Positions 1 through 64,000 of a stretch of DNA of 64,000 nucleotides are shown in pieces. Origin of the DNA: Neoechinorhynchus agilis (lineage: Eukaryota; Animalia; Acanthocephala); NCBI GenBank assembly GCA_051530055.1, contig CM121342.1:12539480-12603479 (forward strand), read 5' to 3'. Positions within the stretch are counted from its first letter, which is position 1, and each line of letters opens with the position of its first letter. The notes under the pieces were generated by a model that ran no database searches, had not been told where the DNA came from, and saw nothing but the letters and a program-made list of their open reading frames with translations. A program made the position numbers and the translations under genes.

Positions 1-1170
1 TTAAATTCAAAACAGTGCTAGACTTGCGATCCCGTGATATTTTCATTCCACTTTTTCAGTTCGTTCATCTTCACTTAAGAAAAAATAGCTTTAAAATTAC
101 TGTCTTTGCCATATCGAAACTCCTATAAGATTGGGCTATATTCCATATTTATTTTCGACGAAATTGTGGTAATATATCGACATGGAACGTCCAGGATCAT
201 ATCATTGAGCCCATTCTGAACACAATCGTGTCCGTAAACTCCTTCCAAATAAATCTTTTGTTGTTGAAATCTAAAAATAAAATGAGGTGCAGAATATGTG
301 GCATAAATTTTACAATGTGGGCATGAACTCACCCAGATTGCTAACCTTAAGATATTTTTTCACCTTAATCAAAAACTAGCGATGAACCATGACAGTTGGC
401 GAAAGCACTTAAGGATTCTTAACGTAAACTATAAGAAGACGTTATGCTTTGCCCACGATTTTATTCTTCTTATCCACAGCGGGTAAGTTTAAAATCTGAT
501 TTACAATAAATCATATGTCGATATTAGACGCTAACAAAGAAATTTTGAGAAAACCTTGAGCAGGCTATCTTAAAAGCAATTTAGAATCGTCCCAATTTGA
601 AGCGTGATAAAAAGCTCATGCTTATAAAGTTATTTATCAGTTTTACAGACAATATATTTGATGCAATTAAAAAACAAGATCTGTTAATCAAAGTTTCGTA
701 AATCTTACATGAAAAATAATATTCATGTTAGTCACTGTCAAATTGTTGTTAAGTTTTTTCCAAAAATTGTTGCACACGTTCAATGTACTCTTTTCACTAC
801 ACTGCCAATTTTAAATTTGATATTTTGTAGTTAATCGTTCGAAGAAAAAGAACTAATAATTGAAGATCCGTAAATCCCGAGCTAACAATTAAATTTGCAT
901 CTGATCTTCGCTTTTTTCGTCTATCTCCTATGATTTAAAACTTGATTTTATAGACCTAATAAATACTAATATTGCGAAATAAAATTTTCTTCCAAATAAA
1001 GAAAATATTTAACAAACTGAATAAAATCAAGAGAATTATGAGAAAATTTTAATTAACTCCTTCAAAATCTCGTAGCAGAAATCATTCACACCACCGCTCT
1101 GGATCACTCAGCTGCCGTCCTGGTAGAAAAATTAACACAGATTGCAGTTATATAATCCAGGCCAGCTGGT

Positions 1171-1358
1171 AAATCTTATTCTGTGTTTACTTCTGGTCGT
1201 TCTTCACGGCTGATAATTTTTTCTTGCGCACCTTGCACACCAATGTGGGTCAGGGAAGCGCATAAAATCACTTTCCCTGACCCAGATCGGTCGGCTGTGT
1301 GCTCAATAAAAAATTATCAGCAGTGAAAAAAGCCAGACGTAAACAAAAAACTAGTTTA
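1171..1358. mobile_element. Foldback/MITE-like palindromic element (family A)
   Basis: Nested inverted repeats: TGGGTCAGGGAAG (1246-1258) vs CTTTCCCTGACCCA (1271-1284); CTGATAATTTTTT vs AAAAAATTATCAG; TGTTTAC (1184) vs GTAAACA (1339). Shares motifs with 6437-6680 and 51430-51480. Confidence 0.7.
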
Positions 1359-1399
1359 ATTCATCAGATAAGCAATTGAAGCCGATGACAAATTTAAAG

Positions 1400-2345
1400 T
1401 CACGACTAAGATTTAACTTTATGATCTCATAAATCACCTATTAAGTTTAATCCGTTGAAAACCTGTGAAACGACATCGATCGATAGGCAGAAAATAATGA
1501 TGCCATTTCCTTTTAATATATAAAGAATGTGACCTCCTGGTCACGCACGGGTCGTGGATTATGGAATTTAAAAAGTCCATCAAATCAACTGGTGATCAAA
1601 TCTATTTATGACGCTGCAGAGCCTGTATGCTTCGAAAGAGTGCACTTCATTGATGACACGAATCAAATGATCTACTCCATTATGAGAAATAAGGTTAGAA
1701 TTCGTCTATACAATACTAAAGAAATCGTTCTCAGAAGCACATTAAGGAGGAGGGGTAAACTGAGCCGACTGATGGGATATATAGAATTCATTGTGAACAG
1801 TGTGAGAAAGTCTATATCGGACAAACGTTGCAAGGCATTGAGAAGAAGGTCGCTCAACATAAGCAAGCCTGCAGTCGATTTGAGCATTCCTCGGCAATCT
1901 CCAATCATCAAGAAACCTTTAAGCATCGCGCGGATTTTGGTGACACTTACTTTCTAGAAAAAGAAAAACTTAAAAAGACGTCTTGTTTTGGAGGCCTTAC
2001 ATATCGCTGTGTCCAACGCAATGAAAGGAAATAAAGCTATTTTTAGCTTGAAACTACCGGGGGAAAACGTAACACAGCTAGATGATTGATGAGGCGAGGT
2101 TACCTCGCGAAATATTTCCAATCAATAAAATATGTTATGACCGGTATTATTTTCACCAAAAGTGTATAAAAAATTAAATGTCGACGAAGAGGGTTTATTT
2201 TTTCTCTATTCGGCTCATTAATTGTCGAAAAGCGTCTTTATTTGCACAGGGCAATAGAAGGATCGAGAAACATTGTTATTTCAGTCAAAAAAAAGTTCGC
2301 AGAAACCGTAAGACTGAATTCTTTGATCTCATAAATCATATATTT
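1400..2345 (+). mobile_element. Degenerate Penelope-like element remnant (GIY-YIG endonuclease end)
   Basis: The frame at ~1770-1960 reads GIYRIHCEQCEKVYIGQTLQGIEKKVAQHKQ...SAISNH...H.ADF, a GIY-YIG motif, with frameshifts. A direct repeat TGATCTCATAAATCA at ~1422 and ~2325 resembles pseudo-LTRs. Confidence 0.75.
2079..2123 (+). ncRNA. Degenerate minimal hammerhead ribozyme motif at the Penelope 3' end
   Basis: TTGATGA-G-GCGAGG-tta-CCTCGC-GAAA-TATT. Core CUGAUGA has C>U; perfect 6-bp stem II; palindromic ATAT helix III. Confidence 0.5.
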
Positions 2346-2413
2346 ATAAAAGAGAAAGTGACCACGCAGAGCAATAGAATTTTATGCGTGAATCGTTCCG
2401 TTCTCAAACAGAC

Positions 2414-2600
2414 TTATTGTTAAGGTTTACACTCGGTAAATGATTATTTCGATTAAAGACGCTTCGAACCTCGTCGGGTTCACAATCAGTTTGTTTATTA
2501 GTAATAGACGCTTACTAACAAACAAACTGATGATGAACCAGACGAGGTTCAAAACGTCTTTAATAAATAATCATTTACCGGGTGTAGACCTAAACAATAA
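2414..2600. repeat. ~190 bp palindrome whose arms each carry a hammerhead-like motif
   Basis: Arms of ~85 bp are reverse complements. The right arm has CTGATGA-T-GAACC-agacga-GGTTC-AAAA-CGTC (2527-2558). Related sequences occur at 30015-30118 and 60003-60075. Confidence 0.7.
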
Positions 2601-4354
2601 TTCCAATCACCTACCCCGGTACCTCACATATCGACATTTTTATAACCATTTTTGATATTAACATTTACTGGAAGATCACTATGCATATTTGCTGAAGAAT
2701 AATTGTCAGAACCACGGGATAAATATTAAAAACTCGGCTAATTTTTATCAGCGATCAAAATTTTGTTATTTAAAAAATATGATTCTTTAATGCAATTTTT
2801 GTTGCCATTAATGGCATTTATAATTTTAACATCCCTGCAGTTTAAAAACCTTAAGACATAGGAAGCAAAGAAATCAGCTTCTAATTAACTAAACGGTCAA
2901 AAAATAGAGTAAGAAACCATTTTTAACAACGGCGCAAGTCTGTCCCGAGATGATGAATTTCACCCAATACCTATAGTACCTCAATGTCTCTTCGTATTGC
3001 TGCAAAAAAGAAAACGACAATTTAGGAATAAAATAGTGATCAGAAGACGAATATTTTTCATTATCGTATACCTATCGCAAACATTTTAAAACGTTGGCTG
3101 TAAAATAAAACTAAGCGTCGAAGTTCAAAAGTTACGTCGTTTTAATGGGTTGATGTCTTCCATATAAACTCGACAAGGCGCTTAATTTTAAATTCGACCT
3201 TTGAACTGAGATCTTTCAATTGTATGCCAATTTTGCAAGTGATAAATGGATTCGATCCCAAATGCTTGATAATCTTTACGGTAAAGAATTTGGAATCTCG
3301 TCATTAGTTGACAAAAGACAGAATTAAGATTGAGGACCGCTAAATCTCAACATCTACGATCAATTTCATTCTCCAATTTATCCTTCATTGCTCACTGACC
3401 ACCAAAAGCAGAAATGGCATAGAGATGAGCCGAAGAAAAACGCCTTTCCTTTGAAGCCAAATCGCACATTTATAAAATATTTTGTTCGCTTATTTTCAAA
3501 AAATCGGCACTATTTATCCAATTTTTTTCTAAGGACCACAAAACTTCTAATTTAGAGCTGATTTATTGCTTATTCTTAAAAGTAATTGATCGAAACGTTC
3601 AAAGCTGACATAGCTAAAGTCATTAATTTAATAAATCAGCTGCAGCCTGAGTTAAATTTTAACGTTAGCTTTAGATCTTCATGAATTATTTTTCAATGCG
3701 AGCGAGTTCGCAGGTTTAAAAATATTTTATTTATTAAACACAGAATACGAAAATCAGTCCGTGATGATTTGTACAATTATTTCGTTCTTGAATAAGAACA
3801 CTTTTGATGGGATGTGTAAACTCAGTCAAGGTGCCAGTAAAGGCCGACTACTCGTACGAAAATAATCTTCCGTTCAAATAATACTTTTAGTTGATCTATT
3901 TTAGTAGTGTGCCGATGAAATTAAAAACATCTTGTGTGCTACCAAACCCTTGAAGTTTCCGAATCTAAACATTCTCAAGGATTTCCTATTGTATTTCATC
4001 TTAGCTCATGTTTACAAGTCTATGCACGTTTTTAGATTAACGAACTATGCATTGAAACAAGGTGTGAGCGTTAATCTATCTCAATAGAATTCAATGTGAT
4101 CACATTTTTGATTATACAACCCGATTTTCAACGAATACCCTTGATATATTGAGCTCGATGTCCATCTATTCGAACGTTGTGATTTCTGTGAAATTCCCAT
4201 TCGACGATCTTTAAATTATACTGAGTTTATGTACGAAAATTGTTTTGCTGATCAAACGTTTACTACTATGCTGAAAAGCACAAAATAAAAAAATGTCAGG
4301 TTGGAACTTGTATTTTCCATTTGATCAGCACTCGATCTCTTCAATCTTCTAGAT

Positions 4355-6057
4355 ATGAAAAAGGGTAAACTAAATTTGGTGATCTACAAAAACGATCTCT
4401 GTTTATATCTCGTACATGTTGTCGTACTAACTTCGATTTTACTTATTACTTACGTAGTAAACGTCCGAAGCCTCAGACGAATTCCAAACGTTTTGAATGA
4501 CAATAACAATTCAGCTAAGAAGTTATTTTGGATGCTTATCGCTTTTGGGCGCTACTCTGCGCTAGTCTCTCTTCCGATTACACTTTCTTTACTCTTGGGA
4601 TTGTACATACCACCCTATAGGACGGCGCAAGGCAAATCGAAGGTGCCGCGAGTAGATCAATCCACGATTTGTTTTAGAGTTGTTACTCGAGGAACTTTTC
4701 CAGCACTCGTAAACCGAACGGTCCGTTACAATCTTATGTTATGCCAGAGAATGAGCCCGGCACTGGGCAGTTTTATGTTTGAAATTGTGACGGATAATGA
4801 AATAAAGGACCTCCCTGAAGTTGTTAGGCAAGTAGTCGTGCCACTTGGATACTCCACGAAAAGACGTACGCTGTTCAAAGCAAGAGCGCTTCACTACGCG
4901 TTAGAAGATGGTATAGAATGCGATTTCCTTTCCGATCGATGATGACCCGGGAGTGTTGACTATATATTGGCTAAGTTAACCTTTTCTGTACCAAATTATG
5001 TAGTTTAGAAAAAATGAGTTAGATGATTTGGCTTGGTAGTGGACGTTGTTATATGGTCAACTGTGCGCTCCACCTAAGAATCCTTCATTTTCCCAGTAGT
5101 TGATGATGGATCATCGGCCATCGGAAGAGAATTCCCATTGAAAATTTATTAAAACCCGGAGATTGGATTTTTCACTTGGACGAGGAATCAGTTCTGACGG
5201 AGTCGCTGATAGGTGGAATCATAGCGTTTATCAATGCACAAAAAGTTGCTTCATGCCCAAAATCATTTGGCCAGGGCGCCATAACCTATGGTCGCATTGA
5301 GATCATCAATATCTTTACGACGGTCGCGGAAAGTTTCCGCGTTGCTGCTGATTATGGTATCTTTCGATTCTGTTTATTGCTACTACAATCACCGGCATTT
5401 GGCTTCAAAGGATCGTTTATTTTAGCGGAATACAGCGCCGAGAAATCACTAGGCTTTGATTACGGACCAAATGGCTCGTTAAGTGAAGATATATTCTTCG
5501 CTATCAATGCGAAATCAAAAGGATATTCGTTCGGATGGATCTGCGGCGAATTAAACGAGAAAGGGACGTTTAGTACTGCTGATTTCTTAAGACAAAGGAA
5601 ACGCTGGTTTAGTGGAATTAAAAATACTGTTCTGTGCTCTACTCTTCCATTTTTGAGTAGATTTTCTTTTCTCTTCGCTTTCGTGTCAACCTGCACAATG
5701 CCAATAAGTCTACTGGCCAATATTATCTGCATAGTGATGAGAAAAAGACCCGTTATTATAGTACTTGAAGCACTGTTCGCCTTCCTATGTGCAGTAAATT
5801 CATATGCGTTCACATAACACTGCATTTTTCCGCCTCAGGGAGTCATCGGAAAACTGGAGCAATACGGATTCTTGAGATCAATTGACCTTTCCAAACTTAC
5901 TTGGAAACGTCGCTTCATTGCGATTGCATTAAACTTCGTGGGTCCAATATATTTATGCGTTCTAGAGTCAGTTTCACTTATTTGGTCTTTGGTACCCACA
6001 AAGAACCGACCTACAACATTCTATATCGTTCAAAAGGAAATCGAGCTCAATGTTTGA
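4355..6057 (+). CDS. egh: Beta-1,4-mannosyltransferase egghead/bre-3 homolog; inferred exons 4355-4912, 5143-5815, 5864-6057 (474 aa)
   Basis: Motifs ICFRVVTRG, FEIVTD, FKARALHYALED, DWIFHLDEES, FGQGAITYG, SFRVAAD, EDIFF, QRKRWFSG and C-terminal FYIVQK. Two stop-containing interruptions are removed as hairpin introns. Confidence 0.9.
4913..5142 (+). other. Candidate non-canonical stem-closed intron (egh intron 1)
   Basis: ATAG + arm AATGCGATTTCCTTTCCGAT (4917-4936) pairs with 5120-5139, then GAA. The join gives LEDG-NLLKPGDW. Exact junction is uncertain by 1-2 codons. Confidence 0.65.
5816..5863 (+). other. Candidate non-canonical stem-closed intron (egh intron 2)
   Basis: 48 nt with TA at both junctions and an 11/13 bp stem. 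The join gives AVNSYAFT-YGFLRS. Confidence 0.75.
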
Positions 6058-6436
6058 ACCTTAAGACGTATTGTGATCATACGCTTGTTAAATAAGAAAG
6101 CACATAATTGCAATATGAGCGAGTTTGTGCTAAAGTACATAGAAACAAATCGGTAAACCAGAAATAAACTCTAGCTCGATCGCTATGTGACTGTAGGATG
6201 ATTGGGCGAACTCATGGGTTCTCAACTAAAATCGAATTTTGCAAACAAAAGATCTATCACTGCCTAGTTCAGTGTTCAAATGTGATCGATATTGACAAAA
6301 TTTCGCCAAGTTTTAATTTTCTCTATAATGCTAAATTTATTCCTTTTAAATCCCATTGACGTACAGTCGCTGTACATTTTAATAAAAATATTTTATCTTA
6401 TGTTTGGCTAGTCGGTTACATTTTTTGTCTAAGTGT

Positions 6437-6680
6437 TGTGAACATCCCTTACACGGCTGACAATTTTTCTTGGGCACACAAACCACGAGACGAGATACGG
6501 CTGAATGAAGGAAACTCCATAATGAGTACCACCTCCTGGAGGTATATAAAGATCCGAAGGGATGTACAAACTCATGACCGTATGGTTCAGGGTTTAAGTG
6601 ATTTCATATATTTTTCTGGCCCAGATCGGTGTTCTGTGTACCCAACACAAAACTTAGAGAAAAAAATATTTACTTCAAAT
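6437..6680. mobile_element. Partial copy of foldback family A
   Basis: CACGGCTGACAATTTTTCTTG and CCCAGATCGGT match the 1171-1358 element. GGAGGTAT...GATCCGAAGGGATGTACAAACTCATGACCGTA matches the arms of 58411-58780. Confidence 0.6.
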
Positions 6681-6699
6681 AATCCAGGGCGTCACAATG

Positions 6700-8058
6700 T
6701 CATTTGAACAGCTTAGTGAGCAATAACAATCGAATTGCGCCTAACATTGAATTGATACACCAAAAGAACGGAAATACCTAGATACGATTTATCGAACAAG
6801 AACGTCAAAATGGATGACTACCGATGGCAAATACAAGGAACGAATCGTCAGTAACACAATAAATATTCTTGATATCCATATCCGGATCAGATGGAGCTGA
6901 TTAGACATCATCACTTTGCTGACCTATGAAAATACAGCGCGTGTCCTTACTTTATTAGAACCGAGAGCAAATAATACCTGAGTATTAGCAAGTGAGATTA
7001 AACAAAACAAGATTGATATTAAAGCCATCGGATCAGGTTCAGATAGATTTTTGATCCACAAGAAAGAGCTTGACGATAATTCCGAAGGCATTGGTTTAAA
7101 TTCGTTAAGAATAATCAAGTCAACGGTTTTTATGGTGAAAAAAACCCTTGCCACTTATCGACATGAAGGGAGCAAATGTTGCTGGGCACTAAATAGGCGC
7201 TCTTTATAAAGCCAATAATGAAGAGACCATGTGAACGATATCCATGGTGATCCCATAAATACACTATAAGTGATCAAACGGGATGGATGAACGTTGCGCT
7301 TTCGTAAGACTTCCATTTTTTCGGTTTGAGACTTGATAATAAACTCGTAATTTTTGTGCGTTCTTGATTTTATTAGCTTACCCTATTCATCAGCATTCGA
7401 TGAAACGCCATATCAGGATCGGTTTTTTTGTCGGCTTCTTTTAACGTTCTCAAATCGATATCATTCAATTCCGTTTGTGACTGTTTTAATCTCTTAGCGT
7501 CGTTGAATTGAGCATAAGTTAAAGGTACATTGATGGCCATATTTATGCATAAAGAAGAGATGGCGATCACAGCACTTGCATGATTGTTGCTCGTTTCGAT
7601 GCAATTTGAAATTGCTTTGATCACACTTAGAGCGGGTCGCGCTACGAATGGAGGACGGTTTTCATCAATGTCGAACGTGCCAATGAAGTTTATGGACGAC
7701 TTGAGTACAATTTTGATTTCACGATAAAAGAATGTTCAGATAGAGCTATTATTTCACCGAAAAATACAAATTTAACTCTATTTAGAAAAATGTCGGACAC
7801 AAGAGGATACCATTATCGTCAGGATCTATATCCATCTTTTTGCAAATTTGACATTCATGCAAACTCACAAAGAAAAATTTAATCTTCATAATTTTTTGAA
7901 GGATAAAGTTCAATCATTTCTAAGTTCTCCAAGTAGCGTGAAATCAGGAGTTTTAAAGGTGGCGATTTTAAAGATAATACATTAGCATGAAGTCGGAAAA
8001 GGCTCCCGGATGGTACCACCAATCTTCTGCACAGCGCTGGCTTCATCTGCAATAGCAT
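6700..8058 (-). CDS. COX18: COX18/OXA1 (YidC family) mitochondrial insertase, multi-exon
   Basis: Exon peptides INVPLTYAQ, RNVHPSRLITYSVFMGSPWISF, FLWIKNLSEPDPMALISI and VFPFFWCINS follow the COX18/Oxa1 pattern. Several GT-AG introns are readable; some boundaries are uncertain. Confidence 0.65.
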
Positions 8059-9039
8059 GTTTCCAATTCTGTGAACGTTGTGGATTCTACCATTAAAAAG
8101 ATAAAATGCAATAAAGCGATGTTTTAGAGTTTATATTGGTCTTTGTTTTAGGATTATATGTTAAATTTGAGATATTACAAATTAGGCTTACTAAACGTTT
8201 TCAAAAATTACCAAAAATCTTACTCGATCAATTAATATACAATGGAAGGTCGTTTATCTGCGAATTAATTGGGATCGGGCACCATTCGGATACGAAATTT
8301 TTTTCGGGTAACCGAAATCCCTATGTTATGTATTCAGTTTTTAAAGCTGGACTACAGATATCAAAGTTCTTAAAATGCGGGGGAAGTGGTTTAAAAAAGC
8401 AAAACTGGGGTAGAATTTCAATTTTTCTTTATTGTTGAAAATAATCACTTATTTGATCTCTGTACCACTGTACACCATCGTTTTTTCGCTGCAAAGCCTG
8501 TAAATCTCCTTTAGCTACTGAAGTTGAGTAGGAATCATTTTGCTGCAAGAAGGCGATACTAAGATCTTCCGAATAATGCACGTCGATTTTGTTTTAAACT
8601 GACAACCAAAGGTCTCGCTCTTATTTTTCGTACTCTACATTCTTGGTATTATCTTTACATAAGTTTAAAGTTTTGGACACTTAATTCAGTCGCGCATTTC
8701 ATATACCTTTTTGTGTCTTATGTGAATAATAAACGACGTTAAACTATAAATCCATACATTTTGAAATACAAAATATACAAATGATTTTGCAATTATTCTT
8801 CCATTACCAATAATTCAATGTTCGCATTTAATATTGTTTTTTGTTCTCAATTTTCTCGGAGCGGAAACGCAATCAATGTGAATTCGTAAGGGATGGATAC
8901 CATTCCATATTTGTGCCTTACCTTTGTCTGGTAATAATAACACATCTAATGTTAAAAATGTACAAAGTAAAGGACCCATGTAACTTTGGGTGCCCATAAG
9001 CATTCGAGTTCAGAGTTGATCAAAAAGCGTATCCGTTAG

Positions 9040-9120
9040 GGTGGGAATATCCCGTCCGGAGATGTCCACTAGGGTGGGAAATATTCCGTCGGGGGGGAGG
9101 TGTCCGATTGGGTGGGAATT
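9040..9120. repeat. Three ~35 bp degenerate direct repeats (AGGGTGGGAA...CCGTC...TGTCC)
   Basis: Read directly; they abut the foldback at 9122. Confidence 0.6.
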
Positions 9121-9121
9121 G

Positions 9122-9570
9122 CTCCTTTTTTATACCGGCGCTCCTTTTTCAATACTGCCCAATCTTCTCGAATACCCTGACAGGAAATGAACCGGAGGAA
9201 AGGACAACCTCACATGCTCTCCAACAAACAGAAACCGCCCATCCCCACACGAACGGACTTCCTCCGAGCGGATCTTCCCACTCGACCAAAACAGTAATAT
9301 ACTCAATAATCAACATCCACATTATTTGAACAACTCTGAACTCTAGCGCTTATGAGGACCAAAGGTTCGTAAGTCCAGATTCCTTGTATTTTAACAAATA
9401 AACGCGTTATTATTATAATACCCTGTCGGGGATGTTCGTTCGGGTTGGGATTGGTGGTTATTGTTTGTAGGAGCGCTTGTAAGGTTGGCCTTTCCTCGGG
9501 TTCATTTCAAGTTATGATATCCGAGAAGATTGGGCAACATAAAAAAAGGGGGCGTAAGTATAGGGAGGTG
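9122..9570. mobile_element. ~450 bp foldback element with ~150 bp imperfect terminal inverted repeats (family B)
   Basis: TGCCCAATCTTCTCG (9156-9170) vs CGAGAAGATTGGGCA (9522-9536); GAAATGAACCGGAGGAAAGGACAACCT vs AGGTTGGCCTTTCCTCGGGTTCATTTC. Confidence 0.8.
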
Positions 9571-9739
9571 CAAGGTACAGGAGAATCAATCGAATTGAGA
9601 TAAGAATAAAATCAGTTCCTTTTCGCCGATGCCGTAATGCTTATTTTTGGTACGCATGCCTGAGAAAATCCTATCCAACCTAGTACAATAAAAAATAACT
9701 GAATCTCAGGATCTTGCATGCGCTGCCGACGATCTTTTT

Positions 9740-12700
9740 CGTCAACTTTCTCCCTCGTATTCGTGGTCTACTCTCTCTCGTATTCGTCGTCCACTTTATC
9801 TCGCATTTTTCGTAGACTCTCTCTCGCGGCGTAGTCACTCACTCTCTCTCGTGGTGGTCGCCTATCCTCGCTCGTAATCGTCGCCTGCTCCCTCTTGTAT
9901 TCCTCCTCTGCTCTATTGTATTCGTCGCCCACTTTCTCGCGGAGTTGTCACCCACTCTAAAACGTTGTGGTCGCCTACTCTCTTTCGTGGTAGTCGCCCA
10001 CTCTCTCTCGCAATCGCCGCTTATACTCTATCTCGTATTCGTCGTCCGCTCTTTCGTCCGTATTTCTCGTCTACTTGCTCTCGCCACCATCGCTCACATC
10101 TCCGTTGTGGTCGTCTACTCTCTATTATATTCGTCGCCTACTTTCTCTCGTATTTCTCGTCTAATCTCTCCCTCGTATACGTCGTCTACGCTCTCTCGTA
10201 TTCGTCTTCTGCTTTCCCTTGTATTCGTCGTTTAATCTCGCTCTCGCATTCGTCTACCCTTTCTCGTATTCGTCGCATACTCTTTCTTTCGTATTTGTCG
10301 ACTACTTTCTCTCTCGTAATCGTTATTTACTCTCTTTCGTATTCGTCGTCTACTCTCTCTTTTATATTCGTCGTCTACTTTCTCTCGTATTCGTCGCCCA
10401 CTCTTTATTTGGTATTCGTCGTCTATTCTCTATGTCGTAATGGTCGTCTACTCCCTCTTTCGTATTCATCGTCCACTCTCTCTCGCATTCATCGTCTAAT
10501 TTCTCGTAACCAACGTTTACTCTCTATTGTGGTAGTCTATTTTTTCTTTAGTTGTGGTCGTCTATTCTCTCTACTGTGTTCGTCATCTACTTTCTCTCGT
10601 ATCTGTCGTCAAGTCTCTCTTTCGTATACGTTGTCTACTTTCTCGCGTATTCGTCTACTCTCTCGTATTCGTCCTGTATACTCTGTTTCGCATTCGTCGT
10701 CGAATCTCTCTTTCGTATTCGTCGTCTACTCTATCTATTTCGTATCCGTCGCCCACTCTCTCGTAATCGTTATCTACTCTCTCCATCGTGTTGGTCGGTT
10801 ACTTTCTCTCGCAATCGCCGTTTGCTCTCTCTCTCTCGTGCTAGTCTATGCTCTTTCTAGTTGCGGTCGTCTACTCTCTCTCTATTGTATTCGTCGTCTA
10901 CCTTCCCTCATATTTGACGTTGAATTTCTCTCTCGTATACGTCGTCTACCCTCGCTCGTATTCGTCATCGATTCTCTCCCGCATTCGTCGTCCAAATTCT
11001 CTCCTATTCGTCGTCTACTCTCGTTCGTATGCGTCGTTTACTTTCTCTCGCCTTCGTCGTCTTATCTCTCTTTCATATTCGTCGTCTACTCTCTCTCTCG
11101 TATTCGTCGCCTAATCTCTCTCGCAATCGTCGTCTACTCTCTCGTTCGTATTCGACATCTACTTTCTATCGTAATCGTCGTTTCCTCGACTTTTCGTTTT
11201 TGTCGTGTACTCTCTCCCGTAATCGTCGTCCACATTCTCCCCCATTCTTCGTCCAATCTCTATATCCCGTATACGTCGTCTACTCTCTCGTATTCGTCGC
11301 CCGCTCTCTATTTCGTATTCGTCGTCTTCCTTCTCTTGTAACCGACGTTTACTCTCTATCGTGGTTGTATATCCACTCGCCAGTTGTGGTCGTATATTCT
11401 CTCTATTGTATTCGTCGTCTACTTTCTCTAGTATGCGTCGCCTAGTCTCTCTATCTTATACGTCGTCTACTCTCTCTATCTCGTATTCGTCACCTACTCG
11501 CTCTTCTGTGTTCGTCGTCTACTTTTTCTCGTTTTCGTCGTCTACTCTCGATTCTGTGTTCGTTGTCTACTTTTTCTCGTATTCGTCGGAACTCTTGCTC
11601 TCTCGCATTCGTCGTCTACTCTCTTTCGTATTCGCCGTCTACTTTCTCCCGTATTCGTGGCCATCTCTCTCTTCTAGTCGTGGTATACTCTCTCGTATTC
11701 CTCGTCTAATCTCTCTCGTGTTCGTCGTGTACACTCTGTTTCGTATTCGTCGCTACTCTATCTCGTATTCTTCGTCTACCCACTCTTGTGTTTGTCGTCT
11801 ACTTTCTCTCGTATTCGTCGCTGCTCTCTCTTGCATTCGTCATCTACTCTCCTTCGTATCTGTCGTCTTCTGTCTCCCGTATTCGTCGTCTACTCTTTCT
11901 TGTATTCGTCGTCTACCCTTTCTTGTAATCGTCGTCTACTCTTTCTTGCATTCGTTGTCATCGCTCTCCCGTATTCGTCGTCAGCCCTCTCCTAGTCGTG
12001 GTATACTCTCTCGTTTTCGTCGTCTAATCTATCTGGTATTCGAAGTATACTCTCTCTTTCGTATTCGTCGTCTACTCTCTCGTATTCACAGTCTACTCTC
12101 TTTCTCTCGTGTTCTTCGTCTTCTCTCTCATGTTCGTCCTTTATTCTCTCTTGTATTCGTCGTATACTCTCTCTTTTGTGTTTGTCGTATACTCTCGTTT
12201 GTATTCGTCGTCCACTCTCCATTTCGTATTCGTCGTCTATTCCCTATCTCGTAGTCGTCGTCTACTCCCTATTTCATATTCGTCGTCCCCTCTCTCTTAT
12301 TCGTCGTCTACTTTCTCTCGTAGCCAACGTTTACTCTCTATCGTGGTAGTCTATCTTCCCCCTAGTTGTGGTCGTCCAATCGCTCTATTGTATGCGTCGA
12401 CTACTTTGTCGAATATCCGTCGTCTAGTCTCTCTCTCGTATACGTCGTCTACTCTCACTTGTATTCGTCGTCAACTCTCTCTATCTCGTATCCGTCGTCT
12501 ACGCTCGTAATCGTCTCCCACTCACTCGCATATGCCGTCTACTCTGTCTCTTTCGTATTCGTCGTCTATTTTCTCTCGTAACCGACGTTTACTCTCCGTC
12601 GTGGAACTCTATCCTCTCTCTAGTTGTGGTCGTCCATTCTCTCTATTGTATTCCTCGTCTACTTTATCTCGTATCTGTCGCCTGGTGTCTCTCGTATACG

Positions 12701-15700
12701 TCGTCTAGTCTCTCCCGTATTCGTCATCGATTCTCTATCTCGTATTCGTTGTCTACTCTCTCTCGTGTTCGCCGTCTACATTCTCCATTATTATTCGTTT
12801 ACTCTCTCGTATTCATCGTACACTCTCTGGTAAACGTCGTCTACTGACTCTCTTTCGTATCCGTCGTCCACTCTCTATTTCGTATTCGTCGTATACTCTC
12901 TGTAATATTCGTCGTATACTCTCTCTTTTGTGTTCGTCATATACTCTCGTTTGTATTCGTCGTCCACTCTCTATTTCGTATTCGTCGTCTATTCCCTTTC
13001 TGTCTATCTTCTCCCTAGTTGTGGTCGTCTAATCTCTATTGTAGTCGTCGATTATTTTCTCTCGTATTCGCCGTCCACTCTCTTTCCTATTCATCGTCAA
13101 CTCTCTCTCTTAATCGTAATTTACTCTCTCCCTCGTCATCGTCGTCTAATCTCTCTATCTTGTATCCGTCGTCTACTCTCGTATTCGTCCTCCACTCTCT
13201 ATTTCGTATACGTCGTCGATTCTCTATCCCGTAATCGTCTTCTCCGTCTTTCGTATTCCACTCTCTGGCACACGTCGTCTTCCCTCGCTTTCGTAATCGT
13301 CGTCTACTTTCTCTCGTAACCAACGTTTACTCTCTATCGTGGTAGTCTATCCTCTTTCTAGTTGTGGTCGTCTATTCTCTCTATCGTATTCGTCGTCTAC
13401 TTTCTCTCGTATCTGTCGCCTAGTCTCTCTCCTATACGTCGTCTTCTCTCTCCTTATCGTATTCGTCGTCTACTTTCTCTCGTATTCGTCGGGTACACAC
13501 TCCTTCGTATTCGTCGTCTTCTCTCTCGTATTCGTCGTCGAATGTTTGTCTCTAGTGTTCGTCGTCGAATCTCTGTCTCTAGTGTTCGCCGTCGAATCTC
13601 TGTCCTTCGTATTCGTCGTCTAATCTCTCTTTCGTAATCGTCCTCTTTTCACTCTCTTGTATTCGTCGCCTACTCTCTCTCCTGGCCGTCGTCTACTCTT
13701 TTTCGTATGCGTCGTCTACTTTCTATCGTAATCGTTGTTTGCTCGCTTTTTCGTATTCGTCGTTTACTCTCGCTCGTAATCGTCGTCCACATTCTCTCTC
13801 ATTCGTCGTCTAATATCTCCATCCCGTATTCGTCGCCTACTGTCTCCCGTATTGGTCGTCTCCTATTCTTCCTCTACTATCTCGTATTCTTGGTGAACTG
13901 TCTATTTCGTATTCGTCGTCTATTCTCTCTCTTAAACGTCGTCTACTCCGCATTTCATATTCGTTGTCCACTTTCTCTTTCGTATTCCTCCTCCACGTTC
14001 TTTCGTATTCGTCGTCTACTCTCTCGCACTCATATTCGTCGTCCACTTTCTCTCGTATTCGTCGTCTACTCTCTCTCAAATTCGTCGTCCACTTTTTCTC
14101 ATGTTCGCGTCTACTCTCTCTCGTATATGTCTTCCACTTTCACTCCTTTTCGTGGTCTACTCTCTCGTATTCGTCGTCTACTCTCTCCCTCGTATTCGTC
14201 GTCTACTCTCTCCCTCGTATTCGTCGTTTGCTCTCTCACTCGCATTCGTCGTCTGCTTTTACTTTCGTACTCGTCTTCTACTCTTTCTTTCATATTCGTC
14301 GTCTTATCTCTCACTTATTCTGTCTCTCATATTCGTCATCTACTCTCTCTCATATTCGTCGTCTACTCTCTCGTATATGTCGTTCACTTTCTCTCCTATT
14401 CGTGGTCTACTCTCTCCTCGTCTTCGTCTTCGTCGTGTACTCTCTCATTCGTATTCGTCGTCGAATCTCTCGTGTATTCTGTCTCTCGTATTCGTCGTCT
14501 ACTTCCTCTCGTATTCGTCGTCGAATCTCTCGCGTATTCTGTCTCTCGTATTCGTCGTCTACTTTCTCTCGTATTCGTCGTCTACTCTGTCGTATTGGTC
14601 ATCAACTCTCTTTTTCGTGTTGGTCGTCTACGTTCTTTCGTAATCGCCGTTTGCTCTCTCGTCGTAGTCTATCCTCTTTCTTGTTGCGGTCGTCTATTTT
14701 CTCTCGTATTTTTCGTCGAATTTCTCTCTCGTATACGTGGTCTGCTCTCTCTCGTACTCCCCGTTGACTCTATCTCATATTCGTCGTCTACTTTCTCCTG
14801 TATACGTCGCCTAATTTCTCTCGTGTTCGTCTGCTCTTTCGCGTATTCGTCGTCCACACTCTCTCTTGTATTGGCGGCTTACTCTCTCTCGTATTCGTCG
14901 TCTACTGTCTCAATTATTCGTCGTACATTTTCGCTTTTGTATTCGTGGTCTACTCTTTCGACTATTCATCGTACACTTTCTCTTTCGTACTCGTCTTCTA
15001 CTCTTTCTTTCATATTCGTCATTTAATCTCTCGCGTATTCTGTCTCTCGTATTCGTCGTCTACTCTCTTTCGTATTCGTCGTCCACACTCTCTTTTGTAT
15101 TGGTGGCATACTCCCTCGTATTCGTCGTCTACTGTCTCAATTATTCGTCGTGCACTTTCTCTTTCGTATTCGTGATCTACTATCTCGACTATTCGTCGTG
15201 CACTTTCTCTTTCGTATTCGTCGTCTACTCTCTCCCTCGTATTCGTCTTCGTCATGTACTCTCTCATTCGTATTCGTTGTCTAACTCTCTTTCGTACTCG
15301 TCTTCTACTCTTTCCTTCATATTCGTCGTCTAATCTCTCGTGTATTCTGTCTCTCGAATTCGTCGTCTACTTTCTCTCGCCTTCGTCGTCTTATCTCTCT
15401 TTCATATTCGTCGTCTACTCTCTCTCTCACATTCGTCGTCTACTTTCTCTCGTATATGTCGTTCACTTTCTCTCCTATTCGTGGTCTACTCTCTCCTCGT
15501 CTTCGTCTTCGTCGTGTACTCTCTCATTCGTATTCGTCGTCGAATCTCTCGCGTATTCTGTCTCTCGTATTCGTCGTCTACTCTGTCGTATTGGTCATCA
15601 ACTCTCTTTTTCGTGTTGGTCGTCTACGTTCTTTCGTAATCGCCGTTTGCTCTCTCGTCGTAGTCTATCCTCTCTCTCTCGTATTCGTCGTCTACTTTCT

Positions 15701-16140
15701 CTCGTATCCATCGCAACTCTCTCTCGATTTCGTCGTGTACTCCCCTACGTATTCGTCATCAACTTTCTTTCCTATAAATCGTCCACCTGCACTCGTATTC
15801 GTCGTCTACTCTCTAATATTCGCCGTCTACTCTCTCGTATACGTCGTATGCTCTCTCTTTCGTTTTCGTCGTCTACCCTCTCGTATTCGTCGTCCGCTCT
15901 CTATTTCGCATTCGTCGTCTATTCTCTATCTCGTAATCTTCGTCCACTCTCTCGTATGCGTCGTCTACTCTCCCTCTTTTGCATTCGTGGTCTACTCTCT
16001 TTCGTGTTCTTCGCCCACCCCCTCTCATATTCGTCGTTTTACTACTTTCGTAATCGTCGTTTACTTTCTCTCTTATTCGTCGCCTACTCTCTCTCGTATT
16101 AGTCGTCTACTCTCTCTCTCTCTCGTTGTTGTCGTCTACT
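9740..16140. repeat. ~6.4 kb degenerate C/T-rich minisatellite, unit ~TATTCGTCGTCTACT(CT)nCG (21-25 bp)
   Basis: Hundreds of recognisable units with extreme strand asymmetry and internal block duplications. Confidence 0.95.
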
Positions 16141-16721
16141 TTCACGGACCAATGTCCGCTGACGAGATATTCCCCATCGTTTACGTAATGCAATCCAAAA
16201 TGTAAAATTGCATTTTTTAAACAAATCTGAACCGGTGCGTTTATAACGACCGATAGATATTTTGATATTAATGTTAATAAGATAGTTGCCGAATATTCCA
16301 TTTTAGGTTTTACTTTGCCATGACGACGATCTTTCATTACTTGGCATTAGTTTTGATGATGCATTTATGATGTTTTCCGAAGTGGGCAATCGAATTTGCT
16401 GGATATTCCGCAAAATCGACTAATGTCATGCAATCGGACAGGACTGACTGTCGCAATTGGCTATTAACATTCAATGCTCGCGATTGATTGTAGTCATTTA
16501 ATGAGTTTGGGCAAGTTCTGACATTTGTGGGAAATTGAGCTTGCGTTCTATTCGATCGTACAATCGGTGGATTATTGCGAAAAATTAGGTTGGACAATAT
16601 TTGAGGCTGTTAGACCTTAACGGAACTCCTTATCCAAAAAAATTTTCCATATTACTTGCATGTTCAAATTTGGAGACATTGCAAACGGTGATGTTGGCCC
16701 TCTATCATTCTATACGGCAAT

Positions 16722-18907
16722 TTAGCCATCATATGAACATGTGGCGATCAGGTGATGATCCGCATCCATCGAAGTGATTTTGCCAGTGTGATCGTTATGA
16801 AAATGGTTGATTCGTATTTGCAAAGGTAGATCCCAGACTGAGAGAGATGCGTCGTCGGACACGCTTGCGAGACGATTTTCTTCAAGAAATTTTACCCCTG
16901 ATATACAATTATTATGACCGTAAAATGAGTTATTAATTGAAGACGTGATTGAATCGATAACCGTCACGAAACCGGTTTTCGTACCAATCGCCACCATTCC
17001 CGTTCCGGCAAACGCGTCCACACAAACGGCGCAATTTTCAGCTGACCGATAAATCACAGTCCTTGGTGTAGTTGCATTAATCGGCCTCAATGCAGAAGCC
17101 AGATTCTTCTTTGCAGCAAGCTGTGTAGCTTCTATTAATAAGTGTGTGTTGGAGTCTTGTAGCATCATTTCAAGGCAACAATTCGGATTTGTTTCCAAAA
17201 TGAATCGATTGTTGCGAATAAAAGTAAACATGTCGTAAAACCTCTTGTCCTTTTCAAGTGATGAAGAAGTTTGCAACAGTTCAATATAGTCTTTAAGAAG
17301 TTCATCAATACTACCCAGTGCACATCTTGCCTCGAGGTAAGAAACATCGGTTAAAAGTTTCTCTGCGTACATTGGACAATCAGATCGAATTGCATGAGAA
17401 ATTAGTTTTATCATCATTTGAGGACAGGGCGAATGCCTAGAGTGGTTTCCGAACGGATCACAGTGCGATTCGTAATACACTGCTATGAGTTTGTGCGAGT
17501 GCTGAGTGTACTTTGTAAATGGTGTTGCTTTTCGAAGACATTCAACCACACTATCCTTGATTTCTTTATGAGCAAACGAAATGATGCCACCATCATGCTC
17601 GTTACTTGGGGTTAGATATCCATTCAGAAAATCTCGTAGGGCGAAGAATTTCGATTGAATTAGCGGTGGCACATTTAAAGGGTTGCCGCTACCTAAGCTG
17701 CAAATAATATTTTCGATCGATATTTTGTTTAAATCAAATTGGGAATCCAAATAAAGAAGATTAAGTAGATCGATTTCATTGATTCCATCGTTCACACAAA
17801 GCAGAAGAGAAAGCAATCGATATACATTCAATGTACGTTCGTATTTCTTTAGTCGATCTAGAGATGTTGAAACCATTCGAGGAAAAGAACCCGGTAGTTT
17901 AGAAACGTTCAATGATAGGATTTCAAAATCGGTCGTTAGCTTGCGAATTTCTTCACAGGCAAATTGTACGTACAGAGGAAATTTTGCGTGTTGTTTCGTT
18001 AGAAGCATTCTTAACTGATTATTCCGTGAACTTTCCTCAAGCGTCTTGCTGAACCGAGCAAAAGTACTGATAGCAATCTCCTTGCGTTCGGGATAATTTA
18101 AATCATCGAGTACAAAAGTAGACTGATTCATTTTAGACGAAATAACTATGTCTTTCATAAAATCATTACTTGTCAAAAGCAAGCTTGTATTCTAAAGAAC
18201 GGGAATATTTAGATTTAGTCTAAGGTCGGATAAAATTCGAGACCCGGCCATATAAAGCACTAATAAGTAAAATAATAAGTTTTTAAGGTACCTGCGTTTC
18301 TCGGCGAGCAGTAACGATTATAATATAACAAAACTTTAAAAGAAACTTACGTAATTCAAAGTTTTTTGAGATGAATGTTTTGTTGCATTTCATGGGACAT
18401 CTCATGAATAAATTTCTTTAGCATCGTATTAGCACTGCTGTGCCCACCGTCAGATAAATAGTAAAGACATGTCAGACCGTATTTCTGAGATTGTAATTCC
18501 TTGATAATCTGACACACAAATGTCGATCGCCCCGAACCTGGAGAACCTTCTTTAATCACTAATTGATTTCCACAACGAATTTTTAAGACTGCAATTGCGC
18601 TATTAAATATGCTCTTTCTTACAATTGGTCGTATTGCCATTTCTTCGAATTTCGATTTCATGTGTTCCATCTCAAGATTAATGTCATAACACAGGAAATC
18701 ATTGGTTCGTTCAACAGGGAGTCTTAGCTTCTCCAAACAATTCCAAACGTTATTAAATACCCGCTCTGCAAAGATTTCGAGGTTCCTAAGTTTCACAATA
18801 CCACCAGAGGTAAGCCCAGCGTAGCTACATGGATAATTCCGGTAAACTTCAAATCCTGATGAGACAATTTTCGACTTCAATTCGCAATTAACCACAATCG
18901 GAAACAC
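16722..18907 (-). CDS. TEP1-like NACHT-WD40 protein (core exons; possibly degenerate)
   Basis: Walker A-like GSPGSGRST, PLYVQFACEE, helical/winged-helix region and WD40 repeats (GHNNCISGVKF...SVSDDASLSVWD). A possible DUF4062-like STF...ER relic lies near 19780-19850. Gene ends are unclear. Confidence 0.65.
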
Positions 18908-18925
18908 TCAAAAAGAAGATAAACA

Positions 18926-19305
18926 TTGAACCTGCGGGGCATCAAGAAGAGAATCGCCCAACATAAGCAAACCAATGTCGATTTGAGCACTCCGCCGCAA
19001 TATACAATCACCAATATACTACAACATCGCGCAGATTTTAATTGCACGTATTTTGTGGCGAGAGGGCAAAACCTCAAAAGACGTTTTACACTTGAGACCT
19101 TAACTATATCTCCGCGCGCCCAACACCATGAAAGGTATTAAAACTTTAGTTTAAAACTACCGATCAGCGACGTGATTAACAACAATTAAAAACCCACACA
19201 ACTTAGGGCGCGGGAATCGGCGTACTCAAGCAATTCAATACAAAACAACTAAAATCTTTTTAGGTGGCTAATGAGGAGAGACTTTATCGCGAAATATCCC
19301 CATTC
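18926..19305 (+). mobile_element. Second Penelope-like 3' remnant (GIY-YIG C-terminus plus hammerhead relic), apparently inside a TEP1-like intron
   Basis: GIKKRIAQHKQ...HRADFNCTYF is homologous to 1828-2034. It is followed by CTAATGA...GAAATATC at 19268-19298. Confidence 0.65.
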
Positions 19306-19999
19306 AAAACATGTTTTATTCGGTGATCGGCTTATCTCCAATTCCACGATCCCGACAGATTCTCTCTTGATGATATTTTAACTACCTAAGACCTCCATCC
19401 TTTGCGGGAGTGTGAAAAATAAACTTGAATGTGAGATAATGGAAAATGCGAAGTTTGTTTAAATTCTTTTATATTCGTTCTTGCACTTTAAGCTAACACA
19501 TTTGAACATTTTCAACAATCATTCTTATCAAGATAGGTGAAATTGTAGGACTGATTCGTTAACTCCATAAATCCACGATGATACAATGGCGTTCCCAAGA
19601 ACTACGAAATTTTCTATTGCGAATTTAATTCTGTGACTTTATTGCGCTTATAATCACAGACGCAACAAAAAAATACGATTTTCAGCCTTTATTCATGAGA
19701 CGCTAGTGAAACTAGTGTTCAATGCTTAAAGATAACAATATGCATGTCTGAATTATTTTTGCCTTGATCTAAATACGGCAAGGATCACATTTTCGAGTAC
19801 TCTGATTCCTTTCCATCTCCATCGACATAAACGTAGAGTAATTTTTAATGTCTTTTACAGTTTTTTTTATTCAACAAAATTTTCTATCCACAAAACACTT
19901 AATTCACTCACCGCTGCACGGTGAGACTAATGTTTTGGCACAAAAATATTGGTTCGCGATAATCCTTTGTTATTATTGCTAATCGCAGACCTATTTCCT

Positions 20000-20880
20000 T
20001 GGTCAGCGCAGCGACCCGTAGGTTTTGAAGCCTAACGGAGCGAGGTAGCTGTATTTGGCAATTTTCCTTCGCTCCACAGCAGTGGCGACTTTGCCGGCGC
20101 CTTTCTTCGCAACCTAAAAGTTGCTCCTGGCCAATAACACATAAGATAGCTGCTGCGGCTCAAGGGGAAGACGGTCACTCCGCCCAGGCGTTTTTAATCG
20201 AGGCGTCCTAGATTGCTTGGCTCGAGGACGATGGAATTGTTAATGCGGGACAAAACTCTGCTGATTATGTCGTTGAGTGCCGAGTGTATCGGGAACCTCT
20301 CTGCCGAGCGCCTGCAACAGAGTCTATGCGTGCCAGCTTCGTCTACATGTGAGCCACAACGGCATTGGTGCGCGATGATGCAAATATTCAATCCGAACCT
20401 GAGGCAAAATGAGATGCGCAATTTCTCGTCATCTAGTAATGTTCCCAAGCGTTCATTGGGCAAAGCTTCGAGCCATGATCCCGATTCTTTGGTCGAATTA
20501 GCCATCAGTCGAATTCGAGACATCTCATCCATCAGGTCCATTAAAGAGTTGTAAACCTGATGAACGAGCGGTGAGTCCCAAGATTGCTGTTTGGCGCAGT
20601 TTCCTGGAGGATCATCCAATCCGATAGTGACGACCATTTCGATAGGGCCGCTTTGAGATGCCTTTCACTAACCTCATCGAAAACTTTTTCAAGCGTTCAT
20701 GACTCGCGCATATTGACGCAAGGAAGGAGGGTAAGGCAAGGTCACTCGTACGTCTAATGCCAGAACCAGCGAAAGATGCGGGCGAGGTTGTTTGCCTTCA
20801 TGATAATTCGCCGAAGCTCACATTTAGAATGTTTTCAAGTTTGTCGCGTACGAGGTTGTCGAGCTTAGCCAAGTCGCTCT
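20000..20880 (-). mobile_element. Degenerate CRE-like non-LTR retrotransposon C-terminus (zinc finger plus restriction-like endonuclease)
   Basis: SGSWLEALP...LR.SFCLRFGL...CRCG..VDEAGTH.LCC...HSALNDII.R.L...EP..L.RLD. Upstream is GIRRTSDLALPSFLAS; stops and frameshifts are present. Confidence 0.75.
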
Positions 20881-21142
20881 GATGGTTGTAGAATTAAAAA
20901 ACTGTGAAATTTTTTAAAGTCGACTACAAGCATTTAGCGTACTCCTAAACAACGAAATTTGGATTTTGTACCAGAATGTAGAACTTCTGAGACAGACACT
21001 CTACTTAGGCTGTGATGCGAAAATACTCACCTAAAAACTGATAATTCTTTCACGAAATTAATTGAGTGGCATTGCAAGAACAATTTGCCGCTTTTGAATT
21101 AAATCAAGAGTGAAAATTAAACAACCTTAGCGAAATATGCAT

Positions 21143-22005
21143 TTATATATACTTTAAAAATAATTCATAGGTCGCATTAACGGTGCCCCAACCAACCATG
21201 GCTCTTAGAAAGTTGACGGATGATCCTTTGAACAGCTGCCTTGAACCCCTCTTTAAATTGACTCGTTTTACTGCCTGTCTGCAGGACAAAAATGGTTCAC
21301 GTTTACCATAAACCCGTTGCATCTCGCATTTAACAAGGTAGATCGGAAATAGTGCAGTACTTATGGTCGCTCCAACAACTCCACCGCCGATAAAATTAGC
21401 AAGAGCTTCATTTCTTAGATTGAGTGCATCCCTAAACGGTATCCTAGAAGCAAAGAATAGGAAGTTTCCTAAAGAATTTTACGACATTCACGTTCCTTGA
21501 ACACCATTGAGAAACATGAACGATCGATACGGACGCATATAACCGAGAATCCGCGGTATAGCTCAAGGACACCGTGATTTCGAGTAACGTGCAGCGTAGC
21601 ATCGAATGAATGTTTGAACTGCGCTGTGAGTTTCGGATCTTGCATCAGGACCATCATTCTTTCAAACGGCGTCAAGATTGCTTCACTGCACCCGGCCATC
21701 GCCGAAGCCGTCGGTTTCCTTAGCCACGAATCCTTCCCAAACTCAAGTATACATTTTTGATCGTAAAAATGGTAGGAACCGAACATTACCGATCGACTAA
21801 TTGATTTATATATAATTGGAAACGCAGCACCACGCATCAATTGACCAAGACCATCGGCTCGTACGGATTTAAGGGCGTTCACTAGGTGCCCATTGGATAT
21901 ATGTTGGCGATACATGAGTTTGTTGATGGGATAAGTAAGGAAGACGCTTGTTAGTGAAGAGCAAAAACCAGCCATGCTTTCACGTGAAACGATCCGGTCA
22001 GACAT
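21143..22005 (-). CDS. SLC25A51: Mitochondrial carrier SLC25A51/MCART1-like; exons 22005-21529 and 21478-21143 (270 aa)
   Basis: Carrier motifs TYPINKLMYRQ, LTPFERMMVLMQ, FPIYLVKCEMQ and a C-terminus WGTVNATYELF typical of this subfamily. Confidence 0.8.
21479..21528 (-). other. Candidate non-canonical stem-closed intron (SLC25A51)
   Basis: 50 nt, AT...AA, with most of its length base-paired. The join gives VR-NSLGNFLFF. A GT-AG alternative deleting 4 aa exists. Confidence 0.55.
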
Positions 22006-22124
22006 TTGTCTCTGAGGAGAAAATGAGTATGCTCATGCGTTGAGACGGAGCAAATGGAAGAAGGGGCGCGCGTCGGAAAAACGGGAGAAACTAATGTAGG
22101 CGCTTGCGTGGTGGGTAAAAGATT

Positions 22125-25100
22125 CTAAAAAGGACACAGGGTTTTATTTGGATCGCATGAAATCTCTTCTGAATCAAAAAGCTGGTCGCTGTATTTATTG
22201 ACCATGAGCATAAGACGCTCTTCAATTGAGTGAATACTGCGCGCCCTACTTAGAAACTCCAATTGGTCGCGATCTCCTTTGGCGTCTTCCCTGGATTCAA
22301 GCAAGGATTTGAGAGGGCTGACTAACTCATAAGTGCCTCTTTGGTTACTTAGTCGAAGGAGGATCATGCCAATGAATAAAACACCTTCACTCAGATCATC
22401 CCTATAAGATTTCCGTCAGAACATCGCACCAAAGCTAAATTATTTTAAACTTACCATTCTATAGATTGAGATGACAACGCGTCGGCGGTTTTGGTAGTGA
22501 AGCGGGAGCAGCAGGCGGAAGAGCAAAGGGCAAACAGAAGAGAAGAGTAAAGATGAGGGAATTTGATAGATTGTTGGTCTCCATGGAAAACCGGATCTTT
22601 CAGGTTACCTCAACAATCCTCAATAAATTTACATTATAGTTCAGGTTATGACAAAAAGAAAAATCTTTATTTTCGAGTTTCCGTCGTCTTCTTCAGGAAT
22701 CTACAAAAGTGCGTGGAGATGTGAAGAGTGTGCGTTAAAGTAGCAACATTGAAGTGTAGAAAGCTCGTCCAGTTTCTTGAGCAGTTCTGGAGCTACGCAT
22801 TGTCTGCAATGCTCAACAAGAGGCACGAGCTTTCCACACTTCGATGTCGCTACTTTAACACTTCAAAATTCCAAGCCGAATAAAGATTTTCTTTTTGTCA
22901 GTTCATTTTCGGAAATAAAACTTGATCAATCATTCGGTCGGAAAATCAAGTAATATTTCACAAGATAACAAAATAATCGTCAAGGAAAGACCATATTTAG
23001 TACCCTAGTTGTTTGCCATGAAGCGTCGATTAAAGTGAATGAGTTAACATAGTTAAATTTCACAAAATCCCATGCGCATTTCCTTTTAAATCGAGGTGGC
23101 GCCACTTCATGAAAAAATGCTGTTTTTCAAAGCATACGGAAGAAGAAATGTCAAGAGTACGTAAAACGAGTTTCAAAAATGAAAGTCGTAGCCAATAAGC
23201 TCTATTGAATTCAAAGAAAATCGAAGCTCAACTTGCAGCGACAAAGGGTTTTCTTAAAAGCCTTCCAAGTGCCACGAGCCAATGAGGATTATTGCATGTG
23301 GATTTGAGTTGCTTAAAAGCGTATGTCACGAATGAGAGTCCCTGACAAAGCCGTTGTTCTGACATAAGTTCAATTTCGCTTTCCTTTGTTGCAGTCGATG
23401 TTTAGATTTCTATAGAAAAAGGCATACCTCTGGATTGCCCTTGGAATATATCGATTGTCGCCTATAGTTCTTGGCCCGATCGATTTGAATCAAATCCCAT
23501 ACTTCGTTCCCATACTGAAATTAGAATGTATTAAATAGTTTGGGTAGACTTGCTCGCTCACACTTACCAGCGCGTTCTCTAGACAAATAAGAAGGAATAT
23601 AATATTTCCAGTTTGACGAAACGTATTTAAAATGTCTCCCAGTTCATGTAGACGCAAGAGGGATTTAAAGCTCGAGCAGTACTGGCTGAAAAGCTCTACA
23701 ACAATACAAAATTGTGTTTTAGATGTGTTTAAAAAAATCATCCCGCTTTAACAGATTGAAAACACTTTCTAACCTGTCTGAGACACTTGTACTCTACTTT
23801 GATCCTGAGTTTTGAAACCGCTTGGATATACTGCCCGTAAAGTCCGAATGGCGTTCATAATGGTTGTATTCATCTAAAGGATGCTTCAGAAAGTAATCAA
23901 AACAAGATGTCTTACATTTCGGATGAGGTTCGCTTGTAGTACGCGGCATCCCGCATACACCCCGGCATATCCAGTAAGCCGACAAAAACATTTAAAATGT
24001 TCAATACAAACATAGTTTCTGTTTTCTTCTATAAGAGCTTTAAAGGCACAGGCGAGTTCATGGCTTCCCCATATGAACGGTTCAGGTAATGAATTTTGAT
24101 CGTGCGCATTATAATCGTAGTTTTTGTTATGCGTTAGAATCCGCGAAGTAGTCAGTCGATCGAGATGTAAAAACTGCCCTGGGCAATGATTCGAGGAATC
24201 GAATCTGTAGTTTGGGACAATGTCGTTCTTGAAGCAATTGATAGCGTGATCAGTTATTCGACCAAATTCTGCATTGTGTGTGTTAATGTCAGAACAAACT
24301 TCACTGAGTAGTGAATTAAAGTCGTGAAGACATTCGACGTGTGTGGACATAAGTTCATGGCATTTTTTGTTCAAATCGATCAGACGCGAGAATTCCTTTT
24401 TCGAAGAGGTATTTATCGAGATATTTACACAAATCAAGATTTTTACCAATATATGCGAAAAACTTTTACGTTCAAATAAGCTAACAGCAGTGGAAAGAGA
24501 TTTTTTGAATGATGAATGGATGCAGTCTATGACCAAGCTGCAAACGTCAACATTTCGTCCAAGAATCTGCGCAGGAAAGGTGATGATGCGATAATTAAAA
24601 ATGAAAAAGATAAACCTTTAAATCTCTTATGTTGAATATATGCTCAACTTTAACGCTGCTACCATCGGGCTCGATAAATGTGACATTATGAGAAGCGAGT
24701 TCGTTTTGGTGTCGTTTTCCAAGGAGAGCACTAAATGCGTTTACGGTGATAAGTACAAAAAGGAAAATATTAACCAGCCAGCGGATCGTTTGTAATAGGA
24801 GAATATTTTAATTGACAATCGTTCTATTAATTGTACGAGAGCGTTCTCCACTTCTGCTTCAATTTCGTCGAACAAATACTGCCGACGAATGCCATATATA
24901 GCCTCGTTCGCAGCATCATTGTAGAGGTCGAGCAACACCAGTGGAGTTCTTAAGAAAACCGAGAATAAAGCGCGAACTATTGAGGTTTGTGAATTTAAAA
25001 TTCTGTGGATAACAAGATAAACAAATGGCTGCCTAATCTGTTTTTAATATAAAAACGGTCAGCATTCCGTCTCTAAATATAACTGTTGACATACTCGATT

Positions 25101-28100
25101 GGGTATTCGTTAATTGATTGATTTAGAGAGTGATTAATCAAAATAGAAGGCAAAGATTGATCCATTGGAAACTGTGATGAGATAAATTTCAAGCATGCAC
25201 AATACAAACTTTCATCTCATACCTGTACGCGCTGGCCCATCGTAAGTTCGAGGTAAAATTCTCGATACCAAAGAGAGCCCAGGTCACAGGCTTTCCTTAA
25301 TGATTGCTTAAAGTCAAGAAGGTAACCGAACCAGATAAGTTCTCGATGAAATATTTCCAATGCGTCGATAAATTCAGTGTTCAAATCTCGACGTATCGAC
25401 TGTTTTCCATAGTTCGCCTTCTCTGTAATGACTGATTCGATCATTGTTCTAGTCATATAGAGCTAATCGTTGCCCGACATTTTGTCCGCATGATGAAAAA
25501 CCCGACTCACCGCAGTACTTGACGGACCGACACATCGGACGGAATTATTAACACTCCCTGATTCCAAAGATGATTTTAGTCGATCTGCACATGTATCACG
25601 AATGGCCACCAGGATACTGCATAATAAATCCCGTTTTCGTTTAGTCTTTAGACGATCAATCATATCTTGAACTGTTTCATGAACAAACTTTTGCAGTTTA
25701 CAATATACGGATCGATTAATCGCTTCTTGGAAATCGATCGAGAGTTTATGGAATTGGGATTCGAGTTGCTTTATGCTCACAATAGCAGAGCAAAGAAATG
25801 TCTTTTCCTCGTTTGACAGATTAAGCTTAAGAGCCTAAAGAACACATACGATGGAGTTTGAAATCTCGTTTCATTGTAGACCAGAGGTTCCGCAAAAGAA
25901 TGCGAGGCAAGATTTTGCCCACTGATATAGTCAATCTTACTAAAGCGGTTACGATATGATGAAACAAATTTATGAATACATCCGACTCTATTTTTGATAA
26001 CAGAGTCAAATCCTAGTGAAGAAAATAAGACGTCAGACAAACTTTTGATTTAAAACCCATAAAAATTCAGAGCCTACTTTGCTTAATATGTATAGATGGT
26101 TGTAGATTCGATGCTTAAACTAAAACGATATATAGTGAGTATGCGGAAGCTTACGCGCTCGTAGTCATCGCAAACGGAAGCCATTCCGATATCGTCCACT
26201 TTAAGAGGATGATAGAGTTTGCTGGCGACTAATTCCATGACCTTCGCGGTGAGATGGGAAAGCATTTGAAGTGCCCGTTTTGCGAGTTCGTACATTTTGA
26301 ACGAGCATTGAACCGGATTTGCTGTTTCGAGTGAGATGAGTTTTCGAATACTTGACCATCCAGGCTCAGATGAGAACTAAATTAAATTGGTAAGTGAAGA
26401 TGTGTCTTGGTTTCACCTTGTTTTCAAGCATTTTTAGTTTAGTAAGAGATTGGATTCTCACAAGTTCCATTGTTATGCTCACAAAATCATCTTCTGATGA
26501 TGATGACGGTAATTGATTGACATTCCACGCATCGTTCTTATCCCTGGCAGCGAGACACAGAGGCCAAAATCGCTTCTCGAAAAACGGAGATTTAGCGACA
26601 TAATTGAAGGGAGCGATTTGCATGTCACCCATCAACGGAATCACTTCATAGCGCTAAAGGAGCACACACGAATCAATTAAAAAAACATTGATTCAAAGGT
26701 TGCGGTAATGGCATTCCAGGGGAACTAGCGGGTACAAAAACGGCGGGGTTCCGCATTCAGTGTATAACATTTCCCTTCGATGGTTAAAGTGTCAACTCAT
26801 CTATGGATCCTTCTTCTGCTTTCCATAGTCCATGCGGCTATATGCAGGGCTCCTCAAAAAGGTCCACGAAAAAGATCCTCAAGGCTATTGACCAGTGACA
26901 GTAAAAAACGCTGTGACCATGGAAGCGATAAAGATACATGTGATAGAAAGACTAGTCACCACACTTCGTCTTCGTATAAGAAAGTAAACCATGCTGAAAA
27001 AAGTAAGGAGCACAGTACAATTGAGCACAACCACTTAAACATAAAGAGTGAAAGTGCGGCTAAAAAAGGTGAAGAATTCAATGACTTTCAGGTAGGGACG
27101 GCTTCTCATGAACAGCGCTCCTATTGGGAGTTCGGGACTGTGATAAAAAGACCATGCTGAATCTTTTACCACATGAGAAGCTTTCCACAGACGATGGAAC
27201 CGAAGGCGACGAAGGGATACTCGATGAAGTGGCAGTCCAATCTTTTGAAGGAAATACATTTATAGAGGAAGATAATACTGAAACAAGCCAAGCCATGTTA
27301 GATTTAACCAATAAGAATCCAGATAGTTTTGCAACTTTTGCGACGTATCAGACAACCGAAACCTCAGAAAATGAACAAAGTGACGAAAGTGATGAGAATA
27401 ATCAAGGACTTCAAAGAGTTGATGATAAAGCAGGTTCAAAGCCATCAATCAGCAACAAAAGTAAAAAGAGTAAGGAGAAGCCGAAGCTAATTAGGATCAA
27501 AACGAGACCTCTTAAAAAGGAGAAACCTAAGGGTAAATGGGCTGTCTCTTTCATTTTAAAAAATTAGGACGTAGACTAGCTCGCAATTATTAAGAAAATT
27601 AATCGCATATCGAAAAAACGGACTCCTCTATATAAGAGTTCATTTTCTTGGTACAAAATAATTCACCCTATAAGTTCCAAAGCATATTACTTTCCTGTAT
27701 GTTTAGAAAGGGTTGTTATAGCAGCTATTGAAAAGATTAAGGCCCTGTGATAAGAGCAGTGTAAAGATGAACAAAAATTCTCTTTTGAATGAAAACGCAG
27801 CCAGATATTGCTGAGAATCATAAACTAATCAAATTTATTTTAAAATTAAAGCATAATTCCCAAGTGGAGACACCACAGCTATACTTGGAGAAGGAAGGCG
27901 AAGAAAAGAAAAAAGAGTATGGAGATAAAGAGGACGAAAAGAGTGAAGAGGATTCCGACTCAGACGATTATTCGGACATAAGTAGTCAAGAAGATGACGA
28001 TCAATCACTTGAGCGAGGTCCCCGATTTCGTAGACGCAGACATCACCTGAAGCATTTTATCAATTTGGCTTAATGATATTTTCTTTTTTGATTCGAGTTT

Positions 28101-29704
28101 ATAAATGTGAGTAGGTTTATCTTGAGCGTTTAGAGCAGCACACTGATCAATTAGACCGAGTGTAAATCCAATGACCTAAAACTGTAGTCGATACAAAATG
28201 TTGATATAAACGCTACGAAACCTTGACGAGAATGTGTTTCTCATCGGGAAAGAGATAGGATTCATCGTTGAGTACTGATAGACAGGCTGTGACTATTTCA
28301 CACAGAACCTCTTCAAATCCTATTGAGATGTGGATGTTTTTTTAGGCAATTATCTTGTTTGGAAACGTCAAAATACCTTTGATAACTTTGAGACCATCGA
28401 CAAGCATGTTTAAAATCGCATTGTTCGTAGCGAGAAATATGGATAGACTTTGAGTTTTATAAGTAGCTCCTGGGGTTGGTTGTGGAGAGGATTCCGAACT
28501 TCCACAGAGGTCATTTCCAACGAACGATTTGACAAATTGGGATGCTCTCTTATAGGCCGAAAGGTCATTCTTTACACTTGATTTTGTGTTTTTTAGTTCG
28601 TCCAATGTTGCAAATACGTTTATGAACTTTCCAAGAGTCGATAAATGCGACCTGCTCACAAACTCACGCCGTCTTTCCGTCTTCGACAGACGATCGATCT
28701 CATCACAGAACCGATTGACTGATTCTATCTGATATGAGAGTAAAGGTAGTAGCAATAAAGCGAAGAGCAAAACGATTAAGCTTTTCTCCAACGTTAAGCA
28801 AAGACTTAAAAAAAATATACTTTTGGTGAAAATAATCCCGGGTATGACTACATATTTTATTTATTTAAAATATTTCGCGATGAAACCTCACCTCATCAGT
28901 CATTGCTTGTAAGTATTCTACAATTTAAGCTGAAGGATTTTCTATCGATGACTTAAAAAATGTTTTACCAGGGAAAGATAACACGCATCCTCAAGAATTT
29001 GGACAATTCCAAAAGGTCTTTAAATTGAATATAAAAACGCGGCTTTCCAGAAATATTTCGTTAGTATGAAACCGGGACTTTGAGCGCTCGAAATTAAAAC
29101 TTCTTTTAAAAAAATCGATTGAAGTGTTGAAAATTTAAAGTTAAAAGAATCTGTGTGATAAAAATCCGATCCGTCGAATGGAAATTATATTCGAAAGTTC
29201 ATGATGCGGAAAAAGCTTAATTTTACGAGGACTCACGATGTATTTATGAAATTCAAAAAGACGCTGAATGTCCGGTTCAAGTACCAGAACTGTGGTGGAA
29301 TACAGTCCAGTTCGGTCGACACTGGTGGTTCTTTTGTCATCTGGATTTATCTAAAATAAATCGGTATATTAAACATGAACGTTTATACTGACCTGAGGGA
29401 TGGCGCGGGAGCAACAGCGATACGAATACAGCATTTTAGACATTTCGATTCCTCGTGAAAGAAGACAATCCAATTCACACTGATGAGTAGCCTCCTCCAT
29501 ATATTTAGAAACGACGCATAAATAAGCATTGCGATCCTGAAAATCGGTATTGAAATCTACTTCGTATGCCAGTGACTCGCTGGAATTGCCGAAATCGTGA
29601 CTACTAAAGCACGATGAACGCCGCGATTCGGTAACGTCAGCCAAAGCGTCGACGTTCAATATAGCATCACTCAACGTAACCGAAGCCAAATTGGTCTCTG
29701 ACAT
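22125..29704 (-). CDS. CYFIP: CYFIP/Sra-1 (WAVE regulatory complex), many canonical GT-AG introns
   Basis: FQDRNAY, CSRAIPQ, TLGKFINVFATLDELKNTKSSVKND.SAYKRASQF, PLMGDMQI, WYREFYLELTMGQRVQ and LDLYNDAA. The introns checked by hand were GT-AG. Confidence 0.92.
26780..28073 (+). CDS. Nested antisense gene: putative secreted, highly charged low-complexity protein (about 3 exons)
   Basis: Starts with a hydrophobic signal-like MVKVSTHLWILLLLSIVHA, followed by K/S/E/D-rich ORFs with GT donors at exon ends. Lies within CYFIP intron 26654-28046. Confidence 0.55.
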
Positions 29705-30014
29705 TGTTCAACTAAAAATAGTGGTCATTTCCGGTCAATGGGATTTATATGCGCGCTAAAATTGTGGAAGAATGCAATGCGTCTCATGTCGTCAGTTATT
29801 CTAGCTGTTTATAATTGTATTCGAATTTAAGAATTTCGTTTGAGTGGTGGTGCTGAATGTGTTCGGTGACTTGCGTTTCTTGTAAAATCTCTTTTTTTGT
29901 TCTTTAAGTCGTTGGTGCCTTGAATTCGTCATGATCTTGATCATATACGAACAGGAGGGAATGAGAACCTTTCGATCCAATCACGTGGTCTTTAAAGCTA
30001 AACTAGAAGTTGAG

Positions 30015-30118
30015 AAGGTTATGACCTCGTCGGGTTCATCATCAGTTCTATGAGCAGAATAACCACTTGTATTTTAGAACTGATGATGACAATCCCTCGG
30101 TGAGGTTCGCAGAACGTT
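30015..30118. repeat. Short palindrome with two hammerhead-like arms in the CYFIP/PRP8 divergent intergenic region
   Basis: CCTCGTCGGGTTCATCATCAGTTCTA inverted with TAGAACTGATGATGAC; CTGATGA on + at 30080 and on - at 30045. Same family as 2414-2600 and 60003-60075. Confidence 0.6.
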
Positions 30119-30703
30119 TTTAATCGAAAAAAATATTTACCGGCTAAATACTTCTTACTTCCGACGAGGAATCTCCATGGGTATTTTGCGCAGAGGGTGA
30201 AACATCACCTCGGGAATTGACGGTCTCGCGCACCCGAGTCAAGGCTACCAACTTAGGTAGTCCCACCACATCCATTTTTAGATGCTTGAGAAGGAGGCTG
30301 AGGCCTTGAAAATTCGCATAAGCAATAAGTGTCATCATATACTCCCCGGACATTTTCACTGGATCTCATTTTGCTCACTAATGTTCGAGATGTAAAGATT
30401 TTCATCATTTACTTTTTGATAGCGAATTATAATAATTGATTTATTTATTTGATAATTTTCGGCCTTCGCGTAGGCCTTCAGTCAATTGTTTGTTATTTTT
30501 TTCAACTGTGAATGTTAGTAGTTGAAAAAACTTACACGCAATAGACTGATTTTTTATTTCCGGCACCTTGTTCTACAACTAATGGCGAGAGGAACGCTAA
30601 ATGCGATTTTAGTCTTAAACGTCAAATTAAAGCGTGCCATTTTTCCTTCTGTGGGTTGTTTCGTTTGTAAATTTGTCTTTGAAAGATTTCTTCTTTGTTT
30701 CAG

Positions 30704-33700
30704 ATGACTGCATCAGCAGAAGAGGATTACCTTCAAGAGAAAGCACGTCGGTGGCAGGCTCTCCAAACTCGTCGGTATGCCGAGAAACGGCGGTTTGGGT
30801 TTGTGGATGCTCAAAAAGAGGATATGCCATGTGAACACGTCCGTAAGATAATTCGAGATCATGGCGACATGACCAATAGAAAGTTCAGGCATGACAAACG
30901 AGTGTATCTTGGTGCCCTCAAGTATATGCCTCATGCAGTTCTCAAATTGCTTGAGAACATTCCCATGCCCTGGGAGCAAATTCGGGATGTTAAAGTCATA
31001 TATCATATAACGGGAGCGATTACGTTCGTGAACGAAATTCCTTGGGTAATTGAGCCCGTATATGTGGCTCAATGGGGCACTATATGGATTATGATGAGAC
31101 GTGAGAAACGAGATCGTCGTCATTTTAAGCGAATGAGGTTTCCGCCATTTGACGACGAGGAACCTCCTCTTGATTATGCGGATAATGTGCTAGAAGTCGA
31201 ACCATTGGAGGCAATTCAGATGGATCTTGACGAAGATGAGGATGCCCCGATAAGATCCTGGTTCTATGACCACAAACCTCTCAGTCGAAACCTTCGAATG
31301 GTTAACGGTCCAACGTACCGGAGGTGGCGATTACCTCTTGATGTTATGTCCAATCTCTACCGCATGGGTGGTCAATTACTTACTGATCTCTTAGATGACA
31401 ATTATCATTACCTCTTTAATCTCCAATCATTTTTTACTGCCAAAGCATTAAACGTAGCTATTCCAGGAGGACCCAAGTTTGAACCATTAGTCAAGGATAC
31501 GAACGCCCTGGACGAAGACTGGAATGAGTTCAATGACATCAATAAGGTCATCATTCGGGCGCCTATTCGTACAGAGTACAGAATTGCGTTTCCTTTCCTT
31601 TACAATAATCATCCATTCAGCGTTCGGTTGAGCAAATACCACACTCCGAACACAGTTTTCATCAAGACGGAAGATCCGGACCTACCTGCGTTTTACTTTG
31701 ATCCGCTTATAAATCCCATCTCTCACAGAATGTCCAATATGAAAGTCGTAGACATGGACGAAATCGAGAATGAAGACGACAATAGAGTTGTAAATATTGA
31801 AGATTTTATTTTACCGGAAGGAATTCAACCTTTTCTCGAATCAGTTCCACTCTACACTGACCGGACATCAAATGGTATAGCTCTTCTTTGGGCGCCACGG
31901 CCATTTAATCTTCGTTCTGGACGTACGAGACGCGCTGTGGACGTTCCATTGGTCAAAAGTTGGTATACTGAGCACTGTCCAAGTGAATATCCCGTCAAAG
32001 TTCGCGTTTCATACCAAAAACTCCTCAAATACTACGTCCTGAATGCTCTTCATCATCGACGGCCAAAATCTCAAAAGAAGCGGTACTTATTCAGAAGCTT
32101 TAAGGCAACAAAGTTTTTCCAATCTACTGTTCTTGACTGGGTAGAAGTTGGTCTTCAAGTTTGTCGACAGGGGTACAATATGCTTAATCTACTTATCCAT
32201 CGTAAAAACCTCAATTACCTGCACCTTGATTATAACTTCAATCTGAAACCAGTAAGGACATTGACGACCAAGGAACGTAAGAAGTCAAGATTTGGAAATG
32301 CATTTCATCTCTGTAGAGAGATTCTAAGACTTACCAAACTGATTGTTGATTCCCATGTTCAATACAGACTTGGAAACGCCGACGCTTATCAGCTGGCCGA
32401 TGGTATTCAGTATATTTTTGCTCATGTCGGACAATTGACTGGAATGTATCGATACAAATACAAGCTCATGAAGCAAATCAGAATGTGTAAAGATCTTAAA
32501 CATCTCATTTATTACCGGTTCAATACTGGACCTGTCGGTATGACGGAGAAAATGTTCATTTGTGTGGAAGCGGCTGACAACAATCTATTTAAGTTGCAAA
32601 CGAATGATATGAGAAAATTTGAGATGTATTTTGGGACCTTGTCATATCTGTAGGGTCGAGTCTCGAATGACATGTCATCTCTCGATTTTCTCCTATCCAT
32701 GATTTTTTATGAATTTATAATTCTGTTAATTTTTAGCAATTCTTTTATACTCTGGTGACCATTAGCTCCGAGTAAAGGACCAGGCTGCGGATTTTGGGCG
32801 CCAGGCTGGCGCGTATGGATTTTCTTCCTTCGTGGAATAACTCCTCTCTTGGAGCGATGGCTGGGTAACCTTTTATCTCGTCAATTCGAAGGACGTCACA
32901 GTAAAGGAGTAGCTAAGACGGTTACTAAACAGCGAGTGGAGAGTCACTACGACCTTGAGCTCCGTGCTGCAGTTATGCACGACATTCTGGACATGATGCC
33001 CGAAGGAATAAAGCAGAACAAGGCTCGTACAATTCTTCAACATCTAAGTGAAGCCTGGCGTTGTTGGAAGGCTAATATTCCTTGGAAAGTTCCTGGTCTT
33101 CCAATCCCGATTGAAAACATGATTTTGCGATATGTAAAAGCCAAAGCAGATTGGTGGACAAGTACAGCTCATTACAACCGTGAACGTATTCGTCGTGGTG
33201 CAACAGTGGATAAGACTGTTTGTAAGAAAAATCTAGGACGATTAACTCGCTTGTATCTGAAAGCAGAGCAGGAGCGACAGCACAATTATCTAAAGGATGG
33301 ACCCTATGTCACAGCCGAAGAAGCAGTTGCAATATACACCACAACAGTTCATTGGCTTGAAAGTCGTCGATTCTCGCCCATTCCATTTCCTCCACTCGCC
33401 TACAAACATGATACCAAGCTTCTAATTTTGGCTCTTGAACGCCTAAAAGAAGCTTACAGTGTAAAAAGTCGTCTCAACCAAAGTCAAAGAGAAGAACTTG
33501 GCTTAATCGAGCAAGCATATGACAATCCGCACGAAGCATTAAGCCGGATAAAGCGACACTTGTTGACCCAACGTGCATTTAAAGAAGTTTCAGTTGAATT
33601 TATGGATTTGTACTCCCACTTAATACCAGTTTATGAAGTTGAACCGCTTGAAAAAATCACTGATGCCTATTTAGATCAATATTTGTGGTATGAGGCGGAC

Positions 33701-36700
33701 AAACGACGTCTCTTTCCCAGCTGGGTAAAACCAGCGGACACAGAACCCCCTCCACTTTTAGTCTATAAATGGTGTCAAGGGATTAATAATCTGGAGGAGG
33801 TCTGGACTACGTCAGGTGGGCAATGTAATGTCATGCTCGAGACACGATTTGAAAAGATTTATGAGAAGATTGATCTTACCTTACTTAATCGACTATTGCG
33901 ATTAATCTTAGACCACAATATAGCTGACTATATGACAGCCAAAAACAACATTGTTTTAAATTACAAAGATATGAACCACATAAATTCATATGGACTAATC
34001 CGAGGACTTCAGTTCGCATCTTTTATAACTCAATATTATGGTGTTATTCTCGATCTACTTGTCCTCGGTCTCAGTCGGGCATCTGAAATTGCAGGCAGTC
34101 CTCAACTTCCAAATGATTTTCTTACATTCTCGGACACCCAAACTGAGTGTCGTCACCCCGTGAGGCTTTATTGCCGATACATTGATCGAATTCATATGTT
34201 CTTTAGATTCACCCAAGAAGAGTCTCGAGAACTAATCCAACGATATTTAACGGAGCACCCGGATCCGAACAACGAGAACATTGTTGGCTATAATAATCGA
34301 AAATGTTGGCCCCGAGATGCTCGCATGCGTCTGATGAAACATGATGTTAATCTCGGCCGAGCGGTTTTCTGGGACATAAAGAATAGACTACCCAGATCAA
34401 TCACTGCAGTTCAATGGGATGATAGTTTTGTGAGTGTGTATAGTCGTGATAACCCCAATCTGTTGTTTAATATGTGTGGATTCGAATGCAGAATTTTGCC
34501 GAGATGTCGAAGTGTCAACGAAGAATTTCTTCATAGAGACGGGGTCTGGAATCTACAAAACGATGTTACAAAAGAGCGTACTGCTCAGTGCTTCCTTCGA
34601 GTCGACGACGAAAGCATGCAGAGATTTCACAACCGAGTTAGACAGATTCTAATGGCCTCAGGATCTACTACTTTCACTAAAATTGTCAATAAATGGAACA
34701 CTGCGCTTATTGGCCTAATGACATATTTCCGAGAAGCAGTCGTTAATACTCAAGAACTGCTTGATCTTCTAGTTAAATGTGAAAATAAAATACAGACAAG
34801 AATCAAAATTGGTCTTAACTCTAAAATGCCCAGCAGATTTCCTCCGGTAGTCTTTTATACTCCAAAGGAACTAGGAGGTCTTGGAATGTTGTCAATGGGC
34901 CACGTCCTTATTCCCCAATCGGATTTAAGATGGTCCAAACAGACCGACGCGGGAATTACTCATTTCAGAAGCGGTCTTAGTCATGACGAGGACCAGCTTA
35001 TTCCAAATCTATACCGATACATTATGCCTTGGGAAAGTGAGTTCATCGACTCTCAACGAGTATGGGCGGAATACGCTCTTAAGAGACAGGAAGCGAATGC
35101 GCAAAACAAACGACTTACTTTAGAAGACCTCGAGGATAGTTGGGATCGAGGAATTCCAAGGATTAATACGTTGTTCCAGAAAGATCGGCACGTGCTCGCC
35201 TATGACAAAGGATGGAGAGCAAGAACTGATTTTACTTGCGCTTGGCGTCCGACTAATCGGTGTTTAGTCTCGTGTAGGTTCACTAGCTCAGTAAGAGTAA
35301 AATCTTAGAATTAGAAATGAAGTCAGTCTAGTTAAAGAAATGCGATCTAAGTCGCATGTTCCCGCTGGGTCTCCTGAATTTTTATTTCAACAAAATTCAT
35401 CAATTGCTAAAAGTGTTCGAAAAATGTCACCGTTCAAGGTTGATTTTTCGGGATGCATTATCTGAAATGCTCCTTTGTCAAGGAACTAAGTTTGAGAGGA
35501 CCCTCTCGGGTGCGCCAAACTCCTCGCCCCTTGACGAACGGTCTTACACTTTGGGCTTTGGCCGGAGTCGATTTTATTTCCCCATCTTTTTCTTTTCGAC
35601 GGTTTCTATCTAACGAACTCTGAGCGCGCTAAGCAATACCAAATTTTGAAGCAGAATCCGTTCTGGTGGACCCACCAGCGTCACGATGGAAAACTATGGA
35701 ATCTTAATAACTACCGAACTGATATGATTCAAGCGCTCGGTGGTGTGGAAGGTATTCTTGAGCACACGTTGTTTAAGGGAACTTATTTTCCTACTTGGGA
35801 AGGATTATTTTGGGAAAAGGCGAGTGGATTCGAAGAGTCTATGCGCTGGAAAAAACTGACTAATGCGCAACGTTCGGGTCTAAATCAAATACCGAATCGC
35901 CGATTCACCCTTTGGTGGAGTCCGACGATCAATCGAGCCAACGTATACGTCGGGTTTCAAGTTCAGCTCGACCTTACTGGCATTTTCATGCACGGAAAGA
36001 TTCCAACTCTTAAAATATCGTTAATTCAAATTTTCCGCGCTCACTTATGGCAAAAGATCCACGAGAGTGTTGTAATGGACTTGTGTCAAGTGTTCGACCA
36101 AGAACTTGACGCTCTTGAAATCGAAACCGTTCAGAAAGAGACCATTCATCCAAGGAAATCTTACAAGATGAACAGTTCAGCGGCTGATATTCTTCTATTT
36201 GCAGCATACAAATGGCCAGTATCGAGACCATCCCTTCTGGCCGATACGCGCGACCTTATGGATTCTACGAGTTCGCAAAAGTTCTGGATCGACGTACAAC
36301 TCAGATGGGGCGATTACGATTCACACGATGTTGAAAGATACGCCCGTGCCAAGTTCCTTGATTATACCACCGACAATATGAGTATATATCCTTCTCCTAC
36401 CGGTCTCATGGTCGCCATTGACCTTGCATATAATCTTCATGCTGCTTTTGGAAATTGGTTCCCGGGGTGCAAACCGCTTGTTCAGCAAGCCATGGCTAAG
36501 ATCATGAAAGCTAATCCTGCTCTGTATGTTTTGAGGGAGCGAATTCGAAAAGGACTTCAACTGTACTCAAGCGAACCCACTGAACCTTATCTAAATAGTC
36601 AGAATTACGGTGAGCTTTTCTCCAACCAGATAATTTGGTTCGTGGACGATACGAACGTGTATCGTGTACAAAGATCCGATTTGCATCGAAGTTTTCTTTT

Positions 36701-38454
36701 GGTGTAGAGAACCGTGCAAATCGGATCTGATAACTATTCACAAGACGTACGAAGGCAACTTGACTACAAAACCGATAAACGGTGCAATTTTTATATTTAA
36801 TCCGCGGACCGGTCAATTATTTTTGAAGATAATACACACGAGTGTATGGGCTGGTCAAAAGCGGCTTGGTCAATTGGCCAAATGGAAAACAGCCGAAGAG
36901 GTTGCAGCTTTAATTCGATCCTTGCCAGTAGAAGAACAGCCTAAACAAATCATCGTTACACGTAAAGGAATGCTTGACCCTCTGGAAGTTCATCTCCTAG
37001 ACTTTCCAAATATTGTAATTAAAGGAAGTGAACTTCAGTTGCCTTTTCAGGCGTGCTTAAAAGTAGAAAAGTTCGGTGATCTTATTTTAAAGGCCACTGA
37101 ACCTCAAATGGTTCTGTTCAATCTATACGACGATTGGTTAAAGAGCATTTCTAGTTACACCGCATTTTCTCGTCTTATTCTGATTTTGAAGGCGCTTCAT
37201 GTGAACAATGATCGAGCTAAGATGACCTTGAAGCCAGAGCGTACGACCGTAACGGAGCCTCACCATATATGGCCCTCATTGAGTAACGAGGAATGGATTC
37301 GCGTTGAATGCCAACTCAAAGATTTGATATTGGCTGATTATGGGAAAAAGAATAACGTCAATGTGGCTTCTTTAACTCAGTCTGAAATACGGGATATTAT
37401 TCTTGGAATGGAGATTTCGGCTCCAAGTCAACAGCGACAACAGATTGCAGAGATTGAGAAGAGCGGCGGAGCAGACGGGGGTCCACAAGATCAAGTTACT
37501 GCGACCATTACCAGGACGACGAACAAGTACGGAGATGAGATAATCACAGCGACCACTTCGAACTACGAGACTCAGGCGTTCTCGAGTAAGACAGAATGGC
37601 GAGTTCGTGCGATTAGTGCTACAAATCTCCACCTGCGCACAAACCACATCTACGTATGCTCGGATGATATTCGAGAGACTGGGTTCACCTATGTTCTTCC
37701 TAAGAACGTCCTTAAGAAGTTCATTATGATCGCTGATCTGCGAGCGCAAATAGCGGGTCTTCTTTACGGCACAAGTCCTGCTGACAATCAAATGGTTAAA
37801 GAAATCAGATGTGTAGTGATGCCACCACAGTGGGGAACACATCAGACTGTTCACATGCCACGAATACTCCCTGATCATGACCATCTCACGGAATTGGAAC
37901 CACTCGGATGGATCCACACTCAACCAAGCGAATTGCCTCAACTGGCTCCACAGGATATTCAATTGCACGCGAGAATGATGACTGAGAATCCCGTGTGGGA
38001 TGGAGAAAAGGCAATTGTCATCACTTGTTCATTTACGCCGGGATCCGTGTCTCTTACAGCGTATAAACTGACGCCTAATGGATTCGAGTGGGGGCGACAA
38101 AATCTTGCAAATATCGATCGAATTTCTAAAGTGCCTCCTGGATATCTTCCTTCGCATTATGAGAAAGTACAAATGCTTCTGAGCGACCGATTCCTCGGCT
38201 ACTTTATGGTACCTGCTTATACGTCATGGAATTTTAACTTCATGGGAGTTAGACATGACACGAACATGAAGTACGATCTGGTCTTGGCAAATCCTAAGGA
38301 GTTTTATCACGAGTCACATCGACCGGCTCACTTCTTGAATGCAGCACTCATGACTTCGACAACTAAAGATCAAGGATCTGATGGAAGGAGTAAAGAAGAT
38401 CATATTGGCAAAGCTTTGGGCATTAATGTTGACCGTGAAGATTTATTCCAATGA
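30704..38454 (+). CDS. PRPF8: Pre-mRNA-processing-splicing factor 8; exons 30704-32539, 32774-35233, 35631-36667, 36732-38454 (2351 aa)
   Basis: Near-continuous strong similarity to Prp8 (PROCN, RT-like, linker, endonuclease-like, RNase H-like, Jab1/MPN). The joined length of 7056 nt is a multiple of 3 and no other frameshift is present. Confidence 0.98.
32540..32773 (+). other. Non-canonical stem-closed intron (PRP8 intron 1), 234 nt
   Basis: GTA direct repeat; ATGA+CGGAG...CTCCG+AGT. The join restores TGPVG-KGPGCG. Confidence 0.7.
35234..35630 (+). other. Non-canonical stem-closed intron (PRP8 intron 2), 397 nt
   Basis: TA direct repeat; ACTT+GCGCTTGGCGTCCG...CGAACTCTGAGCGC+GCT. The join restores RTDF-KQYQ. 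Confidence 0.88.
36668..36731 (+). other. Non-canonical stem-closed intron (PRP8 intron 3), 64 nt
   Basis: TA direct repeat; ACAA + perfect 14-bp inverted repeat AGATCCGATTTGCA/TGCAAATCGGATCT + GAT. The join restores NVYRV-TIHKT. Confidence 0.9.
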
Positions 38455-39675
38455 GTGAAAAATGGAGTAAATGTACGTGCGTGTTTAACAGATATTTTGC
38501 GAAATGAAATATGCTCTCACAAAAACATTTAAACCTTTTTTAGAGCTCTGGTTGAAGCATCTGAGATGGAAATTTGTTTAGTTGCTTTCTAAATTATACA
38601 AAATTCTTAAGAAAAAACATTAATTGTTTTTAGAATTGGAAATGAATCCCCCGATGTTTTCTCTGAGAAACACTTTTCTTGTTGGTTGATCATGAATCCT
38701 AATATTTTCAGATTACTACGGTAAATTCGATGAAATCATTGATCACTTTGGATGACATGCTGAAGCTGGGTTCCTTCGGTTCTTTGGAATCGTGGCTGCT
38801 TAAAAGCGTCAATTCATAGAAGGAAAATCAGTGATGGGGAAAGGGATCATCCGATAAACGTAGTAAGTTCAGGTCATGCCAAGTCGCGTGAAAATCTCAT
38901 TTCGAGTTCAGTCAAAGCGTTCAATCAACTTTCGGACTGGGTTAAGAAGATACTCGAACATGACGCTCATGTAAAACCGCTTAACCGAACAGTACAATTA
39001 GTGCTCGAAGCAAACGGGAAGCTTTCGTCAATTGTTCAAACGATGGAATGTTTGCAAGAAAAAGACGACAATAACGCTATGGAAGCGAAAAAGATTTGTC
39101 ACGATATTCTCGATTTGTGTGCGGAGGTGAGATCTCATTGTACCGATGTCGTTAGTGACTGAATGCATTGAAATTATCTGCTTTTTCGAAAGACCAATCG
39201 TGTGTTATGGTCAACACGGGCTCGATGCATAAACACCACAGTTATGCGAGTATTCTGTTTTTGAGCTGAGCGACATTTTTGTAATTTTAATCAATCCGGT
39301 TCCGATCGCAGTGGAACATTCTGATCAATCACGAATCTTTTGTTGATGCAATTAAGAATCTAATTGAAAGCCGTCTTTAATATTTCGTAGAGTTGTAGAT
39401 GATTTGAAAACGCAGAAACGCTCAAATGAATTTGTACTTCACCAAGAACTCTACAGGAATCCTGATCTTATAAGGTGCTCTTGCAGTTTTCGACAGTATT
39501 ATTCGTAAAGTGAGGCGGTAGGGAAATTTATACCGGTTACCAACACAGCAGCCGACCTTTAAGAAAATTTGTTTAGACTTTCTCGTTAAGGAAACAAAGA
39601 ATCCGCCGTTTGACAATAAATGACCCGTTTCGGAGTTTCTTGTAACCCAGTTTTCCATCAGCGACGAAGCTCTCA

Positions 39676-41543
39676 ATGGACGACATTTCGTTGATCGATA
39701 CCGGTCGGAAATTGGTTCTCGTTGGAATTAAACTTCTTAGATACTCGAAAAAGCATCAGTTTCGGTGTCTTCTTGAAAACACGTTTCTAACCCGATGCGA
39801 GGATAGTCTTAATCGCGTCCTTTTGAGCGTGCTCACAAAATATGACATATTTCGTATGAACGATTGGGAACTAAGTGTTTGTTGTTTGATTATAATGTGG
39901 GCAAATGACGTACTTCCACCAAACATCGCCCATTCGATACGTCGATGCCGTCAGCATTTTATTGGACTAAGATCATCGTGTTCCAAAAATAAAATTATCG
40001 AACTAAACACGGGGGAATTCTACGACGCAGCCGTTTTTTATGAAGAAAAGGATAACTTAGTTAATATTTAAAACGTTGAAGCTATCTCTGTTCAATGAGA
40101 CCGCTTCAACGCCATACATTGATTCGAATCAACCTCGATTGCAACTATCGTATATTAAATCAATTGCCTTTAATCACCTGTCGCTCAAAGAAAAAGAGCC
40201 TGATTTTAAACTTGTAAAAGTTTTGAGTGTCTCGAAATTGCTCGAAATGCACTGTGAACCGATAGTTTTTGATCATGTACAACACCACCTCGATCTGAAT
40301 GAAGTGAAATGCTTTTCACTCGTTCTCGGGTGCCGTAATTGTCATGCTGGAGTTCACGGTGATTGCCAAGCTAGATTTACGTTCAACGAAAAGATATGCA
40401 ATCATATTCAGAAAAACGGTTTAAGTATTGGAACATTAATGAACGCTGGCCTTATATTTGGACGGGCATCTCAGGACAAATTAGACACTCGAGAAATTCT
40501 AAATGAGATTTTGAGCTCCAGATATCAGTTTCGATTAAATACGCCAAAAGAAAACTATGACTCATTGAACTCTTTCGAACGTTCGTTCTACCGAGTTTTA
40601 GAAAAGAAGATCCATCGAAACGTTAGCAATGGGTTCATCAGTGATGATCTACGTGTTCGTTCCGACTATTGCGATCCCACTCCAATTCCAAATGGAAAAA
40701 TTTGTGAGCTTGTTCGTTGGGAAATCGATTTTGCACTTAACGAAAACGACATACGAACAGCCGCTCGACTCATGATGCACGAAAATGTACTAATAAGTCG
40801 ACATTCAAGAATTAGGCTACAGGAATCGCTTAGAAATGCTCAAAACGTCCATAGGCTTTCTGATCATATAATGTTTCGATACTTTGAAGTAATTCCTTGT
40901 CTTAGTTGCTTTGAGTTAAATCCCTTTGGCTTAATGCATCGAACGGTATTTTTCACCAAGTCCGAAAGTGAAAAATCCCGTCCGATGGCTTGTAGAAAAA
41001 GTGCTCGTTGAAATCGACAATATCCTTTTTCCCGAGATGCAGGCAATAAATCTTAGTCTTCAAAGCGAATACTCGAATACAGTACTACGGCCAATGTCTT
41101 GTCCAGACACGATAGACTGTGCAGTTGAACGTCTTTTTGATACATTTTTTTATTCCGATCAGCCAAAACTGCTTCAAGCACTTTCTATGATCTTCAGACT
41201 TCATAAATTCCCTTCGAAATTTACACAGCTCATGGAATCGTATTGCCTCAAAATAATAATCGAATCTGATATAAAGGAGTGTCTGTCTTGTTTGAACCAA
41301 GCTATGAACAACGAGTATTATTGTGGAGTCAGTTTTCACGATGAAATTCTGTATTGGTTCAATTTAGAGGATAATTCGTTTATTGTTGATGATGTAAGCC
41401 TCTTAAGACAAGTGTCGATTGATTGCTTACAACAGGCGATCGAAGATGCTGATCATCTTAATCTTATAAATGATTGCGTCATTGCTATAAAAGGTAATCT
41501 AAGCATTCTGATTGATTTCGTCAAAGGACAAATTAAGGAATAA
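39676..41543 (+). CDS. Unidentified protein in three near-contiguous ORFs (39676-40071, 40076-41011, 40968-41543); an upstream exon at ~38880-39126 may belong to it
   Basis: Long open frames with normal composition; frame changes coincide with short hairpins. No family recognised. Confidence 0.55.
40933..40990 (+). other. Candidate non-canonical stem-closed intron in the unidentified gene
   Basis: AATG + 18/20 bp stem (40937-40956 vs 40968-40987) + GCT. Removing 58 nt (or 61 nt to the next TA) joins the two ORFs in frame. Confidence 0.65.
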
Positions 41544-41681
41544 AATCTTAGAGAACGAGCAGAAAAGTGAGGTGGGTGTTAAGGGAACATAGAATCGAAA
41601 TTCGTGAGGTTGGTAAGAATTTTTAAAATTTATAAAAAGCGACACCAATAAGTCAATAATGATTAAATGTCTTAATTGCGG

Positions 41682-42137
41682 TTATTTGTGTGCCAATATA
41701 CGGTTATCTTTCTGGTCTTTTTGATCAATAATCATTCCTGTGATCATCCGCGCTTTCTTTTCCGCCAACATATTTCTCACCAGTGCATAATTTTCACTTT
41801 TAAAAGCATCAGTAACTTTGAATTCATCTTCGGTTCCTTCGAAATAAGCTTTTATTTCGAATGCAAGTGTCACGCGTTCGCGAGACTTTTCGTTCTTCCT
41901 TCGGCATCCAGCGAAACACGCTACGGTCAAAAAAGGAGCTGTAAAGAGCGTAACATAGGTGGACATTCGCGGTCGACTGGTGTAAAGTAAAGTACCCAGA
42001 CCAACTGCAATTCCAAGACCATTACCGTAGACTATCGATTGATATAGGCACGGAATTCGAGATATTGGATGTGTTTGATAGATGAATTTTAACTGTTCCA
42101 ATACCGTTGTTTCTGAACTTTGATCACCCGTCGTCAT
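41682..42137 (-). CDS. COX20: Cytochrome c oxidase assembly protein COX20 (FAM36A), intronless
   Basis: IPCLYQSIVYG...GLG..LYTSR, two TM segments, C-R and EGT motifs follow the COX20 pattern. Confidence 0.7.
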   Translation of the reverse strand: MTTGDQSSETTVLEQLKFIYQTHPISRIPCLYQSIVYGNGLGIAVGLGTLLYTSRPRMSTYVTLFTAPFLTVACFAGCRRKNEKSRERVTLAFEIKAYFEGTEDEFKVTDAFKSENYALVRNMLAEKKARMITGMIIDQKDQKDNRILAHK

Positions 42138-42766
42138 CTATAAGCGAGTTGAGGCTTTGAAATGATTTTGCGATTATCGCAGTTATAATTTTAGCGTTCT
42201 CCCTTATTTCCGGGATGGAACGTTTCGTAATTAACAATTGTATCGATCTCAACTGATGGCTTTCTATCAATATTTTCTTTTAGCCGTCAGAAAGAAAAAA
42301 ATTGATTGCTATCTCATATACTGTCATGTAAAGAAATACAAACAAGCATTTCATGGCTTGGCCTACTCATCCTTGAAACTATAAAAATACCTAAAACCTA
42401 TTTGAAATTTGGTAATCCACCATAGATAGTCCATTCTAATGCCAGGATAATAAGATCTGCAACAACTCCAATTCAATGCCAGAAAATGCGACAACTTGGA
42501 AACATTAAAAAATCGTCCAGTGGAATAATGCCTTTTATTTGAGATTCCTTTAGAGCATAAAATGTTGCTAAGACGTGTAACGATCAGTAAAAAATCTTAA
42601 CCGATTAAATAAAATTTCAGAAATTGAAAACTCCAAAGAAGAATAAGAGTACGTTGTATTGAAATCAATGTTTGCAAAGTGTAAATACGACAAAGTCTGC
42701 TTCGCTTTTTTAAGAGAAATATATTTATAAACATATCGTGGGTTCGGAGAATTGAACGTATTCTCT

Positions 42767-43820
42767 TCAGAATGAAGTATCGAGTCCAATTTCTTCAATT
42801 GGTGCATTTTTCATAACATCCTTAGCCCTCATGTCGCTCGCAATAACATTGCACGTCTTCAATTTGTCCAGAATTTCATCACTAACGGCGCTCCTGTCTG
42901 TCAATTTCGCCACTGCATCATCATAAATCGCGAACAACTCTCTAATGCATTCCCTGGCAGAGGTCAGATAGTCTTCATCGTTTCCCATGAGCACTTTTGT
43001 TGTCAAGAACTCTTCGTATTCTGTGTTAGATATTGCAACCGAAGATCCGCTCAATTCTCGAATTCCTCGAGTAATAGCAGCTACAGTGAGCATATGAGGA
43101 GAATATACGAAAATGGCATCGGTAAAATACATGGCATGAAGAAATTGGTCCGCTAAAACTCGGAGATTCGCAATGTCCTCTGGGCTATTTCTCAAGAACT
43201 CTGCTCTCAAATCGATTAGCCATGCTTCTACGAGAGTGCTCGCATGGTAAACATGGAGATCGTAATCAATCATTTCAATCACGCTCGTTTCATATCCCGT
43301 AATGAGATCTTCTATTGTTGATTCGGTGCCATTTAGTGTGTAAAGACCTGGAACTTTACGGACTCGGTGTCGTCTGAGTACCCGCTGGACCCCGAATCAG
43401 GCTGGTAACATCTTCTTTTCCAAACAGCATTCGAGCTGCATTTGCCAGAACGTCCACAGTAAGCCCGCTTTCTTCAGTTTTAGCTGCAAGGAAAATACAT
43501 CCGAGCATAACACCCAGCGGACTATACATCAACACTGATTGATGAAGGAAAAACCGCTTATAATAATGCATACTCGTCTCTACCACATCCGAAGTTATCT
43601 CCATTTCTTTACACAAGAAAACCAATCTTTCAAAGAAATAGTCAGCAATCAGAGTACATTCGTCTTCGCTCAAAATGCATAGTCCGTTTGCACCAGTATT
43701 ATTGGTTAACTTAAGAGTCGCTATTGCTTCTCGGTGCACTTGTGATCGCAATTTGTTCACACCGCTCATCTCCTCAAAACTCCAATTCCAAAGATGAGAA
43801 GATTCCGAGAAATTTATCAT
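42767..43820 (-). CDS. CCNH: Cyclin H-like; two exons
   Basis: SSHLWNWSF, TSMHYYKRFFL..SV..YSP..VMLGCIFLAAKTEE, YE...I..IDYDLHVYH, LIDLR, TDAIFVYSP..L.VAA. Confidence 0.8.
43316..43406 (-). other. Candidate non-canonical stem-closed intron (cyclin H), ~91 nt
   Basis: TGATTCGG/CCGAATCA stem plus internal hairpins and a 3-nt 3' tail. The join gives GKEDV-IEDLITGYE. A short GT-AG alternative exists. Confidence 0.45.
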
Positions 43821-43859
43821 ATCTGAAGCTATTTTATTTACAAGATATCGTAAAAGGAG

Positions 43860-45270
43860 GAGCAGTGAACTCCGCCAGGGACGATCCCAAGTCCGGCTGA
43901 GAAAGGAGGAGGGTTGGTGTCAGGAAGGGCATCTGACTGTAAAAAACCTTGCCACATCAAATTACATTCATGTCTAGTATTCATTTTTTCATTTTAGAAG
44001 CACTATAGTTAGGGCGTCCCCAGTAAACGACGCGCATTCTCAACGCCCGGAGTTTGTGATAAATCCGCCAGTGTAACCGAGTTGCCGACGAACTCGGCTA
44101 AAGAAGCTAGTCGATATAAAAATGCGAATAGCCAGTCTGATCGAGGGTTCGATGACAGGAAGAAGTCGAGAGATAGTGGATATGATGTGGAGGAGAATGA
44201 TCCAAATATTAGGAGTACAGTAAACTCGATGGAAGGTGGCAAAAGCAAGGGAATTGGGTGATGGATTTAAATTGTTCCACAATGGAGGAAACAATGGCAG
44301 TGGTGGTGTTGGGGTGATTCTGAGTGGTGATCTGGTAGATAAATTGGTGTCAGTGGACAGAAGGAGCGATAGAGTGATGTCGGTAAGGATCAACTGGACG
44401 GGCGCCGTAATAACCATCGTTTCCGGCTACGCGCCGCAAGTGGGTTGTCGTGATGAAGAAAAGTCAAATTTCTGGGAATATCTATCCGAGGCAATGCCCA
44501 CAGTTGAAGGTCGATGAGTGGTATTGGGGGATTTCAACGGGCATGTTTAATCCAGAGTGAGCTATGAACGAATTCACGGAGGCAATAGCTTAGGAGCAAG
44601 GAATGCCCGGGCAAAGGCTCACGAGCTCCATGGGAAATGGTTTCCACAGACGATTTAGTACTCACGGCCGAAAAAGTAAGCCTATTAGAAAAGGATCTGG
44701 AAAGGTGGAGACGTGGACTCGTAAATAAAGGTCTGAGAGTCAGCAGAACTAAGACGTGCTATATGGGGTCAGAGAATTTATTCATGCATGGAGTCAAGGT
44801 TGAAAAAAGGGCAAACGTGAAATTCTTTGCCGCCGGAAATCACCTTACGAATCATGCAGGCGTGGGTGAATTGGAGGAAAGCCTCGGGCATCCTATGTGA
44901 CCCAGAAAGTTGCAGCGAACCTCAAGGGACGGGTCTATGAGGCGGTTGTTAGACAGAGACCTGGGCCACGAAACAAGAGCATTTCAATAGGCTGTCTTTA
45001 AATGAGACGAGGACGCTGCGGGGTGCAGCAGGAATCACAAGGATAAAGTCAGAAACTAGGAGATCAGAAAGCTATTCCGTGTGGTACCCATCCGAGAGGT
45101 TATCGCCTGGAAAAGGCTACACTCGGAAGAGCGTCTGTCTACGGTAGATGGGGATGGCTAGCTGAGGAAGATCGAAAAGTTCAGATTGAGGGACAAAGGG
45201 GAAGAGGACGGCCGAAGAAAAGGTGGAAAGACTGCCTGAAAGATGATGCGAAGGTGCTGCGACCTCTCGT
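43860..45270 (+). mobile_element. Internally deleted, degenerate RTE-clade LINE
   Basis: APE motifs (GVGVIL...DRVMSVRI...IVSGYAPQVG...VLGDFNGHV) are joined directly to late RT (TDDLVL...GLRVSRTKT), followed by RGRPKKRWKDCLKDD. An RTE-type 5' leader motif is present. Confidence 0.85.
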
Positions 45271-45438
45271 GGAGAGCAAAGCAGTAAGACGTGCGTGTGT
45301 AATAGAAGGAGCAGTTGATAAAACCGGACTCACTTTACGAAGCAATTCATTTTTAAGATTGACATAAAAAAAGAGAAAAGTTGAGTCCTTTTTGTGTTCT
45401 CAAAAAATATTCCTGTGAGACTGCGAAGTAAATGCAAA

Positions 45439-48400
45439 AATAAAAAGATGATCAATCGATTAAATTCAATAAAACGGGATTTTTTTAAATCTTTTGATTC
45501 CACCTCGTACAGAAGGTATTCAAAGACTTATTAAGGAATAAAGATGATTTATCGATTAAATTGAATTAAGCGGGATTTTTTAAAATCTTTTGATTCCATC
45601 TCATACAGAAGAAATTCAAAGAGTTATTATGGAATAAAGACGATTTATCGATTAAATAGAATTAAACGGGAATTTTTTTTAATCTTTTGATTATCTCTCG
45701 TACAAAAAGAATTCAAGGAATTATTATGGAATAAAGACGATTTATCGATTTAATTAAATTAAACGGGATTTTTTTAAATTCTTTGATTCCATCTCGTACA
45801 GAAGGAATTCAAAGACTTATTATGGAATAAGGATGATTTATCGATTAAATTGAATTAAACGGGATTTTTTCAAATCTTTTGATCCCATCTCGTACAGAAG
45901 GAATTCAAAGACTTATTATGGAATAAAGATGATTTATCGATTAAATTGAATTAAACTCTAATTTTTTTAAATCTTTTGATTCCATCTCGTACAGAAGGAA
46001 TTCAAAGACTTATTATGGAATAAAGATGATTTATCGATTAAATTGAATTAAACGGGATTTTTTTAAATCTTTTGATTCCATCTCGTACAGAAGGAATTCA
46101 AAGACTTATTATGGAATAAAGACGATTTGTCGATTAAATTGTATTAAACGGGATTTTTTAAATCTTTTAATCCTATCTTGTACAGAAGGAATTCAAAGGC
46201 TTATTATCAAATAAGGATGATTTATCGATTAAATTGAATTAAACGGGATTTTTTTAATCTTTTGATTCCATCTCGTACAGAAGGATTTCAAAGACTTATT
46301 ATGGAATAAAGATGATTTATCGATTAAATTGAATTTAACGCGAATTTTTTAAATCTTTTAATTCCATCTCGTACTTAAGGAATTCAAAGACATTATGGAA
46401 TAAGGCTGATTTATCGATTAAATTGGATTAAACGGGATTTTTTTAAATCTTTTGATTCCGTCTCATACAGATCGAATTCAAAGACTTATTATGGAATAAA
46501 GTCGATTTATCGATTAAGTTTAATTAAACGGGATTTTTTTAAAATCTTTTGATTCCTTCTCGTGCAGAAGGAATTCAAAGACTTATTATGGAATAAAGAT
46601 GATTTATCGATTAAATTGAATTAAACGGGATTTTTTTAAATCTTTTGATTCCATCTCGTACAGAAGGAATTCAAAGACTTATTATGGAATAAAGATGATT
46701 TATCGATTAAATTGAATTAAACGGGATTTTTTAATCTTTTGATCCCATCTGTACAGAAGGAATTCAAAGACTTATTATGGAATAAAGATGATTTATCGAT
46801 TAAATTGAATTAAACGGAATTTTTTTAAATCTTTTGATTCCATCTCGTACAGAAGGAATTCAAAGACTTATTATGGAATAAAGACGATTTATCGATTAAA
46901 TTGAATTAAACGGGATTTTTTTAAATCTTTTAATCCCATCTCGTACAGAAGGAATTCAAAGGCTTATTATGAAATAAGGATGATTTATCGATTAAATTGA
47001 ATTAAACGGGATTTTTTAATCTTTTGATTCCATCTCGTACAGAAGGAATTCAAAGACTTATTATGGAATAAAGATGATTTATCGATTAAATTGAATTAAA
47101 CGGGATTTTTTTAAATCTTTTGATTCCATCTCGTACAGAAGGAATTCAAAGACTTATTATGGAATAAAGATGATTTATCGATTAAATTGAATTAAACGGG
47201 ATTTTTTTAAATCTTTTGATTCCATCTCGTACAGAAGGAATTCAAAGACTTATTATGGAATAAAGATGATTTATCGATTAAATTGAATTAAACGGGATTT
47301 TTTTAAATCTTTTGATTCCATCTCGTACAGAAGGAATTCAAAGACTTATTATGGAATAAAGATGATTTATCGATTAAATTGAATTAAACGGGATTTTTTT
47401 AAATCTTTTGATTCCATCTCGTACAGAAGGAATTCAAAGACTTATTATGGAATAAAGATGATTTATCGATTAAATTGAATTAAACGGGATTTTTTTTAAA
47501 TCTTTTGATTCCATCTCGTACAGAAGGAATTCAAAGACTTATTATGGAATAAAGATGATTTATCGATTTAATCAAATTAAACGGGATTATTTCAAATCTT
47601 TCGATTCCATCTCGTACAGGAGGAATTCAAAGACTTATTATGGAATAAAGATGATTTATCGATTAAATCAAATTAAACGGGATTATTTCAAATCTTTTCA
47701 TTCCATCTCGTACAGAAGGAATTCAAAGACTTATTATGGAATAAAGATGATTTATCGATTAAATAAAATTAAACGGGATTTTTTTAAATCTTTTGATTCC
47801 ATCTCGTACAGAAGGAATTCAATGACTTATTATGGAATAAGGATGATTTATCCATTAAATTGAATTAAACGGGAATTTTTTTAAATCTTTTGATTCCATC
47901 TCGTGCAGAAGGAATTCAAAGGCTGATTATCAAATAAGGATGATTTATCGATTAAATTGAATTAAACGGGATTTTTTCAAATCTTTTGGTCCCATCTCGT
48001 ACAGAAGGAATTCAAAGACTTATTATGGAATAAAGACGATTTGTCGATTAAATTGTATTAAACCGGATTTTTTTCAAATCTTTTAATCCTATCTTGTACC
48101 GAAGGAATTCAAAGGCTCATTATCAAATAAGGATGATTTATCTCCTTCTGTACGAGATGGAATCAAAAGATTTAAAAAAATTCCCGTTTAATTTTATTTA
48201 ATCGATAAATCATCTTTATTCCTTAATAAGTCTTTGAATACCTCCTGTACGAGGTGGAATCAAAAGATTTAAAAAAATCCCGTTTAATTAGATTTAGTCG
48301 ATAAATCATCCATATTCCATAATAAGTTTTTGAATTCCTTCTGTACGAGATGGAATCAAATGACTTATTATGGAATAAAGGTGATTTATCGATTAAATAG

Positions 48401-50048
48401 AATTAAACGGGAATTTTTTTAAATCGTTTGATTCCATCTCGTACAAAAGGGATTCAAGGACTTATTATTAAATAAAGACGATTTATCGGTTTAATTAAAT
48501 TAAACGGGATTTTTTTAAATTCTTTGATCCCATCTGGTTCAGAAGGAATTCAAAGACTTATTATGGAATAAAGACGATTTATCGATTAAATTAAATTAAA
48601 CGGGATTTTTTTAAATTCTTTGATCCCATCTGGTTCAGAAGGAATTCAAAGACTTATTATGGAATAAAGATGATTTATCGATTAAATTGAATTAAACGGG
48701 ATTTTTTTAAATCTTTTGATTCCATCTCGTACAGAAGGAATTCTAAGACTTATTATGGAATAAAGATGATTTATCGATTAAATAGAATTAAACGGGAATT
48801 TTTTTAAATCGTTTGATTCCATCTCGTACAAAAGGGATTCAAGGACTTATTATGGAATAAAGACGATTTATCGGTTTAATTAAATTAAACGGGATTTTTT
48901 TAAATTCTTTGATCCCATCTGGTTCAGAAGGAATTCAAAGACTTATTATGGAATAAAGACGATTTATCGATTAAATTAAATTAAACGGGATTTTTTTTAA
49001 ATTCTTTGATCCCATCTGGTTCAGAAGGAATTCAAAGACTTATTATGGAATAAAGATGATTTATCGATTAAATTGAATTAAACGGGATTTTTTTAAATCT
49101 TTTGATTCCATCTCGTACAGAAGGAATTCTAAGACTTATTATGGAATAAAGATGATTTATCGATTAAATTGGATTAAGCGGGATTTTTTAAAATCGTTTG
49201 ATTCCATCTCGTACAAAAGGGATTCAAGGACTTATTATGGAATAAAGACGATTTATCGGTTTAATTAAATTAAACGGGATTTTTTTAAAATTCTTTGATC
49301 CCATCTGGTTCAGAAGGAATTCAAAGACTTATTATGGAATAAAGACGATTTATCGATTAAATTAAATTAAACGGGATTTTTTTTTAATTCTTTGATCCCA
49401 TCTGGTTCAGAAGGAATTCAAAGACTTATTATGGAATAAAGATGATTTATCGATTAAATTGAATTAAACGGGATTTTTTTAAATCTTTTGATTCCATCTC
49501 GTACAGAAGGAATTCTAAGACTTATTATGGAATAAAGATGATTTATCGATTAAATTGGATTAAGCAGGATTTTTTAAAATCTTTTGATTCCATCTCGTAC
49601 AGAAGGAATTCAAAGACCTATTACGGAATAAAGATGATTTATCGATTAAATTGAATTAAGCGGGATTTTTTAAAATCTTTTGATTCCATCTCGTACAGAA
49701 GGAATTCAAAGACTTATTATGGTATAAAGATGATTTATCGATTAAATTGAATTAAACGGGATTTTTTTAAATCTTTTGATTCCATCTCGTACAGAAGGAA
49801 TTCAAAGAGTTATTATGCAATAAGGATGAGAAAGAATTCAAAGAATTATTATGGAATAAAGATGATTTATCGATTAAATTGAATTAAACGGGAATTTTTT
49901 AAATCTTTTGATTCCATTTCGTACAGAAGGAATTCAAAGACTTATTATGGAATAAAGACGATTTATCGATTAAATTAAATCAAACGGGATTTTTTTAATT
50001 CTTTGATCCCATCTGGTTCAGAAGGAATTCAAAGACTTATTCTGGAAT
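45439..50048. repeat. 96-bp AT-rich tandem satellite, ~48 copies, with an internal inversion (48143-48360) and a 4-mer higher-order repeat
   Basis: Period 96 measured from 47041 to 47137. Unit AAAGACTTATTATGGAATAAAGATGATTTATCGATTAAATTGAATTAAACGGGATTTTTTTAAATCTTTTGATTCCATCTCGTACAGAAGGAATTC. Confidence 0.97.
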
Positions 50049-50321
50049 GCTAGGTCCTTCGCCGCCCGGAACAAGTAAAACTATGTTACTCCCATTGAGA
50101 AGTATCTCATCGAGATGTGTTTTCCTTCTGCCATCGTCCGTCTCTTCGTACTCGTCAACGTCTTCAAGGACCATATTTGTAAAATCATCAAATCCAAGAA
50201 GGGTTCCTACGAGTTCACGATGACAGCGCATCAATATATGAATCCGAGAACCGATGCATTTGTCCAGAAGTTCCATTGGAAAAATGTTCCCCGCAGTGCA
50301 TTTAGAAGGCTCTGATGACAT
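50037..50321 (-). CDS. LSM5: U6 snRNA-associated Sm-like protein LSm5, intronless
   Basis: [18 protein letters not shown]...[23 protein letters not shown]....G...[22 protein letters not shown]. Confidence 0.95.
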
Positions 50322-50899
50322 TGAACAAGAAAAAGTTTTTTGTAGTGAGCGGTCGCCAAGGTGACGTTTATAGTAACAAGAAAGAATGCTCTTGCGCCGG
50401 TGACCTAATTACGGACGCAAGGAACGTTCTTTTAAAAAACGAGCTTTAAGATTAAGGGTCTTGGTTATATACAACGTCACAAAGGGAGTGCTTCCTTAAG
50501 AGCTGTTTTTAGTATTATCCGCCTGTTTTAATTACTTAAATCACATCTTCTTTCATCGATTCCAAATGAAGACTTTATTCTGAATAGTAAACGGTTGAAT
50601 TTGTCAAAAGCTAATTACTATAAATTATTATGTCAATTTCTTTCAAATACTCATCTAGCAAATTAATCACACGCGCCAACATGCGACGAAAATGATATAT
50701 TAATTATTTTAAAACCTATGTTAAAAGAAATATAAATCAAAGATTATTTGCCGATAATAATGATATGGAGCTCTATATTTAGAAGAAGAAAATCTTTCGC
50801 AGTTTGGAAAGATATACGATATTTGATTCGTCGTATTATTAAATGGATTAGTTCGCATTCTTCAATCTAAATTTTGCAGGTTGTTTTTCTTAAAAGATC

Positions 50900-51350
50900 T
50901 AAAATGCTCTATTCGTTCGTCACCAATACCCCGCAGTCTAAAGCGATTGAATTATCGGCTGACTCATCAATCATTGCAACGGCCACAGTCCACATCAAGG
51001 ACGACCAAACAGAAACTAAACGTCGAGAAATGTTGAATTTTTGCAGTAGATGTGAATGCTCTCTTAATCAATGCCCCACATTTTAAAACGATTGAATTAT
51101 GGGCGGAATCACGAACCATTGCTACGGCCACAGTGCACATTAAAGGCGGGTCAACGTTTGCAGTTGAAATCTAGAAACTATACGCCGAGAAATATAGAAC
51201 GCTTGCGGTCGATGTGAATGCTCTCGTTGTTAATGCCCTGCAGTCTACAACGATTTAATTATCCGCCGAATATCGAATCATTGCAACGGTCACACTGCAC
51301 ATTATGGAGCGTCCAACGTTTGCGGTTTAAATCGAGAAATTAAACCTCGA
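50900..51350 (+). repeat. Three degenerate tandem copies of a ~155-160 bp unit
   Basis: AATGCTCT...ACGATTGAATTAT...ATTGCAACGGCCACAGT.CACAT recurs at ~50902, ~51056 and ~51216. Confidence 0.8.
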
Positions 51351-51469
51351 GCAAAACGCCCATCGTCGCAATTTTAATGGGTTTACTCTTATTGCCAAGA
51401 AAAATGATCAGCATTGTATTTACAAACATTCATGCCACCGTTCTGGATCACTCAGCTACTGGTTTTTCC

Positions 51470-52370
51470 GGAAAATTAGGTTTTTTTTATCAGCACAGGA
51501 AGTCGGAATGGATATTGGACTATATTATTTGTTGGAAATTGGATGTCCTTTTTTGGAAGAAGGATAACTTTAGCAGTTTTCGCCATTGGATAAGAGGGTT
51601 GAGAAGTTCGGGGATGATGCAGCGAAGAGCCCATTTTGGGATTTCGGATTGAAAGCACGAATTTTTTAGGTAATTTCATGATACTTTAGTACTTCGTATG
51701 ACGAGACTGAGGGGAGTATCGGCTGGTTGACAAAAGTTCCAGGTGTTGGCGTGAAAGATTGTGTGGAGACTGATGTTGAGCAGTGATTGTAAATTGAGTC
51801 AGGACAGAGGTTCTGATTAATGGAATCTAGAACCTGTTATAATTCAGTGGAGGACAAATTAGGGAAGGGACCCGGGTGGCGTAGACCAAGAGAGTCCTTG
51901 ACGACCCTCCATCATGTTGAGTTGCCACCTGATCGAATTTTAGAGGAAAGGAAGTTTTTGCGGACGATAAGTATTTTGTTGGTCAGTGCTTTTTGTAAAC
52001 GGAGAAAGTCTGGAGAGTTATTGCAATAGGCCATAGAAGCTTGCCTTTGTAGAAGTTTCAGAATGGGAGTTATTCATGGAGGGTCGCGGTTGTAGATCCT
52101 AATGAATTTATTGGGAATTGCCGAAGTTAAGGGATTTTTTATGATTGAGGTTAGGAAGGGCATGGCAAAGTAAAGGTAATTTCTGTTGTCAGAGTGGAAT
52201 GGGCGAATATTCGAGTTGAACAATTTTATAAAATTGTGGATGTGATGATCATGTTTATCCCAGACGGCTAAACGGGGAGATTTTATACGCTGAGGTGGGG
52301 TGCAGGAAGTAATAAGGGCAGAAGAGTGGTCAGAGTACGCGGGGGGAGGGAGTTTGGAGGCGGGAGGCAC
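51470..52370 (-). mobile_element. Degenerate non-LTR retrotransposon fragment (end of APE to start of RT)
   Basis: SDH motif (PAYSDHSSALI) and KTAKVILLPKK...LPVL.K motifs across frameshifts. Confidence 0.6.
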
Positions 52371-53556
52371 TCCTCATTGCAGATGTTGTAGGCACGATGC
52401 AGAAAACCTTTGAATATACCAACTTTTGTGCTCTTATTATGGGCAGTTTTCCGAAGCGTATAAATATTCGTTTCAGTTGGCTTTCTACGTAGACTACATT
52501 TTCGTGGTTTGGCCTGGGATGAACAGAGTTCTAACGATTTCGTAGAGCACCCCCATCGGCAATATCATTGAATCGAAATCACTATTTTTATATTTGATCC
52601 GAATGGAAGAATACCGTTTATGGATTTATCGATACAGGAAAAAAGGGCACGAATGATCACATCCGTTTTGCAAGAAGTTCACTTAAACGATCAACTGTAT
52701 ATCTTAATATGGTGCTCATAACAGGAGCACAAGAAAACCCATTTTAAATGCTTTGTAAATTGAGTAGGAGGAACAGTGCCTCAGACACGAGCCCAGGCGA
52801 TTGGAGTGAATTTTCAGCAAGTTAAAATATCCAAGAAATGCCCTTATTCGGCGTTTCAGCAAGCGGACCGTGCAAGATACACTTACTCAAACGAAATGGC
52901 TGCGAGCCAGAATGGAAATACGAATTGGTTTTTCGGACATAGGCCCACAGACCAACTTTGGCGAAACAAAATCTCAAAGATCGTTAAGAGAAGCCGTCTG
53001 GCAATAAAATGTCAATTCGACTTCCGACTCTCCATGACAATGGGGAACATAATTTTGCCGGAAATACCATGAAATAGAGAAAAGGCTGTTGTCTACAAAG
53101 TTTCTTGTAGCCATTGAAACAGCAGTTACACTCGCCAAACAAGCTGAAATCCTAAGACGAGATTTGACGAACATAAGCGCTCCGATACGCGTCGATTGTC
53201 GCGCTGAACGAGGTAAAAACGGATCACGTTATAAATTATGGTTAATATATGATTTGAGCGAGTTAGACTATCTTAATTGATTAACGGAAAAGGATTTGAA
53301 CGACCAAGGAAGTTAAAAACGTTCCCTTAAAATCTACATGATCATAGTGACCAAACGAAGTTCAAAACGAACGGTTACTTTAAAAAATGCCATCCACATG
53401 AATTTCGTTACAATCAACATCGCTTTATTATCCTTTTCCAATGTATTATTTTTTGGCTGTGAATAATATGATCGATTTTATAAATACAAAAAGGAAAAAA
53501 GCACGGGTTAGACCCGAATTTAAATTCTCTAAATAAATTACTATTCGTACATTCAT

Positions 53557-56500
53557 TTACAATTTACTCGACTTGAAAGACTTGTTTTTAGACTGGGATT
53601 CTCGCTTTGTTTCTGTAAAATAATTTCTAAGCCTCTGCTTTTCTTGGTTCACGAGCAGAGCTCTCGTCAAGATGCGTTCATACATTTGGGCTAATAACTG
53701 ACTGGTTTTTGCAGACACCAGTTTTCTGCTCAAGAACTCTCGAATATCTTGAAGCTCCTCGTAGCTTGCACAATTGTTCAATCCACGCCTTATGACCTTG
53801 TCTATAAGAAACTCTTCGCTTAAATTCGACTTTATCTGTTCAAAATTGGTTTTTATGAATTTCCAGAGTTGCGTCCTTCCGATTTTAGTTTCCGACACTT
53901 TTTGTATTACTTGACTATAGTCTTGTTTCCGAACGTGTCCACTTAGAAAATTAAATTCAAGTATCTTTCTCAGTTCGTTTATATCTATAGAACATCCTAA
54001 TGCAGACAAAGCGTAGTGCCTGATTCCAACAATGTCTTTCTCAATTACCTATAAGAAGGTGGGTTTAAGCACAAACTCATTTCGTTCACCTTCATTAAAC
54101 TCTTGGTAATTCCTTGAGGGCGATTATACCTGACGCAGGTCATCAGGTGGGTACCCGCTTGTTCGAGGTTCATGGTGTTATTTCCTGCAATCCATATCCT
54201 GCACTGCTCGAACGCCTCTTCCATTACCCAGTGAACGCCTGCCAGCCCTGCCCTACTAAGGGCGGCATCTCGGATTCCTTCCTCCTCTTTAACTAGAATA
54301 GAGACAGCTATTAAACACCACAACTTAGTCATGAAACCAATACCTTTTTGTTTGGAATGAAAAGCTAGTGCTAATGGCTCAAACATTTCAGCAATCAATT
54401 TTCGGGTTTCACGGAAAGTATCTTGGTTCATGTATTCCGTAAGAGTCAAAATGTCGTTTAAATTAGACGCAACGTCGGTCCACACAATCATATCGTCCAA
54501 ATAAATATACGCTGCTTCTGTTTTGTTGTCTTTTAAAGTAGCCCAAGAATAAGCTTTTATAAAGTTGAGATATACACTAAGCGGTTGATACCCAGAAACG
54601 GCTAGGAGATATAGATCGAATTGAAGATCGAGCCTATCAGTAACACTCAAGCTCATAAATCCATTGTCGTTGATTATAGCGTTTAGCATTTTTTCTGAAT
54701 AATGAACAACGTAGAATCCAGTTTTTCCGATGTTCACCTTAAACCACTTCATCTGCCCAGGAGTTGACAAAATCTGTCGACGTTTACACATTAAGAAATT
54801 GTGGGATATATTGTAGGGGTACGATGAATTTGCAAGAGTTATTACAATGTTCCAAATATAGTCGGAATTGTCTTTAGAAAAACGTTTGGCAATATTCGAC
54901 GAGGACATTTTCTCCTGTCGGAATATTAATAAAGTTTCATTGCTTTTGTCTACGCGGTCTACAAAAACAACTGGAAATCCCGCTTGCTCCGTCCATGAAG
55001 ACATTATCCCTTTAATATCAAAACCTGATGAATTTTCCAGTGAATTCCATAGATCCTCAGTTTTTATATTCTGGTACTTATAGGTTTTCAAGTATCGTCC
55101 CAGTCCTGCTCTGAATTTCTAAATACATATGCTAATTCGAATGTTTTGTGCCCTTACAGAAATAAAATATAACAAAATGTAACAGAGAAAACATTAGACT
55201 AAGGAAGATAACAAAACGCGGAGAGCGGTTTATCAGCACTTTAAGAAATTGATTCAACTCGGTGGTTGTAATTATTGCTAAGGTTTACAAATTTCCATAT
55301 TGAGGCCAAACAGTGAGAATTCTAGTCTGAATTAAGAGAAATACAGTACATTGCTTATTATCTTGATCAAAGTCATTCTTCGTCTTTGTAGAAACACTGG
55401 ATATTTTTCAATGAAAAAATATATGGATTAGTCGCATGTGGTTCACTTTCTGGCTGGATGGAAAAGGCCCTAAACGATACGATTGTTATGAAGTATAAAG
55501 ATTAAGAACCTATTGTAAACGTAAATACACGTTTGGAACTTTTTTTACTAATGACATCCTCACAAAATATTTCAAGTACTGCACATAAACCTGCCTTTTC
55601 GCCCATATACTCGTTGATCATCCGAATAATAGAAGCACCTTTGTTATAAGCGACAACGCCAAATACCTCCATAACACTTGAGTGGTCATATAATTGGACC
55701 TGATAGTTCAAATCGTATTAATGGGATATATAGAGTAGCTTTTTTACTTGCCTCTATCGGATGCGTTGTTAAAAGACGATCCGTAATCATTGCCGGTCTG
55801 ATACAATCTCCCACGAATTGGGACCAAATGTCGAATTCCGGAAACAAATAGTCAGTGCATAGATACTCTATCCACGTAGCAAATCCTTCATTGAGCCAAA
55901 CGTCTGTCCACCACTCCAGCGTTACCAAATTTCCGAACCATTGATGAGCGAGTTCGTGCCCAACGATCGTAGTGATTTTCTGCATATCATATCTTGTGGC
56001 GAACCCGGAATCAACCAGTAAATACTGTTCTCGAAACACAGAGCAGCCCCAGTTTTCCATGGCACCTAAAGGTAATGCGTAAAACTGTGCATTCAATAAA
56101 GAACTTAATTGTGATTGATTTCGAATGTTATCACAACATATTTGCCGAACAGAGCCGGACTAACGAACAGTGAAATCAAAATAACTCAGATGCAGAGAAG
56201 AATGTTATTCTTGATTCAGCGCTGATTTACAAAATTGCTGTCTTTCTATATATCATGAAACCAGCAGTGGAACCAAATAGCACGAACGCCTTGTGCGGAA
56301 CTAAGCCGATAACAATAACCAGGAAAACTCTGATTTTTACCTACACACATTACAAGGAAAGCAGCCTACCGAACGAGAAATCCGGAATCGCGACCAGATC
56401 CAATTTTGGCAGAGGATATGGCATATTAAAATATTTGCTGAAATACGGTAGAGCTCTTAGTGAAACCTATATTAAGATGTTATATATAACAATTCAAAAT

Positions 56501-57550
56501 GTACACTAACGTTCATTGCAAATTGAACAAGTTTCCGCTTCCCAGGCCGAGTTAGGACCGTGTGAACTATTCCATTTAAGTCAGTCTGGGATTGAGATTC
56601 AAACCGTCCAATTGAAAATGCCACAAGGTAGGTTGACATGGGCGGCGATCTCGCAAAAGAAACTTTGACTCTGGATCCATCATCGAGTAACTCTGTCATC
56701 CTTGGGGGCTAAATTACTCGGTTAACTTGAAACATGATAGACATTTTTAAATGAACAACCATATTGGAGACCGCTTTCATTGTGGCTGGAAATAGAAGCT
56801 GAATTTCAAATTCGGCTTTGAATGATGGTTCATCGAAGCAAGGAAACGCTTTTCGAGCTGCTAAAGCCTGTGTTTTTGTACGTAAAAATCAAAGCATGTT
56901 AAAACTGATTAACAAGCGTACCTGGAATTGGGTTGTCAGAATTATTTCTTGGTCACCTTTCGTATTTCGATATTTGCTGATATAGATCCCATCCATGTCA
57001 TCCGATATGCTTCCATGATAAAGAAACTCAATATCATATACACCCGGCTTGCGAAACATTAACCGAAGAGCTCAGAGCATTTTTGACTAAGTACCTTTAA
57101 TTTGTTCGGTGTTTGAACCAATAGAACATCATTTGAACCATACTGAAACTTGAGTGATTTCAATTTACCCAGCTGAGAATCCAGAAGACGAACTTGATGA
57201 ACGAGAAGATTACGCGAGTGCAGTTGAAATCCATTAACGGCACGATTGGAAATCTAATTCATGTGGGTGGGTGTTCGTTTAACTTAGTGATAAGTTTTAC
57301 AAGTGAAACTGACTGCTAGTTTAATAACAGCATGCCCCTTGAAAGTACGATTCTCAAAATGTGGATCGATTGTGATGCTATATGACAATGGAACAGCTAT
57401 TCTTGGCAATCTTGGATACGGCCGTGAACCTGTCGGTTTTAGAACAAACAAAAACAACAGAACGACCGTAATCACTACAACGGACGCTAATGAAATCGCA
57501 ACTAATAATCCGACGGATTTTGTTGGCGGTGACCCCTGTTTCCGTTCCAT
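53557..57550 (-). CDS. M1-family membrane aminopeptidase (APN/ERAP-like, type II anchor), multi-exon
   Basis: N-terminal [61 protein letters not shown]...[18 protein letters not shown]. Introns are GT-AG plus two GC-AG. Confidence 0.93.
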
Positions 57551-58410
57551 ATCTGATTTGGCAATGGCGGTTTAACAATTGGTTAGTGAATGTACGTGTT
57601 CGCGTGCCACTGTGAGTTTTAGATGCGGCGATTTGCAAACATAGACGGAATGATTGAGAAGCGTTAGATAATACTCCGTCTACCTGTTACCGCTGATCTA
57701 TTGTCATCGATGTTGATCCATCAACAGCAAGGTTTATTTTTCTCATCTTTCTCCTTTGCGCTACTGCTCACTCTCGTAATCTGTGTGTGCAAGACATGGA
57801 ACAGCTTTAGGAATTGTCTGGTACCCAGTCCAATGCCCTTTATGCTTAACAGCTGGAAGTAAAATGTAATACCAGAACCCGGTACAGAGGAAGTAATTGA
57901 AAGCAGTCTAAACCCCCGCATTTAGACTGCTATAAATGCGTTTAAACCACTCGGGCTGAAAATAATGTGAGATTCGATGCCTAGCAGGATTTCTAATGCG
58001 CCTTTTAATTCGTTTTCTACATCTCTAGTTGTTTCCATACTATTTCTATCCATAGAAGTTGAAAGCACCTTGCTTGAGATGCTTTAACTATTTAAATTTT
58101 AGTACAAAATCCGATTACTTTAATTGAATATGATTTGACGCAGTTTAAGCGATATTAAGGAAGTGCGAATGGACTGAATGTTTCAAGACCAATTCGACAA
58201 CCAGTATTACTCTTTTTGCCTGAATAAATTTACTATAAGGATTATTGAGTCCTTTGAAAAATCACTGATGTGATTAAGTAAAACGATATTTAATCTTAGG
58301 AACACAAACTGGCAATGCTTTTCATCTTAAGAACGATAGGTGGAATTACTTTACAAAGTCTGTCACAGTCATTACACTATTTTAAGGTTTTCGCTATTAA
58401 GCGTTGGACC

Positions 58411-58780
58411 ATCCCTTACTCGACTTTTTCCTTTAGGCACGCATCCCACCAATCTCTTGGATCAGGCAAGTGATTGAATCTCTTCGACTCTGATAAGTAC
58501 GGTTATGAGTTTGTAAATCCCTCCGGATCCTCGGATACCTTCCGAAGAGGCGGGACTCATCAATGAGTTTCCTTATAAAATCCACGATTGTCGATGACGC
58601 ACAATTAAAGAGGACTTAATACCGCTGAAGGGAGGAAACTCAATGATGAGCCCCGCCTTCTGGAGGAGGTATCTGAGAATCCGGAGGGATGATTCAGGGT
58701 TTAAGCTATTCAATCACTTCTTTGATTTAAGAGATCGGTTTGACTGTATGCTCAAAGGGAATGTAGGCCAGGTAAGAGAT
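58411..58780. mobile_element. ~370 bp foldback element (family A, most complete copy)
   Basis: GAGGCGGGACTCATCAATGAGTTTCCT (58547-58573) vs AGGAAACTCAATGATGAGCCCCGCCTTC (58633-58660); CCCTCCGGATCC/GAATCCGGAGGG; GTGATTGAAT/ATTCAATCAC. Confidence 0.8.
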
Positions 58781-60002
58781 ATTCTAAACACACTGAATCA
58801 ATACAGCCCACTTGCCAGTGGACATAAGAGAGTTGTTGCTATTCTCCATAAATAGGAAGATTTCTCGAAGCAAACGTTACTTTAAAAGTGACCTGGTTTC
58901 GAATATATTGCCTTTTTGCATGATTCGATCAATTTTCTTTTAAATAGAAAGAAAATTATCTCACTTCAGCTATACCGCCAGCAATAAGATGTAATTTTCG
59001 CTAACCTATGAATATACGAAAATGGAATCTTAATAATGTCGTTGTATGGGGGAAAAATGAAATAATTTATTTATTGAATCCGATATTTCGGCACAATCTT
59101 GTGCCTTCATCAAGATTGTTTGTATGTTCGATAGAACAACACTATATCGAAAACATTTACAAAAAACCTTACTTCAATTTTTCTGTCATTTAAAAACATG
59201 AACAATTCAACCTTCAAACAAACTTAATAATGTTGAGGTAACTTAAAAGTTAACGTAAATTTTTAGTTCATCTAAAAATTACGAATTTAGTAATGTGTCA
59301 TTTGTCTAAAAGTAAACAATTGATAGAAGCTAATTTAAAAAATATTTAACGAGGTATTTTTTTAATAAAGGCAGTATTGTTTTCTATTTGGTTACTTTTC
59401 TTTACATTCACCACCTCCCACCAAATTCCAGCTTTTGTCCTTCCTCGACCGTCGCCATCACGCTGGCAGCATTGCCCCGTTGTACTGCCAGCGAGAATGA
59501 TTAAGATCACACTGCTCAAGAAATTATGCGGAAAAAGTGAGTCCGCATAGTTTCTAATGAATTTACAGCTGCATTTGTTGTTGCGAGAAAAACACAAGTA
59601 AACAAGGAATGTTTTATTTGTTAGAGTAAAATTAGTGCTTTGATTTCTTAGATAAACTATGCTCCGTCGATCAGCAACTTATAAGTTTCTTTATAAACAA
59701 TATTAATATTTGCTACTTGCTAGTTGACGAGCATGAATGGATATACATTTGTGTTCGTGACATTAGAGATGAAGCTTGCTACTCATTTAATAACTTTAGG
59801 TAGCTTTAATTCGTTTTAAAACGTTTGTATATGTTTAGCTAACGTCGTGGTAAACTATCAAGAAATTTCGAACCGCATTGTTCGCATATAGCTTTGTAAA
59901 TGTTAAGTTTGTACGGTTACTGAATGTCGATATGTGAGGTACCTGATTATATTATTAAACTTATTGTTTAGATCTTAACCCCGTAAATATTTTTTAATTA
60001 AA

Positions 60003-60075
60003 TACGTTTCGATCCTCGTCGGGTTCATTATCAGTTCTAAAATACAAGTGGTTAATTGGTTATTCTGCTCTCACA
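60003..60075 (-). ncRNA. Hammerhead-like motif copy (single arm)
   Basis: The minus strand reads TAGAA-CTGATAA-TGAACCCGACGAGGATC-GAAA-CGTA. Confidence 0.45.
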
Positions 60076-60233
60076 CGCGTTTATGGTTGATTGTGTTGTT
60101 CCAGCAGTTGAATAAGAAACAAATTTAGTATGTGCCAAAAAAAGATGCTCAGGCTATATTTAATTGATACGTACATTTGTAGTTAAGAATCGAGCACAGG
60201 ATAAAATTGGGTTTTTAATAAATTTCTTGTCAC

Positions 60234-61490
60234 TCATTTTCTGATTGCACTACCTGGTGAACTTCTTAAACTCACAAGTCGATTCACAGCCTCTAGGAAC
60301 GATCCAGGATCGTGTGCTACCGCTTTGGCAACTATAGGATTCCTGATCATTTCGTTTATGATCTCGACATGAATTCGTTGTCGTTTTTCAGTAGGGATAG
60401 AATCGAGGATTTCCGATAGCAACGCCTGTTCAAGTATCGTATGAAGAAATTGCTGATCGGTCAACATTATTCGCAAAATGACAGGATGATCGATGGCAGT
60501 ATTTAAAAATGCAACCTGCTGATCCGAAATTCCTCTGTACGAAAACGTTTGTTCCACAGTAGACTGTCCCGTTCCATAGTAGCTGCTTTCGGCTTGATCA
60601 GTTGATTCTTTGGCACAATCGATAATACACTCATTAGTTCTATCATAGTAAAAGGATTGACTGTGTTTGTCACCGGAGAATATATCGCTCATGAGATCTT
60701 TTAGTTGCAGATTCCACGGTAGTGATCCCTTTCCCTGCAGTAACGGCCTTTCGTCTTGGGATTCACATGATATTGAGCTATTTATAATGTCTATACGTTC
60801 ATCAGGAAGTTTTAGAGCGACCGCACTAGCTACATAGGCCAAGAGATCGGGAGCCCCGAAGAATAGGCGATTGAACACTGGTTTGTTGCTTAGTTGTTCC
60901 AACAAGTCCTTCATTGATAAATCTCGTAGTACGCTTGGATTCAAGCGTCTTTCTAGAAAAGTCAAAAGAATATTTAGTGCGAAAACCAATAGACAAAAAC
61001 CGAGAATCATCTTGCGAACAAGCATTGGGTCAGCTATTGGATCGTTAAAATACTCTCTAAAAGTATCGGCCATCATTTGGATGACATTCAGACTCTCGTG
61101 CGGATTGTTATAGTAATTGGACATTAGTGAGGGATTCGATCGGTACTCGTTTAAATACTCCCACACACCTTTTCCATACTGATCATTTGAACGTTTCTCA
61201 ACTATGCACATTTATAATTAAGAAAACCGAAAAGTTACTTACTTGCAGACAAGTGATCCAATTTATTATCTTGTCTTTTTGCGTTATTAGCAACTATATT
61301 GTGCATTGTATTTTGAACTTTAAAAAATCGCACCACAAAGCTAGAAAAACTATTCAAATACCACTTACTTAGTTCACATCTCTTTTCGGATTCTAAAGGG
61401 CAAATTTTAAAAGCAAGAAATTTTTTTGCATTGACCTTGTGAGTTTCCGTTGCAGATAAGACCAAGAAGAAGCAAAATTATCATTATCAT
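60234..61490 (-). CDS. Unidentified signal-peptide/membrane protein with STI1-like NP motifs
   Basis: ATG 61490 starts MIMIILLLLGLICNGNSQ. Two GT-AG introns link it to the 325-aa ORF, which contains a hydrophobic segment and NPSLM/NPIVA motifs. Confidence 0.5.
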
Positions 61491-61645
61491 AAGATTACTT
61501 GCTCGCATACGCGAATTTGTTGCTATGTTCAATTCACTGTTCAAATTTTGCACAGTAAAATCGCTTTTTGACGTGAATGGATGAAAAATCGATGTTGTGA
61601 ATTCGCAAACGTACCTCCTGTAATTGCTATTGTTATCAGGGAGTT

Positions 61646-63001
61646 ATGTGTGCGCAACAAGCTGTTGAGGTGGAGGGTGGCAAACGACCACCCAATGTTC
61701 TGAGAATTCCCGTGCCTCCGGACATTCGGAGTCAACTTCTCAGCGATCAAAACAGTAAGCACTTCGTCGAGGTGCCTTCAAAAAGATGGCCCAATACGAT
61801 AAAAATCGAAGCAAATCCAATACAACCCCGAGAAGAGCTACACAGACGTTATCTGGCTCCGTGGCTCAAATCCTCTAAGGATGATATCCATCGCATTTCA
61901 TCTATCAGCTATTTCGGAGGAATATTGAAAATCTGGTTTATAGCAGCGGATTTTATGAAGGCTTATCTGGCTTTCATCAAGAAAAACTGCAACCTTGCAG
62001 GTGTGACAATTTCGAACACAAGTTATGAATCAACCTTTATCGTTTCTGGGCTCTCTCCAGATATTGATGATGCAGATAAGATAGCGTTCGAGGAAAAATT
62101 CGGAGTCAAATTGCTCTTTTTCCTGAAGTCATCAAGAACGGGAAAGTTTATTCCCAAAGCTATTGTAAAAGCTGCGGTCGAACGGAGGGACGCACTATGC
62201 ACTGAGCGATCCTTCTTCCAATCCATGGAGGTTAAATTTACTTCAAACGAGATTTCGCGTTACGACGACTATTACTTTCCTCGGTGCAGTGGGTGTCAAT
62301 GTTGGGGACATTGGGAGCAGAGGTGCCCGTCCAAGGTCACGCGATGCGCTTTTTGTGGCCAAGACCACCACAGTACCAAATGTGACAAAAATAAAAGGCA
62401 CTGCTCAAACTGCGATTGAGATCGTCATTGTGCGTTCTCGAAGAATTGTAAAGCATTTAAGGAATATATTGTGTGGGCGAGAATGCTTGGATCCAAGGGA
62501 AATAATTCATCCGACACTCGAGTTGCCCAGAATAGTTGGAATACGACAAATTGCATACCCATAAGAGGATCTGCAACAACCAATACAACCATAAAAACAT
62601 ACTCAAGGCAACAATTGGGTACATCCAAAGATGTTAATAATCTACGAACGACTTATGATGACACCTCGGAAAAGAAGTTTGCTGATTTCTCCGCTAAAAT
62701 CCTCGACATGGTCGATCTACGAATCACCGCGGCCATTCTGGGTCTTGAGAGGAGACTGTCTACCCAGTTAAACGGTCTCATCGAAACTCTCTCGACAAAA
62801 TTCAAAGATATTCAGATCGCGACCGGGGTAGCTCCAGCACCCTGCAAACGCAGTCGAGCACTGGTTTCAAGTAGCAACGGTGTAGACGATGTGGATATGT
62901 ACGAGGCCGAGGAGTTCGTGAGCAACATCATAAGCGAACAAACCCAGGTATGTGCTGACGGGGTCCAAAATCTCATCAAGGGTAGGTCTCAATGGAATTG
63001 A
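61646..63001 (+). mobile_element. LINE ORF1 (gag-like, three CCHC knuckles) with a premature stop at 62417-62419
   Basis: CSGCQCWGHWEQRC, CAFCGQDHHSTKC, CSNCD*DRHCAFSKNC. The same frame continues to 63001. Confidence 0.85.
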
Positions 63002-64000
63002 GAATTGCGCAGTGGAACGCAGGCGGGCTTCTGGGTATTCCTGGCCTTTTGTCTGAAGCACTGAGATGTGATATTACTTTTATCCAAGAAATTAAGTCGC
63101 TGTACTCTCTTAACAACCTCCCGAATAGTTTTAATATTTTATCTAGTGAATATTCTTTATTTTGTACAAAACCCCTTTTAAACTACTCTCAAGGCTTATT
63201 ATCCATTTTTAAAACTTGCCTCCAACCAACCCTAATTTCCGAGTTTACTTCCCCAGATTTGTCTTACGCTTTATTTTCAATACGTTTCTTCGGGAGGAAA
63301 TTGCTCTTAGGTAATTTCTATATTAAACCTAAGAAAATACACCTCACTCATAATAAAGATCTTATAAAAAATGTTTTAGCATCCGGAATTGACTTTTGCT
63401 TTGGAGATTTCAACGACCCTTCTCACAAATGGATAAAGGCCATTTTACGTTCGGATGATACCCATGACCTTATTGTCCCTGCGGATCCCACGTTTACCGA
63501 CGGCAGGTCTCATTCTTTTCTAGATTTGTGTCTTGCTCGAAGTAACTCATTCGTTAAACCCAAACTGGTTTCTCAATCATCAATTTTCCGTATTGCTGGA
63601 CATGATATCTTAGTGTGGGAATTGGGACGGAATATTCTTTTGTGCCGTAGATTTAAATTTAGTACACTTAACATCAACATCTTTAACGCTGCCATAAATT
63701 TTGCTTTCACTTTTGGCGCTTTTGAACGGCTTCGAAAATGCAGAAACCAAAAGTACTCTCTCTCTGTATGGCAGACAACTTTTTATGGCGAAGGCAATCG
63801 ATGATCGGGAGTCGATTAAGTTTTGGTCCTCTTTATACTGGCTCTGTAGAACTCGATTTCAAATAGCTTGCGACAGTAAGCGAATTAGCCATTTTATGCC
63901 TTATTCCTCTCCTTGGTTGCATGTCGTTGCACCAAAAAGATTTTGTCCGTGGAAAAGGGCCGCAGCGAGTTGGATTAAAACCTCGGGGTGGGACAATGTT
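62992..64000 (+). mobile_element. LINE ORF2 N-terminus (APE endonuclease), I/Jockey-group-like, running off the window
   Basis: LRIAQWNAGGL, FIQE, GNFYIKP, FGDFND, PTF, SFLDLCL, GHD. Overlaps ORF1 by 10 nt, with a frameshift or stop near 63800. Confidence 0.85.

Follow-up and report, generated by a model that had tools for sequence, protein, structure and literature searches.

Paired-end inserts without canonical splice sites in the PRP8 gene of the acanthocephalan Neoechinorhynchus agilis

The non-canonical AG/AC and AG/AT introns of the larvacean Fritillaria borealis are MITE-derived, as work by Henriet from 2019 is reported to show (PMC13326754, PMC11282704). Helix-plus-spacer rules, and non-canonical introns that derive from MITEs, both have published precedents (PMC12501133, PMC13326754, PMC7789003, PMC11282704). 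The nonconventional introns of euglenids follow the code 5'-N3-CDG-/-CH'G-N5-6|R (PMC12501133, PMC11282704). The rule given for Fritillaria is AG/AC-AG/AT+YAY (PMC13326754), and the MITE-derived introns of this species are described there and in PMC11282704. The literature searched contained no report of hairpin-closed non-GT-AG introns in Acanthocephala. The sequence analysed here, referred to as the window, is a stretch of 64,000 nucleotides from chromosome CM121342.1 of the acanthocephalan Neoechinorhynchus agilis that contains PRP8, an essential splicing gene which is itself interrupted by inserts without GT-AG ends.

Joining the four exons of PRP8 (Table 1) gave a single open reading frame of 2351 amino acids without stops, and no GT-AG intron was found anywhere in the gene. 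The public annotation has the same start and stop but a product of 2370 amino acids. The joined reading frame aligned without gaps across junctions 1, 2 and 3 with 116, 120 and 119 of 120 orthologues, respectively, and the peptide YRVTIHKT at the third junction was present in 118 of 119. A preliminary description of this DNA had allowed for nearby GT-AG alternatives. When GT-AG, GC-AG and AT-AC pairs were tried at the three inserts none restored the conserved peptides, and the best GT-AG alternatives lost GK, gained approximately 10 residues or lost VTIHK, giving variants seen in none of the 120 orthologues. A protein colinear with the 116–120 matching orthologues was obtained only by T|A..T|A removal, confirming that the three inserts are neither GT-AG, GC-AG nor AT-AC introns. 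They interrupt a reading frame that is otherwise intact, with approximately 7 kb of coding sequence free of stops and frameshifts and 86–89% identical to PRP8 of other animals; PRP8-1 itself contains an in-frame stop at 32651. In the rotifer Adineta ricciae PRP8 runs without interruption through residues 612, 1432 and 1778, which correspond to the three sites.

Table 1. Positions of the genes, inserts, gaps and foldback element within the window. A vertical bar marks a junction and parentheses enclose paired arms.
Feature	Coordinates	Strand	Description
PRP8 gene	30704..38454	+	exons 30704-32539, 32774-35233, 35631-36667, 36732-38454
PRP8-1 insert	32540..32773	+	234 nt; only T|A..T|A removal gives VG|KG; ..GG TAT GA (CGGAG ... 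CTCCG) AG TAA AGG..
PRP8-2 insert	35234..35630	+	397 nt; only T|A..T|A removal gives DF|KQ; ..TT TAC TT (GCGCTTGG ... CTGAGCGC) GC TAA GCA..
PRP8-3 insert	36668..36731	+	64 nt; only T|A..T|A removal gives RV|TI; ..TG TAC AA (AGATCCGATTTGCA ... TGCAAATCGGATCT) GA TAA CTA..
egh-1	4913..5142	+	230 nt in the preliminary register; probable class member; ..GG TAT AG (AATG.. imperfect arms ~29 nt ..CATT) GA AAA TTT..
egh-2	5794..5838	+	ordinary 45-nt GT-AG intron, gca|GTAAAT..CCGCCTCAG|gga
SLC25A51-like gap	21469..21530	-	62-nt in-frame GT-AG solution, tcc|GTATCG..TTCTTTAG|gaa
unk-1 (first gap, 39.7-41.5 kb gene)	40060..40099	+	40-nt in-frame GT-AG, GTTAATATTT..CAATGAG
unk-2 (second gap, 39.7-41.5 kb gene)	40933..40990	+	hairpin CATCGAACGG/CCGTCCGATG, in-frame 4/3 fit
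cyclin H gap	43348..43390	-	43-nt in-frame GT-AG solution, one of several
TEP1-like gap	18192..18358	-	between two ORFs of a NACHT + WD40 gene
Intergenic foldback MITE	2419..2594		TAA duplication: gt TAA GGTTTACAC...GTGTAGACC TAA ac

All three PRP8 sites read TAA in the mRNA and share the layout TAY-NN-stem...stem-NN-TAA, which becomes TAY-NN-stem..stem-NN-(T/A)AA when egh-1 is included. In the register of the preliminary description the PRP8 stems begin 4 nt into the insert and stop 3 nt short of its end; the junction of PRP8-1 can be slid by -1 or +1 across TA. A total of 7 unpaired nucleotides lies between helix and junctions, divided as 4+3 in this register and as 5+2 or 3+4 when a junction is moved across the TA. 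In the same register all candidates begin with A, and 4 of 5 end in T. The arms of PRP8-1 are 32544-32548 and 32766-32770. Those of PRP8-2 are 35238-35245 and 35620-35627 and include two G.U pairs on the sense strand that were counted in favour of the explanation preferred below. PRP8-3 has a perfect stem of 14 bp (36672-36685 with 36715-36728). Unconstrained minimum free energy folds of the three whole inserts were closed by the terminal helix, the outermost pair joining nt 6 to n-2, as in PRP8-1 and egh-1; the GCGCTTGG/CTGAGCGC helix closing PRP8-2 was longer by one G.U pair, nt 5 with n-1. The z scores were -4.0 and -2.5 for the end duplexes of PRP8-1 and PRP8-2 and -7.4 for the PRP8-3 fold; end-to-end duplexes of the candidates ranged from -2.5 to -8.7, compared with approximately 0 in 10 of 11 GT-AG introns. 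The empirical probability of at least 5 Watson-Crick pairs at the fixed offsets, measured over TA..TAA pairs of the window, was 0.0013 per site. Comparison within 70 kb revealed no sequence shared between the inserts, only the geometry, as had been claimed, and the PRP8 inserts likewise bear out the proposed set of non-GT-AG interruptions whose ends pair, whose 5' junction is T|A and whose spacing is fixed at 4/3. If the junction is allowed to shift, stems of 8–11 bp with G.U pairs arise by chance, and the TA-stem-TAA pattern was not enriched across the window (91 observed against 148 expected), so that the argument depends on protein conservation, which fixes the PRP8 junctions. The secure cases number three to four, all within this one window, and their constant geometry could reflect the architecture of an inserted element rather than a measuring mechanism.

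Up to nine paired-end interruptions in six genes had originally been proposed. Of these the three in PRP8 are certain and egh-1 is probable; at least one, egh-2, is instead a plain GT-AG intron, and in-frame GT-AG solutions exist for four more. The pattern ALEDxVxxLxxxDW occurs in 38 egh homologues and (I)ENLLKPGDW is encoded in the window; the NCBI GT-AG model of egh-1 (4911..5161) uses a poor GAG acceptor and loses 8 residues of the ALEDxxNLLKPG segment that the 38 homologues require. Judged from its sequence, egh-1 probably belongs to the same non-GT-AG class as the PRP8 inserts and very probably interrupts an otherwise intact reading frame, although its junction can be placed only to within 3 nt and its right side has no TA. 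The second egh interruption had been described as a 4/4 member; this assignment was rejected, as the GTAAAT..CCTCAG intron fits and the alternative adds 7 residues seen in 0 of 38 homologues. The gap in the SLC25A51-like gene, which has an internal hairpin of 13 bp, is most likely an ordinary intron; for its Pfam repeat the GT-AG model gives 36.0 bits and the paired-end model 38.8 bits, values too close to separate the two. The unk-1 solution has a weak GAG acceptor and a 5/2 hairpin geometry at this gap is out of frame. The hairpin at 40933 does fit in frame, as proposed, but so do the GT-AG pairs 40946-41042 (the public model) and 40915-40960, leaving unk-2 a possible member of the class. 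The cyclin H junction region is not conserved, and in the TEP1-like gap a search for canonical pairs and stems yielded no more than weak candidates for GT-AG or GC-AG ends and stems at chance level. The window has approximately 15 other introns, all of the ordinary GT-AG type, including those placed in CYFIP, aminopeptidase (one junction) and egh-2, and the canonical introns of the same genes and of the window carry strong GT..YAG signals. This indicates a conventional splicing apparatus, with the inserts as a distinct minority; hairpins also occur within GT-AG introns (CYFIP J9 and SLC25A51).

The intergenic element at 2419-2594, with a fold dG of -110 and relatives at 30024-30142 and 59983-60054, shows that TAA-targeting hairpin elements reside in the N. 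agilis genome. Together with the TAA at the PRP8 sites, its TAA duplication points to a Harbinger/Tourist-like 3-bp TWA target, and the direct repeat of the inserts is better read as TAA than as the Tc1/mariner TA duplication to which it had been attributed. The inserts resemble Tourist/Harbinger (TWA) or Stowaway/Tc1 (TA) MITEs in their short size, lack of coding capacity, paired ends and TA(A) direct repeat. Unlike in those elements, the stems end 2 nt before the repeat on each side, these dinucleotides vary, and the left repeat copy is TAY rather than TAA. This difference from the right copy, and the missing right TA of egh-1, make a simple target-site-duplication story incomplete. MITE ancestry is unproven because, unlike such MITEs, the inserts have no further copies within the 70 kb examined.

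On balance, with confidence only a little above even, the inserts are regarded as lineage-specific foldback TAA insertions that would be removed at the RNA level through junctions defined by the helix. Foldback, MITE-like DNA would have entered TAA sites of formerly uninterrupted coding sequence, and each insert would be cut from the transcript exactly between the two TA(A) copies, giving back the ancestral codons. By pairing into a terminal helix, the insert ends would bring the junctions together and set the cut positions; the upstream exon ends in T, and both the intron and the exon after it begin with A. The machinery could be a U2 spliceosome that tolerates such ends with help from the hairpin, the situation in Fritillaria, or a distinct pathway that measures the helix, which has been proposed for Euglena. 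Against this view, the exact conceptual proteins were absent from the protein collection searched, and a junction-spanning search gave no match. A less likely reading is that these are ordinary spliceosomal introns with degenerate sites, U2 tolerating non-GT-AG ends and the stems and TA repeats being transposon relics with no role at the junctions. All intron classes of Fritillaria borealis, the MITE-derived included, need the U2 spliceosome (PMC13326754), the initial A and the terminal T of 4 of 5 candidates are the outer bases of the Fritillaria AG/AT class, PRP8-2 carries, close to its 3' end, a branch-like TCTAAC motif together with a pyrimidine run, and some GT-AG introns also have hairpins, as noted above. 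Against this, the spacing is identical across three to four unrelated sequences, the 3' arm hides the last 5–30 nt of each intron in a helix, no 3' dinucleotide is common to all, a penultimate A occurs in only one or two of four, and nearby canonical introns have strong signals.

Elimination at the DNA level is improbable; the inserts would then be TA-bounded, transposon-derived internal eliminated sequences of the ciliate kind, cut out precisely in somatic or transcriptionally active nuclei and present in the assembly as the unrearranged germline form. Like these they have TA boundaries of which one copy is kept, a precise removal that restores the reading frame and a transposon-like character, with PRP8-2 lying in a TTAA. 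To our knowledge programmed DNA elimination is not known in Acanthocephala. In ciliates a domesticated transposase cuts the eliminated sequences out of the DNA, and long terminal stems with fixed stem-junction spacing are foreign to such sequences; moreover TTAA is found at only one site, the sense-strand G.U pairs suit an RNA helix, and the genome paper reported no such heterogeneity (PMC12690905). It is more improbable still that the inserts are retained, either in a PRP8 copy or haplotype disabled by three transposon insertions with a functional copy elsewhere or as assembly artefacts, given an assembly built from long reads, short reads and Hi-C (PMC12690905). The protein search returned no spliced N. 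agilis PRP8, and the public model is aberrant. However, the coding sequence outside the inserts is intact and conserved, removing each of the three brings back, with nucleotide precision, peptides that are universally conserved, the best 120 protein matches included no second N. agilis PRP8, and egh has the same architecture. Translational bypassing, in which the ribosome would hop the hairpin insert from a take-off to a matching landing codon, as in phage T4 gene 60 and the mitochondrial 'byps' of Magnusiomyces, is barely credible. Short direct repeats at the insert ends, a hairpin inside and the length of PRP8-3, only 64 nt, recall such a process, but known bypasses span approximately 50 nt, far less than inserts of 230–397 nt, and inspection of PRP8-3 revealed no matching take-off and landing codons. 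We know of no bypassing in nuclear genes.

The inserts share with euglenid nonconventional introns the lack of GT-AG ends, a helix at a fixed unpaired distance from each junction, a purine opening the downstream exon (A in N. agilis), junctions slidable through short direct repeats, otherwise unrelated interiors, a place alongside conventional introns in the same genes and a suspected MITE-like origin. They differ in their spacers (3+4, or 4+3 or 5+2, against 3+5-6), in lacking the CAG/CTG motif, only PRP8-1 beginning CGG/CCG, in the invariant T|A 5' junction, in a bilaterian rather than euglenozoan host, and in forming a minority where nonconventional introns make up approximately 72% of introns in E. 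agilis. Fritillaria borealis resembles N. agilis in being a metazoan with introns at species-specific positions, terminal inverted repeats, a short flanking direct repeat, a first base A and often a last base T. It differs in that none of the four N. agilis inserts starts with AG, a YAY triplet is absent both upstream and from the 3' end, only one or two of four have the penultimate A found in 88% of Fritillaria introns, and canonical introns are the majority compared with approximately 5%; N. agilis is an acanthocephalan with mostly GT-AG introns, not a Fritillaria-like genome. The introner elements of Amoebophrya, an alveolate protist, also have non-canonical ends, with end-to-end inverted repeats of 8–20 nt, direct repeats of 3–5 nt over the boundaries and a predicted exon-joining hairpin, but the distance from hairpin to splice site varies among them where it is constant in N. 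agilis, and they form repeated families where the inserts have no second copy in 70 kb (PMC7789003). The mismatch with known consensus sequences noted in the preliminary description holds for both the Fritillaria rule (PMC13326754) and the Euglena code (PMC12501133). While following none of their codes, the inserts appear closest in logic to the nonconventional introns of Euglena and the MITE-derived introns of Fritillaria and Amoebophrya.

The three segments interrupting the PRP8 gene of the acanthocephalan Neoechinorhynchus agilis (PRP8-1, PRP8-2 and PRP8-3, in order along the gene) have non-canonical junctions and are closed by a terminal helix at a constant distance from them. Joining 30704–32539, 32774–35233, 35631–36667 and 36732–38454 gave an uninterrupted PRP8 of 2351 aa that was 86–89% identical to that of other animals. 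The segments taken out measure 234, 397 and 64 nt, and retention of any of them would truncate or frameshift the protein. The 30-residue windows at the junctions PVGK|GPG, T[DE]FK|QYQ and YRVT|IHKT were ungapped in 116/120, 120/120 and 119/120 orthologues, respectively. All in-frame, stop-free GT-AG, GC-AG and AT-AC pairs were enumerated and at none of the three sites did any pair give the conserved peptide. The closest GT-AG options lose GK, gain approximately 10 residues or lose VTIHK, variants seen in none of 120 PRP8 orthologues. The U2-type GT-AG or GC-AG ends found at egh-2 (the second gap of egghead) and in the CYFIP and aminopeptidase introns are absent from the PRP8 inserts, as are U12-type AT-AC ends, with no ATATCC at the junctions. 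Since the frames are unbroken, the translated message must lack the inserts; the predicted junction sequences are CCTGTCGGTAAAGGACCAGG, ACTGATTTTAAGCAATACC and GTATCGTGTAACTATTCAC in PRP8 and GAAGATGG[T/A]AATTTATTAAAACC in egh.

All three inserts share the genomic layout exon-TAY-NN-[stem...stem]-NN-TAA-exon, the corresponding site in the mRNA being TAA. Because TA is repeated, three junction registers are possible. In the T|A...T|A register of the preliminary description 4 nt are unpaired at the 5' end and 3 nt at the 3' end, and the sum is 7 in every register. Unconstrained minimum free energy (MFE) folding of the whole insert placed the outermost pair at nt 6 / n-2, counted from the T of TA, in PRP8-1 and PRP8-3, and the PRP8-2 helix gained one further G.U pair. 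The T|A 5' junction, 4/3 spacing and paired ends described earlier hold for PRP8, where the junctions are fixed by the protein. At least 5 Watson–Crick pairs at these fixed offsets occurred in 0.13% of the 116,884 TA..TAA pairs in the window; when the 14-bp PRP8-3 stem sets the register, PRP8-1 and PRP8-2 represent two independent matches of approximately 1e-3 each. The end-to-end duplex energies gave z values of -4.0 (PRP8-1), -2.5 (PRP8-2) and -8.7 (PRP8-3), with values near zero for 11 GT-AG introns of the window, CYFIP intron 9 excepted. Scanning the window for T|A-4-stem..stem-3-W|A (at least 6 bp, G.U allowed) returned 2046 hits on one strand and 1543 on the other, where 2425 were expected on each, and a strict TA-5-stem..stem-2-TAA scan returned 91 against 148 expected. 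Since these counts do not rise above expectation, a short stem in this pattern is not enough to identify an intron of this class.

Positions and strands of genes, inserts, gaps and repeats; position 1 of the window is position 12,539,480 of CM121342.1
Feature	Position	Strand	Details
egh	4.36–6.06 kb	+	annotated 4355–6057
egh-1 (first egh gap)	4913–5142	+	
egh-2 (second egh gap)	5794–5838	+	
TEP1-like NACHT/WD40 gene	16.7–18.9 kb	-	
TEP1-like gap	18192–18358	-	
SLC25A51-like carrier	21.1–22.0 kb	-	
SLC25A51 gap	21469–21530	-	
CYFIP	22.1–29.7 kb	-	
CYFIP intron 9	25172–25222	-	GT-AG
CYFIP intron 5	26654–28046	-	GT-AG, 1393 nt
ORFs inside CYFIP intron 5	26768–27564, 27789–28070	+	
PRP8	30.7–38.5 kb	+	annotated 30704–38454
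Acceptor-like sequence at PRP8 start	30691–30706		
PRP8-1	32540–32773	+	TAT GA CGGAG..CTCCG AG TAA
PRP8-2	35234–35630	+	TAC TT GCGCTTGG..CTGAGCGC GC TAA
PRP8-3	36668–36731	+	TAC AA AGATCCGATTTGCA..TGCAAATCGGATCT GA TAA
Orphan gene	39.7–41.5 kb	+	annotated 40247–41543
unk-1 (first orphan-gene gap)	40060–40099	+	
unk-2 (second orphan-gene gap)	40933–40990	+	
Cyclin H	42.8–43.8 kb	-	annotated 42767–43769
M1 aminopeptidase	53.5–57.6 kb	-	
Foldback MITE	2419–2594		relatives at 30024–30142, 59983–60054
Other long foldback MITE-like elements	58455–58735 and 6495–6603; 22649–22900; 1185–1345		
Degenerate tandem array	9749–16118		annotated gene inside at 11433–12254
96-bp satellite array	45444–50048		inverted block 48144–48367
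Retroelement fragments	19900–20700	-	
	44000–45400, 61600–64000	+	

The two gaps of egh, both previously counted as hairpin-closed, gave different results. All aligned residues of the annotated protein (KAL7672728.1, ACOME3_007609, 'hypothetical protein') are identical to the conceptual egh, and both gaps are GT-AG introns in the NCBI model. For egh-2 this is a plain 45-nt GT-AG intron, gca|GTAAAT...CCGCCTCAG|gga, and the hairpin model inserts seven residues found in 0/38 homologues. At egh-1 the NCBI junctions, G|GTATAG ... CCCGGAG|AT, cause the loss of eight conserved residues from a region (ALEDxVxxLxxxDW) that is complete in 37/38 homologues and partial in the other, and the acceptor GAG is rare among acceptors in the window. 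The flanks of egh-1 encode ALEDG upstream and (I)ENLLKPGDW downstream, in agreement with homologues such as ALEPEVDILKPGDW; a GT-AG intron from 4899 to 5130, the one remaining choice, would drop the encoded LEDG. The junction proposed earlier reads TAT AG [AATG...CATT] GA AAA, a 5/2 (= 4/3) geometry, with nt 6 / n-2 as the closing pair of the MFE fold. The homologue residues and the fold make egh-1 a probable member of the hairpin class, with its junction uncertain by at most 3 nt.

At the remaining gaps, stems of 8–11 bp including G.U pairs arose by chance at every locus tested when the junction was left free, as they do in any 200 x 200-nt box, so the paired ends reported there carry little weight and stem support failed for cyclin H, TEP1 and unk-1. 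The SLC25A51 gap can be read as a textbook GT-AG intron of 62 nt, tcc|GTATCG...TTCTTTAG|gaa, with a 13-bp hairpin inside; the Pfam scores of this and the earlier model differ by less than 3 bits, too little to separate the two. The orphan gene has a 40-nt GT-AG solution at unk-1, with a donor, GTTAATATTT, that occurs unchanged in CYFIP intron 11, and the 5/2 hairpin geometry is out of frame. At unk-2 the hairpin geometry fits in frame; the annotated protein has a strong GT-AG pair, 40946–41042, at this site, and a third in-frame GT-AG pair is present. A HMMER search with the orphan gene against 1.8 billion representatives matched only its own annotated protein, P0227, so homology cannot place its junctions. 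The cyclin H gap has several in-frame GT-AG options, one of 43 nt, and its region does not align with human cyclin H (PDB), leaving the junction unplaced. The junction of the TEP1-like gap is not placeable, and a chimeric junction-spanning query for cyclin H, SLC25A51, the orphan gene and TEP1 gave no match. The list of cases in the preliminary description is thereby reduced to three that are certain, all in PRP8, one probable and one possible; one is clearly and three are probably ordinary, and one is undecidable.

Hairpin introns are a distinct minority in the window and canonical introns are the norm, although PRP8 contains the hairpin kind exclusively. All 11 resolved CYFIP junctions are GT-AG, as is the GAMEN junction of the aminopeptidase. 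The CYFIP introns are mostly 42–57 nt long, their donors reading GT[ARK]... and their acceptors a T-rich YAG; exons were located with a human CYFIP1 guide sequence, and the junctions were taken from the GT..AG signals of the window. CYFIP intron 9 shows strong end pairing, GTATGAGATGA..TCATCTCATCACAG (z = -2.6), and together with the SLC25A51 intron may be intermediate between ordinary and hairpin-closed introns. The two plus-strand ORFs inside CYFIP intron 5 are acidic- and lysine-rich and may represent a gene nested in the intron or may have arisen by chance. Immediately before the PRP8 start codon an acceptor-like ttctttgtttcag|ATG suggests, from its sequence, either spliced-leader trans-splicing or a 5'-UTR intron. 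Spliced-leader trans-splicing is known in rotifers. Neither Rfam nor tRNA scanning gave a match in the window.

The public annotation of GCA_051530055.1 appears to be wrong in four genes. The BRAKER model of PRP8 has the same start and stop as the conceptual gene but contains 2370 aa compared to the colinear 2351 aa, indicating that wrong GT-AG substitutes were used. The egh model lacks the 8 conserved residues, that of the orphan gene begins at an internal Met, and cyclin H, of 316 aa, has an annotated 52-nt intron. In the protein collection, exact look-up found neither the conceptual PRP8 nor the four egh variants nor the four exon ORFs, and the PRP8 homologue search returned only orthologues of at most 90% identity, N. 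agilis not being among them. Approximately 40–45% of metazoan BUSCOs are reported 'missing' from N. agilis (PMC12690905), and forced GT-AG models could lie behind part of these. The word 'intron' is absent from the genome paper (PMC12690905) and its text supplement is silent on introns and junctions; related syndermatan papers do not mention introns or splicing, and full-text literature searching returned no relevant report of acanthocephalan non-canonical introns.

The origin of the inserts was compared with the mobile elements of the window. As had been described, the inserts share no sequence with one another, and this holds across the window and 5.6 kb of flank, where no second copy of any insert was found. 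A MITE has terminal inverted repeats flanked by a target-site duplication, lacks coding capacity and exists in many copies; of these features the inserts show the TA(A) repeat and inverted ends. A foldback MITE (2419–2594, dG -110) has an inverted repeat, GGTYTACAC, directly abutted by a TAA duplication, and all three PRP8 inserts also sit at TAA. These shared sites point to a Harbinger/Tourist-like 3-bp target, as read from the sequence, rather than the Tc1/mariner TA target favoured previously. Three features fit a simple target duplication poorly: in 4/5 candidates the repeat reads TAY on the left, the insert stems end two variable nt before the repeat on both sides, and egh-1 has AAA in place of the expected TAA. 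The PRP8 gene (3001–10433) of Adineta ricciae, a bdelloid rotifer, runs without interruption over residues 2–1625 and has later gaps near residues 1620, 1865 and 2164. None lies at 612, 1432 or 1778, so the N. agilis inserts are lineage-specific.

The foldback elements of the window, the 2419–2594 family included, have dG values of -80 to -165 kcal/mol; the TAA family has at least three copies, and one foldback element lies inside a CYFIP intron. The 6.4-kb tandem array has a unit of approximately 24 nt (periods 23, 48 and 71; TCTCTCTCGTATTCGTCGTCTAC) and extreme strand asymmetry (GC skew approximately -0.37, AT skew approximately -0.58), with long open stretches in all six frames and a 273-aa gene annotated inside. 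The satellite array spans approximately 4.6 kb at 26–27% GC, and its inverted block forms large inverted repeats. The retroelement fragments comprise the C-terminal region of a non-LTR reverse transcriptase and a pair of ORFs, the first with a zinc knuckle and the second, endonuclease-like, continuing past the end of the window.

Several explanations would account for intact PRP8 frames around these inserts. It is unlikely that this copy of the gene is disabled or that the inserts are artefacts of assembly, because 7 kb of coding sequence is flawless and the sequence is restored exactly at all three sites. Ciliate-like excision of the inserts from the DNA of somatic nuclei would agree with the TA boundaries and with precise removal, but programmed DNA elimination is not known in Acanthocephala and we consider this highly improbable. 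Removal is more likely to take place at the RNA level, with the helix positioning the cuts; the constant spacing between stem and junction suggests that cuts are measured from a helix. A more specific proposal is that a bilaterian possesses a second, spliceosome-independent removal pathway of the Euglena kind, which would read hairpins, count a fixed 7 unpaired nt to T|A..|A, cut both strands and ligate the exons; this we hold only tentatively, as a rather unlikely case. If true, such a pathway would let foldback transposons enter essential coding exons, even those of PRP8, harmlessly.

The secure core of these results is a variant, not described in the literature searched, of the non-canonical introns that are structured and transposon-like; it lies within PRP8 and extends such introns to a new phylum. 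The earlier interpretation is partly supported: the structured non-GT-AG introns stand in PRP8, and a TAA target fits better than that of Tc1/mariner. Introns of this type are known in euglenids, Amoebophrya and one tunicate lineage (PMC12501133, PMC7789003, PMC13326754). If real, the present introns would add another independent case, located in the gene of the most conserved spliceosomal protein. N. agilis belongs to Syndermata, a protostome phylum, and has a compact genome of 46 Mb (PMC12690905). The introns would also provide a tractable animal system in which the mostly canonical introns serve as internal control, and could show by what means hairpin introns are recognised and how transposons that disrupt exons are rendered harmless.

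The earlier statement that the junctions do not match the consensus of the known systems is upheld for the Fritillaria rule and the Euglena code. In Fritillaria, where approximately 95% of introns are non-canonical, the U2 spliceosome, with diverged U2AF paralogues, has been able to evolve removal of MITE-derived non-GT-AG introns; these start with AG, have YAY just upstream of the 5' site and as the last 3 nt, and carry a penultimate adenine in 88% of unambiguous introns (PMC13326754). The N. agilis inserts instead start AT/AC/AC/AT, TA.. or TG/CT/CA across the three registers, with upstream triplets of GGT/TTT/TGT or KTA, and in the T|A...T|A register their 3' ends are AGT, GCT, GAT and GAA, with A penultimate in 2/4. 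The YAY|AG register was rejected because it cannot yield the conserved PRP8 mRNA, and with canonical introns the norm in the window the genome is not Fritillaria-like. A bulge-helix-bulge of the tRNA type, which is processed by endonuclease and ligase and in which a 4-bp helix lies between two 3-nt bulges while the exons pair in an outer helix, was rejected because inspection of the flanks gave a possible outer helix at PRP8-1 alone (CCUGUC with GACCAGG); an outer helix is lacking at PRP8-2 and PRP8-3, and none of the junctions is spanned by a central helix of 4 bp. Amoebophrya introners share inverted and direct repeats with the N. agilis inserts, but their splice positions vary relative to the hairpin (PMC7789003), while this distance is constant in N. 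agilis. Against Amoebophrya criteria of 8–20 nt inverted repeats between the ends and boundary-overlapping direct repeats of 3–5 nt, the N. agilis ends pair over 5–14 contiguous bp, longer with mismatches, and the direct repeats are TA (2 nt) in PRP8-2 and PRP8-3, GTA (3 nt) in PRP8-1 and none in egh-1. Amoebophrya introns form related families, whereas the window and 5.6 kb of flank hold no second copy of an N. agilis insert.

The closest working analogy is with the nonconventional introns of Euglena, which follow the code 5'-N3-CDG-/-CH'G-N5-6|R, require the spacer lengths, the pairing and the exon-start purine, and are excised as full-length circular RNAs once the conventional introns have gone (PMC12501133, PMC11282704). 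Both systems have a helix with fixed spacers, totalling 7 nt in N. agilis (3+4, 4+3 or 5+2) compared to 8–9 nt in euglenids, and the downstream exon starts with a purine, A, in the three PRP8 inserts and egh-1 (T|A...T|A register). The CDG/CH'G pairing fits PRP8-1 alone (CGG..CCG), the others having GCG..CGC (PRP8-2), AGA..TCT (PRP8-3) and AAT..ATT (egh-1); N. agilis has no CAG/CTG motif and, unlike Euglena, an invariant T|A 5' junction. If the proposed pathway is real, comparison between acanthocephalans and euglenids could expose the enzyme responsible.
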